Of a stretch of 64,000 nucleotides of DNA, positions 1-64,000 are shown one piece after another. Numbering within the stretch: the stretch's first letter is position 1; every line of letters begins with the position of its first letter. This stretch comes from an uncultured Spirochaetota bacterium (GTDB lineage Bacteria > Spirochaetota > UBA4802 > UBA5550), in assembly GCA_942493035.1 (NCBI GenBank), contig OW818666.1, positions 4,129,464-4,193,463 of the forward strand, given 5' to 3'. The translations under genes were made by a program, and so were the position numbers. Under the pieces are notes generated by a model. The model did not search any database. It worked only from the letters and a program-made list of their open reading frames with translations, and was not told the origin of the DNA.

Positions 1-189
1 ATAACGACCCTCTGTTCCTGTGACAAGGATTCTGCTGTCTAAGGGAATTTCGTTGTTGTATATCAGTTTTTTTAAAGCGCTCTGGAAATCGCCTTCATGT
101 TCAATAACATTCTGAAGTAACAGTCTCTCACCATCCATTAAAACAATTTTAATGCTGGATGAGCCGATATTAATGCCTAAACTGTACAT
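1..189 (-). CDS. BadF/BadG/BcrA/BcrD-type ATPase (acyl-CoA dehydratase activase), N-terminal part; runs off the window start
   Basis: Not in the ORF track. GGAGG RBS then ATG at 189. Hand translation MYSLGINIGSSSIKIVLMDG...RILVTGTEGRY carries the ASKHA motifs LGIxxGSxxxK and VTGxxGR. Confidence 0.8.
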   Translation of the reverse strand, partial: MYSLGINIGSSSIKIVLMDGERLLLQNVIEHEGDFQSALKKLIYNNEIPLDSRILVTGTEGRY

Positions 190-419
190 CGTTTTTCCTC
201 CTGAAAAAATCAGATACATATTTCGAATAGTTTTATTAATGTCCAATCTTTTTTTAATACTAATAAGTGTGCTAAAATAATATACTATGCACTTTATCAG
301 TCACAAAGAACTGTTTATTTATTATACAAAGCAGATTCTTAATAATATGATGTTGGCATATCTGAGGGGAGTTGAAGATAACATAATTCCTCTGACCCTT
401 TTAAAGATTGAATTATTAT

Positions 420-536
420 CAGTAATTATTCCTGAATATAATTTTAAGTACAAAAAAAATTATATATCCCCGTCGCCTTCGGCGGCGGGTATAATAGAAC
501 CTTTTTTACTACAGATAAGTTAATGAATACATACTG
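420..536 (+). mobile_element. MITE copy 1 (117 bp)
   Basis: Ends CAGTAATTATTCC...GAATACATACTG; central CGCC-TTCG-GCG hairpin; direct repeat AATTATTAT at 411-419 and 537-545. Confidence 0.88.
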
Positions 537-830
537 AATTATTATATCTCTTTAATTCCCATACATAATAGAGTCAATATAATTATATCTAATATAAGTT
601 ATAACATCTTATCAATTTAAATGTTGCAATTATTAAGAAAATTTATTATAATATATTGTAATTATTTATATAAAAATGTAAATTTGAAGAAAGTAACAGT
701 AATAATCTTGAATTTTACCGGTTTTGATATTCCATTATATATCAGTTTGTATAGAGTTCCGATTTTTTTAACTTTTATAGCTGAAAAGCCACTTAAATTG
801 ATAATATTCTAAAAAAGTGAAAGGTGCTGG

Positions 831-2183
831 ATGTACAATATACTGCTCGTTGAAGATGATAGAATCACTTCAAAATTAATTCAAAAATATATTCTTGATA
901 TCGGTTATTATCTTGCCGGTGCTGTAGCTTCCGGAGAGGAAGCCGTAGCCATTATTAATGAAAAAGAACCTGATCTTGTACTAATGGATATAAATCTTGA
1001 AGGTAAACTTGATGGTATTGAATCTGCTAAAAGTATAAACAGCACAATATCTATACCATTTGTTTATATAACATCCTCATCTGATTATTCAACAATTGAA
1101 CGGGCAAAAGAGGGTAATGCATACGGTTATATAATCAAACCATTTAATAAAAAAGACCTTCGTGCGACAATAGAGATGGCTCTGCTAAGGCATCAGATGG
1201 AGAGTAAAGTAAAGGAGAATGAAAACCGCGTATCTACAATATTAAATTCAATTATTGATGCTGTAATTGTAGTAGATGAATCGGGTGATATAGATTATAT
1301 TAATGCTGCTGCAGGGAGAATGCTCAATCTTAATAAGGATGATATTCTTGGAAAACCTATAAATGAGACTGTCAGGCTGGGTAGTGATCCAAAAGAGGGT
1401 GAGAATGTTTTTTTCCCCATGTCTATGAACTATATTGAGTTTAATAATTATCTTACAGCGGGTGATAAACGGATCCCGGTTGATTTTACATCCACCCCGC
1501 TCCGTATGGGAAATGGTAAGCTGAACGGTGCGGTACTTGTTGTCCGTGATATAACTCAGCAGGTGGAGTATGACCGGCGAATTCAGGAGAGTATGGATAC
1601 TCTTACACGCGCGATGTATGGCACTATCGAGGCGATAACAAAAACAGTTGAAACACGGGATCCCTATACTGCCGGGCATCAGAAGAAAGTTGCAGATATA
1701 GCTAAAGAGATTGCCAAGGATATGGGCTTAAGCCGGGATGTTATCGAAAGTGTTAATCTTGCGGGACAGATACATGACCTGGGTAAGATAGCAATACCAT
1801 CAGAGATACTCAATAAACCGGGAAGAATTAATGAAATTGAGTTTGCCCTTATAAAAACTCATTCCGAAATGGGATATGAGATTATGAAGAATATAGATTT
1901 TCCATGGCCCATTGCGGATATAGTTCTTCAGCACCATGAAAAAATTGACGGATCAGGTTATCCCCGCGGTCTTAAAGGGGATGAGATTTTAATTCAGGCC
2001 AGAATAATTTCTGTAGCTGATGTTCTTGAAGCGATGGCATCACACCGGCCATACAGAGCTGCTCTTGGTATAGATGCAGCTTTTGCCGAGCTTCAGAAAA
2101 ATGCAGGGACTCATTTTGAACCTGAAATTGTCGAGTCATGTATTCGGATTTTTAAAGAGAAGGGTTTTACTATTAAATTTTAA
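831..2183 (+). CDS. Response regulator REC-PAS-HD-GYP; probable c-di-GMP phosphodiesterase
   Basis: REC (LLVEDD, LMDINL, YIIKPF), PAS-like middle, HDLGK, HHEKIDGSGYPRGL, RPY. Confidence 0.92.
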   Translation: MYNILLVEDDRITSKLIQKYILDIGYYLAGAVASGEEAVAIINEKEPDLVLMDINLEGKLDGIESAKSINSTISIPFVYITSSSDYSTIERAKEGNAYGYIIKPFNKKDLRATIEMALLRHQMESKVKENENRVSTILNSIIDAVIVVDESGDIDYINAAAGRMLNLNKDDILGKPINETVRLGSDPKEGENVFFPMSMNYIEFNNYLTAGDKRIPVDFTSTPLRMGNGKLNGAVLVVRDITQQVEYDRRIQESMDTLTRAMYGTIEAITKTVETRDPYTAGHQKKVADIAKEIAKDMGLSRDVIESVNLAGQIHDLGKIAIPSEILNKPGRINEIEFALIKTHSEMGYEIMKNIDFPWPIADIVLQHHEKIDGSGYPRGLKGDEILIQARIISVADVLEAMASHRPYRAALGIDAAFAELQKNAGTHFEPEIVESCIRIFKEKGFTIKF

Positions 2184-2441
2184 AAAATTCAACTCTGGTA
2201 ATTTTTTAAAAATAGCGGAGTATGTTCTCTTCATCGGCTTGGCTTCCCTTGAAACAGAAAACTAATCTTTATCTGCATTGAAAAATATTTCCTTAAACCA
2301 TTATGGAATAATCATCTCTTTTTTTATTCATTTGAAACAATTTATTTACAAAAAAGATTTCCTTTACTCTTAATAGCTATCGGATAACTTTCGCCGTTCA
2401 GCGAATGTAATCTGTCGGTTTAATGGAGCGAACAGAGTAAA

Positions 2442-4676
2442 ATGAAAACAAGTTTTAAACGGGTAAAAATAAAAGTAAAAGGGATAGTCCAGGGCGTAGG
2501 CTTCCGTCCCGCTATGGCTAAACAGGCTCTCTTAATGAGGCTTACAGGGAAAGTCTGCAACACCAGAGATTCCGTAGAAATTGAGATTCAGGGTGATATA
2601 GAGACTGTTCAGCAGTACATCGACCTGTTTGATAGTTTTGTCCCTGAAAATGCAGTTATATCTTTTTTCTCGACAGAGGAGATTCCGTGGGTTCCAGACG
2701 GAAAGACATTCAGTATAATTGAAAGCAGAGAATCGGGGCCGACGAGATTCAGTATCCCTCCCGATATAGCAATGTGCGGCAGATGCCGTGATGAGTTTTA
2801 TGATACTCAAAACAGAAGATATCTCTATCCGTTTATAACCTGCGGCAACTGCGGCCCGCGGTACACCTACATGAAAGATATGCCATATGACAGGGCAAAG
2901 ACATCTATGTCTGCTTTCCCATTCTGTCAGGAATGTGCAGATGAATATAATAATCCTGAAGACCGGCGTTATCATATAGAGGGATTTTCATGTCATGTAT
3001 GTGGTCCTGCCGTGTCCGGTTTTGAAGAGACTATAGCTGCATTACTTGATGGTAAAGTTGCTGCTGTTAAAGGTCTTGGGGGATATAATATTGTCTGCTC
3101 TGCAGTAGATTATAATGCGGTGCAGAGACTTCGAGATAGAAAGCGCAGGCCTGGTAAACCATTTGCAATAATGTTCAGATCTTTAGAAACAGCCCGTCAG
3201 TATGTAAACATTGCTCCTGAAGAGGAGAGACTTCTGACATCAAAGGTGTCCCCCATAGTTGTAGTCAGAAAGAGGGAGCATTCGGCGATTGCGGAGAATA
3301 TTGCTCCGGATAACGGATATCTGGGGATAATGATTCCATATACTCCGCTTCACCAGCTAATTCTTGACCGGGCGGATATACCTTTGGTTATGACAAGCGC
3401 AAATATATCGGGAGATCCATTGATAATAAACGATGATAAAGCTTTATCGGAACTTGCAGATATAGCCGATGTTTTTTTAACGCATAACAGAGAGATATAT
3501 AAGAGAGCTGACGATTCTATTTCGTTTATATCCGGCGGAAAAGAGATAAGTATAAGGATGGGGAGAGGTAGAATGCCCTATCCTGTAAAACTCCCTGAAG
3601 AGAGCAGAAATAAAATCCTCGCTGTGGGAGCTGAGCTGAAGAGTAATATCTCTGTTGTATCAGATGATAATCTTGTAACCAGCAATCATATTGGAGACCT
3701 GGGTACACCGGAGACATTTTCGCACTTTCTGGAAACAATTCTTGAAATATCGGATTTTTATGATATAAAACCTGATGTGGTAATTGCTGACCTTCACCCC
3801 GATTACGAGTCAACATCCTTTGCCCGGGAATTTTCAGATAAATACAATATCCGGCTTATGCAGGTTCAACATCATTATGCACATTTTCTTTCATGTTATT
3901 TTGAAAACGGTTTAAACGGCAAAGCGGTTGGGATAATTTTTGACGGTACAGGTTATGGAACTGACGGCACCATCTGGGGCGGAGAAATTTTTACAGGAGA
4001 TCTGCATTCATTCAGCAGGGTCGGCAGACTCGCTCCTTTTCCCCTGCCCGGCGGAGAGAGAGCAATTCGTGAACCATGGCGAATCCTCTCGGGACTTCTC
4101 GATGAAGAAGATTTTTTTAACTGCTGTTCCTGGGTGGATAAAAGTGTTCTTGATAATGTACTGCAGATTTCAGCAAACAGAAATTTTTCACCCTTAACTT
4201 CAAGTGCCGGCAGACTCTTTGATGCGGCCGGGTCGCTTCTAGGATTTAATAAAAATGTTTCATATGAAGCGGAGGCTGCAATCTATATGGAGATGCTTGC
4301 GCTGAGAAGCAGCAGTGATGAATATATCTCTGTCCCGATAACAGAAGAAAACGGTTTATTTGAATTCAACTCACCGGAACTGATTAAAGAGTTATACCGG
4401 AGAAAAAAATCGGGAGATAGTTTATACGATCTTGCAAAGATTTTTCACAATTCGCTGATTGAAGGAGCGGCTAATATAGCCGCAGAGGTCTGTTATAAAA
4501 ACGGAACTGATCAGGTAGTTTTAAGCGGAGGTGTTTTTCAGAACAGGATTATGCTTGATTTGGCCGAAAAAAAGCTTGCGTCTAAAGGGTTGAAAGTTTT
4601 TATTAACAGAAATATCCCTTCAAGCGATGCGGGGATTTCAGCCGGACAGGCAATTTACGGGGTTTACAATGCATGA
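2442..4676 (+). CDS. hypF: Carbamoyltransferase HypF
   Basis: GIVQGVGFRP acylphosphatase domain, two CxxC-x18-CxxC zinc fingers, DLHPDY, QHHYAH, FDGTGYG, DAGISAGQ. Confidence 0.97.
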   Translation: MKTSFKRVKIKVKGIVQGVGFRPAMAKQALLMRLTGKVCNTRDSVEIEIQGDIETVQQYIDLFDSFVPENAVISFFSTEEIPWVPDGKTFSIIESRESGPTRFSIPPDIAMCGRCRDEFYDTQNRRYLYPFITCGNCGPRYTYMKDMPYDRAKTSMSAFPFCQECADEYNNPEDRRYHIEGFSCHVCGPAVSGFEETIAALLDGKVAAVKGLGGYNIVCSAVDYNAVQRLRDRKRRPGKPFAIMFRSLETARQYVNIAPEEERLLTSKVSPIVVVRKREHSAIAENIAPDNGYLGIMIPYTPLHQLILDRADIPLVMTSANISGDPLIINDDKALSELADIADVFLTHNREIYKRADDSISFISGGKEISIRMGRGRMPYPVKLPEESRNKILAVGAELKSNISVVSDDNLVTSNHIGDLGTPETFSHFLETILEISDFYDIKPDVVIADLHPDYESTSFAREFSDKYNIRLMQVQHHYAHFLSCYFENGLNGKAVGIIFDGTGYGTDGTIWGGEIFTGDLHSFSRVGRLAPFPLPGGERAIREPWRILSGLLDEEDFFNCCSWVDKSVLDNVLQISANRNFSPLTSSAGRLFDAAGSLLGFNKNVSYEAEAAIYMEMLALRSSSDEYISVPITEENGLFEFNSPELIKELYRRKKSGDSLYDLAKIFHNSLIEGAANIAAEVCYKNGTDQVVLSGGVFQNRIMLDLAEKKLASKGLKVFINRNIPSSDAGISAGQAIYGVYNA

Positions 4677-5013
4677 ATTGAGTCTTGCAATGAGCGTGCG
4701 GGAGATTGTTGAAGATGCCGCTAAACAGAACGGTGCAAAAAAGGTTAATGAAGTAAATATAATTGTCGGAGAGTTTAGTTCAGTATCCTCCGATGCTCTT
4801 GAGTTTGCAATGGAAGTTGCTAAAAAGGGTTCTGTTTTTGAATTCGCTAAAATTAATATAAAATCTACAAAGACAATTCTTTCATGCAGTCAGTGCAATC
4901 AGGAGACAGTTATGGAAGACTACATTTTTAAATGCGGTGCCTGCGAATCCACATCAGTAAAGATTGTATCCGGCGATAGAATGTACGTTGACTCAATTGA
5001 TATAGAAAACTAG
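4669..5013 (+). CDS. hypA: Hydrogenase nickel metallochaperone HypA
   Basis: Start corrected to ATG 4669 (MHELSLA, conserved His2), overlapping the hypF stop; CSQC and CGAC zinc motifs. Confidence 0.95.
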   Translation: MHELSLAMSVREIVEDAAKQNGAKKVNEVNIIVGEFSSVSSDALEFAMEVAKKGSVFEFAKINIKSTKTILSCSQCNQETVMEDYIFKCGACESTSVKIVSGDRMYVDSIDIEN

Positions 5014-5023
5014 GAGAATTTTA

Positions 5024-5719
5024 ATGCATTACGTTGAACTTGAAAAAGATCTTCTTCATCAGAATGATAAACTTGCGGAAAACATAAAGAGTAATATGGA
5101 CGATCATCAGATATATGTTCTTAATATTATGAGTGCACCGGGTGCCGGTAAAACAAGTCTCCTTGAGGCGGTGCTCCCTGAACTTGCAAAGAAATACAGA
5201 ATAGCGGTAATTGAGGGAGATATTCAGGGCTCTGCCGATGCAGACCGACTCTCTAAACTGAATATAAATGTGCACCAGATAAACACGCACAGCCTGTGTC
5301 ATCTTGAAGCTGCTATGATTGAGCGGGCGCTTACAAACTTTGATCTTCACAAAATAGACTGTCTGATAATCGAAAATGTAGGGAACCTTGTCTGCCCGGC
5401 AGATTTTTTTCTCGGAGAGGATGAAGTAATAATGGTAGCATCAGTTTCCGAAGGACACGACAAGCCTCATAAATATCCTGTGATGTTCAGCAAGGCAGAT
5501 CTTATTGTTCTTAACAAAGTTGATATTTTAGATTCAACCAATTTCGATACAGATATTTTTTACAAACAGGTTCGTGAACTTAACAGAGATGCAGGAATAA
5601 TGGAAGTTTCAGCAACTAAAGGGACTAATGTTTCGAAACTGATTAATCACATTGAACATGGTATACAGCATAAAAAAGGGCACCATCATCATGATCACGG
5701 CGATCATCATCACCATTGA
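5024..5719 (+). CDS. hypB: Hydrogenase nickel GTPase HypB with C-terminal His tail
   Basis: SAPGAGKTS, IEGD, CHL, ENVGNLVCP, EGHDKPHKYP, NKVD; ends HKKGHHHHDHGDHHHH. Confidence 0.95.
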   Translation: MHYVELEKDLLHQNDKLAENIKSNMDDHQIYVLNIMSAPGAGKTSLLEAVLPELAKKYRIAVIEGDIQGSADADRLSKLNINVHQINTHSLCHLEAAMIERALTNFDLHKIDCLIIENVGNLVCPADFFLGEDEVIMVASVSEGHDKPHKYPVMFSKADLIVLNKVDILDSTNFDTDIFYKQVRELNRDAGIMEVSATKGTNVSKLINHIEHGIQHKKGHHHHDHGDHHHH

Positions 5720-5730
5720 TGGGCGCGTCG

Positions 5731-5770
5731 GGGTGTGTAGGGGTGAATGATTATTCACCCCTACACACCC
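5731..5770. repeat. Perfect palindrome containing a GTAG-type REP-like unit; probably also a bidirectional terminator
   Basis: 18-bp arms GGGTGTGTAGGGGTGAAT / ATTCACCCCTACACACCC around a GATT loop, between convergent genes. Confidence 0.8.
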
Positions 5771-6252
5771 GTACATGTTAATTCGTGAAACAGGATTTTT
5801 GTCCTGTTTCCGTCGGAATCGGTCTCTTCGTCGAAATATATCCAGCCTCTCTCTTTGTAATACTTTTCAAGCTGATTTAGAAATCTGATATCAATAAAAA
5901 GAAAAATCGCTTTGAAACCTTTATATGAGCAATACTGCAGAACAGTCTTTATAAGCTCATCTCCGATGCCCCTCTCTCTATACTCAGGTGAAACATACAG
6001 AGCTGATAGCCACGGTGAGAGTTCCTGTCTTCGCAGCATGTCGGTCTCTTTAATTGATACCATACCCACAGGGAGTTCACCCCAGAAGGCTACGAATGAG
6101 CATGGCAGGCTGTCCGGTTCGGCCCGTCGTCTGTATTCCTGAAGGACAAATTTAAATGGAACATTTCTTGTAAGGTACCAGTTGTTATATGACCAGTATG
6201 CGAGAATAGGGTATAATGTCTTTCTCTCATGAAGAGGATATATTTTCAGCAT
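5761..6252 (-). CDS. GNAT family N-acetyltransferase
   Basis: PWLSALYVSPEYRERGIGDELI acetyl-CoA binding motif; LEKYYKERGW. Confidence 0.88.
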   Translation of the reverse strand: MLKIYPLHERKTLYPILAYWSYNNWYLTRNVPFKFVLQEYRRRAEPDSLPCSFVAFWGELPVGMVSIKETDMLRRQELSPWLSALYVSPEYRERGIGDELIKTVLQYCSYKGFKAIFLFIDIRFLNQLEKYYKERGWIYFDEETDSDGNRTKILFHELTCTGV

Positions 6253-6543
6253 AGTTTTTCTTGTTTCATTATTTTTATTTTCTTAAAATGTTTTGTTGTA
6301 ATTGATCAAATACTGTGTGTAGTAATATTTCATATTTATAAGTTGCGACAGTATTATTTTTTATTTCTTTTTAATCAGATACGTTGTTAAAAGAATTGTC
6401 AAACAGAATATTGTATTTCTTAATAAGCTGCCTGCGGTAGTGATATAATTTAAGGGGTGTGTATGCTCAGCATACGCCTCTAAAAATTATTTGCGATCAG
6501 CTTATGAGCAGCTGCGGCTGTCAATCTAACTGGAGAAGGTCTA

Positions 6544-9138
6544 ATGAAAACATATGCTATTTTTTTTCAGTTAATTATTGTAGCTATGCTGTTAAATCCG
6601 CAGACACTTTTCTCTTCAATTCTTCTGCCGGAGGAAAATGATTCAGTTGCTCTTGCCGAAAAACTTTCACTGGAGTTAAAACAGAATCCTGACGGGGAAC
6701 ATATGCCGTTTTATATAAATCGACTTATGGAAATAGCCCCGGCCGTGGGGAGAAAGCAAATCTCAGCGGTGTTTAAAGATGTGGCTGCCAGGCTGAAATT
6801 AGAACCAGGAAAAGGTATCATTACCGGGCAGATTTTAAAATACTCAATCGATGAACTGGAAGGAACCAGTTCAGCAATTAACGAAAATTTCACTATCTTA
6901 AAGAGATGGAATATATCCGGTCCATGGAAGAGATATGGCAGACCCGATTATGAGTATAAATTTAATCCTGAACTGGTTTATAAAATTGAAGATATTGAGA
7001 AGGGTCGAAATTTCTCTACAGAAGAGAATGGGAAGTTATTTACCCTTGGAATAAATAATAGCGACGATAAAATTTTTTACGCAACATGCTCCTTCTTAAG
7101 TACTGGAGCTGTTATTCTGTGGATTACCGCTGATTCTGAATATAAGCTCATTATCAATGGCAAAGATATTCATAATAATAAGTCAGTTGGGAGACCTGTT
7201 GTACATGCTGTCAGGCTTAGCGGTGCCAGGGGTTATACTGTGCAGATGAAGATGTACAGCCCGGTTAGTGATAATCATCCTTACATTAAAGGGATGGTTA
7301 CAGATGAGCATCATAACAGGATTGAATTAAAATACAGTTCCGCAATCTATACATATAATTTTGAATCAGAGAATATATTCAATTCAGAAAAATCTGGAGA
7401 ATCTTTATCATCTGATGCTTCAGTCATAACAGATAAAATGAGTAGACACATCCTTAACGGTGATTTTGCTGAGGGATATAAACTTGGTCTTACTATAATA
7501 GATAAATACCCGTCATATTTTCCTGCATATAAGGTTTTTATTCCGCTACTTGATGTTATGAATAGAGAAACGGAGTTTAATCAGATTATGGATAAATATC
7601 TGAAACTCTTTCCATCATCAGATGTGCATTATAACTGGCTGGCTGATTTTTATATGACCAGAGACAGGGATAAGTTTACAGCTCTTGTCAGATCTATGCC
7701 GGTCAGATATTTTTCAAGAAATGCGTTTAAAACATACGTCTATCTGTTATGCGTAGAAAAAAAATATTCCGAAGCTGTTAACCTTTGTAAAACATTAAAA
7801 TCTGATCCGGTTTTCAATCAGATTATTCCGGAAATATTAAGAGCTTCAGGAGACAGCAATGCCTGGAGGAGGTCGCTCATCGATAGCGCTGCTGTCTTGG
7901 ATAATAACGGGCTATACTATTCGCTCGGCCTTGCAGAGAAGCAGCTCGGACTCGATCCTGTAATGTACTGGTCAAAAGGATTTTCGGTGGAGGATAATCC
8001 CGATTTGATGATGGATATCTCTGATATTTATGAAAATGGTATTATTCAGGGGAACGATTTTTATACAGGAAAGTATACCGATCTTCATCCTGAGTTCGGA
8101 TGGAACGGGAAAAAAAGGAAAATATCAATCCATCTTTTTGAATCGGGAAGAGTGGTGCTGGATGGGGAGGATATAATTCCTCCGGGTGAAAAAATCAGCA
8201 AAGAGAAATACTCTGAAGGTGGTATTGAATTCTCTTCGGGTGAGATTAAAACAGATATACCATCTGTAAGCGGGATCAGGGTTTTATACGTTTTAACAGC
8301 TAAGGATGGACTCCCCACTGCTGTTGATTTCGGATCGGCCCGTTCTGATAAAAACAGGCTTTATGTAAAATATAGATCCAGCGGTAAAGAGGAGTTCTCG
8401 GTTATTAAATATTCAGCGGAATATCTGAGTCGTGGTGAAGATGTATTCAGTTTTATTAAACAGCTTGTTTTAAAATCAGAAAATGAAAATGTCTCATGGC
8501 TTGAATATGAGGTTGTCTGTCATGGAAATTTTACCCCGGATATTCAGTATAATGGAAAACCGTTATCGCCGGGAAGATATAATGACGGGATTATCAGATT
8601 TGAGTCAAAGGAGAGATTGTCTAAAAATAATCTTAAAAATGCAGTTCTGGATATTCACAGATTTCCCGATGAAAAAACATTTGTTAAATGGTATAGCGGA
8701 GTGATAAAATATACGGAAAAATCTGCCGCCGGCATAAGTGTAATCCCCTCTGAAAATGAGAGTTTTGAAAGTATAATAAAAAATATTCATTTTAAAATCA
8801 TCTCCACCATCTCTAAAAGAGGAGTGATAAATTTCAGTCCAGGCGAAATGGAAAATATAATTAAAAATGGAGAGGGGACTGTTGAGGAGAGAACTCATCT
8901 TGCCAGAGGAATTCTTGAAAGAAGAGGAATAAAATCATTTATCGCGTTCAGTAAAAAAAGCTCAGGATTAATTAACAAAATACTGCTCTACGTTCCTGAA
9001 AATAGAGACAGAGGATACTGGCTTAATTTTTATGGTGAAGGTATTTCAGATAAGATGGAATCCGGATCTGATACTATTGTTATAACCGGAGAAGGCTATA
9101 ACACAATTCCGGTTAATCCTGAAACCTATATCAGGTAA
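6544..9138 (+). CDS. Large exported protein with TPR-like helical region and a C-terminal transglutaminase-like fold
   Basis: N-terminal signal peptide, WNISGPW, helical repeats, GTVEERTHLARGILERRGI in register with the transglutaminase core motif. Confidence 0.6.
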   Translation: MKTYAIFFQLIIVAMLLNPQTLFSSILLPEENDSVALAEKLSLELKQNPDGEHMPFYINRLMEIAPAVGRKQISAVFKDVAARLKLEPGKGIITGQILKYSIDELEGTSSAINENFTILKRWNISGPWKRYGRPDYEYKFNPELVYKIEDIEKGRNFSTEENGKLFTLGINNSDDKIFYATCSFLSTGAVILWITADSEYKLIINGKDIHNNKSVGRPVVHAVRLSGARGYTVQMKMYSPVSDNHPYIKGMVTDEHHNRIELKYSSAIYTYNFESENIFNSEKSGESLSSDASVITDKMSRHILNGDFAEGYKLGLTIIDKYPSYFPAYKVFIPLLDVMNRETEFNQIMDKYLKLFPSSDVHYNWLADFYMTRDRDKFTALVRSMPVRYFSRNAFKTYVYLLCVEKKYSEAVNLCKTLKSDPVFNQIIPEILRASGDSNAWRRSLIDSAAVLDNNGLYYSLGLAEKQLGLDPVMYWSKGFSVEDNPDLMMDISDIYENGIIQGNDFYTGKYTDLHPEFGWNGKKRKISIHLFESGRVVLDGEDIIPPGEKISKEKYSEGGIEFSSGEIKTDIPSVSGIRVLYVLTAKDGLPTAVDFGSARSDKNRLYVKYRSSGKEEFSVIKYSAEYLSRGEDVFSFIKQLVLKSENENVSWLEYEVVCHGNFTPDIQYNGKPLSPGRYNDGIIRFESKERLSKNNLKNAVLDIHRFPDEKTFVKWYSGVIKYTEKSAAGISVIPSENESFESIIKNIHFKIISTISKRGVINFSPGEMENIIKNGEGTVEERTHLARGILERRGIKSFIAFSKKSSGLINKILLYVPENRDRGYWLNFYGEGISDKMESGSDTIVITGEGYNTIPVNPETYIR

Positions 9139-9151
9139 GTTACCTGATATA
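9127..9151. terminator. Inverted repeat between convergent genes; likely terminator
   Basis: TATATCAGGTAA-G-TTACCTGATATA, 12-bp arms spanning the stop of the 864-aa gene. Confidence 0.5.
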
Positions 9152-9160
9152 TTCTATTCT

Positions 9161-9259
9161 TTACTTAGCTGCTAATTTCGCTTTCAGAGCTGCTTTTTGT
9201 CTCTTAATTCTTTTCTTTGCTCTCTTTCTTTTTATAACTGGCTTATACTGTTTTCCCAT
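9161..9259 (-). CDS. Small very basic protein (32 aa), function unknown
   Basis: Below the ORF-track cut-off. GGAGG RBS upstream of ATG 9259; MGKQYKPVIKRKRAKKRIKRQKAALKAKLAAK; a TTGACA lies further upstream. Confidence 0.75.
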   Translation of the reverse strand: MGKQYKPVIKRKRAKKRIKRQKAALKAKLAAK

Positions 9260-9429
9260 GTGAATCCTCCGGATTTTAGTTACTTTTTGCATAAGAAATA
9301 AATACACAGACTTTGTCAATAAGAATAGTTATATGAATTTAATTACTTTAGTAAGTACACTTAAGCTGGTATTAAAAATGATCGCTGCCGCGCCAAAGGC
9401 GCGGGGAGACAGAATGCCGCAGGAATTAC

Positions 9430-9744
9430 TTACTTTGTCTCGTTCCTTATCCATTTTAAAAAATCTTCGTTACCGTCAATAATCGGAACGGCTACTATGC
9501 ATGGGCAATCGTAGCTATGGAGAGTCTTAACATTCTCTATAAGTTCGCTGACAAGAGCCTTTTTGGTTTTAGCTATCATGATTACCTCTTCACCGGTTTC
9601 GATTTTTCCCTCCCAGTGATAGATCGATTTCATGTTATTTATTATATTGACGCATGCTGCAAGCTTTCGTGATACAAGGTTCCGTCCTATTATTTCAGCC
9701 TCCTCCATGGAGCTTGTTGTTATGTATACCATACATTCTGTCAT
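9430..9744 (-). CDS. cutA: Divalent-cation tolerance protein CutA
   Basis: VYITT, LVSRKLAACVNI, SIYHWEGKIE, LHSYDCPCI. Confidence 0.95.
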   Translation of the reverse strand: MTECMVYITTSSMEEAEIIGRNLVSRKLAACVNIINNMKSIYHWEGKIETGEEVIMIAKTKKALVSELIENVKTLHSYDCPCIVAVPIIDGNEDFLKWIRNETK

Positions 9745-10033
9745 TTTTTACCTCTTTAAGTTTATAGGGCTCGCCAATCTATGCCGATATAGCAGATGAG
9801 TACTAATTATTATTATAACGGTTAGTATATGTCATTTCAAAAAAATATCGTTTAATGCAGTTATTTTTTAGAGGCATAGCGCTAAGAATCCGCACATCTG
9901 AAACAATTGCGGCAGTGTAGTTTAGTTCAGGAAATATAATTTTTATTTGATTTAATGTGAATGAATTGAAATGCTTGGTAATCGGAGATTTATCTCCGTA
10001 AATTCTCTTAATCCGGCATTCATGGGGGTAATT

Positions 10034-10909
10034 ATGAAGCTTAACAATGAAGCAAAAGTCGGCTTTATCATAACATTAAGTTTCACAATTTTTATACTTA
10101 TTGTTGCTCTCCTTGCCAGGATTAACGTGTCAAGGTCGGGTTATGAGCTTGGAATTTATTTCGGTTTTTTAAATGACCTTAATGTGGGTGCTCCTGTAAA
10201 CATAGCAGGGGGTATAAAAATAGGTCAGGTTACTGCAATAAGGCAGTCCGGCGAAAAGACCGAAGTAGTAGTCTGGATCGATAATAAGTACCGTCTGATT
10301 AAAGATACAAAGTTTGCAATTTTTACAAAGGGTATAATCGGAAGTAAATATATAAATGTGTTTGTTCCTCCATCGGTAAATGTTGAGGATTTTTTGAACG
10401 ACGGAGACCGGGTATATGGAATCGATCCTCCAAGTTTTGATCAGATGATGCTGATCTTTCAGGGCTTTATGCAGGATCAGAGCGGCGGTGAGCTCCTTGC
10501 TGAAATTTTTAAAAACTCAAAACAGTTTATTGAGAACCTCAATACAATCTCCAGGGAAAACAAGGGTGATATCCGGCAGACCGTGCTCGTAACCAAGTCG
10601 AGTGTTTTTCTTTTCTCACAGCAGATGAGGCTGTTCATGGATGAGCTTAACAGATTTACAGGAAACATGGCGGGCTTATCGGAAAAGAATAAACAGGATG
10701 TTACTATAATAATAAAAAACATGTCTGAAATATCGAGCAATCTCAATACAATTATAGGACGTCTGGAACAGGGGAGAGGGAGTCTGGGTAAACTGATGAA
10801 TGATGAAGAGATATATTACAATATAAAAGATGCTTCAAAATCCGCAAAGGATCTTTTTGATAACCTCAAGCAGGATCCGTCCAAACTTTTTTTCAAGCAG
10901 AAGCAGTAA
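10034..10909 (+). CDS. MlaD/MCE family protein
   Basis: Start adjusted to 10034 (after GGGGG RBS); NEAKVG plus one TM helix, GAPVNIAGGIKIGQV, GIIGSKYI, helical C-terminus with GSLGKL. Confidence 0.85.
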   Translation: MKLNNEAKVGFIITLSFTIFILIVALLARINVSRSGYELGIYFGFLNDLNVGAPVNIAGGIKIGQVTAIRQSGEKTEVVVWIDNKYRLIKDTKFAIFTKGIIGSKYINVFVPPSVNVEDFLNDGDRVYGIDPPSFDQMMLIFQGFMQDQSGGELLAEIFKNSKQFIENLNTISRENKGDIRQTVLVTKSSVFLFSQQMRLFMDELNRFTGNMAGLSEKNKQDVTIIIKNMSEISSNLNTIIGRLEQGRGSLGKLMNDEEIYYNIKDASKSAKDLFDNLKQDPSKLFFKQKQ

Positions 10910-10910
10910 T

Positions 10911-12245
10911 ATGGCAAAGAAAACTGATTTTTACTTCTGTACTGCCTGCGGTGCGGATTTTTCCAAATGGAACGGAAGATGCAGCGCATGCGGCGAGTGG
11001 AATACCATCGTTGAAAAGACCGAGTCTTCACCCGGGCGAAGACATCGCGATGCACCGACTGCAGTACTTCTGAGTTCTGTGGATAAGGCGAAAACAGTCC
11101 GCGGGAAAACCGGTATAACTGAATTTGATCTGGTATGCGGCGGAGGGATTGTCCCCGGTTCGGTTATTCTTCTCGGCGGAGAACCGGGAATAGGGAAGTC
11201 CACTCTCTCGCTGCAGATATCCGAAAAGCTGAATGCGTTATATATATCGGGAGAGGAATCACCTGTACAGATCAGACAGCGTGGCGAACGGCTGTCTATA
11301 GATATGGGAAAGATCCATATCTCTGTAAACAATGAGGTTGATGATATTATTGAACTGGCCGAAAGTATTAAGCCGGGGTGTCTTATTATAGATTCGATAC
11401 AGACTATTTACTCTGCTGAGATTCCGGGGATAATAGGTTCAGTAAGTCAGGTTCGTGAATCGGCCTCAAGACTTGTTGAATTTGCCAAGAAGAAGGGTGT
11501 CCCTGTAATATTAATAGGTCATATCACAAAAGACGGAAATATCGCCGGTCCTAAACTTCTTGAGCATATAGTGGATACGGTTCTTTATTTCGAAGGGGAT
11601 TTTTCAAAGGATTATCGCGTACTACGTGCATTTAAAAACAGGTATGGCTCAGTCAACGAACTTGGCCTATTCCGGATGACCGAGAACGGACTGGAAGAGG
11701 TTAAAGATAAAAATAAAATCTTTCTCAATCCGTTTCTTTCTGCTGCACCGGGAAATGCCGTGTCAGCAGCGGTTGAGGGGAGCCGGACAATTCTCTTCGA
11801 AGTGCAGGCGCTTGTTACATTTTCGAGTTTTTCAAATCCAAGAAGATTATCTGATGGTTTTGATCTCAACAGGCTTATAATAATATGTGCTGTCCTGGAA
11901 AAACACGCCGGGCTGAAACTCAGTAATTTTGACGTATTCATAAATCTTTCAGGCGGATTTAATATTAACGAAACAGCCGGGGATCTTGCCGTAGCTGCGG
12001 CAATTGCATCGAGCCTTAAAGAGAAAAGAGTTGAGGATGGAGCTGGTTTTATCGGTGAAGTTTCACTCTCCGGTGATATAAGGCCTGTTTCAGGTATAGA
12101 TAAAAGGGTGCAGGAGTTCCGTTATTCAGGTTTCAAAAAGCTCTATGTCTCTCCTGCAGATCTTGTTAAAAGTCAGAAAGCCGGATTCGAGGGTGAAATT
12201 GTAGCTGTTGCATCAATAAGCGAATTGATGAGCGCTCTGTTTTAA
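10911..12245 (+). CDS. radA: DNA repair protein RadA/Sms
   Basis: Start adjusted to 10911; CxxC-x10-CxxC zinc finger, GGEPGIGKST, YISGEES, IDSIQT, KNRYG, Lon-like C-terminus. Confidence 0.97.
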   Translation: MAKKTDFYFCTACGADFSKWNGRCSACGEWNTIVEKTESSPGRRHRDAPTAVLLSSVDKAKTVRGKTGITEFDLVCGGGIVPGSVILLGGEPGIGKSTLSLQISEKLNALYISGEESPVQIRQRGERLSIDMGKIHISVNNEVDDIIELAESIKPGCLIIDSIQTIYSAEIPGIIGSVSQVRESASRLVEFAKKKGVPVILIGHITKDGNIAGPKLLEHIVDTVLYFEGDFSKDYRVLRAFKNRYGSVNELGLFRMTENGLEEVKDKNKIFLNPFLSAAPGNAVSAAVEGSRTILFEVQALVTFSSFSNPRRLSDGFDLNRLIIICAVLEKHAGLKLSNFDVFINLSGGFNINETAGDLAVAAAIASSLKEKRVEDGAGFIGEVSLSGDIRPVSGIDKRVQEFRYSGFKKLYVSPADLVKSQKAGFEGEIVAVASISELMSALF

Positions 12246-12294
12246 AAGAAAAATTGTTGCTAAATATAGATATATGGTTAAAAATGTATAAAAT

Positions 12295-12380
12295 GTCGGG
12301 CCAAATGATTATTTGCCCGTACGGGATGAATATTATCTGAAAAATTTTGGTCGTTGGGGCAAATAATCATTTGCCCGCAT
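12295..12380. repeat. Inverted doublet of REP-like palindromes
   Basis: GTCGGGCCAAATGATTATTTGCCCGTAC (12295-12322) and, in the opposite orientation, GTTGGGGCAAATAATCATTTGCCCGCAT (12353-12380); 30-nt spacer. Confidence 0.75.
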
Positions 12381-12437
12381 GGATGGATATTGTTTCGAAA
12401 TTTCTTAAAAGAAAATAAGGTTAAAAAGATAAATAAA

Positions 12438-13433
12438 ATGAGATTCAGAATAAGACACTATCATAATAAGTTTTCAAGAAAATTCTACGAGAGCTACTTC
12501 GTTTTCAAAAAGAAGAGGGAGAAGGTCTGGAAGAGATTTGTTGAAAAGGGTCATGAAAAAATGACCGTTATGTTTATCCCTCACAATGAGAAGAAGATTT
12601 TCAACTTCCAGATATCTAAATTTATTATTTTTTTCTTTCTCAGCCTTTTTATATTTGTTATCATTACCTCCTCTTATGCCGTAATTAAAAACAGAAATAT
12701 TAAAAATGAGGAGAGAAAACTTCTCCTTTCATATAACGATATCCGGGCTGATCTTATCCGGTACGAACAGCTGACAAATGAAATTACAGATATAGTAAGC
12801 GATCTAAAACCGGATATTGAAGATCTCTATCAGCTTGCGGCAGGTACTGACGAGATTGGTGATCTATGGGCATACAAGGATTTCGACCATGATGTTATGG
12901 AGGAGCTCCTTAAAAATAAGAGAATTGTCCCTGATGAGATTTTTGCAATGAAAGAAGTGCAGAAGGATTTAATGAGCACAACCAGCACTATTAAAACAAT
13001 TAAGAATTTTATCGATGTGAGAAGCAAAGTTATTCAGGACATGCCGTCTATCATACCTAATCCCGGTCATATATCGTCTCTATTCGGATGGAGAAGATCA
13101 CCTTTCGGTCACGGGAGAGATTTCCATACCGGTATAGATATCGCCGCATCTGCAGGAACTGTTATCCGTACCACCGCACCTGGTGTAGTTGTCTCATCGG
13201 GATGGATGGGGGGATACGGAAAAGCAGTAAGGATTCAGCACAAATTCGGTTATGAAACTATTTACGGACATATGAGTTCCATTGCTGTGGGCAAAGGGGC
13301 TAAAGTCGGAAAGGGTGACCGCATCGGTTTTGTCGGAATGACAGGAAACGCCACAGGTAACCACAACCATTATGAAATCAGACTTGGAGATATTCCAATC
13401 AACCCGTATCCATATATGAGTCGAATGTGGTAA
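12438..13433 (+). CDS. M23 family metallopeptidase (murein hydrolase or activator)
   Basis: TM helix, coiled coil, HTGID, YGHM, HNHYE. The track start at 12354 lies inside the REP doublet, so ATG 12438 is preferred. Confidence 0.9.
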   Translation: MRFRIRHYHNKFSRKFYESYFVFKKKREKVWKRFVEKGHEKMTVMFIPHNEKKIFNFQISKFIIFFFLSLFIFVIITSSYAVIKNRNIKNEERKLLLSYNDIRADLIRYEQLTNEITDIVSDLKPDIEDLYQLAAGTDEIGDLWAYKDFDHDVMEELLKNKRIVPDEIFAMKEVQKDLMSTTSTIKTIKNFIDVRSKVIQDMPSIIPNPGHISSLFGWRRSPFGHGRDFHTGIDIAASAGTVIRTTAPGVVVSSGWMGGYGKAVRIQHKFGYETIYGHMSSIAVGKGAKVGKGDRIGFVGMTGNATGNHNHYEIRLGDIPINPYPYMSRMW

Positions 13434-13441
13434 TATTTTTA

Positions 13442-13470
13442 TTGCTCTGTTTTGAGTGATATGGTATAAT
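13442..13470 (+). promoter_or_regulatory. Sigma70-type promoter with extended -10
   Basis: TTGCTC-N17-TATAAT with TG at the extended position, 38 nt before the 1882-aa gene. Confidence 0.65.
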
Positions 13471-13508
13471 CAGCTGTTTTATAATAAATAATGCAGATCA
13501 GCAGCTGA

Positions 13509-16500
13509 ATGAATAGAATATTTTTAATCTACATCTCTTCGCTTGTCATAACCGCTGCTGGTATTTATTATGCAGGGGCGCAGGATCATTCCGGTTTTAA
13601 AGAAAAAATGATTCAATTCCTGGAAAATGCCGGGACAAAAAGTGATTCTGCTGAACCGGCAAATCCGGAAAATAATGTCTTTCTTCGATCTGATAATAAT
13701 AACAATACATTTTTTAAAAGCGGTGAATGGTCGGAATATGTTTCCAATCCTGAATCGTTTATAAATCCGGAGCAGTTTAAAAACGGAAATCTTTATTCCG
13801 ATGAGAAGATAAACATAAATGCTTCCGGTTCCGTTAATGTAAATCTCAACTACGGTAAATCATACTATACCAGCAAAAAATATATTCAGTATGATGAGGA
13901 TCTCCCGTATTCAAGAGTTATCGATTCGGGATTCTGGCCGGAGCAGAAAATTCTCCTGCACATGGACGGAACTATCGGTGATAGAATAACCGTTTTTATC
14001 GATCATGACAGCAGCCGGAAAGAAAATCAGTATATGCTCAATTACCGTGCCCTCTCTGATGATGAAGTTATCCGCGAGATAAATGCCGGAGAGATTGATA
14101 TAAAATTTAATCACTCCAGATATGCAGTTTATGACAATACTGATGCAAAAGGTCTTGGTGTCGATTTTACTCTGGCAAAGAATGATTTTACATTAAAAGC
14201 CTTCGGCAGTGTGGCACGGGGTGAAACAATGGTGGAATATTTTAAGGGTAATTCATCTCCATCCGGTATTAAAATTGCGGAATATCAGTATATAAGCGCA
14301 ACCTATTATCAGCTCGAACCTTTTATCCGCTACGACGGAGCTGCTGTAACTCCTTCAGGGAGCGGAGCTTATTCTCTTGTAACATTTACTTCAGCACCGG
14401 CTAATCCAGCGGCATATGTTCTGTCTCCCGTTAACATCTCACCGTCAGATTTTGAACTCTATGTAGACGATCAGAACCAGTATAACAACAATAACGCAAT
14501 TGTCCTCCCCCTCGACGGGGGATATTATACAAGAATGGTCAGCGGTAGTGATTATTCTATTAATTTTTCTACAGGGGTTATTCATTTATTGAAGGAGTTT
14601 CCTCAGAGTTCAAGGATATTTGCAGTATATAAACGGACAGGGGGGACTCTTGATCCATGCGCATTATCATCTGGACCCGGGATATTTTCCAACAGAATAT
14701 TTGTTTTTATAAAATACGGCTACTCCATTGATGAAGATCGAAACAAAGATCTGGTGCTGGATACCGGTGAAGATAGAAATGGCGACGGCAGAGTTAATCT
14801 TGATATCTATGAAATCAGATCGGTCTATTTTCTCGGTAACAGGCAGATTCTTTCATCAGACTTTTCCATAGATTTTTATAAAGAGAATCAGATTATGGAT
14901 AAGGAGGATATAACTAAACTCAGCAGCTATAGGCTTAATCTCCAGGAAGGTTTAATTCAATTCTCTACAAGGGAGCCCTTTAAATCAGTTCTGCCTGCAG
15001 ATAAAGCGGCCAGAATTTATACTGAAACGAAAGTTATTGATGGCTATCTCTACTCATTATATAATATGATCTCTGAGTTCAATGTTGAGGCGCGGCTGTT
15101 CAAGTTAAAGTATAGTAATGTCATTGATAAGAGTGTCCGGGTCAAGATCAATGAAGTTGAACTCTCTCCATCTTTATATAGTGTAGATTATGAATCAGGC
15201 TATATAAATTTTATAGATTCAAATAATCCTGTAATAAGTTCAGATTCAAGAATTGAAATTAAATATGAGTATCTCCCATTCGGCTCTTCAAGTGAAAACT
15301 TCATCAGCGGCGTACGTGCAGATTATGATTTAAACAAAAGCCTGAGACTCGGCGGAACCATAATGTTTTCCAAAGACGGACAGAGTGAAATTATTCCCGA
15401 TATCGGAAATGTAAGCGAGCAGACGCTGCTATTCGAAGGGGATGCGTCGCTAAGGCTTTCGCAGAAGCGTCTGGCGGATCTATATAATATTTTTGCAGAG
15501 AGAAAAAAGAGATCTATTCCGGCGGAATTCTCCGCCTATGCCGAGTATGCAAAGAGCATTAAAAATGTGAATACGTTCGGAAAAGCCCTTATTGACAACA
15601 TGGAGACCTCGGACGAAATAGTTTCAGTTTCACTGTCAGAGAAAGACTGGATTCTGTCATCTCTCCCTGCCTCATATTCGCAAAGCAGCCGGGGTCTGCT
15701 GAATTACTATTTTTACAGAAATCCCGATTCCCCCGAGACATTAAAGGGTGAAGGGTATAATTCCTACCTGATAAATTACTCAGTAAAATCAGGACCGTTT
15801 AATATTGCAATGGGGCATGTTGATTCTGATATTACAGAGCAGGCTTATCAGAAGTCTCTTGTTTTTGATTCTAATTTCTCAGCAGGTCAGAATATTGTAA
15901 GTGCTGTAACAAGAGAACTGACTGATACCTCCATAGATCTCTCGGGGATGCAGTACGTTGAAGTATGGGTTAAATATGAAGGTGGAGCTTCGGACTCGGT
16001 GGACCTCAAGCTCGACTTCGGTTCAGTAGATGAGGATTCCGATGGTGACGGAGTATTTGATACGGAAGATGCAAACAGGAACGGATACATAGACTCTGAA
16101 CCGTCAACGGGATACTCCGAGGATCGTGGATATGTTTTTAACCCGGCCGGCGGGACAGCGACAAAGATCGGTTCAGGACCGGGTCTGAGCAGTTTAACAA
16201 AGGGTGATGGTGTACTTACCAGTGAGGATCTTAACGGGAATGGTCTGCTTGATATAACTAATAATATTTATCAGGTGGACGTCGGGACTATTACTCCGGC
16301 TGGTGGAGTATGGCAGAAGCTCAGAGTTCATATCGACTGGAGTACTGTCTCATCATCGCAGATACAGGCGCTTCAGCAGACAAAAAGTATTAGACTTAAT
16401 CTTGTAAGAAATAACGGATCATCCGGCCGTGTGTCAATCGATACTCTTAAAGTCATAAGTGCAAAATGGAAAAATCCGAAGCTGAATGACATCACTCCTA

Positions 16501-19157
16501 TCAATGATCCGGAGACTATGAAGATTACACTTGTAAACAGCATTAGTGACAGCGATTACAGAAATGAATCCTTTCTAATCAGAGAGAGATCATTGTATAA
16601 ACAGCTTTATGGAGATGAAAGCACCGATGATATAGAGAGCGAAAGCGAAACGGCCCTGCAGATAGAATATAATCTTAATGCACCGGATTATGCTTCGGTT
16701 ATAAGAAAGTTTTCAAAAGAGATAGATATAAGATTTTATAAAACAATGAATTTATGGCTTAATGTCAGAGATAGTATCTCATCAAATGTGATCGGATTCA
16801 TCATCGGATCATCTGACAGTGATTTTATTGAATACAGAATCACCCCGAATTTCAGTATGATCTGGAGTGAGATTAAATTAAAATTATCTAAAGATTCCAG
16901 CGGGAATATTGATAAGTATCAGGTCACAGGAAATCCCGATTTAAAAAGAATAAAATATATCAAAGCAGTAGTGCATGGAAACGGAAGCAGCGGTAAAATC
17001 TGGCTTAACGAAATATATGTATCTGAGCCTGAAACACTGGAGGGTGATGCTAAGTGGTATGAATTTGAAATGAAAACACTAAGACCTCTGTTTAAAACTG
17101 CTTCCGGTGTACCTGTTCTTTCCGATATGAATTTACGTTATATATATAAAGGGCACTCTTCTCAGTTCAGTTCAGTGAATAAAACTTCATCTGATGTAGA
17201 AGAAAATTATCATGAGCTTTTTGCATCTGCGAAGATCCTCCCCAATTGGGATACAAATTTTAATTATGTCAATGAATTCAGCAGAACGGACAGTTTGAAT
17301 GAAGAGGTTGCCGACGCAAAAAAAGGGGATGCACGGAGAAATTTTTTCATGGTGAATTCGGTTTTTAATTCTACCGTAGAGAATGTTCCTTCGATTACAT
17401 TTTCATACTCATTTGATAAAAATGAGAATATAAGAGAGGCGGCATCTGAAGGGAGCAGTTACAGCGAAGATTCAATCAGTGTAATTCACACACCGGTTAT
17501 TTTATACAGACAGGATCTTGAAGATTTTCTTTACGGGAAATTTTCACTCAGGATGATTCTTGATATGGCTTTTTCGCATAACAAAATAGATCGTGATTCG
17601 TCCGTGATAGATGACGCAATGCTTTCATCATCAGTAGTCTTGAGTGAGTCTGAAAAAAAACAGAAATCTGATGCTAAAATTGAACTGGATTATGCAAACA
17701 GTCTGTTCTTTTTTCGTCCCCAGTTTACAACATCTTCTATCGAATATGTAATGTTAAACGGAGGGGATAATTATGATGAAACAGGTGTTGACGGCGGTTT
17801 AAACGGGAATTTCTATTTACCGTTCCGGAACTATGATGACTCAAAGTTTATAGAGAGAAATAACGGGACAGGTTTTACTCTGGGAGTAAAGTTTCTGGAA
17901 TATCTGTCTCCGGAATATTCCATGAGTGTAGATTATAAAGAGAATGCATTTAAAGATTATAAAGATGAAACGGTAATCGATGAAGGTTTCAGCCGGTTTA
18001 AAAGCACCATGTCCAATTTAACTTCGGAGATTACACTCCCTTTCCAGTTAAGAAAAATTGAAGTGTTAAAAAGAGTAAAAAATTTTCAGTTGAATTATCA
18101 GCGTTCAATATATTTTAATGAAGCTGATGTCCCCTATGAGGGGGAGGGAACCGGTCTTTTTGATGAAGAATACGGGATATCAAATGTGCTTAAAGGAGCT
18201 GCTTCACCCGCTTATAATCTGATTTCAAATTATCCCGGATTATATTTCAGAGGGAGAGGGAATGCCGGGAAGGGCCGTGATTTATTATATAATGCTTTAA
18301 ATGATGATGACGGCATCAGTGAGCTTGGCAGTTCAAGTGAATATAATAATTCGCTCAAACTTGTAGATAGATTAAATGCCGATATCTCTGTTGATGCGGA
18401 TCTATTCAAATTTTATTCTTCAGGGAGTATCAGCCAGGTCTGCGAAAGGAGTAATGTTTACGGAATTCCAAATCAGGTATTGATTGCGGACACCGGTGTG
18501 AATTTTGAGTTTGATCTTATGAAGATATTCAGCTTCGGTTTTTTCAGGGCAAATGGTGAGGGCTTGTCATATCATGCTGCGAATTTTGACGTTGGTCTGA
18601 GTTTTACGGACAGTATGCTCATTACATATAATATAAATGAAAAGAAGATTGCTCCATCAGCGGGATTCGTTTTCAACTGGAACAGGAGCAGTCTGAATTT
18701 AAAATATGAATTTGAATTCAGAGATAAAAACAATGAAGAATATATAAGTACATCTCTTGAAGAAGATGATACTGATTTTATCTATCTTCAGAATATGGAG
18801 GGGAGCAGCAGTTTCAGCGAGAAGGATTACGGCCATGTATTTCTTTCGAGGTATGAAACAGACATCGAATGGCTCTATTCATTTTTTTCGAACTTCTACA
18901 AATTAACAGGTATACCGTTATTTTCTATAGAATACAGAATGGAGATAAATAGATACGATTATTTTAAAACCGTGGCGCCTGAACCGTATGACCTTTTTAT
19001 GCTCTCATCAAATCTTAATCTTGATCTTCACAGGAATATTCAGGGTTCTATCGGCGGAAAAATGGCTATGGAAAAATTCAGAAACAGAGAAAATAATGGT
19101 ATAAGCAGAGAGATAATGTCTTATGAAGTCAATGCCGGGATATCTTTTATTTTCTGA
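13509..19157 (+). CDS. SprA/Sov-like large outer-membrane protein
   Basis: Signal peptide, C-terminal Phe, and a colinear series of SprA-type motifs: YSVDYESGYINF, YEY, LIDNME, DLSGMQYVEVW, DFGSVDED, EDLNGNG, DIRFYKTM, GNPDLKRIK, IWLNEI. Confidence 0.7.
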   Translation: MNRIFLIYISSLVITAAGIYYAGAQDHSGFKEKMIQFLENAGTKSDSAEPANPENNVFLRSDNNNNTFFKSGEWSEYVSNPESFINPEQFKNGNLYSDEKININASGSVNVNLNYGKSYYTSKKYIQYDEDLPYSRVIDSGFWPEQKILLHMDGTIGDRITVFIDHDSSRKENQYMLNYRALSDDEVIREINAGEIDIKFNHSRYAVYDNTDAKGLGVDFTLAKNDFTLKAFGSVARGETMVEYFKGNSSPSGIKIAEYQYISATYYQLEPFIRYDGAAVTPSGSGAYSLVTFTSAPANPAAYVLSPVNISPSDFELYVDDQNQYNNNNAIVLPLDGGYYTRMVSGSDYSINFSTGVIHLLKEFPQSSRIFAVYKRTGGTLDPCALSSGPGIFSNRIFVFIKYGYSIDEDRNKDLVLDTGEDRNGDGRVNLDIYEIRSVYFLGNRQILSSDFSIDFYKENQIMDKEDITKLSSYRLNLQEGLIQFSTREPFKSVLPADKAARIYTETKVIDGYLYSLYNMISEFNVEARLFKLKYSNVIDKSVRVKINEVELSPSLYSVDYESGYINFIDSNNPVISSDSRIEIKYEYLPFGSSSENFISGVRADYDLNKSLRLGGTIMFSKDGQSEIIPDIGNVSEQTLLFEGDASLRLSQKRLADLYNIFAERKKRSIPAEFSAYAEYAKSIKNVNTFGKALIDNMETSDEIVSVSLSEKDWILSSLPASYSQSSRGLLNYYFYRNPDSPETLKGEGYNSYLINYSVKSGPFNIAMGHVDSDITEQAYQKSLVFDSNFSAGQNIVSAVTRELTDTSIDLSGMQYVEVWVKYEGGASDSVDLKLDFGSVDEDSDGDGVFDTEDANRNGYIDSEPSTGYSEDRGYVFNPAGGTATKIGSGPGLSSLTKGDGVLTSEDLNGNGLLDITNNIYQVDVGTITPAGGVWQKLRVHIDWSTVSSSQIQALQQTKSIRLNLVRNNGSSGRVSIDTLKVISAKWKNPKLNDITPINDPETMKITLVNSISDSDYRNESFLIRERSLYKQLYGDESTDDIESESETALQIEYNLNAPDYASVIRKFSKEIDIRFYKTMNLWLNVRDSISSNVIGFIIGSSDSDFIEYRITPNFSMIWSEIKLKLSKDSSGNIDKYQVTGNPDLKRIKYIKAVVHGNGSSGKIWLNEIYVSEPETLEGDAKWYEFEMKTLRPLFKTASGVPVLSDMNLRYIYKGHSSQFSSVNKTSSDVEENYHELFASAKILPNWDTNFNYVNEFSRTDSLNEEVADAKKGDARRNFFMVNSVFNSTVENVPSITFSYSFDKNENIREAASEGSSYSEDSISVIHTPVILYRQDLEDFLYGKFSLRMILDMAFSHNKIDRDSSVIDDAMLSSSVVLSESEKKQKSDAKIELDYANSLFFFRPQFTTSSIEYVMLNGGDNYDETGVDGGLNGNFYLPFRNYDDSKFIERNNGTGFTLGVKFLEYLSPEYSMSVDYKENAFKDYKDETVIDEGFSRFKSTMSNLTSEITLPFQLRKIEVLKRVKNFQLNYQRSIYFNEADVPYEGEGTGLFDEEYGISNVLKGAASPAYNLISNYPGLYFRGRGNAGKGRDLLYNALNDDDGISELGSSSEYNNSLKLVDRLNADISVDADLFKFYSSGSISQVCERSNVYGIPNQVLIADTGVNFEFDLMKIFSFGFFRANGEGLSYHAANFDVGLSFTDSMLITYNINEKKIAPSAGFVFNWNRSSLNLKYEFEFRDKNNEEYISTSLEEDDTDFIYLQNMEGSSSFSEKDYGHVFLSRYETDIEWLYSFFSNFYKLTGIPLFSIEYRMEINRYDYFKTVAPEPYDLFMLSSNLNLDLHRNIQGSIGGKMAMEKFRNRENNGISREIMSYEVNAGISFIF

Positions 19158-20229
19158 ATAAAGAAGCGGCCCGTTTTAATGCTGTTGAGAAAAATGAACT
19201 TATGTCGTGAATGTAAATCTGATCCCGTGATTTTTTTAATTTTTCGATAGTTGTAATTTCAACTGTTTTCCAGAGCAGATTTTTATCCGGACACGCCTGA
19301 AAATAATCCAGTTTAATCTGATATGCCCCTTTGAATTGTCTCCCTCCGCCTGTCGGTGTTATGTTTTTTATTAAAGCATTAATATCAAGATTTTCAGATT
19401 TTGATCTGAAGGATACATCAAGAAAAAGTTCCCCTCGGGATTTATCTTCAACAATAGCATAAACAATTACAGTGCTGGTGTCGGGCTTTTTTAAAAGAAG
19501 ATCTGCGGTTATTGCTATTGAATCGCGGCTTTCAATATCTATAAAACCGATACCATAGAATCGCCAGTCTTTATATATGTGCTGATTCTCTGTTGCTTTT
19601 CTGTAATATCTCATTGTTACAGGTGAAATCGGGATTCCGTTAATCTTATTGATTATATCTTTGTCTGAAAATTCTGAGAGATACCGCATTGCTTCAATGT
19701 CTATTGAAGTTGCATGTTCATATTTATCCGTATCTGTCTGAATTCCGAACATCAGCGCAGTTGAAGCAGAGATGAGATCTTTACTGCTAAGAGGCGGTAT
19801 ATGATCTTTAATCATAAGAGCTATCAGTGAGCTGGTGGATCCTGCATCTGTTTTAATAAGTGAAAAATCTGATGATACTTTTTTATCTGTTTTTGTGTGA
19901 TGATCGATATGGGCCGCACATGGTATAGTCCCGGAAATTCCATCTATAATATTTGTCTGAAAATCGGGAACAATGTAAGCATCGTATTTTTGGGGAGACA
20001 GATCTTTTTTGAAAAAAAGAGGTATGTCGAGATATTTCACAAAGGCTTTATTCTGTGATAATGATATTTTTTTTGAAATAATAATGTCAGAATTAATTGA
20101 AACTGATGACAGCAGAATCTTTAACGCATATGCCGAGGCAAGAGCGTCCGGATCCGGAGATCCAAGTATGATGATCATAATATTTTTATACTGTTTTACG
20201 GCAGCCATGAACGCTTCAGTGTTGTTCAT
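19147..20229 (-). CDS. DHH family phosphoesterase (NrnA/c-di-AMP phosphodiesterase-like)
   Basis: PDPDALAS, IDHH, GIQTDT, GGGR in a DHHA1-like C-terminus. Confidence 0.88.
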   Translation of the reverse strand: MNNTEAFMAAVKQYKNIMIIILGSPDPDALASAYALKILLSSVSINSDIIISKKISLSQNKAFVKYLDIPLFFKKDLSPQKYDAYIVPDFQTNIIDGISGTIPCAAHIDHHTKTDKKVSSDFSLIKTDAGSTSSLIALMIKDHIPPLSSKDLISASTALMFGIQTDTDKYEHATSIDIEAMRYLSEFSDKDIINKINGIPISPVTMRYYRKATENQHIYKDWRFYGIGFIDIESRDSIAITADLLLKKPDTSTVIVYAIVEDKSRGELFLDVSFRSKSENLDINALIKNITPTGGGRQFKGAYQIKLDYFQACPDKNLLWKTVEITTIEKLKKSRDQIYIHDISSFFSTALKRAASLFRK

Positions 20230-22396
20230 TTTCGGTTTTAACCTTTTTGAAAATTACAAGAGTGACATCTGTCTGCTGAGGCCTCTCTCCGATAAATGAA
20301 TTATAATCTGAATATATTTCTCTGGCAAGTACTGCCGGTGTTTCCTTTGAATATTTTATTATCTTCTCTTTTATTTTATCCATTGAAAAATTTTCATCGT
20401 TGTCATTGGAAGAAGAGAACAGTCCATGAGAATAGAGAATTCCTATCGCCCCGTCTCTCAGCCTTCCTGTAGTAAAAGAATACCGGTGTTCCATCTCCAT
20501 TCCCAGAGGGATATCTTCTGTTTCTACTTCAGTAAAAAAGTTTTTTTCCGGTTCGTATATCATCAGATTATTATGACCGGCATTTGCGAATGAGAAGTTT
20601 CCGTCGGATGATATTATTATGCAGGAACATTTTGTAAAACCGCTTGTCATCCTGGAAGTTTTAATCACCTGATTCATGGTGTTCAGGATTTTTTCCGGTG
20701 AGTTAAACACCAGGGTCCTTGAGTGCAGGATCGAGAACAATTCCATCCCGGATAGGGCAGAGTCTATTCCCGAGTAAGATGTATCAGCTATGAATATAGC
20801 GGTTTTGTCACTGGCAATTTTTACAGAATCAAAATAGTCCCCGCCGTATGATGAATTATTAATATTAAACGAACTTATTCTTATTCCCGGAATGGATGCC
20901 AGTTCTTCAGGTATTATTCTTTTTTTAACAGTGGAGACAACAATTTTATCATGCTCTGCAACCTGTTCAGCTGTGACCTCGTCCAGAATGAGTCCGGTAA
21001 TCAGAAGGTTCTGAATTTTTATTCTGAAAATCTCAAGAGCCGCAAGATGATCTGATGTATATGATTTGTTCCCCTCAATTTTTCCCAGAAGCAGAAAACC
21101 GATAATGTGATCAGACATGTTCTTGAATACCATGGATATCTCGATTCCGTTATTATTAAAAAAATCTAGAATTTCCTGATTAATATTATTTACAGGTGTA
21201 TTTGATATTAGAAATGATTTTTCAAAAACTCCTTCATGAGTGGTCAGGTACTCTGCAATTTCACTATTGCCGTCTATAAATTGAAAATTCAGATCAGGTC
21301 CATATCCGTATGTAAATTGGAAAATATTCTCTTTCCTGTTTATAAGCATAAAGTATGCAGACTGAATACCCAGGGTGTATTTAAGATTCTGAAAATTATC
21401 ATTTGTTATGTACTCCCAGAACGTATCCATGTCAGAAAACTTTTTAAGTTCATTTACAGGCATTAATGTTTTATTAATTGCATGCAGCAGATCCTGAAGC
21501 CTCCCTGTCCTGAATTTAATGATATACGGACTAATGATCCGGTATGAGATTACAAGATATATAAAAATTACACCGGATTTTATATACACTCCGCCTTGTG
21601 ATATATGTGAATATGTATCATATATTCTTATAAAAAAATAAACCGGGATGAAGAATATTATAAAAGCCAGAGTATATGCTGTAATGATTTTATAAAATTT
21701 CTGGAAGTCATTACTCTTAAGATTGTAGATAAGATGACTGGTGAATATCAGGAAAAGCAGCACCGGTACAGGTATAAGCGGATTGGTCAGCATGGGGATT
21801 TTGTAATATTTCAGACCGGTGATATAAGCTGCAATAAAAAGAATATAAGATAAAAGAAGCCCTGAGAGATAGTATGTAATGGTAGTTTTTAATCTTCTAA
21901 AAGATGTGTATCGCATCTTCATGAGAAGCGGAACCGGAACGATTATTATTGATAAAAGAATTATTCCAGACTGGATAAGAGATGCTCTGTTTCCTGAGAT
22001 GTTTAGAGTTTGATCAATCTCTACCACACCTGCAATTTTTAGAATAAAAAGCAGTGTAATATCCGCAGAGATTATAATCAGAAGAAAAAGCAGCAGAAAT
22101 TTAAATCTTCCGATTGTCTCTGCCGGAAAAAGTGCAGTCAGAGAGATCATCATAATAAATACAAATGCAGGGATAATTGTAATACACGCTGAAACAGGAT
22201 AAATGTCTGCCAGTGACGGTTTGATATTGATTGCCAGTATCAGCGAAAATTCAATTATTGCAGGGAATACCGTTAAAATAAAAAAAGCATCGGTTATGTT
22301 TTTATTTTTCTTTATTAAATGTGCTATTATTAAATATATCGATACGGATATTAAAATTACATAATTGAATATGAGTATTGATTTCAATTTTTTCAC
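20216..22396 (-). CDS. Membrane-anchored GAF plus SpoIIE/RsbU-type PP2C domain protein, catalytically degenerate
   Basis: Multiple N-terminal TM helices, GAF-like segment, GGDYFD, IADT, ANAGH, PLG; LYSHG and QTDVT replace LYTDG and DDxT. Confidence 0.85.
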   Translation of the reverse strand: MKKLKSILIFNYVILISVSIYLIIAHLIKKNKNITDAFFILTVFPAIIEFSLILAINIKPSLADIYPVSACITIIPAFVFIMMISLTALFPAETIGRFKFLLLFLLIIISADITLLFILKIAGVVEIDQTLNISGNRASLIQSGIILLSIIIVPVPLLMKMRYTSFRRLKTTITYYLSGLLLSYILFIAAYITGLKYYKIPMLTNPLIPVPVLLFLIFTSHLIYNLKSNDFQKFYKIITAYTLAFIIFFIPVYFFIRIYDTYSHISQGGVYIKSGVIFIYLVISYRIISPYIIKFRTGRLQDLLHAINKTLMPVNELKKFSDMDTFWEYITNDNFQNLKYTLGIQSAYFMLINRKENIFQFTYGYGPDLNFQFIDGNSEIAEYLTTHEGVFEKSFLISNTPVNNINQEILDFFNNNGIEISMVFKNMSDHIIGFLLLGKIEGNKSYTSDHLAALEIFRIKIQNLLITGLILDEVTAEQVAEHDKIVVSTVKKRIIPEELASIPGIRISSFNINNSSYGGDYFDSVKIASDKTAIFIADTSYSGIDSALSGMELFSILHSRTLVFNSPEKILNTMNQVIKTSRMTSGFTKCSCIIISSDGNFSFANAGHNNLMIYEPEKNFFTEVETEDIPLGMEMEHRYSFTTGRLRDGAIGILYSHGLFSSSNDNDENFSMDKIKEKIIKYSKETPAVLAREIYSDYNSFIGERPQQTDVTLVIFKKVKTENEQH

Positions 22397-22540
22397 CTGT
22401 CTGCGAGTTTTCTTTTAAAAAGAATGTTATTCTGCTGTTTCTGAATTTCAAGTTAAATATTTCAAGCTGTGAAAAAACAGATTTTTTATCATCGTGATGA
22501 ATTGCTGCCATATCTGTTATTCATAGTGCAGTTCTTTACA

Positions 22541-22674
22541 GGGTAAAGGCCAGCTGTTTTCCGACTTCCTGTCGGTGCTGGCATGCGAACGTCGTGTCCG
22601 CTCGGGCGGTAGCCCCTTTATAAGCCCCGCAGGGCTCCCTGCGGTCCGGAAACTGTGTTTTTGGGACCGCCCCG
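22541..22674. other. GC-rich structured intergenic element; candidate ncRNA or leader of unknown family
   Basis: About 63% GC (hand count 85/134) inside AT-rich flanks, with at least four hairpins; no riboswitch or housekeeping-RNA consensus recognised. Confidence 0.45.
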
Positions 22675-22751
22675 TTGTCAAAGACTATTGTTGTTGACAT
22701 TTGAGATTTTTATATAAATATTAATTATCTGAATTAGAGAGGATTTTTGTT

Positions 22752-23642
22752 ATCAAATCATATGCTAAAATTAATATTCATCTGGAAATTTTAAACCGGA
22801 GAAGTGATAATTATCACAATCTTTTCAGTCTCATGGCAGAGCTCGATCTTCATGATTTTTTAGAGCTTGAGTATTCAGATCTGTCAAAAAAAAGCAGAGA
22901 TGTAACGATTGAAATTTTAAACAACGGCGGGGAGTTCTCCTCTGTTATTGACCATATCCCTGTAGAAGATAATCTCATTTCAATTGCAGTAAAAAAATAT
23001 ATGAATGAGATCGGGCTCGGCGGTCATTTTGTTTTCGGTTTAACAAAAAATATCCCCTCAGGTGCAGGTCTGGGCGGAGGGAGCAGCAATGCCGCCACAG
23101 CCTTAATGATCATCGCTGAAGCTCTCGGCAGGGGTTATGATGATTTTCTGCTTAATGCGGCGTCGTCAACAGGTTCAGATATTCCATTTTTTCTAAAAGG
23201 GGGATTTTCATTTGTAGAAGGGAGAGGAGAGTTTGTATCCCCCTTTGATTACAGTGATGACTCTTTTATACTTCTGATTAATAACGGAATACATGTAAAT
23301 ACCGGTTCAGCATATGAATCTTTAAAAAAACCAGTTTCTGATTCTGTTTTTGATTGTACCGATGGAATAAAATTAATAAGAGAAAATATTTATAAAAAAT
23401 CGGACTGGAAGTCAATTTTCAGAAATGATTTTGAGGAGAGTGTTTTCGAATTGTATCCTCAGATCGGGTCTATTAAAGAGAAAATGTACAAAACCGGGGC
23501 ATATTTTTCTGCAATGTCAGGCTCAGGATCTACTGTATTTGGACTGTTTCAGAGCCGATTTGAGGCTGAAAATGCACAAAAAATTTTTGAAATGGATAAA
23601 AACAGGGTCTATTTAACTAAATTCCGCTGTAATAAAAATTAA
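22752..23642 (+). CDS. ispE: 4-diphosphocytidyl-2-C-methyl-D-erythritol kinase
   Basis: KNIPSGAGLGGGSSNAA, GSDIPFF, MSGSGSTVF. The conserved AKINxxL...RxDxYH segment lies upstream of the first ATG (22833); start placed at ATC 22752 behind an AGAGGA RBS. Confidence 0.93.
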   Translation: MKSYAKINIHLEILNRRSDNYHNLFSLMAELDLHDFLELEYSDLSKKSRDVTIEILNNGGEFSSVIDHIPVEDNLISIAVKKYMNEIGLGGHFVFGLTKNIPSGAGLGGGSSNAATALMIIAEALGRGYDDFLLNAASSTGSDIPFFLKGGFSFVEGRGEFVSPFDYSDDSFILLINNGIHVNTGSAYESLKKPVSDSVFDCTDGIKLIRENIYKKSDWKSIFRNDFEESVFELYPQIGSIKEKMYKTGAYFSAMSGSGSTVFGLFQSRFEAENAQKIFEMDKNRVYLTKFRCNKN

Positions 23643-23709
23643 TGATTGACTTTCATAGCGTATATTGAGAAATGTGTCGTTAGTTTTTAGTAATAAAAAC
23701 TGAAATGAT

Positions 23710-23781
23710 TGAGGCGTCGCCAAGCGGTAAGGCACCGGGTTTTGGTCTCGGCATCCCAAGGTTCGAATCCTTGCGCCTCAG
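23710..23781 (+). tRNA. tRNA-Gln (anticodon TTG)
   Basis: Acceptor stem TGAGGCG/CGCCTCA, D-loop AAGCGGTAA, anticodon arm CCGGG-TTTTGGT-CTCGG, GTTCGAATC T-arm; CCA not encoded. Confidence 0.97.
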
Positions 23782-23805
23782 ATTTTATCAATTAGGAGAT
23801 CGATA

Positions 23806-24555
23806 ATCAAAAAAATCTCTTCAATTGTGCTCGCCGGGGGGAAAGGAGTTCGGATGAAATCCGAACTACCTAAAGTACTTCATCCGCTATGTGGAAAATC
23901 CTTAATTGAACATGTTGTGGATAGTCTGAATTCTGCAGGGATTGACGATATTCTTGTCGTTGTCGGCTACAGAGGTGAAGAAGTAATTGCAAAACTCGGG
24001 AGCCGGTGTAAGTATGTATGGCAGCATGAACAGCTGGGTACAGGTCACGCCGTTATGCAGGCCGGGGAATACTTCAAGGACTACGATGGCAATGTTGTAA
24101 TCGCCTGTGGAGATGTCCCTTTAATACGGCCTGAAACTTTCAAGGGTTTAATAGAATCTGCAGAAGATAACGAAACCGGTGCAGTGGTTCTTACAATGAT
24201 GCAGGATAATCCTAAGGGGTATGGACGAATAGTTAAAGAAAATGGAAAATTTGTCCGTATTGTGGAAGAAAAAGACGCTGACGATGAGCAGCGTAGAATA
24301 AATGAAGTAAACAGCGGTACCTATATTTTTAAAAGCAGGTATCTCTTTGAGGGATTGAAAAGGATTAATACTGAAAATGCGCAAGGGGAGTATTATCTTC
24401 CTGATGCATTGAATTATATAGTAAGTGCAGGTTTGACTGTAAAAACTATTCCAATGGAAGATTCTGTAGAGGGACGGGGAATAAATACACGGGAAGAGCT
24501 GTTGTCTCTGGAGCAATATGTTTCGAAGAAAATCGAGGATAAGTCTCATGAATAA
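23806..24555 (+). CDS. glmU: UDP-GlcNAc pyrophosphorylase (GlmU N-terminal domain only)
   Basis: IVLAGGKGVRMKS, PKVLH, QLGTGHAV, GDVPL, YGRI, EVNSG, GEYYLPD; no left-handed beta-helix. Start placed at ATC 23806 behind AGGAGA. Confidence 0.85.
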   Translation: MKKISSIVLAGGKGVRMKSELPKVLHPLCGKSLIEHVVDSLNSAGIDDILVVVGYRGEEVIAKLGSRCKYVWQHEQLGTGHAVMQAGEYFKDYDGNVVIACGDVPLIRPETFKGLIESAEDNETGAVVLTMMQDNPKGYGRIVKENGKFVRIVEEKDADDEQRRINEVNSGTYIFKSRYLFEGLKRINTENAQGEYYLPDALNYIVSAGLTVKTIPMEDSVEGRGINTREELLSLEQYVSKKIEDKSHE

Positions 24556-25489
24556 TAATCCGTTAAAAATATTTTCCGGTTCGTCAAATAATGCTCTTGC
24601 CTCTGAAATTGCCCAGTATCTTGGAACTGAGCTTTCCGGTATTGATCTGAAGAGATTTAAAGATGGTGAAATCTCTGTAAAAATTAAAGACAATGTCAGA
24701 GCACATGATGTTTTCATAATTCAGTCGACATGTAATCCATCGAATGACCATATTATGGAACTTCTACTGATTATTGATGCGGCAGTAAGAGCTTCTGCAG
24801 CAAGGATTACAGCTGTTATTCCTTATTTCGGTTACGCCCGTCAGGATAGAAAAGTTGAACCCAGGGTTCCTATCTCTGCCAAGGTTGTTTCAAATATAAT
24901 TCAGGTAACAGGCGCTGATCGGGTCCTTACAATGGATCTTCATGCTGACCAGATTCAGGGTTTCTTTGATATACCCGTTGATAATCTTTATGCCACACCT
25001 ATTGCGATTGAGTATTTAATGGGTCTCAATATTGAAAATGTAGTTGTTGTCTCCCCCGATGCAGGCGGTGTAGATAGAGCAAGATTCCTTGCTAAAAAGA
25101 TGGATACAAGTCTTGCAATCATAGATAAAAGAAGACCTGAAGCGAATATTTCTGATGTAATGAATGTTATCGGGGAAGTTGCAGGTAAAAATTGTATATT
25201 GATAGATGATATTGCTGATACAGCAGGATCTATCTCAAAAGCGGCTCAGGCTTTGAAAGAAAGAGGGGCTCTTGATGTTTACTGTCTTTTTTCTCATCCG
25301 GTTCTTTCGGATAAAGCGGCAGATAACTTAAAAGGAGCTGATTTTAAAGAGATAATTTTTACAAATTCAATTCCGCTTCCTGAGGATAAAAGGCTCAGTA
25401 ATATGAAAGTTCTCTCAATTGCACCTTTGTTCGGTGAAGCAATCAGGAGAATACATAATGGAGAATCTGTAAGTTCTCTTTTTATATAA
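24548..25489 (+). CDS. prs: Ribose-phosphate pyrophosphokinase
   Basis: Start adjusted to 24548; FKDGE, PYFGYARQDR, DLHADQIQGFF, VSPDAGG, IDDIADTAGS. Confidence 0.98.
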   Translation: MNNNPLKIFSGSSNNALASEIAQYLGTELSGIDLKRFKDGEISVKIKDNVRAHDVFIIQSTCNPSNDHIMELLLIIDAAVRASAARITAVIPYFGYARQDRKVEPRVPISAKVVSNIIQVTGADRVLTMDLHADQIQGFFDIPVDNLYATPIAIEYLMGLNIENVVVVSPDAGGVDRARFLAKKMDTSLAIIDKRRPEANISDVMNVIGEVAGKNCILIDDIADTAGSISKAAQALKERGALDVYCLFSHPVLSDKAADNLKGADFKEIIFTNSIPLPEDKRLSNMKVLSIAPLFGEAIRRIHNGESVSSLFI

Positions 25490-25556
25490 TCTGATCAAAA
25501 TCTTTATTTTTAATAATAATGGTAATAATAGTAAGTGTTAATAAGGGGTAATTTAA

Positions 25557-26156
25557 ATGAGCGCAAAATCATTAACAGCAGTAGCAAGAACTGCAACAGG
25601 GAAGAATAATAATAACAGACTCAGAGTGGAAGGATTTATTCCAGCTGTTGTATATTCACATGGCAAATCTGAAGCTATAAAGATACAGGAAAAAGAATTT
25701 TCAACTCTTTTCAAGGGTCATATCTCTGAAAGTGTTATTTTTGATCTTCATATGGATGGTCATACAGATATAATGGCATTCGTAAAAGATTTCCAGAGAG
25801 ATCCGGTAACAAGTAAAATACTTCATCTTGATCTTTTCAAAGTTACAAAAAGTGAAAAAATTAAAACACATGTCCCTGTTGAATTAACCGGTACTCCGGC
25901 AGGTATTAAAATGGGCGGTATCCTTAAATATGGTGAAAGAGAACTGATGATTCACTGTTTACCAAATAATCTGCCTGCAAAAATAACAATAGATATTTCT
26001 AAAATGGTACCAGGTGATACAATTCATGTAAGTGATATTGTTCATGGCGAAGAGTATGAAATTCTTACTACTGCTAACAATGTTGTGGTTGCTGTTGAGA
26101 AACCAAAAGCAGCAGCAGATGAAGCAGAACAGGGTGCAGATTCCGGGAAGGAATAA
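25557..26156 (+). CDS. rplY: 50S ribosomal protein bL25 / Ctc
   Basis: RLRVEGFIPAVVY, QRDPV..ILHLD, C-terminal Ctc domain. Confidence 0.95.
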   Translation: MSAKSLTAVARTATGKNNNNRLRVEGFIPAVVYSHGKSEAIKIQEKEFSTLFKGHISESVIFDLHMDGHTDIMAFVKDFQRDPVTSKILHLDLFKVTKSEKIKTHVPVELTGTPAGIKMGGILKYGERELMIHCLPNNLPAKITIDISKMVPGDTIHVSDIVHGEEYEILTTANNVVVAVEKPKAAADEAEQGADSGKE

Positions 26157-26251
26157 TTCTTCAGCCCGGGAATTAAATTTTTTATGAAACTTTATAACCG
26201 GCTGAGTGTCTTATTAAAGTCGGTTAACAGTTTTCTAAAGGGGTATATTTA

Positions 26252-26887
26252 TTGAAATTAATAGTCGGTTTCGGTAATCCGGGCGAAAGATTTGCAAATA
26301 ACAGACAGAATATCGGTTTTAAAGTAATCGATATTGTGGCTAATAATGAGAACATCGAAGTTCGAATTAAAAAGAAAAAATCTATAATCGGCCGCGGAAA
26401 AATACAGAAAAATGACGTTGTACTCCTCAAACCTCAGACTTTTGTGACTCTCATCGGAGAGTCTGTTTTATACATAGCTTCATTCCTGAGAATAAATGTT
26501 AAAGATATTATCTGTATTGTAGAGGATTCATCGCTTGATCTTGGTGAGTTGAGAATTGACTATCTTCAGTCAGATCTTAATCATGCAGGCGTAGATTCCA
26601 TGGCCGTAGCCCTTAAATCTGAGAAGTTTGCAAAGGTCAGGGTTGGAGTCGGAGAGTGTCCCGAGGGTACTTCGATGGAAGATTATCTTTTACAGGATTT
26701 TACGTTTGAGGAAAACCTCCTTTTAATAGATATACTCAATAAGGCGGAGCAGGCAGTCAGAATGCTTGTTACGAACAATATTGAAGATGTTCAGGAGAAA
26801 TATAATCCTGAAGGGGCTCCAAAGATCAAGAAAAGACAGGTTAAGGCTATTCATATAGATCACCGCAAATCACAAAAAAACAGTTAA
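26252..26887 (+). CDS. pth: Peptidyl-tRNA hydrolase homologue with a divergent active site
   Basis: TTG start; MKLIVGFGNPG, LLKPQTF, VRVGVG, and canonical position after rplY; catalytic residues substituted. Confidence 0.8.
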   Translation: MKLIVGFGNPGERFANNRQNIGFKVIDIVANNENIEVRIKKKKSIIGRGKIQKNDVVLLKPQTFVTLIGESVLYIASFLRINVKDIICIVEDSSLDLGELRIDYLQSDLNHAGVDSMAVALKSEKFAKVRVGVGECPEGTSMEDYLLQDFTFEENLLLIDILNKAEQAVRMLVTNNIEDVQEKYNPEGAPKIKKRQVKAIHIDHRKSQKNS

Positions 26888-27151
26888 ATTTACAATCTGA
26901 CTGTCATTTCAAGTTTCTATATTATCCAGACTACTGTTTTTGCAATTCAGTCATTATTCCACATCTGGTCTTAAACTTCATTAATTATTATATCAGCTGT
27001 AGTTCCAAAAACAGCTGATATATGCTCTCTTTTAAAAAATTATAATCAACTTAATAAAGTTAAGCGACTTACTTCTGAGATACACTATTTTAATAACATC
27101 GAATCCATTTTTTCTTGACTTTATCTATTCAGTAGATATTATAATTTTGAT

Positions 27152-27270
27152 CAGTAATTATTCCTAAATATAATTTTTAGTGTAAAAACCAAAAATTATA
27201 TATCCCCGCGCCTTCGGCGGCGGGGATAATAGAGTTTTTTAACTTTGGAAAATTTAAGGAATAAATACTG
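27152..27270 (+). mobile_element. MITE copy 2 (119 bp)
   Basis: TIR CAGTAATTATTCCT vs CAGTATTTATTCCT (13/14); direct repeat AATTTTGAT at 27143-27151 and 27271-27279. Confidence 0.9.
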
Positions 27271-27333
27271 AATTTTGATTCAATGAAAATTATTTTTCAT
27301 CATTTTTTCTCTAAATAGGATTCGGGGGTTTTT

Positions 27334-28098
27334 ATGCTTAAAAAAAGGTTTTTAGTGTTATTTATTGTTATAAATATTTTTGGTGCATTTAATGCAGGAT
27401 ATTCTCAAAGTGAAGAGAAAAAGTTCAATCAGCAGTATAATCCTGTGTCTCTTATTAAAAGATTAAGTTATGAAAATTTTAAGAATATTAAACTTCTCCG
27501 TTCGGCTATTATGAATTACGGCGGGGGCGAAGCTGAAGTACAGAAATTAATTGATCAGTATGCAGATGCGACTGCACTTTATTTTGAAGATAAAGTTGAA
27601 GAATCAGCGGCTAAGTTCAGTGAAAACGAAAAAGAGATTTTTAAAATTGCTAAAAAAATTGCTGCTGATTACAGCAAAGATTCATCACAGTTTTTAAATA
27701 AAGGGATAAAAAGAAATGTTCAGGTTTCAATACAGCAGGAAATTGAAGGGAAGACCCGTGATGCTGTAATGGATAAGTATCTTGATAATGCTAAATCAGC
27801 TAATAAACGTGCCAGTTCTATATTGGACGATTATAAATATTCCAATGAAAAAAATACAGGTTCTGCACAGCGTTTGATAACTTCAATATATTATTACAGG
27901 CTGGCTAAACAGAATCTTTTTCTCATGTATCAGGCGCACATTGAGTCTATGAAACTTGATGAAGATAAAAAGAAAGATAGAGATATGAAAGATCAGTTGT
28001 ATGACAAGATGCTAAAAGAAGATTACAAAGAGGATTACAAGAAGGATCTTCAGGATAATAAAAACAAAGTGTTTACATCTATGGAGAAAAAAATCTGA
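27334..28098 (+). CDS. Exported alpha-helical hypothetical protein
   Basis: Signal peptide, charged helical sequence, 254 aa; no recognised motif. Confidence 0.7.
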   Translation: MLKKRFLVLFIVINIFGAFNAGYSQSEEKKFNQQYNPVSLIKRLSYENFKNIKLLRSAIMNYGGGEAEVQKLIDQYADATALYFEDKVEESAAKFSENEKEIFKIAKKIAADYSKDSSQFLNKGIKRNVQVSIQQEIEGKTRDAVMDKYLDNAKSANKRASSILDDYKYSNEKNTGSAQRLITSIYYYRLAKQNLFLMYQAHIESMKLDEDKKKDRDMKDQLYDKMLKEDYKEDYKKDLQDNKNKVFTSMEKKI

Positions 28099-28893
28099 TT
28101 ACAGAGGAATGATTATCTCCTCCTGCTTTAGTGCTTGCAGAGATAAGATCCGTATATCTTTATCTCTGTGAGTCAATAGCGTTATAATTCTTTTTTTTGT
28201 TTTATCATCAATCTTATATCCCTTAATTTTATTAAGAGCAGCTTTAAGAAGATAAAGGCCGCTGTTTTTATTATTTATAATTTTTGTTAATTCTGAATAT
28301 ATTAAAGGATCTTTGATTGTAATATTTGAAATACATGCAAGTTTAATTGAAACATTATTATCCCTCATTGCGTTAAGAATTATATCTATATATTTAATCT
28401 GAATTTCCGGATCATTTATTTTCATAAGACCTGCTAATGAAGCTTCTCTTACAAGCCAGTTTTTATCTTTCAATCCTTTAACAAAAATATATTCATTTTT
28501 AATATTTTGATATTCACCGAGTGCTGTAAAAGCAAAAAAACGGGCGTTGGAGTTTTCATCCGTTAAAGCTAATTCTCCGATTTTTTCCTCCGCGGCAGGG
28601 GCTTTGATTTTAATAAAAATTTTAAGGGCTTCGATTCTTATTTTAGAGTGCGAATCATCCAGAGCTTTAAATACAAGGAGAATGGAATTTTTTGCGTAGA
28701 TTGAATCAGAATATTGCGACACACTCTTTATAGCTTTCAATCTTGTTTCCCAGTTATCTGAATTATAATCAGTAACTGCTATAGTTATATTATTCTGAAT
28801 TTCGGCATCACTTGAGAATTTAACAGCAGTGCTGCATTTTAATAAAAACAATATCTGTATAAAAATTAATACTATAATTGAGTTTCGTAACAT
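28099..28893 (-). CDS. HEAT-repeat protein, possibly a lipoprotein
   Basis: Repeats such as WETRLKAIK, KIRIEALK, WLVREASL; hydrophobic N-terminus ending LLKC if started at ATG 28893. Confidence 0.8.
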   Translation of the reverse strand: MLRNSIIVLIFIQILFLLKCSTAVKFSSDAEIQNNITIAVTDYNSDNWETRLKAIKSVSQYSDSIYAKNSILLVFKALDDSHSKIRIEALKIFIKIKAPAAEEKIGELALTDENSNARFFAFTALGEYQNIKNEYIFVKGLKDKNWLVREASLAGLMKINDPEIQIKYIDIILNAMRDNNVSIKLACISNITIKDPLIYSELTKIINNKNSGLYLLKAALNKIKGYKIDDKTKKRIITLLTHRDKDIRILSLQALKQEEIIIPL

Positions 28894-28900
28894 TAAATTG

Positions 28901-29626
28901 CTATTTCTTTTCAATAAAAAACCAGTCCACAGGGCCGTTTTTTTTATCATACTTAAGAATACGGTCCTTATCTTTTGTTAAAAAATGTCTTTTAAGCCAT
29001 GATGTTCTTAGTGTGATATTAACATCTGCCGGTGCTGCAGGAGGAGTGCTTTTTTTTAGAAATGATTCCTGACCGCTTTTTACAACGTATGCCTCGATTA
29101 TCGAAGGATCGATATTTGCAAAACCGGCTTCTCCTTTATATACAAACAAACCTGTTTCGCTGGAGCCGGTAATGATACTCATAGATGCAGAGACCGATTT
29201 GATAATTGCAGTTCTCGTTTTAATAACGAGCGATGCATCAGAGAAATCATTTTCCTGAATTATTTTAAAACTTCCATAATCTGAAAATATATTTGTAAGT
29301 GTTTTATCTCTTTTGTTTATAATACTGAAAATAATCAGATCTGAATTTTCCATTAAGTCTATAGCAGTTCCGTCATTCAGAAGTATAGATGTTATAGACT
29401 TTTTGCCAGTTTCTATTCTGTCCCCCGGGAAAATCAGTTTATCCTCACGGGTGCAGTCATCAGAATCACAGTTTATATTTGTTTTTTTTACATATCCGTT
29501 CTTTTTAACTATTCTCCCAATGCTGATGCTTTCTGCATAAGTAAAAGTCTGGAACAGAAATATGAGAAGGGTGATTTTAATTATTGATTTGATATCTGTT
29601 CTCCTGTTTATAATTTTTTTATCCAA
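28901..29626 (-). CDS. FecR-domain exported protein
   Basis: TTG start; GDRIETG, LNDGTAIDL.ENS, IKTRTA beta-strand pattern. Confidence 0.8.
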   Translation of the reverse strand: MDKKIINRRTDIKSIIKITLLIFLFQTFTYAESISIGRIVKKNGYVKKTNINCDSDDCTREDKLIFPGDRIETGKKSITSILLNDGTAIDLMENSDLIIFSIINKRDKTLTNIFSDYGSFKIIQENDFSDASLVIKTRTAIIKSVSASMSIITGSSETGLFVYKGEAGFANIDPSIIEAYVVKSGQESFLKKSTPPAAPADVNITLRTSWLKRHFLTKDKDRILKYDKKNGPVDWFFIEKK

Positions 29627-29794
29627 TATGTTATGTCATTAATTGTTCTCAAAACTGTAGAGCTTGTATCTCTGCAGCGCCTACTGCACGGTAGAGAGCA
29701 TTTTTCCCATCAGTTTATAAATACTGTTCATACATGTGTTTTTAAGAAAAGCATTTATTCAGTAAGTTACTTCTTTCAGATTATTTTTATAAAT

Positions 29795-29922
29795 CAATAT
29801 TTATTCCTTAATTTTTATAGAGTATAAAAAGATCTATTATCCCCGGCGCCGAAGGCGGCGGGGATATGTATTTTTTGTTTTTCACACTAAATTTTTATTT
29901 TTCGAATAATCAATAATTACTG
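29795..29922 (-). mobile_element. MITE copy 3 (128 bp, reverse orientation), inserted in the 3' end of the slt gene
   Basis: Reverse-complement match to copies 1, 2 and 4; direct repeat TTTATAAAT at 29786-29794 and 29923-29931. Confidence 0.88.
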
Positions 29923-32217
29923 TTTATAAATAGATTCATATTGAATTAGACATTTTTTTGTTCTGAAAATATAATCCCTTGTTTCATCAAATGGTGTGAA
30001 TTCTGCAAAATAATCAATATCTTTATTAACCGGTCTTTTTTTCCATTTGCTGACATTTCCGGCGCCGGCATTATACGCTGCTGCCATATATTCAATCTGA
30101 CTATCAAAATATTTATTCAGCCATGCTATATAATTTGATCCGAACTTTATAGATGTGCATGGATCAAATAGGTCGTACTTTGAAGCACTGATTTTTTTCG
30201 AAATATCTTTAGCGGTATCCGGCATAAGCTGCATAAGACCAGACGCACCAACTGGTGATACTGCCCTGTGGTTGAAGTTTGATTCCACTTTTATCATGGC
30301 AAGTATGAGTTCAGGCTTAACTGAATTTTTTTTAGTTGCATCATCTACGCAATCTGCAAAAGCATATGGGTAGAGTGCCGCGGCAAAGTTTTGAGGTATA
30401 AGAGAAAGGTTTTCCTTCAGTTCAAGGAGGTTCAAAAGTTTGAAACTATAAAGAGTTGAAAAATTATAATATCTGTATTTCATTGAATAAACTGTTAATG
30501 CAAGAGCCAGATCTATCTGTGCTTCTTTATCATTTTCCGGAAAAAGTTTTATTTCTCGGTTTATTGCTTCTATATCCCCTGCATAAAAGTATAATTCCAT
30601 GTGTTTCACAAGCAGCTTATATCTGGAAGTGTAATGCGGATTATTCATTAAATCAGCCAGTTTTTTATAAGGGGATGTAACGGCTGTATCCAGTTGTTCT
30701 AATCTTTCCGTATAGGAAGTGGTATATCCGTTTTTTATAAAGAGCAGTGCGTGATAAAGTTGTAACTCATTACTATTGTTTTTTTTAGCGGCTTGTTGAA
30801 ATTTAGTTAACAGTTCTGATGTTTCCAGTTTATCGGCGTATAATTTAAGAAGAGATAAAGTGTGATATGAGTCCGGATTATTTACAGCAAGCTCTTCAAG
30901 AATTTTAATGTAGTTTAGTGAATTATTGTCTGCAGCTGATATTTTATTCATCCAGAATCTGCAGTATGATGTATAACTGTTATCGGGGTATCTGTTTATC
31001 CCTCTGGTGAAGTAATCAACAGCCTTCTGTTTGTTAGAGTAGTTCATATAGAAACGGCCCATTAACCATATAAAACGTCCACACTGAATTTCTTCGGGAA
31101 ACTTTTCTATATACATCTCCATGTACCTGATAAACTCAGGATTTTTTTTACTTTCATAAAAAAATGAAAGTCTTGTCAGAACTTTTTCAGATATTTTTAT
31201 ATCTGATGATGAGATAAGTCTGGTGTAGACTTTAACTGCCTTAATCTTTTTTCCCATTTCCCATAGTATATTCGCGTGTTCCAGTAAAAGCTCATCATAA
31301 CCGGATTTACCTTCTCTCTCTTTGAGAAATTCTGCCGCTTCCGGAGAATTTTTGATAGTGTGCATTTTCAGTATTATCATTTGACCATCAGATGATTCCG
31401 TTTCCGGAATCGCTGCTTCTGCAAGAGTAAGAGCTCTGTTGTAATCCTTTGCGTCGTATAGAGCTTTTGCGAATAATATGTTCTTGTCTGCTGAGTCGAG
31501 TTTTATCTTTTTCTCAGTTGTCAGGTAAACTAATCGTTTAGAGGCAACACTGTTCTGCCATACCCCGCCTGCGGATTTTATAACATTTAAATATGATTCA
31601 ACAGCGTTTTGTAAATCTCCTGCTGATTCATATATTGCTCCGAGACGTAAATGAATTAACGAAAGGGATTCGCTGTCTTTGTATGATGGGATTATCAGCT
31701 GCAGAGCGTCTATGGCGTTTTTAAAACGGTTAAGTTTTAAAAGAGATCTTGTTCGAAGGAGAACGGAATCCCTGTAGAGTGCTGAATCATCTCTTTCAAT
31801 GAGATCTGAAAATTTTAAGACATATTCATGTTCCCCATAATCATAAAAGATAGATGCAATTTTATAAATTGAATCTCTATAAAAAATACTCTTCTCATTT
31901 GGTGATCCGGTAAAACGATAAATCGGATCAGGGAAAAGCCTTATATTAAAATTAAAATTTTTATCAAAGCAGCTGTTGGTATAGTAAAGCAGGGCTTTCT
32001 TTAATTCTTTTTTGTTACGGTATGCACCTGCAAGAATATAATTGTTCTGACAGTTCCCGATCCTTTTGTCGAATTTGTGAATTATAGCTTCAGGCTTGCT
32101 GTAAAAAGCTTTTTCAGATAATGATGCTGATAATTCGTGGTTTATTAACGGTTCTGCAGATGAGAGTGAGATGATAGAAAAAGTAAAAAATAATACTGCT
32201 GTGATTTTTTCAATCAT
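29917..32217 (-). CDS. Soluble lytic transglycosylase with TPR/helical N-terminus
   Basis: KVESNF (catalytic Glu), GASGLMQLMP, AAYNAG, ETRDY. Confidence 0.92.
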   Translation of the reverse strand: MIEKITAVLFFTFSIISLSSAEPLINHELSASLSEKAFYSKPEAIIHKFDKRIGNCQNNYILAGAYRNKKELKKALLYYTNSCFDKNFNFNIRLFPDPIYRFTGSPNEKSIFYRDSIYKIASIFYDYGEHEYVLKFSDLIERDDSALYRDSVLLRTRSLLKLNRFKNAIDALQLIIPSYKDSESLSLIHLRLGAIYESAGDLQNAVESYLNVIKSAGGVWQNSVASKRLVYLTTEKKIKLDSADKNILFAKALYDAKDYNRALTLAEAAIPETESSDGQMIILKMHTIKNSPEAAEFLKEREGKSGYDELLLEHANILWEMGKKIKAVKVYTRLISSSDIKISEKVLTRLSFFYESKKNPEFIRYMEMYIEKFPEEIQCGRFIWLMGRFYMNYSNKQKAVDYFTRGINRYPDNSYTSYCRFWMNKISAADNNSLNYIKILEELAVNNPDSYHTLSLLKLYADKLETSELLTKFQQAAKKNNSNELQLYHALLFIKNGYTTSYTERLEQLDTAVTSPYKKLADLMNNPHYTSRYKLLVKHMELYFYAGDIEAINREIKLFPENDKEAQIDLALALTVYSMKYRYYNFSTLYSFKLLNLLELKENLSLIPQNFAAALYPYAFADCVDDATKKNSVKPELILAMIKVESNFNHRAVSPVGASGLMQLMPDTAKDISKKISASKYDLFDPCTSIKFGSNYIAWLNKYFDSQIEYMAAAYNAGAGNVSKWKKRPVNKDIDYFAEFTPFDETRDYIFRTKKCLIQYESIYKQ

Positions 32218-33023
32218 CAGTTTTCCAGAATATAGTTTTTGTACTCAGGAATTTTGTCAAGTTCAGGATTGGATGTAAATGCATCATATATGGAAGCAGA
32301 GGTTTCTATTTTATAGAAATTATCAAAATGAATTTTATTGTACTTCTCCTGATTTTCAGGGATATATTGGTCTATAAGATCCTTTACTGTATTAAATTTG
32401 TTATAATTAATTCGCCCCTTTTTTTCCGGCGGAATTCTGTTTTCAATTAACGCAATTATCCCGTATCGTTTACAGTATTTTGCATTCTTTATAGCTTTAA
32501 CATATTCATAAATTTTAATTGAATAATTTTTTTCCGGGAGGTTGTCCGACATAATTTTAACTTTTTCAGCCCAGTCAGCGGAACGGTATCCAAGAGACAT
32601 ATATTTCTTTGATGCTTTATTTCCGGTTTTAAGCACTTCAGGTGCTATTTCGTTAAGAAGTAAAGTTGCACTTTCGATTTCGCGGATAGCAATTTTACTG
32701 AATAGATTTATAAGTATCAGCTGTGAAGTTCTGATCTCGTTCATTGCAGGATTAAATGAAAATTTCATATAGAGCATTCGCGAAATCATATCCCGTCTTG
32801 ATGCTTCGAGAAATAATGCTTTCTCTTCATCGGTTCCGCTATTTGTTATTGTTGTATTAATAAAGTTCAAAAAATATCTGTTGTCTTTCAGACTTTTTTC
32901 TGAATGCCTCTGATTTCCCGCGCTGAGACTCGATTTAGTTCTCTGGGAATATGAAGGTTGTGCCAGAATAAGCAGTAAAGCTAATATTGATGAAATAAAA
33001 GCTGTAATTTTTTTAGAGGTCAA
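32217..33023 (-). CDS. Exported protein resembling the Leptospira OmpL37 adhesin family
   Basis: Signal peptide; IAPEVLK...LGYRS, YSIKIYEY...KRYGIIALI...PPEKK and HFDNF match my recollection of the OmpL37 pattern (not searched). Confidence 0.6.
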   Translation of the reverse strand: MTSKKITAFISSILALLLILAQPSYSQRTKSSLSAGNQRHSEKSLKDNRYFLNFINTTITNSGTDEEKALFLEASRRDMISRMLYMKFSFNPAMNEIRTSQLILINLFSKIAIREIESATLLLNEIAPEVLKTGNKASKKYMSLGYRSADWAEKVKIMSDNLPEKNYSIKIYEYVKAIKNAKYCKRYGIIALIENRIPPEKKGRINYNKFNTVKDLIDQYIPENQEKYNKIHFDNFYKIETSASIYDAFTSNPELDKIPEYKNYILEN

Positions 33024-33972
33024 AAATCATCCCCTCTCGAGCAAGGAGTATTTCTGTATTAACATCTGAAAGAAGTTCGGCATGCTCCAGCGCAAGCAGA
33101 TAATTCTCCTGAAGTATATCATCTGAATATGCGGGCTCATGGTGTGTCAAAATCAGTTTTTTTACATTCCAGTTTGTTGCGCAGTTAACGGCCATAGTAT
33201 AGCTGGTATGACCCCAGTCTGCCTTTAGAAAAGCTTCGTTCAAAGTATATTGTGAATCAAGTATAAGAATATCAGCTTTATTGAAAAATTCAGTCGTTGC
33301 TCCGGATGATTCAATTGTTTCACCTGTAAATTCAGTATCTGTAGCAAATATAAAAGTTTTATTTTTCTGAGTGAATTTATAAGCAAAACAGCCCTGCGGA
33401 TGTTTCAATGGGTAAATACTCAGAAAAAGGTCCTCTTCAAGCTGTAGAGGTGATGTTCTTGCATGCTCGATAAAATGATAATTTTTTGTTGAAGCAGTAC
33501 CCTGAAATGTTGCAGGGAAATATGGGGATGACATCTGGTTTTCGAGATATTCCTGCTGTTTTTTGTATGGAGAATAGAAATTCAGTACATTACCCTGAAC
33601 ATAAATAGGTCTGAAAAAAGGGAGTCCCTGTATATGGTCCCAGTGATTATGAGTAATCATAATATTAAGATTACCCTTACCTTTCCCGCAATCACCATCC
33701 ATAAGAACGTTTCCCAGTCTTCTTATACCTGTACCACAGTCGAGGATGTAAATATTTCCAGAGTTTGACGTAACTGTTACGCAGGTTGTATCTCCGCCGA
33801 AGACATAACGCAGCTCATCAGGGAGATCAGAGAGAAAACTGTTTATACTCTCTCTTCCCGTCAGTTGATTTTTAATTGCCAGGTCAAGAATCCGCTGAAG
33901 TTTGCCTGTATATTCTTTGTTGTTTATCGGGGAAGGGAGTGAGCCCCTCACACCCCAGAGTCTAATCTGCAT
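33013..33972 (-). CDS. MBL-fold metallo-hydrolase (phosphodiesterase type)
   Basis: WGVRGS.PSP, GGDTTC, LDCGTG, THNHWDHIQGLPFF, HPQG, DSQY, WGH, HHEP. Confidence 0.9.
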   Translation of the reverse strand: MQIRLWGVRGSLPSPINNKEYTGKLQRILDLAIKNQLTGRESINSFLSDLPDELRYVFGGDTTCVTVTSNSGNIYILDCGTGIRRLGNVLMDGDCGKGKGNLNIMITHNHWDHIQGLPFFRPIYVQGNVLNFYSPYKKQQEYLENQMSSPYFPATFQGTASTKNYHFIEHARTSPLQLEEDLFLSIYPLKHPQGCFAYKFTQKNKTFIFATDTEFTGETIESSGATTEFFNKADILILDSQYTLNEAFLKADWGHTSYTMAVNCATNWNVKKLILTHHEPAYSDDILQENYLLALEHAELLSDVNTEILLAREGMIFDL

Positions 33973-34322
33973 TTTTTAATACAGCTCCGTGAAAGTAATG
34001 GACAAAACGTTAATTATAATGAAAATATTTGTCAAATATATTAGATTAATAATAATATAATCTTGATTAATTAAGCAACTCATTTTAATATTTATAATCG
34101 AAGTTGAGATAAATTTATTTAAATATTTGTAATTACTATCTGGTGCAGGATTTAATATTTTATCAAAATGGAATATTTTTTTTGCTCAGATGATTATACC
34201 GTTTTTCACGATTGCAGACAGAAAAAAATAATAACTGCAAAAAATCCGGCGGCATCAGTATTCATCGCACCAGAGGTACGGCAAAGAGTAATTTTACCGC
34301 AAATTTTAAGTAGATACAAAAT

Positions 34323-35825
34323 ATGTTCAGGATATATATGATAACAGAGTATAGAAAACAGATTTATGAAAAAATTCTTAAAGGTGAACCGGTTAAGCTC
34401 AGTTTTAAATATGTGACCGATGATCTTTTAATGTTTATTAATAGTATTTTAACCAGAGAGCTGGCTAAACATGATTTACAATATCTTATATATTCTGTTG
34501 TAACTATTTTAAGGGAGTTAATTGTAAATGCATTAAAAGCAAATACTAAGAGAATTTTCTTTGAAAGCAATAATCTGGATATAAATAATCCCTCAGATTA
34601 CATTGAAGGAATTGAAAGATTTAAAAATGAGATTGTCGGTGATTTTGATTCTATCAAAGATATAATTCAACAGAATGATCATAGTATTAATTTAAATATA
34701 ATTGAAGAGAAAGAAGCTCTTTTATTTACAATAAAGAATAGCGTTGCTATTATTCCTGAAGAATTGGCAAGAATTAACATGAGAATTGCTCTGGCTGTTG
34801 AAAAGAACAGTTTTAATGATATATATGACACCATTGAAGATGAAACAGAGGGTGCAGGTCTCGGGTTAGCCCTTATTGTAATGTTTCTTAAAAGCATGGG
34901 TGTAGCCCCTGCTGCATTTAATTTAAAGAGTGACGGAAAAGTAACTGTTGCATCAGTTCAGCTCCCTTATCAGCTCAAACCGGCCGAAGTTACTACTACG
35001 GTAAAAAAACAGATACTTGAAGAGATAACAGGTATACCTACTTTTCCTGAAAATATTATAACGCTGCTTCAGATGTGTTCAAGCCCTGATGCTGACATTG
35101 AAAAAATTGCACAGACAATAAAACTTGATGTATCAGTAACATCTGATGTAATAAAACTGGCAAACTCAGCAGGTTTTATATCCGGGCAGAAGGTTGATGA
35201 TATCAACAGGGCCGTGATGAAAATCGGTCTAAAAAATCTTAAGAATATTCTTCTTGCCAGTAATGCAAGGAAAATTATGGAGAGCAGATACAGCAAGTTT
35301 GAAGAGATCTGGGAGCATTGCAACAGGGTCGCTTTTTATTCAAGACAGATTGCTCTTACATTTAAAGTTCCCGGCGGCGCTGCTGATAATGCTTATGTTG
35401 CGGGACTCCTTCACGATCTGGGCCAGGTGGTTCTACTTGCTGTAGATATGGAATCGGTTAGAAAAATTGCAGAGATTGTTCATGACAGGAATATTATTTC
35501 AACCACTGTTATGGAGGAACTCTCCATAGGTATAAGTCATGCAGAGATTGGAAATATGGTTTCTGAAAAGTGGAATTTTCCCGAATTTCTGGCTCAGATA
35601 ATCAGGCATCACCACTCACCTTTAAATCTGCCTGAGGAGTTCAGGGATGTGGGGTTTTGTGTCTATCTTGCAAACATGATTGCAGGAATTGAGAAGAGAA
35701 AATATTACTATTATTATATTGAAGAGATGGTTCTGGAAAAATTCAGCATAAAAGATGAATCTGAATTATTAAAACTGAATGACTTCCTTAAATCTGAATA
35801 CAGTAATGCTCAGAAGAAATTCTGA
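34323..35825 (+). CDS. HDOD-domain signalling protein with N-terminal GHKL/HATPase-like region
   Basis: RELIVNA and GAGLGL boxes; IPTFP, IKLANS, AGLLHDLG, HAEIG, WNFP, HH.P. Confidence 0.85.
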   Translation: MFRIYMITEYRKQIYEKILKGEPVKLSFKYVTDDLLMFINSILTRELAKHDLQYLIYSVVTILRELIVNALKANTKRIFFESNNLDINNPSDYIEGIERFKNEIVGDFDSIKDIIQQNDHSINLNIIEEKEALLFTIKNSVAIIPEELARINMRIALAVEKNSFNDIYDTIEDETEGAGLGLALIVMFLKSMGVAPAAFNLKSDGKVTVASVQLPYQLKPAEVTTTVKKQILEEITGIPTFPENIITLLQMCSSPDADIEKIAQTIKLDVSVTSDVIKLANSAGFISGQKVDDINRAVMKIGLKNLKNILLASNARKIMESRYSKFEEIWEHCNRVAFYSRQIALTFKVPGGAADNAYVAGLLHDLGQVVLLAVDMESVRKIAEIVHDRNIISTTVMEELSIGISHAEIGNMVSEKWNFPEFLAQIIRHHHSPLNLPEEFRDVGFCVYLANMIAGIEKRKYYYYYIEEMVLEKFSIKDESELLKLNDFLKSEYSNAQKKF

Positions 35826-36979
35826 GCATTACATACAGCTTCGTTATAAACTTCCTTTAATGGAACATTATATTTTATTGCTGCATTTTTACAATCTTCA
35901 TATTCGGGTGATAGAGTAACAGGATTCCCATTAAATTTGTGGATCTTCACTTTTATTATTCCGAATTTTGTTTCAATACCCTGCAGGGTTCTTTCCAGTA
36001 TTTTCCTTTTTACTATATTTATTCTAACACCGGATGTTGTTGTTTCTCTGAAAACAATCTCTGTAATACGGTCTGACTTTTCTTTTGGTGAAAGAATTTT
36101 CAGTATGTGACCGGGGCGGTTTTTTTTCATTACAGCCGGGATAACAGAAATATCCAGAGCCCCATTCATTAAAAGAAGTTCAAACAGATAAGAGTAGATT
36201 TCAGGATTCATATCGTCAATTGAAGCTTCCAGTTCGAACACTTCGTCATCAGTTTTATGAATATTTTCATCGTCGCCGATGAAAAGACGGAGTACGTTTG
36301 GAATATCAAGATTTTTTGTACCTGCACCATATCCGATTGATTCTGTTTTCAAATCCGGAAGTGAAGTGAAGTCCCGGCAGTAGTGTTTAATAATTGCGGC
36401 GCCGGTTGGAGTGGTTAATTCGGCTTTAATACCATTTGAGTAGAGAGGTATACCCTTGAGTATCTCGGCAGTTGCAGGAGCAGGAACCGGGAGAGTGCCG
36501 TGTGCGGTCTCTATAAATCCGCTGCCTGTGTTGAGAGGAGATGAAACGGCTTTTTCTATTCCGGCTTTATGAAAACATATTGCAGCACCGCAGACGTCAA
36601 TAATTGAATCTATCCCGCCTATCTCATGGAAGTGTATAGATTCGATATCCGTGTTGTGAATCAATGCTTCAGCTTTTCCGATTATATTAAAAATTGATAC
36701 GGCATTGTCTTTTACTGATGAATGGAGTGTGCTCGACTCAATTATTTTTACAATGGAGCTCAATGACCGGTGTGACTGATCGGATATTACTTCGACATCA
36801 AATTTTGAAGCTGAAATATTATTTTTCAGACATTTTTTATATGATAATGTGTATCCGTCTATATTGAGTTTTTTTAATTCTTTTTCAAGATAAGAGAAAT
36901 CAACGCCTGTATCTAAAAATGCGCCGATTATCATATCGCCACTTACTCCTGCAAAGCAGTCAAAATAGGCTATTCTCAT
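35810..36979 (-). CDS. larC: Nickel insertase for the nickel-pincer cofactor (fused C1-C2)
   Basis: YFDCFAGVSGDM, IHFHEIG..DSI.D, HGTLPVPAPAT, ELTTPTGAA, GYGAG, IDDMNPE, MKKNRPG, ETTTSGVR, PEYED. Confidence 0.95.
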   Translation of the reverse strand: MRIAYFDCFAGVSGDMIIGAFLDTGVDFSYLEKELKKLNIDGYTLSYKKCLKNNISASKFDVEVISDQSHRSLSSIVKIIESSTLHSSVKDNAVSIFNIIGKAEALIHNTDIESIHFHEIGGIDSIIDVCGAAICFHKAGIEKAVSSPLNTGSGFIETAHGTLPVPAPATAEILKGIPLYSNGIKAELTTPTGAAIIKHYCRDFTSLPDLKTESIGYGAGTKNLDIPNVLRLFIGDDENIHKTDDEVFELEASIDDMNPEIYSYLFELLLMNGALDISVIPAVMKKNRPGHILKILSPKEKSDRITEIVFRETTTSGVRINIVKRKILERTLQGIETKFGIIKVKIHKFNGNPVTLSPEYEDCKNAAIKYNVPLKEVYNEAVCNAQNFF

Positions 36980-36984
36980 AAAAT

Positions 36985-37731
36985 TTATCCCCGGTTAATT
37001 ATTGCTGCAAGATATCCTGCACCGAATCCGTTATCGATATTTACTGTTGAAACGCCAGGTACACAGCTATTTATCATCGTAAGGAGAGCAGCTGCACCTC
37101 CAAAGTTTGCACCGTATCCTACACTCGTAGGGACCGCAATTACCGGTCTGCTGACCAGACCCGCCGCCAGGGAGGGGAGAGCTCCCTCCATTCCTGCTAC
37201 TGCCACAATTACGTTTGCACTCTGCAGCAGGTCAATTCTTGCAAGGATACGGTGAACACCGGCTATTCCGACATCGAATAATCTGTCAACAGGTGAGCCC
37301 ATTACCTCTGCCGTGATGGCAGCTTCTTCGGCGACGGGTATATCTGTGGTTCCTCCGGTTATTACGAGGATTCTTTTTTCAGTTACAGGTTCAGGGATTT
37401 TGCCGATGATAATTACCCGTCCGTGAGTGTTGTATGCTATTTCAGAAAAATACGGTTTAAGGAAGGTATATAGTTCTATCGATGCTCTTGTTGCCAGAAT
37501 TACTCTGTTATTCATTGAGAGTCTTTCCGCAATCTCTTTTACCTGCTGATCTGTTTTACCTTCGGCATATATAACTTCAGGCTGTCCGGTTCTTATGGGC
37601 CTATGGTGATCAATGCATGCAAAATCTATGTCTTCATATGGAAGTGATTTAAGCATGGAGAAGGCTTCATCGTTTGTAATCTCGCCTTTCTGTATTTTTT
37701 CAATTAGCGACTTTATTTTTTCCTCATTCAC
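36985..37731 (-). CDS. larB: Nickel-pincer cofactor carboxylase/hydrolase
   Basis: DHHR..RTG.PEVIY.EGKT, GTTD.PVAEEA, DVGIAG.HR, AGMEGALPS, PTSVGYG, VNIDNGFGA. Confidence 0.96.
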   Translation of the reverse strand: MNEEKIKSLIEKIQKGEITNDEAFSMLKSLPYEDIDFACIDHHRPIRTGQPEVIYAEGKTDQQVKEIAERLSMNNRVILATRASIELYTFLKPYFSEIAYNTHGRVIIIGKIPEPVTEKRILVITGGTTDIPVAEEAAITAEVMGSPVDRLFDVGIAGVHRILARIDLLQSANVIVAVAGMEGALPSLAAGLVSRPVIAVPTSVGYGANFGGAAALLTMINSCVPGVSTVNIDNGFGAGYLAAIINRG

Positions 37732-38558
37732 TGCTTTTCCTCTATGTTTATGTTCATGCTCCCTGTCCGGTATCCCTGAAGATCGAGAGTTATATACTTA
37801 AAGCCTGATTCTTTAAGATCTGCAAATACTTTTTTCCGCATTGCCGAAGATGCAATCTCTTCAATCATGTCCTCTGCAATTTCAATGCGTAGAATCTCAC
37901 CATGAAGTCTGGCGCGAATTTTTTTAAATCCGTATGAAGTTAAAATTTTTTCTGCAATCACGGCTTTATTCACAAGCTCAACTGTTAACGGTGTCCCGTA
38001 TGGAATTCTTGTCGCCAGACAGGGATATGATTCTTTTTCTGAAGTCGGGAGTTCCAGGTATGAGGATAATTCATATATACTTTTTTTATCAAAACCGGCA
38101 ATCTTTAAAGGGCTTAGAACTCCCAGTTCATCTATTGCTTTCATGCCGGGTCTGTAATCATTCATATCTCCGGAATGAGATCCTTCCAGAATAGTATTAA
38201 TTCCTTCCGCTGATGCGGCAGAGATGATATTATTTAAAATAATGGTTTTGCAGTGATAACATCTTTCAGGGTTGTTATCAGTTATTTTTTTAAAAGAAAA
38301 TATATCTATATCGATAATCCGGTGATCAATGTTGAGTGAAGATATAACAGATACTGCTGATCTGATTTCATCTTCGGTAATCATCGCGGTATTTACGGTA
38401 TAAGCAATAAGTTTTAAATCTGGATTTAATGATGCAGCAAAGAGCAGCAGTGTACTGTCAACACCTCCGGAGTATGCAATAGCCGCAGATTCGATAGTTG
38501 AAAGATAATGTTTTAGATTAAAAAATTTCTTTTCAGTTTCAGATGAGAGTTTTATCAC
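37728..38558 (-). CDS. larE: ATP-dependent sulfur transferase for the nickel-pincer cofactor
   Basis: GTG start; AYSGGVDS PP-loop, RCYHCK, DYRPG, PCLATRIPYG, GYRTGSMN. Confidence 0.95.
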   Translation of the reverse strand: MIKLSSETEKKFFNLKHYLSTIESAAIAYSGGVDSTLLLFAASLNPDLKLIAYTVNTAMITEDEIRSAVSVISSLNIDHRIIDIDIFSFKKITDNNPERCYHCKTIILNNIISAASAEGINTILEGSHSGDMNDYRPGMKAIDELGVLSPLKIAGFDKKSIYELSSYLELPTSEKESYPCLATRIPYGTPLTVELVNKAVIAEKILTSYGFKKIRARLHGEILRIEIAEDMIEEIASSAMRKKVFADLKESGFKYITLDLQGYRTGSMNINIEEKQ

Positions 38559-38619
38559 TTAACCTTCCAGTTATAAATTTATTTGGAGTCAATTAATCTT
38601 TAAAATATTTTTTTGAGAT

Positions 38620-38741
38620 CAGTAATTATTCCTGAATATATTTTTTAGTGTAAAAAACAAAAAATTATATATCCCTGTAATCTTCGGCAGCGCGGATAAT
38701 AGAACTTCTTTTACTATAGAAAAGTTAAGAAATAAATACTG
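38620..38741 (+). mobile_element. MITE copy 4 (122 bp), central hairpin partly decayed
   Basis: CAGTAATTATTCCT...AGAAATAAATACTG; flanks TTTTGAGAT (38611-38619) and TTTTGAAAT (38742-38750), 8/9 identical. Confidence 0.85.
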
Positions 38742-38863
38742 TTTTGAAATATATTTGAATTAAATATTGATTAAAAATATAATGTTGGAATAATTATATA
38801 AGTTTAATTTATATGTAAATGATAATTTGCAATATCTAAAAATTTAGATTATGGAGAGATTGA

Positions 38864-39781
38864 ATGACCGGCATTTTTTATAAAAATAAAAACGATATTA
38901 TTGCTGTTTTGAAAGATATGAGCGGTATTTTTTTCGGATGTGCTGTGGGGGGACTCGGCTTATCACTTTTTCTGATCCCGTTTAAGGCAAGCCCCGGTGG
39001 CGCTGCAGGTATTGCTCAGATCTTTTTCTATTTCTTTAATATACCTGCAGGTCTGCTCATGCTTCTTATAAATATTCCGTTGTTTATTATAGGTATAATT
39101 ATATTCGGAAAAATGTTCGGGATTAAAACTCTTTTCGGGATATTTTCTTTGTCTTTTTTTACGGATTTATTTGCATCGGAGAGGTTCACCGGTGCGTCAT
39201 TCCTGAAGGATTTTATTTTTAAAATAAATGAACAGAGTGTTTCTTTTACCAATGAGATTCTTCTTGCTGTGGTTGCAGGGAGTCTTCTCCTGGGAGTGGG
39301 TGTCGGATTTGTTATTAAGTTCAACGGTTCAACAGGGGGGAGCGATATACCGGCACTTCTTCTCCGGAAATATTTCGGACTGACTGTAGGCACGTCGTAT
39401 CTGATGATTGATACTTTTGTTATTTTTGGAGTTGGAATTATTTTTAAGGATCCGAACCTTATTTTATGGGGATTTATCTCTCTATATATAACAACTAAAG
39501 GTACGGATTTCATTGTTGAGGGGATGTCATATACAAAGGAGTTGTTCATAATCAGCAGTAAATCCGATGAGATAAGAGAATTTATAATCAATGATCTCGA
39601 TAGAGGGTGTACACTGCTTAGAGGGGAGGGGGGCTACACGGGCGAAGAGAAGGATGTTATATATCTTGCACTTCACACAAGAGAACTTCCGAAGATAAAG
39701 GGGGCCGTCAAAAACATTGACCCCCTGGCTTTTATTGTTGTTAATGATGCTTATGAAGTAATGGGTGATTTCAGGAGATAG
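38864..39781 (+). CDS. YitT family membrane protein (DUF2179 C-terminus)
   Basis: PGG..GIA, INIPLF, GSTGGSD, RGCT...GEGGYTG, IDPLAF. Confidence 0.9.
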   Translation: MTGIFYKNKNDIIAVLKDMSGIFFGCAVGGLGLSLFLIPFKASPGGAAGIAQIFFYFFNIPAGLLMLLINIPLFIIGIIIFGKMFGIKTLFGIFSLSFFTDLFASERFTGASFLKDFIFKINEQSVSFTNEILLAVVAGSLLLGVGVGFVIKFNGSTGGSDIPALLLRKYFGLTVGTSYLMIDTFVIFGVGIIFKDPNLILWGFISLYITTKGTDFIVEGMSYTKELFIISSKSDEIREFIINDLDRGCTLLRGEGGYTGEEKDVIYLALHTRELPKIKGAVKNIDPLAFIVVNDAYEVMGDFRR

Positions 39782-39784
39782 CTT

Positions 39785-41326
39785 TCAGGCTATCTCCTTT
39801 TCGATCAGTGCTGAGAGATGTTTAAGTCTGTCTGCACTCTCTTGTAGAATTTTTGTATTTTCAGCATTCTGCTGAATTGTCTTTCCAGTATCTTCGATTG
39901 AAAGAGCAATCCCTTCAACTGCATACTGCTGCTCTTTCATCGAAATATTTATCTGCTCTGTTTTTTCAATTGCTGTTCTGGTTTTGTTATCCATATCAGT
40001 TTTAAGTTTTTTCTGTTCTTCCAGAGCTTTAACTGTAGTTACGGCATTATCCTGAAGTGATCCAAGTGAACTCATTGTTTCATTAATAAACTCAAGAATC
40101 TGATTTATAACCTTGTTCGATTCCACAGCGTCTTTTTTATTTGTTTCAATAAGGTCTGCAATTCTGTTAAGCTCCTGCGTCGAATGATCAGCAAGCTTCC
40201 CTATCTCTTCAGCTACTACTGCGAAACCCCGTCCATGCTCTCCTGCTCTTGCAGCTTCTATTGCGGCGTTAAGTGAGAGAAGATTTATTTTATCGAAGAA
40301 TTCCTCAATAATAGTAATAACAAGTGTTATGTCATTTGAATTCTGAAGTATTTTTTTATTTATCGTGTCGAGTGTCCCCGATGCCTGGCTCCCTTTTTTT
40401 GCATTATTGAGAAATGCGATAAGAGTATCCTTCATTCCGCTGCCGTAGTTTTCTATGGAGTCTATTGAGATCGATAGGGCGTTTATACTTGCTGAAAGCT
40501 CTTCGATGGAATGTTTCTGGTAATCTGTTGCTTTTGAAACATTTTCAGTTCCTGCTGAGATCTCCTCAACTGTGGCGGAAAGTTCTTCCATTGACGCAGC
40601 CTGCGATTGTGCGTTATCTGAATATTTTGTAATGATATGGTAATTTTGATCAATAGAATCATTAAGTTCTACAACGGCATTTTTAATTGTTGAGACAAGT
40701 GATTTTATCTGGAAATAGTTCTCTCTGTTCTTTTCAGATTCGGATTCAGCGGTATTAACTGCCCGGTTTAGAAACTTAGCAGTAACCGTACCTAATATAT
40801 AAAGCAGGGTAAGAGTCAGCAGGCCGTCAATAAATGTTGAATTTACTGTCTGAACAAGGAAACCTGCAGCTGCCGGTTTGGCTATTGCGAAATAAAAGTA
40901 TGAATGTGTTGTAATAAAAATCAGCAGTACAGTAGTTGAAACCAGCATTGAGCAGTAGAGTGTAGTATATGCAAGAGCTACATGCATAAATACTCCCATT
41001 GTAACACCGGAGAGATAGTACGGTCTGGTCAGGAATCCTGAAGCTGCTATAAAAGAAGCCGTAAATGCAAGTGTGTTTGCGGCAAGTTCAACTTTTCCCG
41101 ATTTTATCAGAAAAATAATAATTATACAGGATACTACTAGAAGTGAAGAGGATTTTACTATCTGAATCAATCTGGCAGAATCGAGGAAAAACAGACCGAA
41201 AATGTTGAGTACTAAAATACTTGCGATGATTGATGAGCTGAAGATAAATACATATTGTGCTTTTTTGTACCGGATTACTTTTTCCGGAGGGTACTTTCTT
41301 AGAAAGGTTTTTAATAAATTGTTCAT
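39785..41326 (-). CDS. Methyl-accepting chemotaxis protein, multi-pass membrane N-terminus
   Basis: [33 protein letters not shown] signalling hairpin. Confidence 0.95.
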
Positions 41327-41787
41327 ATTCTGTTACCATTTATATATATATTTTTGAAGTTAACAGATTAGCTGGATTGTATAAAGTTTCATCGAAGATT
41401 TATCGTGAGGAATGAAATTTTTATACAAAAAAGAATAATTCATTTCACTTCGTATCTAGTAATAATATTTACATTTATTTTTCTATTAAAAAATTTTTAA
41501 AATTGAAAAGTAATTAAAAAGGTAAGTATTTATAAGCCGTTGGTATTTTTTCTCCAACGCACCACGGTTATGGCGGAGAAAATTTTCTCACCGGTTTCTG
41601 AGTACTTATTTTAAAAGCATGTTTTGAAAAAAATGCAGGAATCATATTTTGAAGGAGAATGAAGCAGTTCATATTCAATTTTTCGTGAATTTTTATTACT
41701 AATAATGGGAGTTTTTCAGATGAGAAAACCGGATGTTGAAATTCAGTTTTCTCATTTATAATATTGAGGAGGATTCTGATGAGTTTT

Positions 41788-43257
41788 TTAAAACTTTAAT
41801 GTTAAAGAAACTCCAAATGTCGGATTTCCCCTTTCGTCCAGAGTGAAAAGCGGTGCTGGTATTACATATTCATCAGTAACTTCTCCGCTTGATATATTCT
41901 CTTTTTTAAAGATTGAATGAATTATTTCAACTGATTTTGAAAATGCAAAAATTGAAGCGTAAGTAATACCTCTGTTTTTGTTTGAACTCCCTTTTTTATA
42001 GCTGTTGGACGCTTCATCATAATATTCAGGAGTTGAGAATTCACGCATTGCCATGTATAGTAAAATATTGTTAAGATGAAAATAGAAGTACCCCCATTCT
42101 CTGCTCCCTCTGTAGAAAAGGCCTGCACCATTGCTTGTTAGAGAGAGCAGCGCCGCTGTAGTCGTATTGCCGAGAAGCTGGTTGTTTCCGGTAAAATAGG
42201 ATGCCTGATGAAGATAGTTGTAATTGTATGAATCTATAAAGAGCGGCATCCCTCCTGCAACAAGCATATACCAGGCGAAATAGTTTATTGCTCTATCATC
42301 ACGGGAGATGTCTTTATGGTCTTTTTTAAGATTTTCCGGGGTGTTGAGGAATCCTCTCGCTTCAAGATACAGATATGGCGGAGCATTAAGCATCCACAAA
42401 CCCAGGCCCGCCCAGTCATCGTTCATGTAATATCCCAGCAGCGGAGATGAAAGGGGCATCGATGCACTTGCAGCAGGGATAACTGCAAGTATAAATAAAG
42501 TGTCATAAAATGAGGTTTTACCGAAAACAATTTCATTTTTCCGTGTTTTATAAAACTCTGCAATACTTGTGCTCTGATCTTTGAACGGGAGAAGTATAAA
42601 AAATTCATTATCAGGGATAATTAAATCTGCAGCTGCAATAATTCCATCAGCAATATTAACTTCTCCCTGATCTTTTATAATCCCATTTGAATCGGCCGAA
42701 TAAATTCTGAATTTACCGCTTTTTTTCATGTCATCTGAGAGAATGTATTTATTCTCAAATTTTTTAATTCGAACAGGAAGCTGAAATATATTTAATGCTC
42801 TTGAGATAAATTCAGCGGCATGTTCTTCACTGATAAGGCTGAATTCTCTTGAATTGATAGAGACATCCATGGGGATGCTTACTTCATATTTATTTATAAT
42901 TCTTTTGTTATATGGAATTTTAATACCATAAGCTTCAAGTTTTATCATTATAAATTTTTTATTATCTGTTACGGTGCCGGATATTATAAGATCAATATCT
43001 GCATCTTCTGAGAATTTAAGAATACATTTCTCTTCAGTGCAATTGAATTTAGTTAGTTCGCGGCTTATTATCTCCGGTTCTATAATAGAGAAACTGTTCT
43101 TTTTCAGTATTTCGAGTATATGCTTTTCAATAACCAGTGCAAGGGTTGCAGATCTTTCGGTGTTTGATGAAATGCCTGAAACTCCAGCTAATGGTGCAGA
43201 GGAGAGTAGTCCGTATAGATTGAGGAATATTATAATAAGGAATATTTTATTTTTCAT
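41788..43257 (-). CDS. Exported or membrane hypothetical protein
   Basis: 489-aa ORF with signal peptide, later hydrophobic segments and terminal Phe (GVSLTLKF). Confidence 0.7.
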   Translation of the reverse strand: MKNKIFLIIIFLNLYGLLSSAPLAGVSGISSNTERSATLALVIEKHILEILKKNSFSIIEPEIISRELTKFNCTEEKCILKFSEDADIDLIISGTVTDNKKFIMIKLEAYGIKIPYNKRIINKYEVSIPMDVSINSREFSLISEEHAAEFISRALNIFQLPVRIKKFENKYILSDDMKKSGKFRIYSADSNGIIKDQGEVNIADGIIAAADLIIPDNEFFILLPFKDQSTSIAEFYKTRKNEIVFGKTSFYDTLFILAVIPAASASMPLSSPLLGYYMNDDWAGLGLWMLNAPPYLYLEARGFLNTPENLKKDHKDISRDDRAINYFAWYMLVAGGMPLFIDSYNYNYLHQASYFTGNNQLLGNTTTAALLSLTSNGAGLFYRGSREWGYFYFHLNNILLYMAMREFSTPEYYDEASNSYKKGSSNKNRGITYASIFAFSKSVEIIHSIFKKENISSGEVTDEYVIPAPLFTLDERGNPTFGVSLTLKF

Positions 43258-43316
43258 TAATCCAGTTCTTAATCATCTAAGATTCATTTTATTTTGTTGA
43301 TTCCGGCGTCATTTGC

Positions 43317-43353
43317 CGGGCATATTATCGTTTTGAGAAAAATATGCCCGTAT
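43317..43353. repeat. REP-like inverted repeat / possible terminator downstream of lexA
   Basis: CGGGCATATT-N14-AATATGCCCG followed by TA. Confidence 0.5.
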
Positions 43354-43411
43354 GAATTCTGATGTAATGAGTCTTGAAGATGATATGCGGTATGTCAAAT
43401 AAAAAAGATAA

Positions 43412-44020
43412 TTACATGTATGTCCTGAATACGGCTGCAAGTTTACCCATTATAGTTACGTCGGTACATTCAATAGGTTTATATGCGGCATTTCTCGGCA
43501 TCAGTTTAATTGAGTTGGAGGTTTTCTGCAGTACCTTAAGGGTTGCCTCATCATCAACAAGCGCTGCTACAATTTCTCCATTCTCTGCAGTATTCTGCTT
43601 CTTAATGACTGCAATATCGCCATCGAAAATTCCCCCTTCAATCATTGAATCGCCTCGGACTGTCAGAGCAAAGTATTCGCCGCGGCTGAACATCTCCTCT
43701 GGAAATGAAAGATAATCTTCAATGTTCTCCTCTGCAAGTATGGGTGTACCTGCTGCAATTCTCCCTAGAAGCGGTATACTGATCCCGGTACTTTTAATTA
43801 CGATTTCGTCGTCAATAATAACTATTGCGCGTGATTTGTTGTGCTCTGTTTTAATGAATCCTTTCTTTTCAATGGCTTTCATATGGTCATATGCGCCCTT
43901 TACAGTTATACCGAATTTATCCCCGATCTCCCGAACAGTTGGAGGGAATCCTGAATCGATAATAGATTCTTTGATAAAATTCAGAATGAGCTGCTGTTTA
44001 TCTGTCAGATCTTTGGCCAT
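43412..44020 (-). CDS. lexA: SOS repressor LexA
   Basis: Start adjusted to 44020; LTDKQ, GFPPTVREIG, LLGRIAAG.PI (Ala-Gly cleavage site), GDSM, EATLK. Confidence 0.97.
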   Translation of the reverse strand: MAKDLTDKQQLILNFIKESIIDSGFPPTVREIGDKFGITVKGAYDHMKAIEKKGFIKTEHNKSRAIVIIDDEIVIKSTGISIPLLGRIAAGTPILAEENIEDYLSFPEEMFSRGEYFALTVRGDSMIEGGIFDGDIAVIKKQNTAENGEIVAALVDDEATLKVLQKTSNSIKLMPRNAAYKPIECTDVTIMGKLAAVFRTYM

Positions 44021-44038
44021 ATTATACCTTCCATTAAA

Positions 44039-44076
44039 GCTAAACATAATATTAGCATACATTTGTTTTATGTCAA
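44039..44076 (-). promoter_or_regulatory. lexA promoter with overlapping candidate operator
   Basis: TTGACA (44071-44076)-N16-TAATAT with TGn extension; palindrome GCTAA-N8-TTAGC (44039-44056) covers the -10. Confidence 0.55.
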
Positions 44077-44240
44077 GAGAAAATAAAGAATATTATTGTT
44101 TTATTTAGTAACTATTCAAAAACCGGCTGAGAGCAATTTTACTGCGTATTTTATTATTTAAAGTATTACTGATAAGTTTTTCTTTACAATAACAAATATT
44201 TGTAAAACAATAACATTAATAAATTTGAATGAGGTGTTTT

Positions 44241-46094
44241 ATGTATAAGCCTGAAAACTTTGATGCTAAAGTAATTGATATGAAAAAATTTACCTCTCTT
44301 ATCAAACCGGGGAATAAAATATTTCTCACAAGCGGACCGGCTATTCCTGCTCTTGCAGCTAAAGAGATTGCTACATCTGAAAATCTTCGAAACTACGATC
44401 TTGAGATAATACAACTTTTTTCAACCGGTGATTTTTTTAATGATGAATCATGTGATATTCAAAATTATAGAAGAAAAACTTTTAGAAGCGGAGAGACAGC
44501 TGTTGAAGATGTATGTAATGGTAAAGAGGATTACATCCCTGCTAATCTTGTTGAGATTCCGTATATTTTTGCTACGAAGGCGATAGAGATAGATATTGCA
44601 GTAATAACCACATCTCCGCCAGATAAAAGAGGATTTATGAGCCTTGGAGTCGCAATCGATGTTGCAGATACTGTCATAAAAAATGCGGCAATTGTAATTG
44701 CAGAGGTGAATCCAAATATGCCGGTCACTTATGGAGAAACGTCGATTCATATCGATCAGGTGAATCATGTGATCTTAAGCAATGAGACGCTTCTTGAGAG
44801 AGAGAGGGTTGCATATGACAGTGTTCAGGATCTAATCGGCTGGCATGTGGGCAATCTTATTCAGGATGGTTCTACCGTTGTTCTACACGTAGGCAGAATT
44901 TTCGATGCTATTGCCGTTCATCTGATGTCAAAGAGGAATCTCGGTATTCTTACAAATGTTGTATCTGACTGGATTATAGATCTTGTTGAAGCGGGTGCTG
45001 TATCAGTTGATAGAAAGAGAGAGTGGGGCGGGCAGATCTCAACCAGCTACTGTTATGGTTCAAGAGAACTTTACGATTATGTAGACCATAATCAGCTTTT
45101 CGGTTTCTACCCGATAGCAAAACTTGCGAATCCGCTGAGTATAAAAAATATTTCAAAACTGATTAGTATTATGAATGTGGAGAAAATAGATATAACAGCT
45201 GCAAAGGTTCTGGTTTTTGCCGGTGATGATCTTCTTTCCGGTTATGAGAGTAAATTTAATTTTGCAGCAGGAACTGCATTTTCAGGAAGCGGCAAAGTGA
45301 TTTTTGCACTTAAGTCAGTAGGGCAGGATGGAGAGAGTAACATTGTAATAACACATGACAGAGATAATGATAGAATAAGGTCTACTCTCAGTACAGCAAG
45401 ATATGTTGTAACTGAGTACGGAGTTGCATCATTATTCGGTAAGTCCAACAGAGAGAGAGCTCTATCTCTTATTGAGATTGCCCATCCTGACCACAGAGAG
45501 GCTCTGTTTAATAAAGCGAAGGAGCTCGGTTATCTATATCCCGATCAGATATACAGATCAATATCTGCGAATTATCCGATCAAAATAGAGACAGTGAAAA
45601 CATTCAAAGACGGACTTGAACTGAAGATCCGTCCGATCAGAGCATCCGATGAGGATATGATGAGGCGTCTGTTCTATAAGTTCTCTGATGAATCGAAATA
45701 TTACAGATATTTCACTCATGTTAAAGTAATGCCTCATAAGAATATGCAGAAGTACCTCAGCGTCGATTACGAAAAGATTATGGCGATAGTTGCTGTATAT
45801 CAGCAGGGCAATACGGAGAGAATAGTAGCCGAGGCAAGATATGCGGCTTTCCCAAGTGGAGATGCATATGAGATGGCATTTCTTGTTGATGAGGAGTTTC
45901 AAGGTAAAGGGCTTGCTACCTTTCTTGCTAATTTTCTTATAAAGATTGCAAAGGATAGAGGGATAAAAAAACTCACCGCATCAGTTCTTGCACAGAATCA
46001 GAAGATGCTTACTGTTTTTGATAAGCTTACAGTAACTCCGCAGAAGCATTATGATGGAGAGACCATTGAGCTGGAATTTTATCTGCAGGATTAA
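44241..46094 (+). CDS. Acetyl-CoA hydrolase/transferase-fold domain fused to a C-terminal GNAT acetyltransferase
   Basis: PPDKRGFMSLG, IAEVNPNMP, VVTEYGVA.L.GKS.RERA..LI.IAHPD; GNAT IRPI, AFLVDEEFQGKGLA. Confidence 0.88.
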   Translation: MYKPENFDAKVIDMKKFTSLIKPGNKIFLTSGPAIPALAAKEIATSENLRNYDLEIIQLFSTGDFFNDESCDIQNYRRKTFRSGETAVEDVCNGKEDYIPANLVEIPYIFATKAIEIDIAVITTSPPDKRGFMSLGVAIDVADTVIKNAAIVIAEVNPNMPVTYGETSIHIDQVNHVILSNETLLERERVAYDSVQDLIGWHVGNLIQDGSTVVLHVGRIFDAIAVHLMSKRNLGILTNVVSDWIIDLVEAGAVSVDRKREWGGQISTSYCYGSRELYDYVDHNQLFGFYPIAKLANPLSIKNISKLISIMNVEKIDITAAKVLVFAGDDLLSGYESKFNFAAGTAFSGSGKVIFALKSVGQDGESNIVITHDRDNDRIRSTLSTARYVVTEYGVASLFGKSNRERALSLIEIAHPDHREALFNKAKELGYLYPDQIYRSISANYPIKIETVKTFKDGLELKIRPIRASDEDMMRRLFYKFSDESKYYRYFTHVKVMPHKNMQKYLSVDYEKIMAIVAVYQQGNTERIVAEARYAAFPSGDAYEMAFLVDEEFQGKGLATFLANFLIKIAKDRGIKKLTASVLAQNQKMLTVFDKLTVTPQKHYDGETIELEFYLQD

Positions 46095-47452
46095 ACTCCC
46101 TGTTTATTTTCTATAAGGAAGTCTATATGAAGTATAGACTTCCGGAGAAGATAAAATACAAAAACTGCATTCAGTCCGTCAGAAACAGGCATGGAGATCC
46201 ATACTCCGTTTAGAGCGAAAATCCGCGGCAGAAACCAAAGCAGCGGGAGCAGAAACAAAACCTGGCGTGTCAGTGTCATTGTTGTTGCCAGGTATACCTT
46301 ACCCGTGGACTGGAAATAGTTGCTGGCGACTACCTGAAAGCCCACTGCCGGCAGCATCAGCATAAAAATTCTCATTGCGGGAACTCCTTTAACAATCAGT
46401 TCGCTGTTATTGTTAAACATCAGAATTATCCAGTACGGGAAGATCTCTCCTATTATAAATGCAATTACTGATAGTATTGTCGCATATTTAACTGTAAGCA
46501 TTAATGTCTCTTTTACTCTTTCATAATTTCCCGCGCTGAAATTATATCCAAGGATCGGCTGTGCAGCCATATTGATTGCTATTATCGACATTATAAAGAG
46601 TGTTGCCACGCTGTTTATAATCCCCATAACTGCTACAGAGATATCTCCTCCGTACTTTATCAGCTGGGTGTTGAATACAGCCTGAACCACACTATTGGCA
46701 ATCTGCATAATAAATGGTGCCATACCGGAAGCAACAATTCCTGTTATTATTATTCTGTCCGGGATCATATTGGTGAGATGAAGATGTATTACAGATCGTG
46801 TGCCTCTGAAATGAGCGATTACATAAACAGCCAGAACAAATTGTGCAATTACAGTTCCGAGCGCTGCCCCCTTTACACCCATACCAAATCCGAATATAAA
46901 TACTGCATCGAGGACAATATTTATTGAGATGCTCAGGAGCATGGAATACATTGCGATTTTAGCATTACCCTCGGAACGTATAGACGAGTTCAAGCCGTAA
47001 CCGGTAATGGCAAAGACGGTTCCTAGAAGTATTATATTAAGATAATCGTTAGCATAACCGATGGTTTCGTTTGTAGCTCCGAAAGATTTCAACAGGGGGA
47101 CTTTAATCGCAAATCCGATTATGGTCAGCAATATCGAAACTGAAATCATCAGCGTTAGAGCATTGCCGAGTATCTTTTCTGCCTGTTCTCTGTCCGCCTT
47201 TCCCAGTGCAATAGATGTCATAATACCGGAGCCGATGCCGAAGAGCATGCCGAATCCCATGATAATAATCATAATAGGAAATACAACGGTGAGCCCCGAC
47301 AGTGCTGCGTGACCCACACCCTGTCCTATAAATATGCGCCCCACTATGTTGTAGAGTGCGCTTGTAATTACAGCAATAAATGCAGGTATATAATAACTTA
47401 GAAGAAGGGCTCTTATATCTTTACCTGCAAGATCTTTTGTCTGTTTTACCAT
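46091..47452 (-). CDS. MATE family efflux transporter (MepA-like)
   Basis: About 12 TM segments; NIVLDAVFI, GVKGAALGT, QPILGYN, RQ.LFL.P. Confidence 0.93.
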   Translation of the reverse strand: MVKQTKDLAGKDIRALLLSYYIPAFIAVITSALYNIVGRIFIGQGVGHAALSGLTVVFPIMIIIMGFGMLFGIGSGIMTSIALGKADREQAEKILGNALTLMISVSILLTIIGFAIKVPLLKSFGATNETIGYANDYLNIILLGTVFAITGYGLNSSIRSEGNAKIAMYSMLLSISINIVLDAVFIFGFGMGVKGAALGTVIAQFVLAVYVIAHFRGTRSVIHLHLTNMIPDRIIITGIVASGMAPFIMQIANSVVQAVFNTQLIKYGGDISVAVMGIINSVATLFIMSIIAINMAAQPILGYNFSAGNYERVKETLMLTVKYATILSVIAFIIGEIFPYWIILMFNNNSELIVKGVPAMRIFMLMLPAVGFQVVASNYFQSTGKVYLATTMTLTRQVLFLLPLLWFLPRIFALNGVWISMPVSDGLNAVFVFYLLRKSILHIDFLIENKQGV

Positions 47453-47730
47453 ATATGCCTTCGGGAGTTAATAGCTTTTATTAAATCAATGGTTAAAACT
47501 ATGAAGATTTAACTCAAGTAAATAAATCAAACCGTCAGTTTTTTAATCAGCAGATTCTATTTTGTAATCAGCTTATAAATATGTACATTTTAAAAGCTAT
47601 ATCCGTTATTTTCTTGATTTTTAATGCTCTAAGTACTGTTATGATTGTAACAGAATCCGGTAATTTCAATCTCTATTCTAAAGACTATTGTGATTACCCG
47701 GTTGATAAAAAGATTCAGAAAACTAATGAA

Positions 47731-47866
47731 AAATACATATCTCCCGCCGAAGGTATCTACTCATAAACAGGTGGCGAAATTGCTCTCCGCCGCGCCTATG
47801 GCACGGCGGAGATAAAATACCACTTGTTTTGAACAGTACCGCTGAAGGCGGGGGGAGATATATATT
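47731..47866. repeat. Long nested palindrome related to the MITE core
   Basis: Outer arms AAATACATATCTCCC / GGGAGATATATATTT, middle arms AAACAGGTGG / CCACTTGTTT, inner TCTCCGCCG..GCC-TAT-GGC..CGGCGGAGA. Confidence 0.7.
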
Positions 47867-47937
47867 TAGATTGATTTTAACTATAATTTTATATGTAGCT
47901 AAGTGATTAAAGCCAATTAAAACTAAGGATTAAATAT

Positions 47938-48561
47938 ATGCTAAGTTCAACAATGATTTACAAGGGTGGGATTATTATGATCCCTATTATTCTTGGATCT
48001 GTAATAGCTCTTGCAATTGTCATTAACAGAATTAATTATTTTCTATCAATCAAAATGGATTTAGATTCATTTATAGATAAAATTCATTCGCTGGTCAGAG
48101 CCGATAAAATTGATCAGGCTGTAAGTGAATGTTCTGCAGTTAAACACCCTCTCGGGAAGGTCTTCCGTGCTGGTCTTGAGAATATTCATAAAGACCGTAC
48201 CGGTATTGAACGGAGCATGGAGAGATCCGGTACAATGGAGATTGCGGAGGCCGAGAAGTTTATGCTGCTCCTTGTGATTATAGTTGGTGTAGAGCCTATG
48301 CTCGGTTTTCTCGGTACAATTATGGGGCTGATACAGTCTTTTATGGCATGGGAGAAACTGGCCGGAGCGGTTACAGTCGATTTTCTTGCTGCGGGAATTT
48401 ATCAGGCTATGATCACTACTGCCGGGGGACTTATTGTAGCAATACCGTATTATATAATATATCATGTAATGGTGGGCAGAATTAATACCCTTGCAAGGGT
48501 TCTCAATCATCAGGGTGAAGAGCTGCTCGACCTGTTAAAGGATACACGGAAGGTTTCATAA
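47938..48561 (+). CDS. MotA/TolQ/ExbB proton channel protein
   Basis: GG..M.PI, PMLGFLGTIMGLI, GIYQAMITTAGGL.VAIP. Confidence 0.93.
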   Translation: MLSSTMIYKGGIIMIPIILGSVIALAIVINRINYFLSIKMDLDSFIDKIHSLVRADKIDQAVSECSAVKHPLGKVFRAGLENIHKDRTGIERSMERSGTMEIAEAEKFMLLLVIIVGVEPMLGFLGTIMGLIQSFMAWEKLAGAVTVDFLAAGIYQAMITTAGGLIVAIPYYIIYHVMVGRINTLARVLNHQGEELLDLLKDTRKVS

Positions 48562-49002
48562 ATGAAAATAACTCCTTCAACAAAACTACTTGTATCTCTT
48601 GAGTCCGCAGCATTGTCAGATATTATTATGAATCTCTTTATCTTCTTTTTCATAAGTTTCAGTCTGCTTTATACGTTCAATCAGCATAAGCAGTCAGATA
48701 TTAAGGTTAATCTCCCGAAGGGGACAACTGATATGGATCAGTTTAAAGGTCCTGTAGTTGTAAGTATAACAAAGGATAATATTGTTTATTTTAATTCAGA
48801 GAAAATTGAATTAAAAAATCTTACAACTCATCTTGCTAAAAATCTGGAAAGAACAATGGCTGAAGGGCTTGTTATAAAATCTGATAAAGAGGCATCTGTC
48901 GATACTCTGGTGAAAGTTCTTGATACCTCAAAGGCTGCAGGGATTAACAAACTCGGAATAGCGATAGATGTTCCGAAAAACTCCGGAACTCTTCAGCAGT
49001 AA
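48562..49002 (+). CDS. ExbD/TolR family protein
   Basis: LSDI...LFIFF TM helix with conserved Asp, VNLP, IKSDK. Confidence 0.9.
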   Translation: MKITPSTKLLVSLESAALSDIIMNLFIFFFISFSLLYTFNQHKQSDIKVNLPKGTTDMDQFKGPVVVSITKDNIVYFNSEKIELKNLTTHLAKNLERTMAEGLVIKSDKEASVDTLVKVLDTSKAAGINKLGIAIDVPKNSGTLQQ

Positions 49003-49052
49003 ATTTTTTCCGGTATTTTCAACTTTAGAAGTCTGCAGATCCGGGAAATCAA

Positions 49053-51230
49053 TTATTTACTGAAAACTCTATCTAGAAATGCAATCATCTCTTCGGAAAC
49101 CTCTTTCAATTCTTTTCCTCTTACAATCCCATGCCGGTCAGATTTTATTTTAATAAGTTCCCTGTCGTGTGAACTTATTTTTGAATATATCTCATCGGCG
49201 CTTTGAGGATTAACAACCGGATCACCTGTAGCCTGGATAATTAGTGCGGGTATATTAATTTTTGAAAGATTCGCTTCTACATGTTTCATCAGCTTGCCGA
49301 GTTCATAGGTTCCGTTAATCGGATTTCTCGAATAGTTTATATCGGGATTTTCCGGAGTATTGGGGACAAACTCCATCTTCCCTTTTCCGATTTTGAATTT
49401 TTTCAGTATAGTGTTGAAAAAACTTACGGCTCCGGTAAGAGATGTTTTTATATCCTGAAGTCTTAATGGTGCGCTGATAGCAACAAGTGCTTTCAGTTTA
49501 GGTCCTTTCTGTGAAGCCTGAAGAAGAGCCAGTCCGGCTCCGGTGGAGAATCCGGCAACTGCAAATTCGCTTACACTGTTTTTCATTACAACATAACCTC
49601 TGTTTACAGACTCGTTCCAGTCCTGCCATCTCCGTCCGGAGAGATCTTCGGGTGTAGTCCCGTGACCGCGAAGCCTTACACCATATACTGAATAACCGGC
49701 TCTGTAAAGCTTATCAGCAAGTAATTTTACCTCTTTCGGAGCAGCCATGTAGCCGTGGATAAGAATTACGCCCTTTGTGTTAAACATGTTATGAAGAAAA
49801 AAAGGTTCACCTACAGATTCCGGTTTTGAAACGCCCTCTCTAAAATAATTATTATAATCCTCCTGAAATAGTTTCTGATCAAGTTTCAGGAACGTATCTC
49901 TTATTTTTATTTTTACAAGCCATGGAGTCATGAACATAATACGCCGGAGCATTGTAGTGAGTTCAGTTAAAGGCTCTATCTCGTTCTTAAGAACTTCAAT
50001 GAAGTTGTCTTTCCGTACAATATGGAAGTTGTATAACAGGGCGAATTTACCCATATTTTTTATTATTTTGTCACCTTTGATTTCGACAAGATTATTTTTA
50101 ACAGCCTCTTCCATGAAGCTGTCATATTTTTCATGGAAGACATCTGATCCGATATTGTCATGCCGCTTTATCAAAGTGGAATGGAAGGAATACTTTTTAA
50201 ATTTTTTGATTCTCTCCATTGCAAGAGATGCCCTGTTTTTGAAGTCATAATCACTAATGGAATTTTTAGGATAGTTCGCAAGAATATATGCAAAAATATG
50301 ATCATGATTTACTGTGGTCATTCCGTAAATGGAATCCATATAATCCTGCATAACTTTAATGCTGAGTTTATTTATATAATCACTGTCGCCAATCTCTCCG
50401 AAGCATGTCTCCTGTCTGCATGAAAAAATATTTTTGATTATAGATGTTTTGCTTACATAATCCGACATCTTCAACGCTTTGCCGAAGTTAATATCGATGT
50501 CCACACCTTTGGTCAGCATTGTCCCTTCGATTTCGAGCTCCTCAGCGACCCGTTCGGAAGTCTCTCCGGTAAATTTTTCCACCATTCTCTTGATGAGATT
50601 ATTCCTTGCTCTGATAGGATAATAAGTAATATTTACGGGGACTATATATGTTGAGCCTGTAAGTATACTCCCTAAGTCCTCTTTGTTGAAACTATATACA
50701 TCCTTGATTATTTCAATATCCTCGAATCTTTTTTTCTCGTAGAGTTTTTTTATAATCTGTCTGTAGATTTCAACATGGATTGCAATTTTAGCTGCACCGG
50801 TATGCGGCGGCCGTCTTATTCCTGTATTGTAAATGAGAAATTTCCCTTTTTCTATAAGTTTTTTATCCTTGATCATCTGACCTTCAGGGAATATAATTAC
50901 GTTCATTTTCCCTGTTAGAAGAGCATTGGCCAGAATTTTGTCTCTGTTGGGATCTTTTGTAGAAACGGCACCCATTTTGTGAAGTATAGATTCAAGTTTT
51001 CCTTTAAAAAAAGATGAATCAGCAAGGGATAGAGAATGCTGCTTTGTATATTTATGGATTACATACGGCAGGAAAGCCGTTTCCATTCTTGTGAAATGAT
51101 TTACTGCAAAAAGCACATGGCTTGCCGGAATATTCTCTACTCCATGGACGCGTATGTCAGCCTCCGATGCCTTGAAAACAGCATCAAGTGTAAGCTTCGC
51201 AGCACTCAGCATAAAATTAGAAAGCGGCAT
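49053..51230 (-). CDS. Acyltransferase (PlsC/PlsB-like) fused to an alpha/beta-hydrolase
   Basis: NHFTR.E, FPEG, VPVNITY; C-terminal IHGY, GFSTG nucleophile elbow, DPVV, HG. GGAGGT RBS favours ATG 51230. Confidence 0.85.
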   Translation of the reverse strand: MPLSNFMLSAAKLTLDAVFKASEADIRVHGVENIPASHVLFAVNHFTRMETAFLPYVIHKYTKQHSLSLADSSFFKGKLESILHKMGAVSTKDPNRDKILANALLTGKMNVIIFPEGQMIKDKKLIEKGKFLIYNTGIRRPPHTGAAKIAIHVEIYRQIIKKLYEKKRFEDIEIIKDVYSFNKEDLGSILTGSTYIVPVNITYYPIRARNNLIKRMVEKFTGETSERVAEELEIEGTMLTKGVDIDINFGKALKMSDYVSKTSIIKNIFSCRQETCFGEIGDSDYINKLSIKVMQDYMDSIYGMTTVNHDHIFAYILANYPKNSISDYDFKNRASLAMERIKKFKKYSFHSTLIKRHDNIGSDVFHEKYDSFMEEAVKNNLVEIKGDKIIKNMGKFALLYNFHIVRKDNFIEVLKNEIEPLTELTTMLRRIMFMTPWLVKIKIRDTFLKLDQKLFQEDYNNYFREGVSKPESVGEPFFLHNMFNTKGVILIHGYMAAPKEVKLLADKLYRAGYSVYGVRLRGHGTTPEDLSGRRWQDWNESVNRGYVVMKNSVSEFAVAGFSTGAGLALLQASQKGPKLKALVAISAPLRLQDIKTSLTGAVSFFNTILKKFKIGKGKMEFVPNTPENPDINYSRNPINGTYELGKLMKHVEANLSKINIPALIIQATGDPVVNPQSADEIYSKISSHDRELIKIKSDRHGIVRGKELKEVSEEMIAFLDRVFSK

Positions 51231-51251
51231 GTGCAACCTCCATGTATTATA

Positions 51252-51668
51252 TCAGTACTTATTATTAAAATAATCTTCAAGTATTTGTTTATGGTCAAAT
51301 GCCATTTCGTCAGGTATCTCATTCTGTAGAAAAACAGCTGCCTCTGCGGCATCATCTCTCCCTTCTGGTGAACCTGAAGCAGAAGCAATAAAAACAGTTG
51401 ATATAGTATGATGACGAGGATCTCTTGCTGGATCTGAATATGTATGAAACTGACGGATAAGATTTACTTTTAGCGCAGTCTCCTCTTCAGCTTCCCTCAT
51501 TGCAGCATCTTCAAGACTCTCGTCATAATCAACAAATCCCCCCGGAATAGCCCAACCGTATGGAGGATTTTTTCTTTTTATAAGTACAATGCCGTTTTTA
51601 CCGGCAGTTTCAGTCTCTATTATAATATCGACAGTGGGAAAGGGATTTCTGTAATTTTTATCAGTCAT
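51252..51668 (-). CDS. NUDIX hydrolase
   Basis: [26 protein letters not shown] Nudix box; SDPARDPR. Confidence 0.93.
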
Positions 51669-52044
51669 AATGAAACCTCATATAATAATATTAATATGAA
51701 TATTTTCAATAAGCAAGCAATTAATATTTTTAAGAAAACGGAACAACGGGTTTAAATAGAGCATTTATTTATAAATTGTATGCAGCTTTTCATTGCAATT
51801 CCTCCCGGAGATACGGAGGCTGGAAAGAGATGTAATCATCAAAACAGTTGTGATAGATATACAGATATCAATAAAACAGGTTGACTAAATTTAATATATT
51901 TATAAATAATTGAACAATCGTACAACATTTATTCAGCAACTGACAGTGATGATTTAATTGTGATTATTTAAAAATACGTAGAATGCCTCTTTTATGTATT
52001 ACATCCGGTCATCACCGCCGAAAATAAAGTAAAGGAGTTATGCA

Positions 52045-52833
52045 ATGAAAGTAAAGGATATGTTTGATCTCTCGGGTAAAGTTGCTATTATAACCGGCGG
52101 AGGGAGAGGGATCGGGGAGTTTATGGCTGAAGGTCTGGCCGAGGCCGGGGCTGATATTGTTCTTGCATCACGAAAAGTAGAAACCTGTGAAGAGACCGGG
52201 AAGAGACTTGCTGCTGCAAATGGCGTGAAGTATCTTGCTGTAAAATGTGACCTTGCAAAAGAGGATGATATACAGAATCTTGTCGACTCAACTATGAAGG
52301 AATTTGGAAAGATTGATATTCTTATAAATAATTCAGGTGTAACCTGGGGGGCTCCGACTCTTGATTTTCCTATTGAGGGATGGGATAAGATTTTCAATGT
52401 TAACGTTCGCGGAGTATGGATTCTTACTCAGAAGATTGCAAATATCATGAAGGACAGCGGCGGCGGTAAAATTATAAATGTATCATCAATTTTCGGATCG
52501 AGAGGATCACTTGAGATTGCTCATCCTGCTGTGGCTTATAACTCATCTAAAGCTGCAATTGAAATTCTCACAAAAAATCTGGCAGTAAAACTGGCAGACC
52601 ATAAAATTTATGTAAACTGTATTGCCCCGGGATTTTTTCATACAGATATGATGGGATATGTTTTTAAACCCGGTATGGAGAATATGCTCAACGCAATGCT
52701 GAGTGTTATTCCGCTAAGAAAAGCAGGTGAGGCAGAGGATATCAAAGGACTTGCAGTATTCCTCTCATCAAAAGCATCAGATTTTATGACAGGCGCGATT
52801 ATTCCCCTTGATGGCGGAATGGCGGCGAAGTAG
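52045..52833 (+). CDS. Short-chain dehydrogenase/reductase
   Basis: TGGGRGIG, NNSG, VSS, YNSSK, VNCIAPGFF, DGG. Confidence 0.95.
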   Translation: MKVKDMFDLSGKVAIITGGGRGIGEFMAEGLAEAGADIVLASRKVETCEETGKRLAAANGVKYLAVKCDLAKEDDIQNLVDSTMKEFGKIDILINNSGVTWGAPTLDFPIEGWDKIFNVNVRGVWILTQKIANIMKDSGGGKIINVSSIFGSRGSLEIAHPAVAYNSSKAAIEILTKNLAVKLADHKIYVNCIAPGFFHTDMMGYVFKPGMENMLNAMLSVIPLRKAGEAEDIKGLAVFLSSKASDFMTGAIIPLDGGMAAK

Positions 52834-52854
52834 TTTAAATTATTTACTGATTTG

Positions 52855-53012
52855 TCTCCCCCATCGCTTTTGGGGGAGATGCCGCATCGCGGCAGAGGGG
52901 GCGCAGAGATTTAATATTATATTCAGGTTTTATAAAACTGGAAGATTGTTTTAATCTTCTCCCCCCCCCATCCGCCCGCCGGGCACCTTCCCCATGGTAA
53001 AATGGGGAAGGG
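52855..53012. repeat. Inverted pair of two-hairpin GC-rich elements between convergent genes
   Basis: 52855-52901 is the reverse-orientation analogue of 52963-53012 (CCCCC..TCCGCC...GGGCA CCTTCCCC...GGGGAAGG). Confidence 0.7.
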
Positions 53013-53026
53013 TTATCGACACGCTC

Positions 53027-54244
53027 TTACAGTTTTGAAATTTTATCCATCGCCTTGATTACGTTCTCTCTGCTGTTGAATGCGCTTATTCTTATGTACC
53101 CTTCACCGCACATTCCGAATCCTTCGCCGGGAGTACAGACTACTCCGAGTTTTGTAAGAAGCATGTCGAAGAAATCCCATGAACCGGTTTTAGTATTGAT
53201 CCAGATATATGGAGAGTTGTCTCCGCCTGTACATTCGTAACCCATGGCAGTCATTTTCTCTTTTACAATCTGAGCATTTCCCATGTAGTAATCTATAATC
53301 TCTTTAACCTGTTTCTTACCCTCTGCAGAGTAGACAGCTTCTGTTGCCTTCTGTACCGGGTATGAAACTCCGTTGAATTTTGTAGTATGCCTTCTGTTCC
53401 ATAATGCATTGAGTGAGTGCTTATTACCGGCTGCATCATAGGCCATACACTCTTTCGGAACTACAGTAAATGCGCATCTGGTTCCTGTGAAACCTGCAGT
53501 CTTTGAAAAGCTTCTGAATTCTACTGCAACCTCTTTTGCACCTTCGATTTCGTAAATGCTTTTTGGAAGAGATTCATCGCGGATAAATGCTTCGTATGCC
53601 GCATCATACAGGATGAGGGCCTTATTTTCACGGGCAAAGTCCACCCACGTTTTAAGCTGATCTTTTGTGATGGTGGCACCTGTGGGATTATTAGGAAAGC
53701 AGAGATAAATAAGATCAACAGGCTCTGTGGGGAGTTCCGGAACAAAACCGTTAGAAGCGGTACAGTTCATGTATACAAGATTTTCGTAGCGTCCATCGGT
53801 TAATACTCCTGTCCGGCCAGCCATTACGTTTGTGTCAACATATACAGGATAAACCGGATCGGGAATTGCAATTTTTGTATCGATTGAAAAGAGTTCCTGG
53901 AAATTTCCCGTGTCGCACTTTGCTCCGTCGCTTATAAAAATTTCATCAGCTGAAATATCAGCTCCTCTGCTTTTAAAGTCATTCTGTGCAATTGCCTCGC
54001 GTAGAAAATCGTATCCCTGTTCGGGTCCGTATCCGCGGAATGTTTTAGAAGAAGCCATCTCCTCAACTCCGGTGTGGAATGCCTTGATTATTTCCGAAGG
54101 GAGCGGCAGTGTAACATCGCCAATCCCCATTCTTATTATCTCCATATCCGGATTATTTTTCTGAAATGTTGAAACACGTTTTGATATTTCAGAAAAGAGA
54201 TAGGATGATTTCAGCTTAAGATAATTTTCGTTAATACGTATCAT
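53027..54244 (-). CDS. dapL: LL-diaminopimelate aminotransferase
   Basis: Start at MIRINENY (GGAGA RBS); [47 protein letters not shown]. Confidence 0.97.
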
Positions 54245-54468
54245 TGGATTCTCCATTATTTTCAGGGGATTCACAGTTCTGATGATCTGTGGAAATTACA
54301 TCTATTTATAAAGTATATACTCGAAGCATGATGCAGAATTTCTGTCAAGGAGATGTAGTTCCGGTTTTTAAAATATTTTTCAGGAATGGAGTTTGATTAA
54401 GAATAATAATTAATCTGACTTACTATTTTATAACACTTTACGATTGAAATAAAACAATTTTTTTCAGA

Positions 54469-54554
54469 TGTCATTCCTGTGCAGACAGGAATCCATAGTT
54501 ATTATCAAATATATGTCAGCAAATAAATGGATCTCCGCCTTCGCGGAGATGACA
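54469..54554. repeat. dRS3/RPE-like palindromic doublet
   Basis: TGTCATTCCTGTGCAGACAGGAATCCA ... TGGATCTCCGCCTTCGCGGAGATGACA; each unit is a 6-8-6 palindrome and the two are inverted. Confidence 0.75.
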
Positions 54555-54848
54555 GCAATTACTAATTCATTCGTAAAATGCTATAGTCGGGCATTTATTG
54601 ATGATACATCTGATTTGCGGTGCCCCTTAAGTCCCTCTCCTATTTAGGGGGCTTCAGGGAAAATGATGGCGATTCCCGGAAATATTTTCACCGGAGTTTC
54701 TATAAAATTTCACTTTAAAAAAAATACATGTAAGACTGTGTAAAACTAGTATTAAAACAATATATAGTTAGAATAATCGCCAAATATAATAGTTTGTGTA
54801 ATTATAATAACTTAATATCTAACTTTTTATAAAATATTCAAAAAATAC

Positions 54849-54892
54849 TTGTAATTGCTCTATTGTTATATACAATTATACCAAATTGTATA
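54849..54892 (+). promoter_or_regulatory. Promoter with overlapping palindromic operator
   Basis: TTGTAA-N16-TACAAT; perfect TATACAATT-N6-AATTGTATA (54869-54892) just before the AAGGAG RBS. Confidence 0.55.
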
Positions 54893-54908
54893 ATTAAGGA
54901 GCTGACCC

Positions 54909-56624
54909 ATGAAAGAGAAGAAAGAAGCTCTTGCGGCTTCACAATATGTAAACCTGCTTCCAAACCTTGCGGATTATGTTGATCTCTATTCAAAGAAAAG
55001 AAAAAATTTCACAGCGCTGGCTGAATTCGACACAGGCGAGATAATCAGCTGGAAAAAGTTCAATCAATCGGTGAATGCCTTTGCGGCAAAACTCCTTTCA
55101 ATCGGATTTAAAAAGGGGGATATTATAGCAACATCACTCCCTCTTCTCAAGGAACATATTTACCTGATCTATGCATGTTATAGAACCGGAATTATAATCG
55201 CCCCTCTTGACCTTAGGTTGAAAGGGGAGGAGATCATATACTGTTTTGAAAAAATAAAACCTAAGGGATACTTTTTTCTGGGCAAAACTCCTCTGGCTGA
55301 TTTCCGTCCGATAATTTCTGAAGTTATGAAGAGTGTTACCGGTGTAGATCTCTGGGTACAGTTTCAGAAAGAACCGGAATTTATTCTGGATGGAGCTACC
55401 GGAATAACTGAATTTGCGAAGGATATAAAAAAGATTTTTATTAAAAGTCTTTTTACAGGTGCAGTTAAAAAAGCCAGGAAACTGGTTGAGAAGCGGGACC
55501 CATCCCTTATAATTTTTACTACTGGTTCAACGGGTTCACCCAAGCCGGCCCTTTTGTGTCATGAAAACATTCTGATTCAGAATATCGGACTATCCGTTGC
55601 GTTTGAACTTAATTCGGATGATGCCATGCTTGTAAATCTTCCGCCGTCTCATGTGGGGTGTATAACCGAACAGCTGGCCACGTCGATATTCGGAGGATGC
55701 AAGTCTGTTATCCTTCATATATTCAATGCCGAGAAGAGCCTTAAAGCCATTGAGCAGGAGAAGGTGACTGTTATCGGACAGATTCCTGCTCTGTTTAATC
55801 TTGAGTGGCAGCTTCCCGATTACAGTAAATATAATCTTTCATCTCTCCGCTTTATTTTATATGGAGGACAGGAGGTTCCCGTTGAATTTCTTAAGAAGAT
55901 GCAGGCAATGGCTCCGAAGATCGGTACAGGGCTGGGTCTTACAGAGACTGCGGGTTTCTGCACATATACAGATGTGGATGCAATGGTAACGGAGATTGCA
56001 AGAAGTATAGGCTATGACATGAAGCTTACTCCCATAAGTATAAGAGAACCGATGACAAGGGAAGGGCTTGCCGGAAAAGAGCTTTCAGCCGGAGACATCG
56101 GAGAGATATGTTTTGCCGGCCCGCAGATTTTTCTCGGATATTATAAGGATGAAGAGAATACAGCAAAAGCTGTTTCGAGAGACAGAGTCTGCTACACCGG
56201 TGATCTCGGCTATTACGACAATGAAGGGCTTCACTTTGTGGGACGGGCGAAATTTGTAATTAAACCTAAGGGTTATCAGGTGTATCCTCAGGATGTGGTA
56301 AATCATATATCGCAGAAACTCGGTGCAAGGGCATCGTCAATAGCCTGTGTCGGTGTTCCTCATGATATATATATGGAGGCGATTATTGCTTTTGTTGAAC
56401 CTGCACCTGGTTCGTTAATAACTCCGGAAGAGGTCATCAAATCATGCAGTGATATCTCATCTTACTCCAGGCCTTCATATGCTGTCATTCTTGAACCGGG
56501 GAAAATGCCTCTGAACCGCGTGGCAAAAGTTGACTATATGAACTTAAAGAAACAGGCAGTAACAATTATAGATGGTCTCAGGGAAAAAGGTGAATGGGAC
56601 AGAGGGGTTGACAGTCAGGAGTAG
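54909..56624 (+). CDS. AMP-forming acyl-CoA synthetase (class I adenylate-forming enzyme)
   Basis: IFTTGSTGSPK, GLTET, YTGDLG, GR, C-terminal AKVD lysine. Confidence 0.92.
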   Translation: MKEKKEALAASQYVNLLPNLADYVDLYSKKRKNFTALAEFDTGEIISWKKFNQSVNAFAAKLLSIGFKKGDIIATSLPLLKEHIYLIYACYRTGIIIAPLDLRLKGEEIIYCFEKIKPKGYFFLGKTPLADFRPIISEVMKSVTGVDLWVQFQKEPEFILDGATGITEFAKDIKKIFIKSLFTGAVKKARKLVEKRDPSLIIFTTGSTGSPKPALLCHENILIQNIGLSVAFELNSDDAMLVNLPPSHVGCITEQLATSIFGGCKSVILHIFNAEKSLKAIEQEKVTVIGQIPALFNLEWQLPDYSKYNLSSLRFILYGGQEVPVEFLKKMQAMAPKIGTGLGLTETAGFCTYTDVDAMVTEIARSIGYDMKLTPISIREPMTREGLAGKELSAGDIGEICFAGPQIFLGYYKDEENTAKAVSRDRVCYTGDLGYYDNEGLHFVGRAKFVIKPKGYQVYPQDVVNHISQKLGARASSIACVGVPHDIYMEAIIAFVEPAPGSLITPEEVIKSCSDISSYSRPSYAVILEPGKMPLNRVAKVDYMNLKKQAVTIIDGLREKGEWDRGVDSQE

Positions 56625-56632
56625 GGGGGACT

Positions 56633-57526
56633 ATGCTGATTAATAACATTACAGTATTCAGATCAATCTTCCGCAACATCAACTCCAAAGCGTTGAACCG
56701 GGGAATGATCGGCTATACGATTAAAAGGGATTTCGGGCCTTTCGGACTGAATGATATTCATGATTATGCAGATGCGACCTGTGATGATTTTAACAAGTAC
56801 ACATCTCATGAATCACCGGCACCTCCATTTTTCTTTTCGAAAGAGCTCTATCCGCTGTTCCGGGAGATCATCACACATCGGGGGCTGCATCTTAATCTTT
56901 TGAAAATGGTACATGGGCAGCAGAGCCTTAAATCATATGCTGCAGTTTCACATGAAGATCAATTCAGCATTGAGATGACAATTGCAGATATAACTGATAC
57001 TGCAGCGGGGGAGCTCCTTCTTGTTAAAACAAAGGGGAGTTCTCACGGGAAACTTATTCTTGAAGCTGAAACAGGATTTGTTGTCAGGGGAGTGGAGAAG
57101 CGGACCGGCGGTATATCAAAAAAAGAAAAATATGCTCTTCCCGATTATTCTGAAGAATCGGAAGTCAGGTTTTTGATAAATACTGTAAAAGGGCAGGAGA
57201 AAAAATACGCAAAAGTTTCAAATGATACAAATCCGATTCATACAAGTACTCTGTTTGCTAAAGCTGCAGGCCTCCCCGGGAGGATTCTGCATGGAGTCTG
57301 CGTGATGGCCATGTGTACAAATTCTCTGATAGATGGGGTAGCAGGGAGAGATTCCGCCAGATTACGGGAAGTATCGGGAAGATTTTCTTATCCGGTTATA
57401 CCGGGTGATACTCTTACACTTATCGGTTACCGGACAGAGAGTAATGGAAAACATGGAATTAATTTTAATGTCTATTCCGGCAGCGGGAAAACTGTGATCA
57501 ATAAAGGGGTCTTTCTGTATAGCTGA
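56633..57526 (+). CDS. MaoC/PhaJ-type (R)-enoyl-CoA hydratase, double hot-dog fold
   Basis: SNDTNPIH (D-x4-H dyad), ILHG, F..PV.PGDTL. Confidence 0.88.
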   Translation: MLINNITVFRSIFRNINSKALNRGMIGYTIKRDFGPFGLNDIHDYADATCDDFNKYTSHESPAPPFFFSKELYPLFREIITHRGLHLNLLKMVHGQQSLKSYAAVSHEDQFSIEMTIADITDTAAGELLLVKTKGSSHGKLILEAETGFVVRGVEKRTGGISKKEKYALPDYSEESEVRFLINTVKGQEKKYAKVSNDTNPIHTSTLFAKAAGLPGRILHGVCVMAMCTNSLIDGVAGRDSARLREVSGRFSYPVIPGDTLTLIGYRTESNGKHGINFNVYSGSGKTVINKGVFLYS

Positions 57527-57581
57527 AAGGATTTCACGCCCGGCCCATCATGTGAAAAATATGGCGGGCGGGAGAAAAGCC

Positions 57582-58334
57582 TTATCTCCCTCTGGTATAT
57601 TCGCTTCTGATTTTTGAATATTCTTCACTTCTCGATGCCGAGTAAATTGAGAATCTGTTTTTACCTAAAAATTTTGCTTCGTACAGCGCATCGTCAGCTT
57701 TTTTCTGAAGATTTTTATACTCTTTATCAACATCATCTTTTTTTGCAGATGGATCTATACTAAGCCGGCATGATGTAATCCCTGCACTCATAGTAGTTTT
57801 TATCTTTTTTTTACTATCATAGTGAAAATTTATTTTTCGTGTTTCATCAAGAATTTTGTTCACATAAACCTCGGCACCGCTGAGATTTGTAGATGGGAGT
57901 ATTACATCAAACTCCTCCCCTCCGAAACGGATGACATAATCTGTGGGACGGGAGCAGTCTCTTATTATTCCGCTTACTTTTTTCAGAATTTCGTCACCGA
58001 GATCATGCCCGTAATTATTGTTGAATTTTGAAAAATCGTCAATATCAAATCTGACAAAACCGACTTCAAGATGAGGGAATCTGTTATTGCTCATAATCCG
58101 TGAAGCCGTTTTTACTATATCTGTAAGGTAGCTGTCGCTGTATTTTAGAAGTCCGGTTTTTTCATCAATATTCATCTTTTCACTAAGCAGTTTATATTTT
58201 TCCAGTAATGAAAAGTATTCAAGTTCGTTTTTCCATAATTCTTCAAGAATTGAATCATCTACAGCATCCTGCTCAAGAAGCATTGATATAATTTTTAATG
58301 TATTTATCTGGAAACTGTTTAGTTCTGTCGCCAT
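57582..58334 (-). CDS. Diguanylate cyclase (GGDEF)
   Basis: DEKTGLL, DIDDFSKFNNNYGHDLGD, RPTD I-site five residues before GGEEF, ADDALY.AK..GKN. Confidence 0.93.
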   Translation of the reverse strand: MATELNSFQINTLKIISMLLEQDAVDDSILEELWKNELEYFSLLEKYKLLSEKMNIDEKTGLLKYSDSYLTDIVKTASRIMSNNRFPHLEVGFVRFDIDDFSKFNNNYGHDLGDEILKKVSGIIRDCSRPTDYVIRFGGEEFDVILPSTNLSGAEVYVNKILDETRKINFHYDSKKKIKTTMSAGITSCRLSIDPSAKKDDVDKEYKNLQKKADDALYEAKFLGKNRFSIYSASRSEEYSKIRSEYTRGR

Positions 58335-58589
58335 TTTTCCTCATTTTTGTTGTTATAATAAAACCGACAGTATTCAAAAAAAGAGCAATAGTCAATAACA
58401 AATAATGATTATATTCATTTATTATCCGGATTATGTAACTTCAGTCGGGTTCACCGGCTCTCATTAGTGATTATTTTTAAATGAAAGCTTGATTTCTGAA
58501 ATTTCATTTATTAAATTTAAGCAGATGTCGATTAGAATAGCAGGTCTCAATTCCTGTTCAGGGAGGAACAGGTGACCGGGAGGTTTTCA

Positions 58590-58754
58590 ATGAATAATCT
58601 CATGAAAATGGATGATCGTGAGATACGGCAGGGTAAAATTTCAGGGGATCATGAAAAAGTAGATGATTTCAAAAAAAAGATCTCTGATGAAAAATATCTT
58701 GATCATGCAATATCAAAACTTGCCACTGATCTATCTCACTATTTAACCAAATGA
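58590..58754 (+). CDS. Small protein resembling the FlgM C-terminal helices
   Basis: GGGAGG RBS; EKVDDFKKKISDEKY...SKLA resembles EKVxxLKxxIxxGxY...xxIA. Alternative GTG start at 58572. Confidence 0.5.
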   Translation: MNNLMKMDDREIRQGKISGDHEKVDDFKKKISDEKYLDHAISKLATDLSHYLTK

Positions 58755-58807
58755 AGAAACTATTCAGCAGGCATATGCCTTAGCGGCATTTGCAGACTTA
58801 ATCTGAT

Positions 58808-58842
58808 AAACTGTACATCTCTCCCTGAGAGATGTACAGTTT
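58808..58842. terminator. Perfect 16-bp hairpin, likely terminator
   Basis: AAACTGTACATCTCTC-CCT-GAGAGATGTACAGTTT. Confidence 0.7.
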
Positions 58843-58876
58843 AAAAAATTTAAAATTTAAAATTGAAGATGCGATT

Positions 58877-59983
58877 ATGACAGAGAACAATTCCTACGAA
58901 ACATTATTTAAAAATAAAACTATGAAGAGTTATTTTCTTATACTATTTGCTGTTATAGTGATGTTTCTCTTATATATATTCAGATTGTACTTATGGATTT
59001 TTCTATACTCACTGATATTCTACGTTGCACTAAGACCTCTTCATGAGTGGATTCTTAAATATGTTAAGAAAAGAATCATCAGCTCAACAATTGTTATAAT
59101 GATAATTCTTGCACTTGTAGTAATTCCTTCTATGTTTCTTTTAATGATTCTGTCAGAGCAGATCTATGACCTTTACGGCAGAATTCATTTTACAGTAAAT
59201 TACGATATATTAAAGAATATTGGAGAGAATAAAACTGTAGATACAGTGCTTGCATTTTTAAACATAGAAAAGGCAGAGTTGGGCGAGAGAATTTTAAGCT
59301 ATTTTAAAGAGACTTCCATGTCGGCTTTTGCGAGCATAACATCTATTGTTTCATTCCCTATAAATTTTATAATTAAGTTTTTTCTTATGATGCTCATATT
59401 ATATTTTCTTTTTAAAGATGCCTATAATCTTGAAGGTGCAGTTTATCGTATACTCCCTCTGCCGACAGATCTTGAGATGAATATTGTCACAAGGCTGAAG
59501 AGCGTAATTTACGTTCTTATGCTGGGTAATCTGTTTATCATGCTGCTTCAGGGATTTATGGTCGGATTAGGTCTGTTTATCGCGGGAGTAAGCACGCCTC
59601 TTGTCTGGGGTACTCTTGCTGCTATACTATCACTTATTCCTGTAATAGGGACAACATTAATCTGGCTTCCGGCGGCTCTCTATCTTTATTTTACCGGAAA
59701 TTACGGCATGGCCGTATTTGCTGCGAGCTGGTGTTTTGCATGGTATATGATTCTTGAGAATCTTGTTAAGCCTAAAATTTTTGGTGACAGACTGAATTTC
59801 CATCCGCTGCTTTTTTTCTTTCTTCTTCTGGGGAGTATTCAGGCATTTAACCTTCCCGGAGTAATAATCGGGCCGATTATACTTTCGCTGTTCTATTCAT
59901 TCTGGGAGATATATAAAATACTCGATGATTACATGCAGAACAAAAGATCCTTTGATGTGAGAGATGATTCTGCTCAAGGGTAG
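58877..59983 (+). CDS. AI-2E (PerM) family transporter
   Basis: Multi-TM; SLIPVIGT.LIW.P, LENLVKP, HP.L, GVIIGP. Track start 58832 lies inside the hairpin. Confidence 0.9.
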   Translation: MTENNSYETLFKNKTMKSYFLILFAVIVMFLLYIFRLYLWIFLYSLIFYVALRPLHEWILKYVKKRIISSTIVIMIILALVVIPSMFLLMILSEQIYDLYGRIHFTVNYDILKNIGENKTVDTVLAFLNIEKAELGERILSYFKETSMSAFASITSIVSFPINFIIKFFLMMLILYFLFKDAYNLEGAVYRILPLPTDLEMNIVTRLKSVIYVLMLGNLFIMLLQGFMVGLGLFIAGVSTPLVWGTLAAILSLIPVIGTTLIWLPAALYLYFTGNYGMAVFAASWCFAWYMILENLVKPKIFGDRLNFHPLLFFFLLLGSIQAFNLPGVIIGPIILSLFYSFWEIYKILDDYMQNKRSFDVRDDSAQG

Positions 59984-60513
59984 TTTTTTATCTTCTCCAT
60001 CAGTCTCTCTCTGAGGAGATTGCTGGCGCTTCCAAGCTGTTCCAGTATATATTCAGCTTCACTCCGATAATCAGATATTTTTTCTGCTGTCCAGTGTTCA
60101 GGCGGCGACTGGAGATTGGTTATCCGGTCAGCAAGCTTAACCATCCATATCTCCCGGGGCTGAAGTTTTATTCTTTCAATGCTGTCCGCCATTCTAAGTG
60201 GTTTTTCAATACTGCTGTTTTTAGTCAAAGACTGCACTCCGTCTGAAATATCTTTCCCGAATATTTTTTCTATTTCACCGGCAGTTACACCAGCATCCTC
60301 TATAGCGTCATGGAGGAGGGCACACTGTACTGCAAGATCGGGATTGTTAATCTCTCCGCTGCATATTGCAGCAATAACCTCCATACATACATTTGAAAGG
60401 TGTATTATGTATGTAAGATCTGTGCCCGGTATTTTCTGGTCTCCGTGAACAGCTCCAGCAAAACGTATAGCTTTCTGATAGAGGTCCTGAGACCATATTT
60501 TATTCTGTTTCAT
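59974..60513 (-). CDS. Stand-alone RelA/SpoT-type HD domain (small alarmone hydrolase / Mesh1-like)
   Basis: FA..VH..Q, YIIH, LLHDAIED, FG....V..LTK, VKLADR..NL; no synthetase domain. Confidence 0.85.
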   Translation of the reverse strand: MKQNKIWSQDLYQKAIRFAGAVHGDQKIPGTDLTYIIHLSNVCMEVIAAICSGEINNPDLAVQCALLHDAIEDAGVTAGEIEKIFGKDISDGVQSLTKNSSIEKPLRMADSIERIKLQPREIWMVKLADRITNLQSPPEHWTAEKISDYRSEAEYILEQLGSASNLLRERLMEKIKNYP

Positions 60514-60814
60514 GATTATATACTCTCATATACTGAATCCTATAACTTCAGAAAAGTTTGTCAATTATGAAAATCTGCTGATAGATATGAATTGTCAGAA
60601 TAAAAGGATTTTAAGTTCTTGTATACCCGTCTGGCCAGCCGGAAAAATTTATTTAAAATAATAATTAATTTGACATATGAACATAAAATTGTAGTTTCTT
60701 TACGGTTAGAAATCTATCCGCACAAAAAAGAGTAAACATTGCTTAATGAAAACTCTCTTATGATGCGTATAAATTAAAAAAAAATATATATAAATTTTAT
60801 CCAGGAGGATATTC

Positions 60815-63811
60815 ATGCCTGTTACCAGAAGAAATTTCCTCAAACTGTCAGGTGCGACAGCAGCCGGGGCTTTTTTGGGGGGAACTTCCTTTCTGACCGG
60901 TTGTAAAACATCACCGGACAAGTTGAAAGGTACAACTGAGAGCACAACTATATGCCCCTATTGCGGTGTAGGTTGCGGACTGATTGTTTCTGCTCGAAAC
61001 GGAAAGATTGTAAACATTGAAGGTGATCCTGAACATCCTATCAATAAAGGCAGTTTATGCGCGAAAGGTGCAGCCCTTTATCAGATAGCTTCTAATCCTA
61101 TTAAAAGAAGACTTGATAAGGTTCAGTACAGAAAACCGGGCGGAACTGAGTGGGAGGAGCTCTCATGGGAGAAAGCCTTCGAGATGATGGCTGAGAGAAT
61201 TAAAGACGCAAGAGACAAGACTTTCGTTGAAAAAGAGAATAACGTAACTGTTAACCGTACAGGTGGGATTGTCGGTCTCGGCGGTGCAGCTCTTGACAAT
61301 GAAGAGTGCTATGTCTGGTCTAAATTCGCACGTTTACTAGGTTTAACTTATCTCGAACATCAGGCCCGGATTTGACACAGCTCAACAGTTGCCAGTTTGG
61401 CAGCTACATTCGGACGCGGCGCGATGACAAACCACTGGATAGATATCCAGAACGCAGACGTAGTTTTTATTATTGGAAGTAATGCAGCAGAAAACCATCC
61501 AATTTCTTTCAAATGGGTACAGGAAGCAAGAGATCGTGGCGGGAAACTTATTAATGTTGACCCGAGATTTACAAAGACTTCATCTCTTGCCGATCTTTAT
61601 GCTCCGATCAGACCGGGTACAGATATAGCATTCATGAGCGGTATTATTAACTATGCTCTTCAGAATGATTTTATCCAGAAAGAATATGTTGTAGAATACT
61701 CAAACGCATCATATCTGATTAATTCAGCTTATACATTTAATGACGGTATCTTCTCCGGCTATGACAGCGCGAAACATACCTATGTAAATGATACATGGAA
61801 ATATCAGCTCGATGATAAGGGAATTCCAAAGAGAGACAAATCTCTGAAAGATCCGAATTGTGTATACCAGCTGATGAAAAAACATTTTGAAAGATATACC
61901 CCGGAAAAAGTAAGCGCTATCACAGGCTGTCCGGTTGAATCGTTTAAAAAAGTTGCAGAATTATATACATCTACACACAAGCCGGATAAAGTAGCTACAA
62001 TCATGTATGCGATGGGTGCTACTCAGCACACAATTGGTGTACAGAATATCCGTACATATTCTATTCTTCAGATTCTTATGGGTAATATGGGTATGGCCGG
62101 CGGCGGTATCAATGCTCTTAGAGGTGAGTCAAATGTTCAGGGTTCAACTGACCATGGTCTTCTCTGGCATATAATCCCCGGTTACCTGGCTTCACCAAAG
62201 GCAAAAGATGTAAATCTCGAAACATATATTAAGAATTATGTTCCGAAAACAAATGACCCGATGAGTATGAACTGGAATCAGCATATGCCTAAGTATCTGA
62301 TCAGCATGCTTAAAGCATGGTTTGGTGAAAACGCGAAGAAGGAGAATGATTTTGCATATGATTATCTCCCTAAAGCGCATAAGCCGGTACCATATATGGC
62401 AATGTTTGAAGATATGTCAAAGGGACAGCATAAGGGCGCGATTTTCATGGGGACTAACCCTGTTGTCGGTGGACCTAATACAAATATGATTATGAAAGCA
62501 GTTGAAAAACTTGACTGGATGATCTGTGCGGATCTCTGGGAAACAGACACTTCAATTTTCTGGAAGAGAAAAGGGGTTAATCCTGCAAGCATCAAAACAG
62601 AGGTCTTCCTCCTCCCTATGGTTTCATCAGTTGAGAAAGAGGGAAGCGTTGCCAACTCCGGAAGATGGACTCAGTGGAGATACAAGGCGCAGCAGGGACC
62701 TGGAAATTCAATCTCCGACCTTGATCTTATAGATGAACTTTTTCTAAAAATCAGACATCTATACGAAGCGGATGTAAAAGCGGGTAAAAAAGTTGCATTC
62801 CCTGATCCGATTCTTAAAGCAAACTGGAGTTACAGACATCCGGGTGAACATGAAGCGGATCCTCATATGGTTGCCAAGGAAATCAACGGTTACCATGTTG
62901 ATAAAAATGGAAAGCGCGGAAAGCAGCTTGAAAACTTCCTGATCATGAAGGATGATGGTTCGACTGCATGCGGATGCTGGATCTATAGTGGTTCATACAA
63001 CGAAGACGGCAACATGATGGCAAGAAGGGGTTCAAAAGATGCTTCCAATAAGATCGGTATGTATCCTGAGTGGTCATGGACATGGCCTGTTAACAGAAGA
63101 ATCATATACAATAGAGCTGCTGTAAACAGAAAAGGTGAGCCTTTCGATCCAAAGAGATGGGTTATCAAATGGACAGGCAGTGCATGGAAAGGTGATGTTC
63201 CGGACGGTGGAGCGAAGCTTGGGCCTGATCAGAAGAATCCGTTTATCATGCTCGGTGAAGGTGTTGCAAGACTCTTTACTCCAGCGCTTAATGACGGACC
63301 TTTTCCTGAACACTTTGAGCCTTTGGAGACTGTTGCAAGGAACCTGATGAACTCTCATCAGCTTAATCCTGGAGTTACCGTTTCAGATATGGCAAAAAAA
63401 GAAGTGGGATCTACCGCAAGATTCCCTTACATCGGTTCAACCTACAGGGTTGTTGAACACTGGCAGGCTGGCGCGATGACAAGAAACCTTCCATGGCTTA
63501 ATGAGCTTGTTCCTGATATGTTCTGTGAAATAAGCCTCTCTCTTGCAAAAGCAAAAGGGATTAAGAATGGAGACAAAGTTAAGATCAGTTCAGCTAGAGG
63601 AGTCATAGACTCTTACGCGCTTGTTACAGACCGGGTTCAGCCTTTTAAAGTTGACGGCAAGATGGTTGAGATGGTTGGTATGATCTGGCACTTCGGCCAG
63701 GGATGCGAATCAACCGGAGATTCATGTAATACTCTGACCCCTTCAGTAGGCGATCCGAATTCATCAATACCGGAATACAAAGCATTCCTGGTAAACATCG
63801 AGAAGGCGTAA
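60815..63811 (+). CDS. fdhA: Formate dehydrogenase alpha subunit (FdnG/FdhA type), selenocysteine-containing, 998 aa
   Basis: The two track ORFs are one frame joined by TGA 61373-61375 in EHQARI-U-HSSTV; Tat RRNFLK; CPYCGVGC...C FeS motif; LRGESNVQG; bis-MGD signatures. Confidence 0.95.
61376..61404 (+). promoter_or_regulatory. Bacterial SECIS-like hairpin
   Basis: GTTGCCA-GTT-TGGCAGC (61388-61404); the apical G lies 20 nt after the UGA. Confidence 0.75.
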
Positions 63812-63824
63812 GGGGGGATAAATC

Positions 63825-64000
63825 ATGGCAGAAAAAGCGTTTTTAGTAGATACATCAAAATGTCAGGGATGCAGGGGGTGTCAGGTTGCATGTAAACAGT
63901 GGAACGGACTCCCGGCAGAGAAGACTGAATTTTTCGCGGGTCCTGAGTATACAAACCCTGGAAAACTTTCAGCTAAAACATGGAACCATGTTATCTTCTT
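63825..64000 (+). CDS. fdhB: Formate dehydrogenase iron-sulfur beta subunit, partial
   Basis: Not in the track. MAEKAFLVDTSKCQGCRGCQVACKQWN...TWNHV; runs off the window end. Confidence 0.9.
   Translation, partial: MAEKAFLVDTSKCQGCRGCQVACKQWNGLPAEKTEFFAGPEYTNPGKLSAKTWNHVIF

Follow-up and report, generated by a model that had tools for sequence, protein, structure and literature searches.

The 64-kb window, that is, the whole stretch of DNA analysed here, comes from an uncultured Leptospirales-type spirochaete and contains four copies of a repeat of 117-128 bp, which are too short to encode any transposase (Table 1). A sequence-only reading of this DNA had described four repeats of ~120 bp, the third one reversed, each enclosed by 9-bp direct repeats that differ from site to site. 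All four were found exactly where that reading had put them, with three of the direct-repeat pairs perfect and one matching at 8/9 positions. A profile search of the window recovered exactly these four copies (E = 1e-26 to 1e-31), whose mutual identity is ~82%. TIRs of the CAGTAWTTATTCCT type are present at both ends of every copy with 0-2 mismatches; the left ends read CAGTAATTATTCCT except in copy 3, where the sequence is CAGTAATTATTGAT, and the right ends, given as reverse complements, read CAGTATGTATTCAT in copy 1, CAGTATTTATTCCT in copy 2, CAATATTTATTCCT in copy 3, and CAGTATTTATTTCT in copy 4. Beyond the TIRs, imperfect inverted similarity reaches ~38 nt, and the left end of copy 3 carries a small internal duplication (CAGTAATTATTGATTATTCG). 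Copies 1-3 retain an intact GC-rich core, which has decayed to CCCTGTAATCTTCGGCAGCGCGG in copy 4. A search with the core pattern gave three matches compared to 0.00 expected in shuffles, copy 2 being off by just a 1-nt deletion. Copy 4, with its decayed hairpin and 8/9 duplication, is an older copy.

Table 1. Putative MITE copies of the window and their component parts (TSD, target-site duplication)
Feature	Coordinates	Strand	Description
MITE copy 1	420..536	+	117 bp; profile match E = 2e-28
Copy 1 TSD	left 411..419, right 537..545		AATTATTAT; identical pair, read directly
Copy 1 TIRs	left 420-433, right 523-536		2 mismatches
Copy 1 central GC hairpin	469..489	+	9 pairs, one of them G-U, around a UUC loop; ViennaRNA fold
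MITE copy 2	27152..27270	+	119 bp, both TIRs perfect; profile match E = 5.5e-31
Copy 2 TSD	left 27143..27151, right 27271..27279		AATTTTGAT; perfect pair
Copy 2 central GC hairpin	27204..27225	+	9 pairs, one bulged G, UUC loop
MITE copy 3	29795..29922	- (reversed)	128 bp
Copy 3 TSD	29786..29794 (element right-end side), 29923..29931 (element left-end side)		TTTATAAAT; perfect pair
Copy 3 central GC hairpin	29841..29863	-	10 positions, one C-C mismatch, UUC loop on element strand
MITE copy 4	38620..38741	+	122 bp; decayed hairpin at 38673-38695
Copy 4 TSD	left 38611..38619, right 38742..38750		left TTTTGAGAT, right TTTTGAAAT; 8/9 match

All four copies appear to be intergenic. Copy 1 lies upstream of a response-regulator/PAS/HD-GYP gene (831-2183), copy 2 between pth (26252-26887) and the gene at 27334-28098, and copy 4 between two divergently oriented genes, 37728-38558(-) and 38864-39781(+). 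A promoter-like site (TTGACT-N16-TATTAT, 27115-27142) is overlapped at its end by the left duplication of copy 2, and the insertion point of this copy would lie directly behind a promoter-like -10 box. Moreover, the SLT/TPR gene 29917-32217(-) terminates in a TAA (29917-29919) that lies inside the left TIR of copy 3, and it seems that this copy clipped the last 8 codons of the lytic-transglycosylase/TPR gene and provides its stop codon. Recognition of the family helps to account for local gene effects, here a copy directly behind a promoter-like site and another that takes the place of the final 8 codons in a cell-wall hydrolase gene.

The repeats belong to a larger family. Outside the window, loci with the exact core number 41, all of them in six uncultured Leptospirales/Spirochaetota MAG species and at least 23 in a single MAG, in agreement with the prediction from the window alone that many copies would exist genome-wide. 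More diverged copies are present in metagenome contigs, a scan of which returned at least 120 loci, its counts being lower bounds. BLASTN of the element against plasmids gave one match, at chance level, and a TIR scan of viral contigs gave 117 single matches at background level, with no MITE and no IS. The association of TIRs with duplications of a fixed 9 bp recurs in dozens of further copies: among the 67 full-length copies listed from related MAGs and metagenomes, the duplication matches at 9/9 positions in 21, 8/9 in 19, and 7/9 in 11, or at 7/9 or better in 51 of 67, and the roughly one quarter of copies that match at 6/9 or fewer are compatible with age or rearrangement. The duplicated sites have a G+C content of ~13%, which bears out the proposed targeting of AT-rich DNA; position 1 is A in 31/40 and position 9 is T in 30/40. 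A tally of gene contexts found 28 copies between divergent genes versus 5 between convergent ones, but this excess disappeared after weighting by intergenic length (p = 0.31), and in tandem contexts orientation relative to the neighboring genes showed no significant bias (15 co-oriented versus 9 anti-oriented).

The search for empty sites, which the sequence-only reading had proposed, succeeded at copy 2. At this position two related genomes (L001 and L002) read ...TATTATAATTTTGATTCAATGAAAA..., with a single AATTTTGAT and no element. The genes flanking the site in L001 and L002 are 85-89% identical to those of the window, and since the element is absent at that level of identity, copy 2 was inserted after the split from these relatives. 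It is unlikely that the empty sites are precise deletions because excision of a DDE element leaves a footprint. Exact-protein look-ups with three window genes adjacent to copies 1, 3, and 4, made in search of more empty sites, returned no record, and in an alignment of the window with L022 the intergenic DNA was too diverged to place the site. The L022 ortholog of gene 2442-4676 has two MITE copies in its upstream region, where the window has none. The repeats may serve as insertion-polymorphism markers among closely related populations.

A GC-rich palindrome present in multiple copies within AT-rich intergenic DNA might also be taken for a REP-like or terminator-like palindrome, or for a family of small RNA genes, with recombination or duplication and no transposon behind its spread. 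However, the 9-bp duplications are different at every site, relatives contain a precise empty site, the TIRs are identical to those of an IS described below, and the repeats have no Rfam match, tRNA-Gln being the only match in an Rfam scan of the whole window. We regard a non-transposon repeat as extremely improbable, and it is ruled out by the empty site together with the duplication statistics. In practical terms, the repeats can be annotated correctly in MAGs rather than as small RNAs or terminators.

The search for a transposase gene flanked by the same TIRs also turned up an element, and it is of the IS4 family. An IS with ends of the MITE type, 1232-1241 bp in length, occurs in L246, L281-L289, L291, and L292. 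In L246 it measures 1241 bp, has the ends CAGTAATTATTCCTAAAC... and ...AAGTTAAGGAATTAATACTG, and contains a single 370-aa ORF with no frameshift, which matches Pfam DDE_Tnp_1 (PF01609; 1.4e-28, 100.4 bits, cut-off 23) and NCBIfam transpos_IS4_1 (NF033592; 180.9 bits, cut-off 115). Residues D116, D179, and E287 as well as Y280-R283-E287-K294 are invariant across 14 transposase relatives that share 44-75% identity; the partner-IS transposase has a complete D-D-E and a complete Y-2-R-3-E-6-K motif. The IS4-family signature, Y-(2)-R-(3)-E-(6)-K, contains the catalytic E (PMC2266710). Four insertions of the IS are flanked by perfect 9-bp duplications (L285, ATAAAAATT; L286, AAAAAGAAT; L291, TTTTTTAAA; L292, GACCAGTTC), and three copies (L246, L281, and L284) have no clean duplication. 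Direct repeats are ~8-13 bp long in the IS4 family and 4-6 bp in IS701, ISH3, and IS1634, and the 9 bp of the partner IS fall in the IS4 range. Judged by its transposase motifs and repeats, the partner IS belongs to the IS4 family, and the nearest annotated IS4 transposases in a plasmid collection are only ~30% identical to its own. Close relatives of the transposase that keep the catalytic residues intact occur widely in samples of the same kinds. No name was found for this IS, and a literature search on the end sequences gave no relevant paper.

IS4, IS256, and ISAs1 had all been named as possible sources of the mobilizing enzyme, and these families share a range of duplication length. The length of the duplications, a property common to IS4 and other DDE families with duplications of 8-10 bp (IS256 and ISAs1, for example), would also fit mobilization by one of the latter. 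However, the only element with these ends that was found to carry a transposase gene is of the IS4 family, neither an IS256 nor an ISAs1 model is among the NCBIfam matches of the L246 transposase, and the similarity of the MITE arms to the IS4-family IS runs 45-48 nt inward at both ends. We consider mobilization by one of these other families very unlikely; the IS4 part of the suggestion stands through the IS with matching ends, whereas no such partner was found for IS256 or ISAs1.

The relationship between the short repeats and the IS can be followed along their length. Both MITE arms align to the IS ends: the left part corresponds to ~48 nt at the left end of the IS, with the 14-17-nt TIR CAGTAATTATTCCTAAA among them, and the right part to ~46 nt at its right end (...ATAGAG..TTACT..AAGTTAAGGAATWAATACTG), a segment that in the IS encodes the C-terminus of the transposase and its stop codon. 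Between them, the MITE has a GC-rich stem-loop of ~25-30 nt that is missing from the IS. Moreover, the 227-kb contig JASEKO010000038.1 (L281/L282) has both: an IS copy occupies 9886-11126 and a MITE copy occupies 15798-15917, and the two have the TIR variant CAGTAATAATTCCT in common. Taken with the footprints from which transposition is inferred, these findings lead us to conclude, with a probability of about 0.9, that the repeats are a MITE that arose as an internal-deletion derivative of a compact 1232-1241-bp IS of the IS4 family, and the 1.24-kb IS is its likely parent. By analogy with IS10, IS50, and IS231, transposase from a full-length IS would act in trans and bind both MITE ends; the MITE would then be excised by cut-and-paste, as by other IS4-family DDE transposases, and inserted into AT-rich DNA at 9-bp staggered cuts, with gap repair giving the 9-bp duplication. 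In lineages that produced new copies, the central hairpin appears to have been maintained by selection. The family provides a clean and fully documented pair of MITE and parent IS from a poorly known branch of uncultured Leptospirales.

A further possibility, to which we give somewhat less than even odds, is that the window copies are fossils, the family having been mobile in an ancestor and the working transposase now being gone from the genome. Screening of the 64-kb window and of ~300 kb (41 loci) from six related MAGs for paired TIRs and for ORFs in multiple copies yielded no autonomous IS, the four copies are just ~82% identical to one another, copy 4 has the decayed hairpin and imperfect duplication already mentioned, and copies 1, 3, and 4 have TIR mismatches. 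However, the absence of an IS is weak evidence because MAG assemblies usually lose IS copies. In addition, copy 2, with perfect TIRs and a perfect duplication, is absent from genomes 85-89% identical in the flanking genes, and transposase relatives with intact catalytic residues are common in the same kinds of samples, both of which argue against the copies being fossils.

The central hairpin differs in structure from what had been proposed. In the window, the stem pairs CGCC with GGCG around a 3-nt UUC loop (ViennaRNA fold), and a C(UUCG)G tetraloop, as suggested earlier, would require a register that sets C opposite C at the next pair. The tetraloop interpretation is unsupported, since the observed register closes a UUC triloop and the loop sequence changes from one subfamily to another, reading TTC, TAC, GAA, GTA, TGC, TCC, AGA, or CAT. 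Across copies, the helix has 13 pairs with 89.5% of cells paired, and compensatory changes occur at 9/13 pairs, a level of covariation reached in 0/500 shuffles, although these counts overstate the number of independent events since the copies are paralogous and related by descent. Stem conservation is 0.77-0.79, versus 0.74-0.87 for the TIRs and 0.67-0.72 for the arms, in copies ascertained by the TIR alone. The hairpin was not found in the IS or in the rest of the window.

It is conceivable, though on balance we think it rather unlikely, that the hairpin serves as a functional module, rather than as mere filler, at the DNA or the RNA level, which would add to the MITE explanation and not replace it. 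We are equally doubtful of the more specific proposal that the MITE acquired a stem-loop not derived from the IS, which is now under selection in a role such as that of a DNA hinge or cruciform or of an RNA hairpin used by the host at many promoter-proximal sites. DNA of 120 bp is shorter than its persistence length, and a cruciform or hinge could let the ends of such a short element meet in one transposase complex; at the RNA level, the hairpin could act as a terminator, insulator, or stabilizer for neighboring transcripts. A function is suggested by the absence of the hairpin from the IS, by a stem conserved as strongly as the TIRs in TIR-ascertained copies, and by compensatory changes in a helix whose loops vary between subfamilies. 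Moreover, one intact copy in L004, which belongs with copies 1, 2, and 4 of the window to the subfamily with left end CAGTAATT, is terminator-like on the antisense strand, where the 13-bp stem is followed by TAATTTTTTT. However, the four window copies and the L040 copy fail a simple terminator scan, and the sense-strand T run begins 7-10 nt past the stem. The lack of orientation bias in tandem contexts and a distribution over intergenic classes that follows intergenic length do not point to a host function either, copy 4 lost its hairpin with no visible consequence, and conservation among copies can stem from a few master copies. If the hairpin is a selected module, the family is more than a passive deletion derivative. 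A conserved central hairpin lacking in the parent IS is of wider interest as a tractable case for the internal sequence needs of MITEs.

MITEs of this kind are already known, and the present family is a new, well-supported example. The MIC231 elements of the Bacillus cereus group are non-autonomous IS231 derivatives moved in trans, which are larger and carry passenger genes. Like them, the MITE carries IS4-family ends and would depend on the transposase of an IS, but it is non-coding and only 117-128 bp long. IS10 and IS50 (of Tn10 and Tn5) are the studied models of the IS4 family, with cut-and-paste transposition, a 9-bp duplication, and DDE/YREK chemistry. The partner IS resembles them in its 9-bp target duplication and DDE/YREK residues, and by analogy it may use the same hairpin-intermediate pathway. 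However, IS10 and IS50, whose ends start with CT or CW, form a separate subgroup, and IS231 differs in its CAT ends and its duplications of 10-12 bp (PMC2266710). That paper cites work on IS231 and MIC231 as refs B2 and B3. The closest likeness in size, CA ends, and 9-bp repeats is to IS4Sa, which comprises elements of 1150-1750 bp with ends CA------T and direct repeats of 8-10 bp (PMC2266710 Table 1; De Palmenaer et al. 2008). At end position 9, a mostly conserved T in IS4Sa stands in contrast to an A in the partner IS. The Correia elements of Neisseria, RUP of Streptococcus pneumoniae, and ERIC/IRU of enterobacteria are also ~100-150 bp long, with TIRs, many intergenic copies, and hairpin folding, and they sometimes affect neighboring genes. 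These elements make very short duplications, are tied to other IS families, and fold mainly from their TIRs, whereas the present MITE has a separate central GC stem-loop. In a prokaryote-wide survey, the Leptospirales were the most MITE-rich order, with ~154 per genome, mostly intergenic (PMC11602168). The density of copies in the window fits this richness, the hosts here being uncultured lineages represented by MAGs.

In this analysis, we show that the four short repeats proposed by the sequence-only reading to be a MITE family lie exactly at the coordinates that it gave. They measure 117-128 bp, share ~82% mutual identity when aligned, and without exception begin with CAGTAATTATT and end with ...AATA(A/C)ATA(C/T)TG, the terminal sequence type of the MITE and of its related insertion sequence (IS) being CAGTAATTATTCCT. 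As had been claimed, each copy is flanked by its own site-specific 9-bp direct repeat (three perfect, one matching at 8/9), and the TTTATAAAT reported at the reversed copy 3 is right as read on the plus strand. The oldest-looking is copy 4, which has a decayed stem and the 8/9 repeat. A profile built from full-length copies recovered the four known copies at E = 1e-26 to 1e-31 and no further copy in the window, where the chance expectation of the core pattern is 0.00.

The window is bacterial chromosome of ~37% G+C with housekeeping genes (pth, ribosomal protein L25/Ctc, PRPP synthetase, response regulators, tRNA-Gln), and its nearest relatives in public collections are uncultured Leptospirales/Spirochaetota MAGs. 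HGW-Spirochaetae-5 is 81.6% identical over one gene, and two metagenome contigs, L001 and L002, carry flanking genes that are 85-89% identical. The Leptospirales are especially rich in MITEs (PMC11602168).

Three independent tests, namely an empty site, further copies with target-site duplications (TSDs) and a parent IS, indicate that the repeat is a transposon footprint. Firstly, L001 and L002 share the interval from pth to the downstream gene with the window and read ...TTGACTTTATCTCTTCAGTAGGTATTATAATTTTGATTCAATGAAAAG... there, with a single AATTTTGAT and no element, which is exactly the sequence predicted by deleting copy 2 and one duplication. Secondly, when one genome per species was scanned, the core turned up at 41 loci, every one of them belonging to six uncultured Leptospirales/Spirochaetota MAGs, and at least ~30 more contigs bearing copies came from metagenome contigs scanned for the end sequence. 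The proposed 9-bp duplications recur among 67 full-length copies, at 9/9 in 21, 8/9 in 19 and 7/9 in 11; the duplicated targets have ~13% G+C, and most have A as the first base and T as the last. Among 40 reconstructed target sites, 31 have an A 6 nt ahead of the duplicated 9-mer at the left side of the element, and the mirror-image T is absent on the other side, an asymmetry that is unexplained.

Thirdly, the metagenome contig L246, among the matches listed, carries the 17-nt MITE end CAGTAATTATTCCTAAA and, 1241 bp away, its inverted counterpart ...AAGTTAAGGAATTAATACTG, with one 370-aa ORF in between. Of the partner families suggested earlier (IS4, IS256 or ISAs1), it is IS4 to which this ORF belongs, as a DDE transposase (Pfam DDE_Tnp_1, 1.4e-28; NCBIfam transpos_IS4_1, 180.9 bits with a cut-off of 115). 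All 14 aligned relatives, with 44-75% identity to the L246 protein, retain the catalytic residues D116, D179 and E287 and the IS4 family signature Y280-x2-R283-x3-E287-x6-K294. De Palmenaer et al. (PMC2266710) define the family by this signature together with one uninterrupted ORF and ~9-10-bp direct repeats. On longer contigs, complete IS copies measure 1232-1241 bp, and four of them have perfect 9-bp TSDs (ATAAAAATT, AAAAAGAAT, TTTTTTAAA and GACCAGTTC). Close relatives of the transposase number ~65, most of them on 1.2-1.7-kb contigs, and multi-copy IS in metagenome assemblies usually end up on such short contigs. In size, CA ends and duplication length the IS resembles the IS4Sa subgroup, of which it is a candidate member, and the annotated plasmid-borne IS4 transposases closest to its own are ~30% identical. 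The L246 contig itself terminates in ~170 nt of GC-rich DNA that holds several short hairpins and contrasts with the AT-rich sequence around it, possibly another repeat family.

The MITE is very probably (about 0.9) a derivative of this IS4-family element. Its left 45-48 nt and right ~46 nt align to the IS ends; in the IS, the counterpart of the right arm is the 3' end of the transposase gene, from its final codons through the stop. The 227-kb contig JASEKO010000038.1 carries both elements, one IS copy and one MITE copy separated by 4.7 kb and possessing the same end variant CAGTAATAATTCCT. The central GC stem-loop of 25-30 nt has no counterpart in the IS or elsewhere in the window. Had the MITE copies arisen by independent decay of separate IS copies, they would not be expected to share one junction between arms and stem-loop; this junction is common to all of them, which rules that origin out and indicates descent from one deletion derivative that spread as such. 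Non-autonomous derivatives of IS4-family elements are already on record, as with IS231/MIC231, and the MITE and IS here make a textbook pair. No name was found for either element, comparison with plasmid sequences gave no close annotated relative, and a literature search for the end sequences returned nothing relevant. One feature only goes beyond the routine, the conserved central hairpin that is independent of the IS.

The C(UUCG)G tetraloop that had been read into this hairpin does not hold, because that register clashes with the rest of the stem; folding with ViennaRNA pairs CGCC with GGCG and leaves a UUC triloop. In intact copies the helix has 13 pairs (TATCCCCGCCGCC / GGCGGCGGGGATA). 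Diverged subfamilies, including copies detected by their ends alone, keep the helix with compensatory pair changes and with loops TAC, GAA, GTA, TGC, TCC, AGA and CAT. Across 62 distinct cores, 89.5% of cells are paired, versus 37-62% when the partner is shifted by 1-3 columns; double changes occur at 9 of the 13 pairs, and the observed covariation was reached by none of 500 shuffles, these counts exceeding the number of independent events because the copies are paralogous. Among copies ascertained by their ends, conservation of the stem matches that of the terminal inverted repeats (TIRs). Despite the overcount, it is the structure and not the loop sequence that has been kept. No canonical terminator was called at the hairpin in the window copies, and one intact copy gave a terminator-like score on the antisense strand. 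The copies show no orientation bias, and their placement tracks intergenic length.

Coordinates of the elements, genes and minor features
Feature	Location	Details
MITE copy 1	window 420-536	
MITE copy 2	window 27152-27270	
MITE copy 3	window 29795-29922	reversed
MITE copy 4	window 38620-38741	
Gene next to copy 2	window 27334-28098	
SLT/TPR lytic-transglycosylase gene	window 29917-32217(-)	
Gene next to copy 4	window 37728-38558(-)	
Outward promoter-like match	window 27157-27186, 38625-38654, 29881-29910; L004:7373-7402	left arm
MITE copy near ortholog of the gene next to copy 4	L040:3525-3645	
MITE cluster	L024 (CAZBFP010000004.1, 136001-144000)	six copies
Interrupted MITE copy	L016:757-1017	127-bp palindromic insert, 10-bp direct repeat AAAGTTAAGG on its flanks
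Interrupted MITE copy	L009:4310-4509	88-bp insert
Interrupted MITE copy	L020 ~3437-3555	hairpin insert, ~50 bp
GC-rich contig end	L246:1-290	
Long ORF	window 13509-19157 (+)	1882 aa
Inverted repeat	window 12299-12376	25 nt, 88% complementary, spacing 28 nt
G-rich/C-rich palindrome	window 52897-52968	~70 nt

Two copies may have affected neighbouring genes, as judged from the local sequence. Copy 2 lies directly 3' of a promoter-like TTGACT-N16-TATTAT, the -10 region of which shares bases with the duplicated target, and transcripts of the adjacent gene starting there would carry the entire copy as leader. Copy 3 appears to have inserted 24 nt ahead of the stop codon that the SLT/TPR gene used before, and the gene product now ends in ...SIYKQ* at a TAA within the TIR. 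The reconstructed empty site gives the end ...SIYKNNLKEVTY*, and the predicted pre-insertion protein is 7 residues longer (…KNNLKEVTY vs …KQ). The left arm also repeatedly contains a promoter-like match, TTTACA-N18-AATAAT, that faces outward through the left end, and the IS left end is similarly arranged. This match is only a lead because shuffles of such AT-rich DNA give similar numbers.

In L040, from a distant relative (49-67% protein identity), a MITE copy lies upstream of the ortholog of the gene next to copy 4; it has another TSD (ATATATTAC), the opposite orientation and another subfamily, and is therefore an independent insertion beside that gene. The cluster in L024 combines several subfamilies in one 8-kb stretch, a density far above average for the family. 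Other small GC-rich elements break up some of the HGW-Spirochaetae-5 MITE copies, a sign of a second family of small repeats nested within them. Within the window itself, the long ORF matches no Pfam family at E <= 0.001, the inverted repeat lies upstream of and overlaps the start of ORF 12354-13433, and a separate palindrome was observed.

Follow-up and report, generated by a model that had tools for sequence, protein, structure and literature searches.

A conserved single-copy gene for a tiny hyperbasic protein in Spirochaetota, a candidate lineage-restricted ribosomal protein

The window (the whole 64,000-nucleotide stretch of DNA that was analysed, from an uncultured Spirochaetota bacterium) carries on its minus strand a frame of 32 codons, situated between cutA and a longer gene that runs towards it from the opposite strand. 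The features of the locus are as follows.

6544..9138, plus strand: convergent gene for an 864-residue protein whose hydrophobic N-terminal segment resembles, by eye, a signal peptide, and in which a TPR-like region matches Cdc16 (E = 4e-5)
9127..9151, no strand assigned: hairpin between the two convergent stop codons, a probable bidirectional terminator (terminator scan, fold, congeners)
9161..9259, minus strand: coding sequence of the 32-residue hyperbasic protein, stop codon included (translation, orthologues, dN/dS)
9266..9270, minus strand: Shine-Dalgarno sequence GGAGG (position, orthologue comparison)
9283..9300, minus strand: conserved block TATTTCTTATGCAAAAAG, which probably contains the -10 region and the beginning of the 5' UTR (six-genome alignment of the genus)
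9314..9319, minus strand: -35-like TTGACA, attributed to the gene's own promoter (position, congeners)
9430..9744, minus strand: cutA (CutA1; PF03091, E = 3e-37), upstream of the small gene

The minus-strand frame begins with ATG at 9259-9257, ends with TAA at 9163-9161, and its exact translation is MGKQYKPVIKRKRAKKRIKRQKAALKAKLAAK. The earlier note on this DNA had described a 32-residue protein with 15 basic and no acidic residues, and the translation agrees (11 Lys and 4 Arg, no Asp or Glu). All four arginine codons of the gene are AGA. The computed average mass without the initiator methionine is 3604.5 Da for the window's protein and 3482 Da for the Brachyspira pilosicoli-type protein, GKQHRKVVKRKRALRRIKRQKDALNAKAK. 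The identical protein is present in public protein collections, and the orthologue of B. pilosicoli P43/6/78 (an exact match to one of the Brachyspiraceae sequences) is deposited as hypothetical protein BPP43_07190. In public records the family is labelled just "hypothetical protein" or "unknown".

The Shine-Dalgarno sequence lies 6 nt 5' of the ATG, where the earlier note had placed its GGAGG ribosome-binding site. Most orthologues show GGAGG or a near variant (GGGGG, GGAGA, AGGAG) irrespective of the start codon, with a few weak sites among them, while a perfect GGAGG precedes just ~7% of the long open reading frames of the window's genome (with crude start calls). Further upstream, the TTGACA hexamer is found 54 nt 5' of the ATG and is invariant in five congeners; it is also present 45-60 nt upstream of the gene in other genera (loci L013, L015, L016 and L017). 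This hexamer had been pointed out before and is indeed there. A consensus scan found no complete sigma-70 promoter on the minus strand and no consensus -10, and the best -10 at a 17-nt spacing from TTGACA is TCTTAT. Across six genomes of the genus the block TATTTCTTATGCAAAAAG hardly varies and is better conserved than the synonymous sites of the coding sequence, and we infer for it a -10 and transcription-start role. The blocks TTGACAAA and TTATTTCTTATGCAAAAAG are nearly invariant in five congeners. Conservation sets in abruptly a few bases 5' of TTGACAAA, and the sequence 5' of that block is unalignable among the six genomes; this pattern fits a dedicated promoter and 5' UTR. The rare perfect Shine-Dalgarno sequence and the gene's own conserved promoter block, together with the exclusive use of AGA for arginine, would be indirect signals of high expression.

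Past the stop codon the small gene is followed, after 9 nt, by a hairpin (9151-9127) with an 11-bp stem and a 3-nt loop, which bears out the hairpin reported earlier. The centroid fold has an energy of -12.6 kcal/mol (z = -2.3), and the pairing is retained in the congeners through two compensatory changes. The terminator scan scored this hairpin for the plus-strand gene. Since the T-run is on the plus strand and the stop codon of the convergent gene is included in the hairpin, it can at best be a shared bidirectional terminator. A second, GC-rich hairpin (CCGCGCC-TTT-GGCGCGG, 9388-9404, minus strand) is located 26 nt past the cutA stop, and a TTTTT run begins 11 nt beyond its stem. The hairpin folds no better than shuffled sequences (z = -0.43) and is conserved solely in the closest congener; it may be the cutA terminator.

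The convergent gene is the one conserved neighbour. A homologue of the 864-residue protein at locus L064 matches DUF3858, TPR and DUF3857, and longer homologues carry DUF3857/DUF3858. In 37 of 58 distinct variants, from several families, the small gene has a neighbour of this type tail to tail with it; the stop-to-stop gap is mostly between -6 and +38 nt, so that the transcripts of the two genes must either overlap or end at one common hairpin terminator. The retained adjacency is probably for the most part that of a pair hard to separate, because a gap of 2-30 nt is a tiny target for rearrangement. The neighbour is absent next to the small gene in Brachyspira and in the non-spirochaete members. 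On the upstream side the neighbour changes with the lineage: it is cutA in the window's genus, nrdD/nrdG in genus g23, and fba in Brachyspira, where it lies 9 nt upstream of the small gene on the same strand. In total, cutA adjoins the small gene in 8 of 59 variants, limited to a few related genera. The context is chromosomal and non-mobile (cutA, MlaD and a RadA-like ATPase are neighbours), and no conserved ribosomal or translation gene partner was seen across the neighbourhoods compared. A leader peptide or upstream regulatory frame was considered as well and rejected, as the next gene is convergent and the hairpin lies past the stop.

The 32-codon frame is a real, single-copy protein-coding gene under purifying selection. 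A protein search returned one full-length, stop-free match in each of 29 out of 41 related genomes. The extracted frames have 28-37 codons, with ATG, GTG and TTG interchanging as starts, and give the consensus M[GS]KQ[YH]Nx[RV]xKRKRAKRR[LI]KRKKK (28-37 residues, with longer tails in a few members). Within the window's genus dN/dS is 0-0.14; the closest relative differs at 5 synonymous and 0 non-synonymous sites, and another pair at 12 versus 1. The summed entropies at codon positions 1, 2 and 3 are 13.6, 8.1 and 27.7. In close pairs of Brachyspira pN/pS is ~0.1, and 0.25 when pooled. An alignment of 36 diverse members shows no indel up to column 27; M1, Q4, K10, R13 and R20 are invariant in it and K3, R11, K19 and K22 nearly so. 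In an alignment of 31 members (A3), all but one of them spirochaete-labelled, A14 is also invariant and the aromatic residue at position 5 (Y/H) is kept. The degenerate DNA pattern encoding K-Q-[YH]-x4-K-R-x-R-A-K-x3-K-R-x-K, scanned over 185,579 species (one genome per species), gave 49 matches, 48 in spirochaete-labelled records and one in an "uncultured bacterium", against ~0.004 expected by chance (a rough estimate from the information content of the pattern). Conservation in relatives and selection on the protein, to which the earlier note had looked for a decision on the frame, thus speak for a gene.

Of the wider set of 401 Spirochaetota genomes, 96 have a match to the profile, one in each (a single match contains an internal TAG). 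The carriers belong to five families of the window's order (f1 and f4-f7) and to family f19, Brachyspiraceae, in which all 38 genomes have the gene, at loci of 24-30% G+C. With a broader profile at E <= 1, no credible match was found in the genomes taken to be Leptospira, Treponema and Borrelia, nor in several f1 genera or in f2 and f3, two further families of the window's order. Because it is absent from these families and genera, the gene is dispensable in close relatives. One apparent absence, in a congener (G006), is an assembly artefact, as its contig breaks off precisely at the neighbouring gene's 3' end. In non-carriers, distant homologues of the conserved neighbour were not followed by any remnant of the small gene.

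An HMM search of 1.84 billion representative proteins gave 37 clusters, all of tiny proteins or over-extended gene calls. One sub-branch, with the core KRKRRKxYIKRKK, is found on contigs with an ammonium transporter 85% identical to a protein of "Candidatus Acidoferrales" (Acidobacteriota). Another, divergent member adjoins a peptidase whose nearest named relatives (40-47%) are from Verrucomicrobiota and Planctomycetota, and this contig is tentatively PVC-like. With these acidobacterial-looking and tentatively PVC-like contigs, the range of the family probably extends past the spirochaetes.

The size and composition of the protein call for comparison with the known tiny ribosomal proteins, for which the bS22 sequences (Borrelia, Flavobacterium and Mycobacterium) and the uL30 extension were taken from PMC10618245. 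Elsewhere in the window's genome a bS22 of the Borrelia/Flavobacterium type is encoded, MPCGKKKKRKKIANHKRKKRRRQNRHKKK (29 codons; contig C1, 2108220-2108306, minus strand), 69-76% identical to the Borrelia and Flavobacterium proteins (tblastn, E = 6e-15). This bS22 type is present in 331 of the 401 Spirochaetota genomes, and all carriers checked, among them 38 of 38 Brachyspiraceae, have it together with the small gene. Not every K/R-rich spirochaete 30-mer is a bS22, as this genome has both. The small protein was accordingly rejected as a bS22 orthologue, given the separate bS22 and the lack of the motif MP[CS]G[KR]K.K..K...THK.RKK.R.NRHKKK. With bS22 of this type (bb0822; PMC10618245) the small protein shares general traits: both are proteins of ~30 residues, over half K/R and helical, both are encoded by stand-alone genes with a strong Shine-Dalgarno sequence and often a GTG start, and both are missed or left unnamed by annotation and escape the Pfam and NCBIfam models.

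With mycobacterial bS22 and mitochondrial mS38 the family shares size, charge and an N-terminal MG, but NF047430 (NCBIfam, E <= 10) and PF08213 COX24_C (Pfam, E <= 1; for the consensus E <= 10) do not match it, while the same two models score the M. smegmatis bS22 at 1e-14 and 3e-10. The small protein has no match in Pfam, NCBIfam, PHROGs or PADLOC. These library negatives are weak evidence, because the verified Borrelia and Flavobacterium bS22 proteins are missed by the Pfam and NCBIfam models too. Searches of the PDB with the protein (phmmer), with a family profile (A1, hmmsearch) and with the predicted helix (Foldseek) all gave 0 hits.

Profile comparisons lead in the same direction. The family profile (A3) aligns to a bS22 profile (A2) with an hhalign probability of 1.3% over 1 column, and to the single Borrelia and Flavobacterium bS22 sequences with 2.3-4.8%; against Borrelia, Flavobacterium and M. 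smegmatis bS22, eL41, bTHX, bL37, bL34, bS21, the uL30 extension, bL36 and Sra no probability exceeds 5%. For four of the targets 60 shuffled controls were run. With eL41, 17 of the 60 shuffles score at least as well as the family profile, with M. smegmatis bS22 (0.7%) 30 do, which puts the real score at the shuffle median, and with bL34 (0.2%) 45 do. The result for bS21 (1.0%, 3/60) is marginal, and not significant after 12 targets. For bTHX the probability is 1.1% over 8 columns, with no Pfam or NCBIfam match; Thermus THX has the pattern GKGDRRT..GK..RG..GK.RPR. The resemblances seen by eye, to eL41 (RRLKRK), to the N-terminus of bL34 and to the C-terminal helix of bS21, are best read as compositional, because the real scores are not above those of the shuffles. 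To judge from these comparisons, the family is unrelated in sequence to every known tiny ribosomal protein tested.

What remains are likenesses of kind. eL41 (25 residues, eukaryotic and archaeal) is a single basic helix of similar length, with RRLKRK and basic residues all round, but it belongs to other domains of life and has no conserved N-terminal GKQY segment. bTHX (Thermus, Bacteroidota), bL37 (mycobacteria) and the Borrelia uL30 extension are likewise tiny, lineage-restricted and basic, and bTHX starts with MGK as the small family does; the hhalign probabilities for these are nevertheless <= 1.1%. The earlier note had compared the protein to bS22 and bTHX as a lineage-specific protein: the conservation, the lineage restriction and the class of size and composition hold, and membership in either family does not.

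No ribosomal protein was found to be missing from the window's genome for the small protein to replace. Canonical bL34 (E = 5e-13), bL35, bL36, bL33, bS20 and bS18 are present, together with a bS21-like frame and a short uL30. A diverged bL34 and a split bS21 were rejected as identities of the small protein, as canonical copies exist and the similarity does not exceed that of shuffles. As to an equivalence with the uL30 N-terminal extension or bL37, uL30 is long only in Borrelia-like genomes, and is short in the carriers and equally in Treponema, Leptospira and the other non-carriers tested, so there is no complementarity with the presence of the small gene. Separately from this, two genomes (G144 and G151, 99-100% complete) of a genus taken to be Leptospira-like (g50) have no match to Ribosomal_L30 (PF00327) at E <= 0.001. 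Sister genera of the same family have uL30, which suggests that the genus has lost it.

The AlphaFold2 model computed from the family alignment is a single continuous helix spanning residues 7-31 (mean pLDDT 92), preceded by the conserved GKQ[Y/H] segment. On the helical wheel the conserved K10, R11, R13, K15, K19, R20 and K22 point in all directions, and A14, L/I18, L25 and L/I29 form a narrow hydrophobic stripe. Conserved basic residues on all faces of the helix are what is expected of a peptide enclosed by folded RNA, as in eL41 and bS22, whose helices are enclosed by RNA (PMC10618245). Such a pattern would not be expected of a one-sided reader of a DNA groove, of a membrane-active peptide or of a polycation without fixed register. 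The conservation and the model together suggest a specific structured partner rather than non-specific coating.

We therefore regard a ribosomal role as the best single explanation of an all-face basic helix that is encoded in single copy, with a strong Shine-Dalgarno sequence and its own promoter, and that has a patchy range. From sequence and model we infer RNA binding, most probably to rRNA, and membership of the ribosome. In this proposal an independently transcribed and strongly translated gene would yield, after removal of the methionine, a polycation of 31 residues (3.6 kDa, ~+15), which would fold as a long α-helix behind a short GKQ[Y/H] N-terminus. The helix would be buried in a pocket of structured RNA; as the genome also has bS22, the ribosomal site would not be the bS22 pocket. 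The patchy distribution over several lineages would be comparable to those of bS22, bTHX and bL38. Against the proposal stand the lack of similarity to any ribosomal protein family searched, the lack of conserved adjacent translation genes, the absence from close relatives, and a complete set of ribosomal proteins among those looked for; moreover, DNA or another RNA would be an equally possible ligand for so basic a helix. Neither a Brachyspira ribosome structure nor any mention of the small family was found in the literature searched. On balance, we give a lineage-restricted rRNA-bound protein outside the bS22 pocket slightly less than an even chance.

The most serious competitor, unlikely but far from negligible, is a nucleic-acid-binding polycation outside the ribosome, be it a nucleoid-associated DNA binder (the other option named in the earlier note), an RNA chaperone or a subunit of another ribonucleoprotein. 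A net charge of ~+15 would suit such a protein, and losses in many related lineages are easier to accept for an accessory one. The extreme K/R/A content recalls chlamydial Hc2 and H1-like polycations (PF07382): the window's protein ends in an H1-like third (ALKAKLAAK), and the distant members P0057, P0059 and P0063 have long A/P/K-rich tails like those of HU/H1-like proteins. Hc2/H1-like coats, however, are repetitive and variable in length, whereas the core of the small protein is non-repetitive, with fixed register and length and invariant positions, and it has no match to HC2 or any other Pfam family. The conserved basic residues are all round the helix and not on one groove-binding face, and there is no dimerisation element longer than about two heptads.

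A closer variant of the ribosomal reading would place the protein in the bS22/eL41 pocket at the subunit interface, as an alternative second occupant that acts as a functional paralogue under some conditions. Other bacteria are known to have alternative paralogues of ribosomal proteins. In size, helicity and composition the protein is like eL41 and bS22 (PMC10618245), and RRLKRK resembles eL41 by eye, but the eL41 likeness is that of the shuffles, the probabilities against Borrelia/Flavobacterium bS22 are 1-5%, and both genes are kept in all carriers checked, with no reciprocal loss; such an occupant is improbable. Somewhat less probable still is a role at the RNA level, in which the transcript would overlap the 3' end of the convergent DUF3857/DUF3858 gene and act by antisense or transcriptional interference, the peptide being secondary. 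The very tight tail-to-tail arrangement, kept in several families while the upstream neighbour changes, would speak for such a role. What is selected, however, is the protein sequence, while third codon positions are free to vary; Brachyspira and the members outside the spirochaetes have the protein although this neighbour is missing, and the small target for rearrangement can explain the adjacency; no Rfam family scored above threshold (one sRNA match was sub-threshold). Least probable, and very improbable in absolute terms, is a cationic toxic or antimicrobial peptide of type I toxin-like or bacteriocin-like character. The short cationic helix with its narrow hydrophobic stripe is of the right kind, but there is no hydrophobic segment or signal peptide, and no leader, immunity or export gene or antitoxin RNA nearby. 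The gene is also single-copy in a chromosomal, non-mobile context, is universal in Brachyspiraceae, and gives no PADLOC or PHROGs match.

Returning to the rRNA-bound protein, a fuller claim, that of a new bacterial ribosomal protein family meriting a bS or bL number and occupying an rRNA site that is empty in model ribosomes, is one that we advance only as a tentative possibility, more guardedly than rRNA binding itself. Tiny, hyperbasic, lineage-restricted proteins are a known kind, while this sequence family is new and unnamed. Gene callers and family models routinely overlook such proteins. The Borrelia proteins bS22 and bL38, both tiny and non-annotated, were found only by cryo-EM (PMC10618245), and the latest additions to the bacterial ribosome, bS22, bL37 and bL38, were all accidental finds in cryo-EM maps. 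Here a candidate defined by sequence precedes the structure, namely a conserved single-copy helix of 3.5-3.6 kDa with position-specific conservation. The carriers include cultivable Brachyspira, among them veterinary pathogens treated with pleuromutilins, which target the ribosome. If the protein is ribosomal, it would be a new lineage-specific component near some rRNA site and a new family for annotation pipelines, present in all Brachyspira and a large uncultured order of spirochaetes, and it would extend the run of ribosomal proteins known from cryo-EM only. If it is not, it would still be a small conserved protein that binds nucleic acid and apparently occurs in more than one phylum.

The diverged form with KRKRRKxYIKRKK would, if the ribosomal proposal is true, carry the family into Acidobacteriota-like and tentatively PVC-like bacteria. 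Some distant members have A/P/K tails resembling Hc2/H1-like polycations; one of them, P0057 from a soil metagenome (55 residues; loci L094, 1271-2950, and L095), has a long A/P/K-rich C-terminal tail. In Bacillus, the arrangement of an NYN/YacP nuclease gene with a sigma gene sits beside ribosomal and rRNA-maturation genes. As a single observation, the P0057 gene is followed directly by a gene for an NYN/YacP (Rae1-like) nuclease and a sigma-70 family gene.

Follow-up and report, generated by a model that had tools for sequence, protein, structure and literature searches.

Does a spirochaete possess the outer-membrane pore of type IX secretion systems (T9SS), whose translocon is regarded in reviews and in TXSScan as characteristic of Bacteroidota or of the FCB group (PMC4793230, PMC7463736, PMC10202324)? 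The question is raised by a gene for a giant protein in the window, the 64-kb stretch of DNA analysed here. A preliminary description of this DNA had taken the product for a SprA/Sov-like giant barrel in a spirochaete, and that view is borne out by predicted structure, profile-profile comparison and transitive HMMER searches, on the basis of which the product of 13509–19157 is a highly divergent, full-length homologue of the SprA/Sov superfamily. Its most likely role, as judged from the analysis as a whole, is that of a SprA-type pore for protein export. The features that enter the argument are as follows.

12354..13433, + strand: M23 peptidoglycan endopeptidase (Pfam Peptidase_M23, 4e-30), directly upstream of the giant gene with a 75-bp gap
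13456..13485, + strand: promoter-like site GTGATA-18-TATAAT (10/12 match), in the intergenic region between the M23 and giant genes
13509..19157, + strand: SprA-superfamily giant outer-membrane beta-barrel protein; ATG start, 1882 aa, stop codon within the coordinates
13509..13580, + strand: putative signal peptide, aa 1–24, sequence MNRIFLIYISSLVITAAGIYYAGA followed by QD, cleavage likely after AGA
13785..14531, + strand: N-terminal SprA_N-like block, aa 93–341, with about 8 predicted barrel strands at aa 104–257 (hhalign; DSSP)
14952..17084, + strand: central region, aa 482–1192, homologous to SprA 608–1524 (hhalign)
16029..16253, + strand: acidic Ca2+-type loop cluster, aa 841–915, with DEDSDGDG, DANRNG and DLNGNG (motif scan)
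17049..19154, + strand: C-terminal barrel region, aa 1181–1882, 25 long predicted beta-strands (AF2 C-half model, DSSP)
19147..20229, − strand: DHH/DHHA1 phosphoesterase (Pfam), convergent, with an 11-bp overlap with the 3′ end of the giant gene
47938–48561: ExbB
48562–49002: ExbD

Read from its sequence, the protein has the two marks of a BAM-dependent outer-membrane beta-barrel, a signal peptide and, at the C-terminus, a beta-signal whose last residue is aromatic. The N-terminus looks like a Sec signal peptide; the Ala at the cleavage position is present in the family consensus, and the segment is modelled as a helix at residues 2–25. The chain ends in ...SYEVNAGISFIF, where ...ISFIF forms the beta-signal with Phe as the last residue; neither S1871 nor F1882 varies within the family, be it in the set of 28 or in that of 43 sequences. 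Exact Dx[DN]xDG motifs occur at aa 422 and 841, and the relaxed form [DN]x[DN]x[DN]G occurs additionally at 854 and 907. The loop cluster is strongly conserved in the family (invariant E842, D843, E853, D854, D862, E871, D872 and D907) and pairs in hhalign with ...GEISEDVLKDG... and ...VEDINRDN... of SprA. Such loops may well bind Ca. The length, signal peptide, terminal Phe and acidic loops had all been listed before, and the open reading frame, the sequence and the motif scan confirm them.

Curated models do not recognise the protein. Neither Pfam PF14349 (SprA_N) nor the NCBIfam equivalog TIGR04189 ("T9SS outer membrane translocon Sov/SprA") matches it even at E≤1, four further family members scanned against Pfam and NCBIfam likewise gave no match to a curated SprA model, and against PDB sequences neither phmmer nor hmmsearch with the family profile returned anything. 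These negatives reflect divergence, not missing homology. A precomputed annotation, PF27067, is carried by 5 homologues. When the family was aligned by hhalign with the single authentic SprA sequence 6H3I_A (checked against 6h3i_A at 5428 bits over 1–2403), the probability was 98.4% with an E-value of 6.7e-15 over 683 columns. A SprA search with a fragment query gave N-terminal fragments only, which were used for an N-terminal PF14349 profile; against this the family scored 82%, E 1e-5, over 212 columns. Against a profile of SprA and 25 phmmer-significant relatives the probability reached 100% with an E-value of 4.8e-89 over 1716 columns, pairing residues 2–1882 with SprA 1–2401. The homology is thus statistically supported over most of the length, and the end-to-end alignment contains short loop deletions only, at an identity of 16.4%. 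Divergence of this degree would allow a changed function. Aligned motifs run co-linearly, for example (family before SprA) GSVNVNLNYG with GSVEMDLGV, GFWPEQKILLHMDGTIGDRITVFIDHDS with FDFDQRISMSLMGKIGTRLEVNANYDT, DDEVIREINAGEIDIKF with EDDIIQKVEVGNVSMPL, LQEGLIQFSTREPF with VQNGRVIFTTKEPF, and YSVDYESGYINF with YSVDYQLGRVQI. SprA-type motifs in SprA order, as had been proposed from the letters, are therefore present when authentic SprA is the partner.

The same relationship is reached transitively. The family profile matches 1242 representative clusters in HMMER, 314 of them at E≤1e-30, and SprA as the query also matches many of the 1242, with scores of up to 249 bits. Among the intermediates, P0371 and P0335 exceed the cut-off of the TIGR04189 SprA equivalog with 765 and 486 bits, respectively, and P0296 and P0308 exceed the gathering score of Pfam SprA_N (PF14349).

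For structure prediction, followed by the Foldseek comparison with SprA that the preliminary description had recommended, the protein was modelled by AlphaFold as two overlapping halves with family alignments of 43 sequences. The first Foldseek matches of the N-half model were the SprA chains 8gl8_A, 8gl6_A, 6h3i_A and 6h3j_A (E 5e-34 to 9e-20; next match 7e-6), and the C-half model (pLDDT 83.2) retrieved the same four chains (1e-25 to 3e-21; next match 6e-6). In both halves the margin of SprA over the next match is at least 14 orders of magnitude; the TM-scores are only 0.36–0.40 because each half was modelled alone. DSSP assigns about 8 + 5 + 25 = 38 candidate long strands in the two separate half-models, consistent with the 36 of SprA, whose single-chain barrel bears an extracellular cap and a lateral opening. 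The 5 of the central region lie at aa 581–686 and are accompanied by beta-sandwich or jelly-roll domains that would form a cap; CBM-like jelly rolls are secondary Foldseek matches there. The C-terminal barrel region pairs with SprA about 1529–2401. What the models show, together with the alignments, is a predicted SprA-like fold co-linear with SprA.

A spirochaete host, as had been suspected, is supported. At least 120 full-length homologues share 38–75% identity, and the family is found in at least 79 uncultured Spirochaetota species (79 loci in Spirochaetota MAGs), always labelled "hypothetical". Named homologues are Spirochaetota or Leptospirales MAGs throughout, except for a single "Bacteroidetes" label on a 14-kb contig (57% identity), which is probably misbinned. 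The window also contains an OmpL37-family gene. Homologue taxonomy and this gene both place the host outside Bacteroidota and the FCB group. In a large, uncultured clade of Spirochaetota the giant gene belongs to the conserved core and occurs in single copy. The wider superfamily extends to Hydrogenedentota, Caldisericota, Firestonebacteria, Hydrothermota and Cloacimonadota. The preliminary description had spoken of an undescribed system; a divergent spirochaete branch does stand, yet the wording was overstated for a known superfamily that is present in several other non-Bacteroidota phyla.

The giant gene sits among housekeeping genes, and the families recurring in 11–17 loci are signalling or housekeeping genes only. 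Directly upstream, the M23 gene retains intact HxxxD and HxH motifs in its sequence; in 62 of 71 loci it neighbours the giant gene on the same strand, and the clade median of the gap is 68 bp. It is a possible operon partner. That it is also a functional partner is a hypothesis, since the convergent DHH and SpoIIE genes are conserved as neighbours at least as well, and the M23 adjacency may be plain synteny; the DHH gene lies next to the giant gene in convergent orientation in 57 of 73 loci, and nothing evident ties the two together in function. A strong promoter of its own, formerly ascribed to the giant gene, is not established: promoter-like matches in the region are at chance level (26 found versus 25 expected from shuffled sequence), and the gap to the M23 gene is just 75 bp.

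No T9SS partner was recognised by Pfam or NCBIfam among the approximately 46 open reading frames of the window. PorV-like proteins, Plug, PorU/Z, GldKLMN and SprE were found neither in the window nor within 10 kb of the giant gene in 82 loci, and the window contains neither the GldL/M (PorL/M) motor driven by proton-motive force (PMF) nor the GldK/N (PorK/N) ring. The earlier statement that partners are missing nearby therefore holds for both ranges. Nevertheless, this carries little weight and is uninformative about a divergent T9SS, because T9SS genes are normally dispersed, and the TXSScan model declares four components as loners (PMC4793230). For cargo, a two-seed HMM with a motif scan, of limited sensitivity although its positive control was recovered, found no type-A C-terminal sorting domain (CTD) in 1.8 Mb (5546 frames) of clade DNA, a sample that covers just about 0.5% of each genome. 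When 150 secretory C-terminal tails were scanned with NCBIfam, no sorting-domain family stood among the 25 most-matched families listed. The search for sorting domains proposed earlier has thus been run, with a negative outcome at that sensitivity and coverage. One locus of another lineage, L085, supplied further probes: a homologue search with its CTD gave no match, the spirochaete loci contain no homologue of its PorV-family outer-membrane protein, TPR protein or M6 protease, and its PorV-like protein has no PDB sequence match.

Taken as a whole, the evidence is best explained by a divergent, full-length SprA/Sov member that acts as a SprA-like export pore in the outer membrane, a reading that we hold to be probable without regarding it as secure. 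The N-terminal signal peptide would, as the sequence suggests, direct the precursor to export by Sec, and BAM would insert it into the outer membrane, presumably through the C-terminal ...ISFIF signal. The predicted strands, about 8 near the N-terminus, 5 in the centre and 25 towards the C-terminus, would then close into a single very large barrel, whose extracellular end may be covered by beta-sandwich inserts stiffened by the Ca2+-type acidic loops. By homology with SprA, folded periplasmic proteins would enter the lumen and leave at the cell surface. The carrier, plug and energiser are not encoded nearby; they may be divergent parts of a T9SS encoded at other sites in the genome, or may be of another kind.

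The two ways of supplying these partners, a choice already posed in the preliminary description, lead to different pathways. The pore could serve as translocon in a T9SS that is complete though divergent and would then extend to Spirochaetota; its carrier (PorV-like), motor (GldLM/PorLM-type), ring (PorKN-type), attachment complex (PorU/Z-type) and CTD-tagged cargo would be encoded at scattered sites in the 4.95-Mb genome. SprA is known to function only within a T9SS (PMC10994853), the homology runs from end to end with no domain lost, and a PorV/PorQ-family outer-membrane protein has been annotated in the spirochaete Brachyspira (10.1101/2025.01.03.631275). In one bridging lineage outside Bacteroidota, moreover, a SprA-like gene has as neighbours a PorV/PorQ-family outer-membrane protein and a protease that carries a type-A CTD of the T9SS, a context that speaks for an export role conserved throughout the superfamily. 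The negative CTD and tail scans weigh against such a system, as do the absence of a T9SS outside Bacteroidetes in TXSScan, where the clade of the giant gene was not sampled (PMC4793230), and the absence of any Spirochaetota T9SS from the literature consulted. We regard it as possible, though short of probable. Alternatively, the pore may stand alone or work with clade-specific partners, lacking the canonical T9SS motor, ring and CTD signal, and its substrate might be spirochaete surface proteins, lipoproteins or another large substrate. This would agree with a divergence so extreme that curated SprA models fail, with the failure to detect CTD cargo in the sampled clade DNA, with an M23 synteny (median gap 68 bp) that is fixed here and unseen around the SprA-like genes of other phyla, and with a setting among housekeeping genes that suggests a core envelope function. 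However, no alternative partner or energiser was identified, the M23 adjacency is matched by that of the probably unrelated DHH and SpoIIE genes, and the CTD probes were of limited sensitivity. A motor-less SprA would also need a new mechanism, because release of cargo from SprA requires PMF-derived energy (PMC10994853). Such a pore is rather unlikely on present evidence. It is equally a tentative and somewhat doubtful proposition that the Spirochaetota clade, and possibly several non-FCB phyla too, uses a SprA-type barrel for protein export without the canonical motor, ring, PorV carrier and CTD signal; if true, it would amount to a new secretion pathway, which the co-located M23 peptidase might link to remodelling of the cell wall.

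Two further proposals depart from this pair. An ExbBD-type motor had been suggested in the preliminary description, and ExbB and ExbD are indeed both present in the window. The pair is separated from the giant gene by about 29 kb and does not belong to its conserved neighbourhood in 82 loci, diderm bacteria commonly have ExbBD/TolQR pairs, and neither a TonB-box-like nor a plug feature was identified in the giant protein; for want of linkage we reject these genes as its energiser, a role that is scarcely credible. A structural envelope protein rather than a channel, for instance an organiser linking the outer membrane to peptidoglycan with the M23 peptidase, would account for the endopeptidase with intact catalytic motifs next door on the same strand in most loci, and LptF/LptG beside SprA-like genes in two other lineages hint at an envelope-biogenesis context. 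Yet the sole characterised homologue is a translocon, Pfam and NCBIfam scans found no peptidoglycan-binding domain in the protein, and the need for an anchor would hardly account for a barrel of roughly 36 strands, which makes a purely structural role very unlikely.

How spirochaetes place proteins on their surface is poorly understood. A spirochaete clade carries, as a conserved core gene, a homologue of SprA over its whole length that current Pfam and NCBIfam models miss, and the superfamily spans at least five further candidate phyla. If the T9SS is far more widespread and divergent than annotation suggests, surveys of secretion systems and family models will need revision. If the SprA barrel instead predates or escaped the T9SS and works with other partners, it bears on T9SS evolution and on the delivery of spirochaete surface proteins. 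The family alignment from the present analysis would improve detection at once.

The closest known proteins are SprA of Flavobacterium johnsoniae (Fjoh_1653; PDB 6H3I/6H3J/8GL6/8GL8) and Sov of Porphyromonas gingivalis, the T9SS outer-membrane translocons. The spirochaete protein shares with both the signal peptide and, as predicted, the giant single-chain beta-barrel architecture, and with SprA the end-to-end co-linearity, the N-terminal block of SprA_N type, the acidic loop regions and two motifs of the central region, "YSVDY..G...F" and "EPF". Like theirs, its gene stands alone, apart from other secretion genes. It is 521 aa shorter than SprA through many short loop deletions of 22–52 aa. 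Unlike SprA and Sov, the family fails SprA_N and TIGR04189, its host phylum is Spirochaetota, its M23 synteny is clade-specific, and none of PorV, Plug, PPI, SprE, GldKLMN or CTD cargo was found for it in the sampled DNA. Similar in length are the shorter SprA proteins of candidate phyla (1830–2030 aa), for example the P0335 cluster (Candidatus Hydrothermota; NCBI name "cell surface protein SprA"), P0371 and the P0316 cluster (Candidatus Cloacimonadota). The spirochaete family profile finds these members of the same superfamily at E≤1e-38. They pass TIGR04189 (486–765 bits) and match F. johnsoniae SprA directly at up to 249 bits, and the spirochaete family does neither. Unannotated SprA-like giants of 1600–2200 aa, "hypothetical" like the spirochaete family, occur in Hydrogenedentota (P0260), Caldisericota (P0296), Firestonebacteria (P0289 cluster) and metagenomic lineages that are unassigned (P0288, P0308). 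Their gene contexts differ, with a ComF-like gene downstream and LptFG or UvrC upstream; the P0288 locus encodes a PorV-family outer-membrane protein and a CTD-bearing protease, for which the spirochaete loci showed no counterpart. P0260 and its group, at 370–570 bits, are the closest outgroup to the spirochaete family.

By both homology and fold, the giant protein belongs to the SprA superfamily. Its gene is a real reading frame in the sequence:

13509..19157, + strand: giant gene, ATG start, 1882 aa

The features ascribed to its product in the preliminary description are present as well. The N-terminus, MNRIFLIYISSLVITAAGIYYAGA/QD, shows the Sec-type n/h/c layout of a signal peptide; Phe is the last residue of the C-terminus, ...SYEVNAGISFIF, with S1871 and F1882 invariant across the family; and a motif scan places acidic Ca-type loops at aa 422, 841, 854 and 907.

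The structure prediction and Foldseek comparison that had been proposed were carried out on two overlapping halves, each modelled from a 43-sequence alignment. For the N-half (aa 1-1190) the pLDDT is 72.5, the low confidence lying in N-terminal strands whose pairing partners are situated in the other half. The C-half (aa 700-1882) reaches 83.2 and contains 25 long strands within aa 1181-1880. Four SprA chains (8gl8_A, 8gl6_A, 6h3i_A and 6h3j_A) head the PDB matches of both halves; their E values span 5e-34 to 9e-20 with the N-half as query and 1e-25 to 3e-21 with the C-half. Behind them, at E 6e-6 or worse, come isolated jelly rolls of the CBM type or TonB-dependent barrels with 22 strands. 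Over the two half-models, long strands number about 8 in the N-terminal part, 5 in the centre and 25 in the C-terminal part, a tally of about 38, which would fit, rather than prove, a 36-strand barrel.

Neither SprA_N (PF14349, Pfam) nor TIGR04189 (NCBIfam) matches the giant protein even at E<=1, and a SprA model match is also absent from four scanned family homologues. PDB sequences gave no match to the giant protein by phmmer, nor to the family profile by hmmsearch. The giant protein is outside the curated SprA equivalog family. For profile comparison, the SprA query was checked against the deposited chain (fragment, 201 of 202 residues; full length, 6h3i_A 1-2403, 5428 bits). The family profile matches the SprA N-terminal fragment at E 2.8e-4, a profile of 22 PF14349 fragments at 82% (E 1e-5, 212 columns), and full-length SprA alone at 98.4% (E 6.7e-15, 683 columns; giant 482-1192, SprA 608-1524). 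With a profile of SprA and 25 relatives, which are proteins that SprA itself matches by phmmer, the alignment runs end to end (100%, E 4.8e-89, 1716 columns; giant 2-1882, SprA 1-2401).

Intermediates were found by an exhaustive HMMER search with a sub-profile of aa 95-700, which gave 1242 representative clusters at E<=1e-3, 314 of them reaching E<=1e-30, mostly of 1550-2200 aa. Many are matched by SprA itself, at up to 249 bits; two clusters exceed the TIGR04189 equivalog cut-off (P0371, 765 bits; P0335, 486 bits) and two others reach the Pfam SprA_N gathering score (P0308 and P0296). Named members come from Hydrogenedentota, Caldisericota, Cloacimonadota, Hydrothermota and Firestonebacteria, the Hydrothermota protein carrying the NCBI name "cell surface protein SprA". 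The SprA superfamily thus already reaches well past Bacteroidota, and the spirochaete proteins are the most divergent branch of it seen here. Together with the Foldseek ranking and the end-to-end profile alignment, these intermediates firmly support the SprA-like assignment first made for this protein.

The SprA-like genes of other phyla have other neighbours than those of spirochaetes. A ComF-family gene (double zinc ribbon and phosphoribosyltransferase) follows in three separate non-spirochaete lineages, LptF/LptG lie divergent and upstream in L082 and L085, and UvrC lies upstream in L086 and L087:

L082:16765-17592, L083:5275-5919, L084:5049-5693 and L085:15216-15932: ComF-family gene, immediately 3′ of the SprA-like gene
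L085:3809-7698: TPR lipoprotein, PorV/PorQ-family OMP and M6 metalloprotease, 2-6 kb upstream of the SprA-like gene

L085, from an unannotated lineage, encodes a SprA-like protein of 1733 aa without a Pfam SprA_N match. Its PorV/PorQ-family OMP is recognized at E 3.8e-15, and the tail of the protease is a T9SS type-A CTD (TIGR04183, 24.0 bits; cut-off 23) that resembles the PorU CTD of 6ZA2 (E 0.006). This locus points to T9SS-type secretion; with such an OMP and CTD protease, some bridging lineages at least appear to be genuine T9SS users.

The spirochaete family itself comprises at least 120 full-length homologues of 1850-1930 aa and 38-75% identity, each labelled "hypothetical"; the named ones are all from Spirochaetota or Leptospirales MAGs. 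Five members (P0067, P0069, P0092, P0098 and P0102) have a precomputed Pfam match to PF27067. Scanning GTDB species representatives yielded 79 family loci, all from uncultured Spirochaetota bar one 14-kb contig, L067 (MWDJ01000049.1, 'Bacteroidetes bacterium ADurb.Bin145'). Its copy has 57% identity to the spirochaete protein, and the contig has most likely been misbinned rather than adding a Bacteroidota member to the family.

Gene order in the window is MlaD, RadA, M23 peptidase (HxxxD and HxH motifs intact), the giant gene, convergent DHH phosphoesterase and SpoIIE phosphatase, IspE, nucleotidyltransferase and Prs. In 62 of 71 related loci M23 directly adjoins the giant gene on the same strand, at a median gap of 68 bp across the clade, and in 57 of 73 the DHH gene converges on it. 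De novo clustering over 82 loci left M23, DHH and SpoIIE as the only widely conserved neighbours, the remaining recurrent families being signalling or housekeeping genes. Two sites were considered for expression and energization:

13456-13485, 5′ of the giant gene: promoter-like site GTGATA-18-TATAAT, a motif match
47938-49002, + strand: ExbB/ExbD pair (MotA_ExbB and ExbD), about 29 kb from the giant gene

A strong promoter of its own, as claimed before, is not established for the giant gene, because the gene upstream leaves a gap of only 75 bp and promoter-like matches in this region are at chance level (26 found, 25 expected from shuffled sequence). The proposed ExbBD-type motor is likewise unsupported, the pair being unlinked to the giant gene; no TonB or TonB-dependent receptor occurs among the window ORFs scanned.

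Other window genes serve housekeeping, signalling and metabolism. One pair of frames is interrupted by a stop codon:

60815-61375 and 61397-63811 (span 60815-63811), + strand: formate dehydrogenase alpha subunit, two ORFs, in-frame TGA at 61376-61378

The TGA falls within the motif ...LEHQARI*HSSTVASLAATFGRGAMTNHW, a context which we take to resemble the selenocysteine position in formate dehydrogenases that depend on selenium, and the pair therefore probably forms a single selenoprotein gene carrying a Tat signal. A cluster of LarC (Ni_insertion), LarB-like (AIRC) and LarE-like (QueC-type) genes at 35810-38558 (-) suggests nickel-pincer cofactor synthesis; towards the opposite window end, at 2442-5719 (+), are the hydrogenase maturation genes HypF/HypA/HypB. 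An 864-aa ORF at 6544-9138 (+), without Pfam or NCBIfam match, is kept in about 10 related spirochaete loci. At 29917-33972 (-) lie a TPR+SLT lytic transglycosylase, an OmpL37-family surface protein (151 bits, cut-off 150) and a metallo-beta-lactamase-fold protein. In the spirochaete locus L001 the same block is upstream of the giant gene, a sign that synteny has been rearranged in the clade; the transglycosylase there matches the Borrelia BB0259 flagellar-assembly type.

The best reading of the giant protein, and a fairly probable one, is a SprA-type outer-membrane protein-export channel. It may be part of a divergent T9SS whose other genes lie elsewhere in the genome or, slightly less probably, work with partners other than those of T9SS. 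T9SS genes are normally dispersed (PMC4793230), and the DNA covered comprised the 64-kb window of the source genome and, in relatives, 10 kb on each side of the gene; no gene of the window was recognized as one of the T9SS, in line with the preliminary description. The T9SS papers found restrict the system to Bacteroidota or the FCB group and report no SprA homologue in Spirochaetota; a PorV/PorQ-family OMP is annotated in Brachyspira (10.1101/2025.01.03.631275).

The search for sorting domains that had been suggested was made at partial scale and revealed none in the clade DNA sampled. A two-seed HMM and a motif scan, both weak probes which recovered the positive control, found no CTD among the 5546 frames of 1.8 Mb of this DNA; jackhmmer runs started from single CTD and PorV seeds gave no match in spirochaete loci; and NCBIfam placed no sorting-domain family among the 25 most-hit families of 150 C-terminal tails from signal-peptide-like ORFs. 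Because about 15-25 CTD proteins would be expected per 1.8 Mb of a cargo-rich T9SS organism, by the cargo numbers of well-studied Bacteroidota, these negatives are moderate evidence, from weak probes, against abundant classical cargo in the clade.

In the canonical mechanism, SprA forms a capped barrel of 36 strands that opens laterally, PorV is the carrier, Plug provides the seal, and release is driven by PMF (PMC10994853). The giant protein shares 16.4% identity with SprA and is 521 aa shorter, through scattered short loop deletions, nine of them of 22-52 aa, while all domains are kept.

Follow-up and report, generated by a model that had tools for sequence, protein, structure and literature searches.

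The window analyzed here, a stretch of 64,000 nucleotides of DNA from an uncultured Spirochaetota bacterium, encodes on its forward strand IspE, a tRNA-Gln and a nucleotidyltransferase that resembles the N-terminal part of GlmU, followed by prs, the ATG of which (24548) is overlapped over 8 nt by the stop end of the GlmU-N-like coding sequence (Table 1). All relatives and outgroups share the ispE - tRNA-Gln - glmU arrangement. The first-pass annotation placed ispE and glmU in one operon, which is not established, the two being separated by the tRNA gene. Apart from this tRNA, searches of the window region against Rfam yielded no matches, either at the gathering thresholds or at E <= 1.

Table 1. 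Features of the ispE - tRNA-Gln - glmU region, with positions numbered from the first letter of the window.
Feature	Position	Strand	Remarks
Promoter-like site upstream of ispE	22694-22722	+	TTGACA, 17 nt, AATATT; 10/12 consensus matches; consensus match only
ispE Shine-Dalgarno AGAGAGGA	22736-22743	+	core AGAGGA at 22738-22743; 8 nt to ATC 22752
ispE inferred start codon ATC	22752-22754	+	comparative basis
ispE CDS, corrected	22752-23642	+	296 aa + stop
First canonical ispE ATG	22833-22835	+	automatic call, 269 aa (P0001); very probably an internal Met, not the start
tRNA-Gln, anticodon UUG	23709-23782	+	between ispE and glmU
Possible SD-occluding glmU hairpin	23789-23827	+	CAAUUAGGAGAU pairs with AUCUCUU-C-AAUUG; start codon in the loop
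glmU Shine-Dalgarno AGGAGA	23794-23799	+	6 nt to ATC 23806
glmU inferred start codon ATC	23806-23808	+	comparative basis
GlmU-N-like nucleotidyltransferase CDS, corrected	23806-24555	+	249 aa + stop
GTG, one automatic glmU start call	23827-23829	+	very probably the valine of strand beta-1 rather than the start; 27 nt from the SD

The open ispE frame follows a TAA at 22722-22724, and the earliest in-frame ATG, GTG or TTG in the window sequence is the ATG at 22833, which has no Shine-Dalgarno (SD) motif ahead of it. The frame upstream of this ATG reads L S E L E R I F V I K S Y A K I N I H L and thus contains the AKxN motif, the lysine of which we take to be catalytic. In a profile search, the full-length product passes the curated cut-off of TIGR00154 (144.6 bits against 138.7), with residues 2-283 covered; residues 3-30 can be aligned with the N-terminal core of the solved IspE structures, the N-terminus matching 2v2q from residue 9 onward. 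The truncated protein lacks the counterpart of residues 9-36 of solved IspE, and with it the AKxN lysine motif. The promoter-like site, if used, would give ispE a 5' leader of approximately 20-25 nt, and the TTGTTGACA motif is also found upstream of ispE in four relatives (L001, L168, L172 and L085).

In the glmU frame, the codons from ATC 23806 onward read I K K I S S I V L A G G K G, where the V of SSIVLAGG is encoded by GTG 23827; the call stored for this gene (P0121) has 233 aa. A protein started at this GTG, or at the next ATG (23854), would lack strand beta-1 or the GxGxR loop. The name glmU, as used in the first-pass annotation, fits the N-terminal uridyltransferase domain and does not extend to the acetyltransferase domain, which is absent from this 249-aa protein. 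When the product was compared with bifunctional GlmU (TIGR01173 and PRK14354), its N-terminal 245 residues, 40-50% identical to solved structures, were found to span the whole uridyltransferase domain, whereas the C-terminal acetyltransferase domain, a left-handed beta-helix of hexapeptide repeats, is missing and the scores fall under the family cut-offs. Specifically, the match to TIGR01173 (266 bits, below the cut-off of 366.85) covers only positions 3-243 of the 452 in the profile, so that the product comprises the N-terminal pyrophosphorylase/uridyltransferase domain only and does not qualify as a bifunctional GlmU. The relatives of this protein are labeled 'sugar phosphate nucleotidyltransferase' by NCBI.

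The first-pass annotation had suggested that both genes initiate at ATC, on the grounds that ispE has no canonical start codon until 22833 and carries AGAGGA 8 nt ahead of ATC 22752, and that in glmU, AGGAGA precedes ATC 23806 by 6 nt, with the conserved first strand beginning upstream of GTG 23827; all of these observations hold at the positions given. In both genes, the ATC is followed by an AAA codon. It had further proposed a comparison of orthologous starts, and this comparison bears out the suggestion: the homologous codons are ATC, ATT or ATA (hereafter ATH) within the clade and ATG in the outgroups, namely L174 for ispE and L175 for glmU.

The related loci come from at least 15 independent Spirochaetota assemblies (JGI, ENA, NCBI and Logan) that were produced by different projects with different technologies, and their mutual nucleotide identity is at most 91%. 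Among the close loci, L001 was found in a contig scan with the IspE alignment, which otherwise returned distant homologs, five loci came from a metagenome scan with the GlmU-like protein, and the remaining ones were retrieved by exact-protein look-ups; the distant loci served as baselines. In 15 of 15 related loci for glmU and in 13 of 16 for ispE, the stretch from the upstream stop to the conserved N-terminal core contains no canonical start codon. A canonical codon is found further upstream in L172, L173 and P0003, in L172 upstream of the SD motif, and could serve as an alternative start in these three. At the position homologous to the ispE start, the 14 clade members have ATC (8), ATT (5) or ATA (1); at the glmU position, which is never canonical, the 14 genomes in the tree have ATC (10), ATT (3) or ATA (1), and L092, in addition to these 14, has an ATC one codon nearer the motif. 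The glmU codon is preceded by AGGAGA at a distance of 5-6 nt in 14 of 15 genomes, and most of the 14 clade relatives also have a purine-rich SD ahead of the ispE codon, at 4-10 nt where the spacing is readable. For ispE, an NCBI-annotated CDS starts on the homologous ATC.

In many relatives, in-frame stops are located a short distance upstream of the ATH codon, 2-3 codons ahead in ispE (L082, L169 and L089) and 1-2 codons ahead in glmU (L001, L082, L085, L088, L090, L171 and L172), as in the contexts 'TAA AAT ATT ATT AAA TCA' of L082, 'TAA ATA ATC AAA AAA' of L088 and 'TGA ATA ATC' of L090, so that read-in from upstream is impossible in these loci. Two ATH codons are adjacent in L001 (ATT-ATA), L168 (ATC-ATT), L082 (ATT-ATT) and L170 (ATC-ATA), which leaves the start ambiguous by one codon in these four. 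The distribution of variable sites provides a further boundary: across the 26 ispE codons from the ATH codon to the first ATG, 8, 3 and 24 sites vary at codon positions 1, 2 and 3, respectively, compared with 10, 10 and 10 in the 30 nt upstream of the ATH codon, where all sites are variable and no phase is apparent. For glmU codons 9-40, the corresponding numbers are 8, 3 and 28. By this pattern, coding-type constraint sets in at the near-cognate codon and not earlier.

Outside the clade, a canonical start was found in 71 of 71 distant GlmU homologs and in 63 of 64 distant IspE homologs; the modal GlmU start (49 of 71) is located five codons before strand beta-1, that is, at the position of the ATH codon of the clade. 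In the outgroup L174, ispE begins ATG-AAA-GCA-CAT-GCG in place of the ATH-AAA-TCA-YAT-GC of the clade, and glmU of L175, also with tRNA-Gln upstream, begins ATG-AAG-AAT-ATC-TCT, to be compared with ATC-AGG-AAT-ATT-TCT in L174. The ATH state is thus derived from an ancestral ATG, in glmU first and in ispE later, and given that the two changes map to different depths of the tree, they represent two separate events rather than one. Within the clade, the third base has changed at least 4 times in the glmU start and at least about 4-5 times in the ispE start, never to G. At least eight third-base changes none of which produced G hint at selection for a weak start, although the statistic is weak, with a probability of (2/3)^8, or ~0.04, for approximately 8 inferred changes under equal rates.

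Among the approximately 48 genes of the window, only in ispE and glmU does a long open stretch without a start codon encode conserved protein (36 and 32 codons, respectively); in the other ~46, the upstream stop and the canonical start are no more than 12 codons apart, with the exception of a LarB-like gene. No sign of genome-wide recoding or relaxed initiation was detected among these genes, and neither infC nor an initiator tRNA is encoded in the window. The LarB-like ORF (36985-37797, minus strand), with a start-less stretch of 22 codons, was rejected as a further case because it has an ordinary GTG start with an SD and the stretch is an overlap with the upstream gene. Likewise rejected was a third candidate ATC start in the window, AGGAGA-N6-ATC-AAA-TCA in a FecR-like gene (28901-29635, minus strand), where AGG-AGA encodes the conserved 'RR' in the signal-peptide n-region of the relatives; for this gene, TTG 29626 is the more plausible start.

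Two readings would dispense with near-cognate initiation altogether. A base-call, indel or assembly error that hides a true ATG, or a frameshift in a neighboring T or A run, has in its favor only a prior expectation and the homopolymers in the vicinity (TTTTT at 22744-48 and AAAAAAA at 23809-15), and it is effectively refuted by the presence of the same state, with different third bases and flanks, in at least 15 assemblies. The view of the first-pass annotation that two independent base-call errors are unlikely is thereby made firm, the state being shared also by approximately 95 GlmU and 38 IspE database clusters. Translation from the downstream codons (ATG 22833 in ispE, GTG 23827 or ATG 23854 in glmU), which would yield shortened proteins, agrees with the stored calls P0001 and P0121 and with most of the calls in relatives. 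It is nevertheless very unlikely: the upstream segment of ispE evolves as coding sequence, the parts that would be lost hold, in IspE, the AKxN lysine motif and, in GlmU, strand beta-1 with the G-loop, and the conserved SD motifs are found 5-8 nt ahead of the ATH codons and not ahead of ATG 22833. Moreover, the codon that corresponds to GTG 23827 is not conserved, being GTA in L089, ATT in L091 and L092, and GTT in L174. Clade-wide conservation, the coding boundary, the ATG in the outgroups and the canonical baseline outside the clade thus lead us to reject both readings, and ispE and glmU very probably begin on ATC 22752 and ATC 23806, respectively.

Two other explanations accept these starts. 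The AUH codons might be real but devoid of regulatory meaning, a lineage tolerant of weak starts and in need of little enzyme having drifted among ATC, ATT and ATA. The drift of the third base is consistent with this view, as is the occurrence of two changes at different depths of the tree instead of one coordinated event, and an unrelated Elusimicrobia locus (L073), where GGAG-N5-ATA-AAA stands without a canonical ispE start, suggests that such losses happen occasionally. Against it, just 2 of the ~48 window genes are affected, with no sign of genome-wide relaxation; reversion to ATG, a single mutation away, is not seen in 15 loci, and ~95 database clusters are without a canonical start; and both sites combine a strong SD with an AAA second codon, as expected if output matters. 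We therefore regard this explanation as possible but the less likely one. Alternatively, glmU could be governed mainly by an RNA hairpin just downstream of tRNA-Gln, in which the SD (AGGAGAU) pairs with codons 4-6 (AUCUCUU) and the AUC in the loop is part of a switch that responds to a factor, temperature or tRNA processing. The third positions of glmU codons 2-10 are invariant in 8 of 9 cases, compared with 24 of 70 further on, the helix is both the minimum-free-energy fold and the RNAalifold consensus, and all 14 sequences retain the inner 7-bp helix, which shows one U-A to C-G change that is compensatory and one change from G-C to G-U. The folding energy, however, is unexceptional (-9.3 kcal/mol, z = -0.1), the covariation lacks significance, being equaled by 142 of 500 shuffles, and three sequences (L091, L170 and L174) do not have an intact outer 5-bp stem. 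Furthermore, the SD function of one arm and the coding function of the other constrain both regardless of any pairing, Rfam contains no match, and ispE has nothing comparable, so the hairpin is an unlikely principal control.

The best overall explanation is that both genes are translated from AUH codons that selection has kept weak; our overall probability of roughly 0.7 lies between that of the start sites, which are very probable, and that of selection for low or adjustable output as the reason for the weak codon, which stands at about even odds. Translation most likely begins on the weak ATH codons, a state inherited throughout the clade and hence attributable neither to faulty sequencing nor to a mechanism of a new kind. 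As for the mechanism, a strong SD at an optimal spacing (8 nt in ispE and 6 nt in glmU) would place the 30S subunit on the AUC, which is followed by an A-rich second codon, and the initiator tRNA, presumed to be used here, would pair with AUC through the first two bases only, so that the proteins should carry an N-terminal (f)Met but initiation should be inefficient. Low efficiency and discrimination by IF3 would then be expected at both starts. This weak state has persisted in a large Spirochaetota clade, with a third base that drifts among C, T and A but not to G, which may be read as selection to keep the start weak. A purpose as a 'throttle', as proposed in the first-pass annotation, for example limiting or IF3-dependent tuning of isoprenoid and UDP-sugar precursors, can be suggested; the evidence that bears on purpose is evolutionary, namely the derivation from ATG and a third base that never turned to G.

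To our knowledge, natural AUC starts that remain stable in evolution are very rare, and in E. coli only the AUU starts of infC and pcnB are confirmed; in the literature, we found no report of non-canonical starts of ispE or glmU. The infC gene is a case of autoregulation, by IF3 acting through the start codon of its own gene. The ispE and glmU starts appear, from sequence comparison, to be a further case of the type known from infC, pcnB and pncA. As in E. coli infC and pcnB, the sole start is a near-cognate AUH codon with an SD ahead, in a conserved gene, and has been kept for a long time; in infC and pcnB, the weak codon lowers output (10.1101/063800). In infC, it also confers sensitivity to IF3. 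Unlike these two genes, which encode translation and RNA-processing factors, ispE and glmU encode biosynthetic enzymes, their starts are mostly AUC, with AUU and AUA variants, and the phenomenon is confined to one Spirochaetota clade. In Borrelia burgdorferi, a member of the same phylum, the AUU start of pncA (BBE22) is experimentally established (PMC13398362). There, too, databases list a truncated protein that begins at a downstream canonical codon, and the true N-terminus, which begins at a rare AUH codon, supplies residues that catalysis requires (PMC13398362); however, pncA is a single plasmid gene with genetic, biochemical and structural proof, whereas ispE and glmU are two neighboring chromosomal genes in many genomes, with starts known from comparison of sequences. 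The experimentally tested cases of Streptomyces sigR, where IF3 represses a non-canonical GTC start (PMC5472188), and Enterococcus faecalis ebpA, where an ATT start sets or regulates the expression level (PMC4447247), differ from ispE and glmU in this respect too, and involve other codons and gene classes. In E. coli, AUC, AUU and AUA initiate at ~0.02-3% of the level of AUG, with an N-terminal Met (10.1101/063800). Since IspE and GlmU are expected to be essential, 1% of AUG efficiency seems low, and the host may discriminate against near-cognate starts less strongly than E. coli does.

Gene callers limited to ATG, GTG and TTG miss both starts in essentially all genomes of the clade. Wrong N-termini were found in 95 of 120 GlmU-like and 38 of 75 IspE gene calls in the databases. 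In the clade, the miscalled products have 233-242 aa where the full GlmU-N-like protein has 249, and 242-269 aa where IspE has 296. Such shortened calls lack catalytic or nucleotide-binding elements and would mislead pathway reconstruction, structure prediction and the building of family models.

A more far-reaching and quite improbable extension is that the AUH starts of ispE and glmU, together with a possibly SD-occluding glmU RNA that follows a co-transcribed tRNA-Gln, constitute dedicated translational control that links envelope-precursor supply to the condition of the translation machinery, and are perhaps the tip of a larger AUH-start regulon. If true, the production of the isoprenoid lipid carrier and of the nucleotide sugar would be tied to the ratio of IF3 to ribosomes and to tRNA processing. 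For the starts themselves, two independent, long-lived cases in two biosynthetic routes would offer a natural system for studying why start codons stay weak and what part IF3 plays, and the nested origin, in glmU and then in ispE, combined with the drift among C, T and A, would make selection on the start codon testable with more genomes.

The first ATG, GTG or TTG (canonical start) in the ispE frame after the upstream TAA is ATG 22833, and the frame between the two translates as LSELERIFV-I-KSYAKINIHLEILNRRSDNYHNLFSL. The glmU frame reads I-KKISSIVLAGGKGVRM from ATC 23806, with GTG 23827 encoding the valine of SSIVLAGG. The absence of a canonical start and the presence of an SD-spaced ATC in both genes, as described in the first-pass annotation, thus match the sequence.

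Features of the ispE-glmU region and of other loci in the window
Feature	Position	Strand	Remark
hypF, hypA, hypB	2442-5716		hydrogenase maturation cluster
Very large ORF	13509-19157	+	1882 aa
GC-rich stretch	22540-22690		between SpoIIE-type phosphatase gene and ispE
TAA in ispE frame	22722-22724
ispE SD AGAGGA	22738-22743	+	3' end 8 nt before ATC 22752; extended AGAGAGGA, 22736-22743
tRNA-Gln(UUG)	23709-23782	+	between ispE and glmU
glmU start region with predicted hairpin	23789-23835
glmU SD AGGAGA	23794-23799	+	3' end 6 nt before ATC 23806
glmU	23806-24555		249 aa
prs ATG	24548		overlapped by glmU stop (8 nt)
FecR-domain protein gene	28901-29635	-	AGGAGA-N6-ATC-AAA-TCA at 29588-29605
LarC-like and LarB-like genes	35813-38558	-	LarB-like ORF, 36985-37797
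ORF with TAT signal and Fe4S4 domain	60794-61372	+
In-frame TGA	61373-61375
Molybdopterin-oxidoreductase ORF	61376-63811	+

Comparison of orthologue starts, one of the checks suggested in the first-pass annotation, supports the proposed starts, the homologous codons being ATC, ATT or ATA (ATH) within a clade of Spirochaetota relatives and almost always canonical outside it. The orthologous loci (L001, L081, L082, L085, L088-L092 and L168-L176) come from independent assemblies (JGI, ENA, NCBI, Logan) and share at most 91% pairwise nucleotide identity. At 13 of 16 ispE loci, no canonical start separates the upstream stop from the AKxN motif, and the counterpart of codon 22752 in the clade is ATC (8), ATT (5) or ATA (1). 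For glmU, a canonical start is missing at 15 of 15 loci, two in-frame TTG/ATG codons scored in the scan being discounted as lying within the tRNA gene; among the 14 tree genomes, the counterpart of codon 23806 is ATC (10), ATT (3) or ATA (1), with the ATC of L092 one codon closer to the motif. Among distant homologues outside the clade, canonical starts are found in 71/71 GlmU and 63/64 IspE sequences, and in 49 of the 71 GlmU sequences this start lies five codons before strand beta-1, the exact site of the clade ATH.

The pattern of substitution changes at the same codon. Of the variable sites in the 26 ispE codons from ATH up to the first ATG, 8 are first, 3 second and 24 third codon positions, and all positions of the preceding 30 nt are variable, with no phase; for glmU codons 9-40 the corresponding counts are 8, 3 and 28. 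In-frame stops occur 2-3 codons upstream of the ispE ATH in L082, L169 and L089 (e.g., TAA AAT ATT ATT AAA TCA) and 1-2 codons upstream of the glmU ATH in seven genomes (e.g., TAA ATA ATC AAA AAA), leaving just one or two sense codons ahead of the conserved AAA. The SD-to-ATH spacing is 4-10 nt in the clade genomes where it is readable, and 5-6 nt for glmU in 14 of 15. In the outgroup L174 (49% IspE identity), ATG-AAA-GCA-CAT-GCG stands opposite the clade ATH-AAA-TCA-YAT-GC in ispE, and the outgroup L175, which shares the ispE, tRNA-Gln, glmU, prs, ctc order, has TAGGAGAGGTACT-ATG-AAG-AAT-ATC-TCT around the glmU start, compared with AGGAGATGGACA-ATC-AGG-AAT-ATT-TCT in L174. Altogether, the sequence-level features of a near-cognate start that were checked are all present, namely absence of a canonical start, appropriate SD spacing, coding constraint that sets in at the codon, and positional homology with canonical starts. 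That translation of both genes starts at the ATH codon is well supported by four converging lines of evidence, and we assign it a probability of about 0.9.

The alternatives to initiation at ATH fare poorly. Sequencing error in this genome, whether in base calls or as an indel, is excluded because the same start-less state recurs in independent assemblies, which bears out the earlier judgment that two such errors would be unlikely. Initiation at the downstream canonical codons is rejected as well: the glmU GTG is not conserved (GTA in L089, ATT in L091 and L092, GTT in L174) and lies 27 nt from the SD, and a start there or at the next ATG would remove strand beta-1 or the nucleotide-binding GxGxR loop. 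No SD precedes ATG 22833 of ispE, and a start at this codon would remove a segment aligned to residues 9-36 of solved IspE structures, including the AKxN motif, the lysine of which we take to have a catalytic role. Nor is there any sign within the window of a genome-wide relaxation of start-codon choice. When we measured how far the first canonical start lies from the upstream stop in every window ORF of at least 90 codons, ispE (36 codons) and glmU (32) were the sole outliers, and all other real genes showed 12 codons or fewer, besides a LarB-like ORF with 22 start-less codons, which has an ordinary SD-GTG start. An apparent third ATC start, in a gene for a FecR-domain secreted protein, was rejected in favor of the more likely upstream TTG 29626, because the AGG-AGA at this site encodes the conserved Arg-Arg of the signal-peptide n-region; in this family, the gene calls of many relatives are likewise N-terminally short.

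The stored gene calls reflect the unusual starts. Among GlmU-like cluster representatives (58-100% identity), 95 of 120 have aberrant N-termini that begin at the Met within GxGxRM or at the beta-1 Val, or read through the tRNA gene, and 38 of 75 IspE representatives lack the AKxN motif. The gene for the NCBI protein P0005 (294 aa, N-terminus MKSYAK) has the ATC of L176 as its start, as checked on the DNA; given that at least one NCBI record begins the coding sequence on the homologous ATC, the ispE start is recognized by one pipeline, albeit inconsistently. The NCBI GlmU-like proteins P0141 and P0147 (243 aa) begin with MVLAGG, apparently from the Ile codon that directly precedes the beta-1 Val, a different non-canonical choice. 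An unrelated ispE in an Elusimicrobia MAG (L073, ~78-130, near the contig end) has an open frame without a canonical start and GGAG-TTACC-ATA-AAA before the conserved core, and may represent an independent AUH start in the same gene.

The genes are arranged in the order ispE, tRNA-Gln, glmU-N, prs, L25/ctc, pth. Among named genomes, the nearest to this member of Spirochaetota is 'Spirochaetae bacterium HGW-Spirochaetae-5' (70% IspE identity). The assignment of ispE and glmU to one operon is unproven; no terminator-like site was found between them. Given that the glmU leader begins directly 3' of the tRNA-Gln gene, which lacks an encoded CCA, this leader would be very short after tRNA processing if the genes are co-transcribed. 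The overlap of glmU with prs suggests translational coupling. The glmU product matches GlmU over the N-terminal pyrophosphorylase half only (positions 3-243 of the 452 in the profile), with scores that fall short of the family cut-offs; given that the hexapeptide-repeat acetyltransferase domain is absent from the product, it should not be filed as bifunctional GlmU. This short architecture is common to all close relatives.

In the 12 closest genomes, 8 of the 9 third positions in glmU codons 2-10 show no variation, compared with 24 of 70 for codons 11-80; no comparable synonymous invariance was detected at the ispE start. The invariant AUCUCUU-C-AAUUG can pair with CAAUUAGGAGAU in a predicted hairpin that would sequester the SD and place the start codon within a 14-nt loop. 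Minimum-free-energy prediction gives this fold, and RNAalifold recovers its inner 7-bp helix as the consensus. The helix is retained in 14/14 sequences, with a compensatory change from U-A to C-G and a change from G-C to G-U, once each. With an ordinary fold energy (z = -0.1), no significant covariation and two arms that are each constrained on other grounds, the putative SD-sequestering hairpin is a lead, not a finding.

Several other features of the window were recorded. The GC-rich stretch in the divergent intergenic region upstream of ispE, in a low-G+C genome, folds into several hairpins (z = -4.0 for the minus and -2.45 for the plus strand), with no Rfam match and no obvious conservation in L001 or L085. 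The in-frame TGA (junction ...LEHQARI*HSSTVASLAATFGRGAMTNHW) resembles a selenocysteine codon as in enzymes of the formate-dehydrogenase type, in which case the two flanking ORFs would be one gene. The LarC-like nickel-insertion gene adjoins the LarB-like AIR-carboxylase-family gene, both being nickel-pincer cofactor genes. The 1882-aa ORF has no Pfam match at E <= 1e-5, and L171 and L173 carry ORFs of similar size (1884-1892 aa) at the equivalent relative position.

By analogy with known systems, we infer that the SD would place the 30S subunit at the AUC codon, that initiator tRNA would pair with it despite the third-base mismatch, and that initiation would be inefficient, with IF3 discriminating against it. 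In Escherichia coli, AUA, AUC and AUU support initiation at about 0.02-3% of the AUG level, N-terminal Met for AUC initiation has been confirmed by mass spectrometry, and the sole confirmed natural non-canonical starts are the AUU of infC and pcnB (10.1101/063800). The pncA gene of the spirochaete Borrelia burgdorferi has an AUU start and is still annotated as truncated (PMC13398362), and the GTC start of Streptomyces sigR is repressed by IF3 (PMC5472188). At the sequence level, the ispE and glmU starts resemble the near-cognate starts of infC, pcnB, pncA and ebpA. Our literature search found no paper on non-canonical starts of ispE or glmU.

In our reconstruction, the ancestral start of both genes was ATG, and glmU changed first, given that L174 and L091 combine an ATC start in glmU with a canonical one in ispE. 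Neighbor-joining trees imply at least four third-base changes at the glmU start and at least five at the ispE start (ATG to ATH included), none of them to G within the clade. Selection against a strong start would be expected to leave such a pattern, and we give this reading roughly even odds; about eight events are a thin basis ((2/3)^8, ~0.04, under equal rates). The neutral explanation is that both enzymes may be needed in tiny amounts, so that a weak codon is just tolerated. The reading of the first-pass annotation, a deliberate throttle responsive to IF3, is plausible, with IF3 specifically being less probable than selection on weakness.

Of particular interest are the use of AUC, its independent origin in two adjacent genes and its persistence across a large clade. 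About a hundred database gene calls are corrected, and these genes make a good natural model, though the mechanism would be of a familiar kind.
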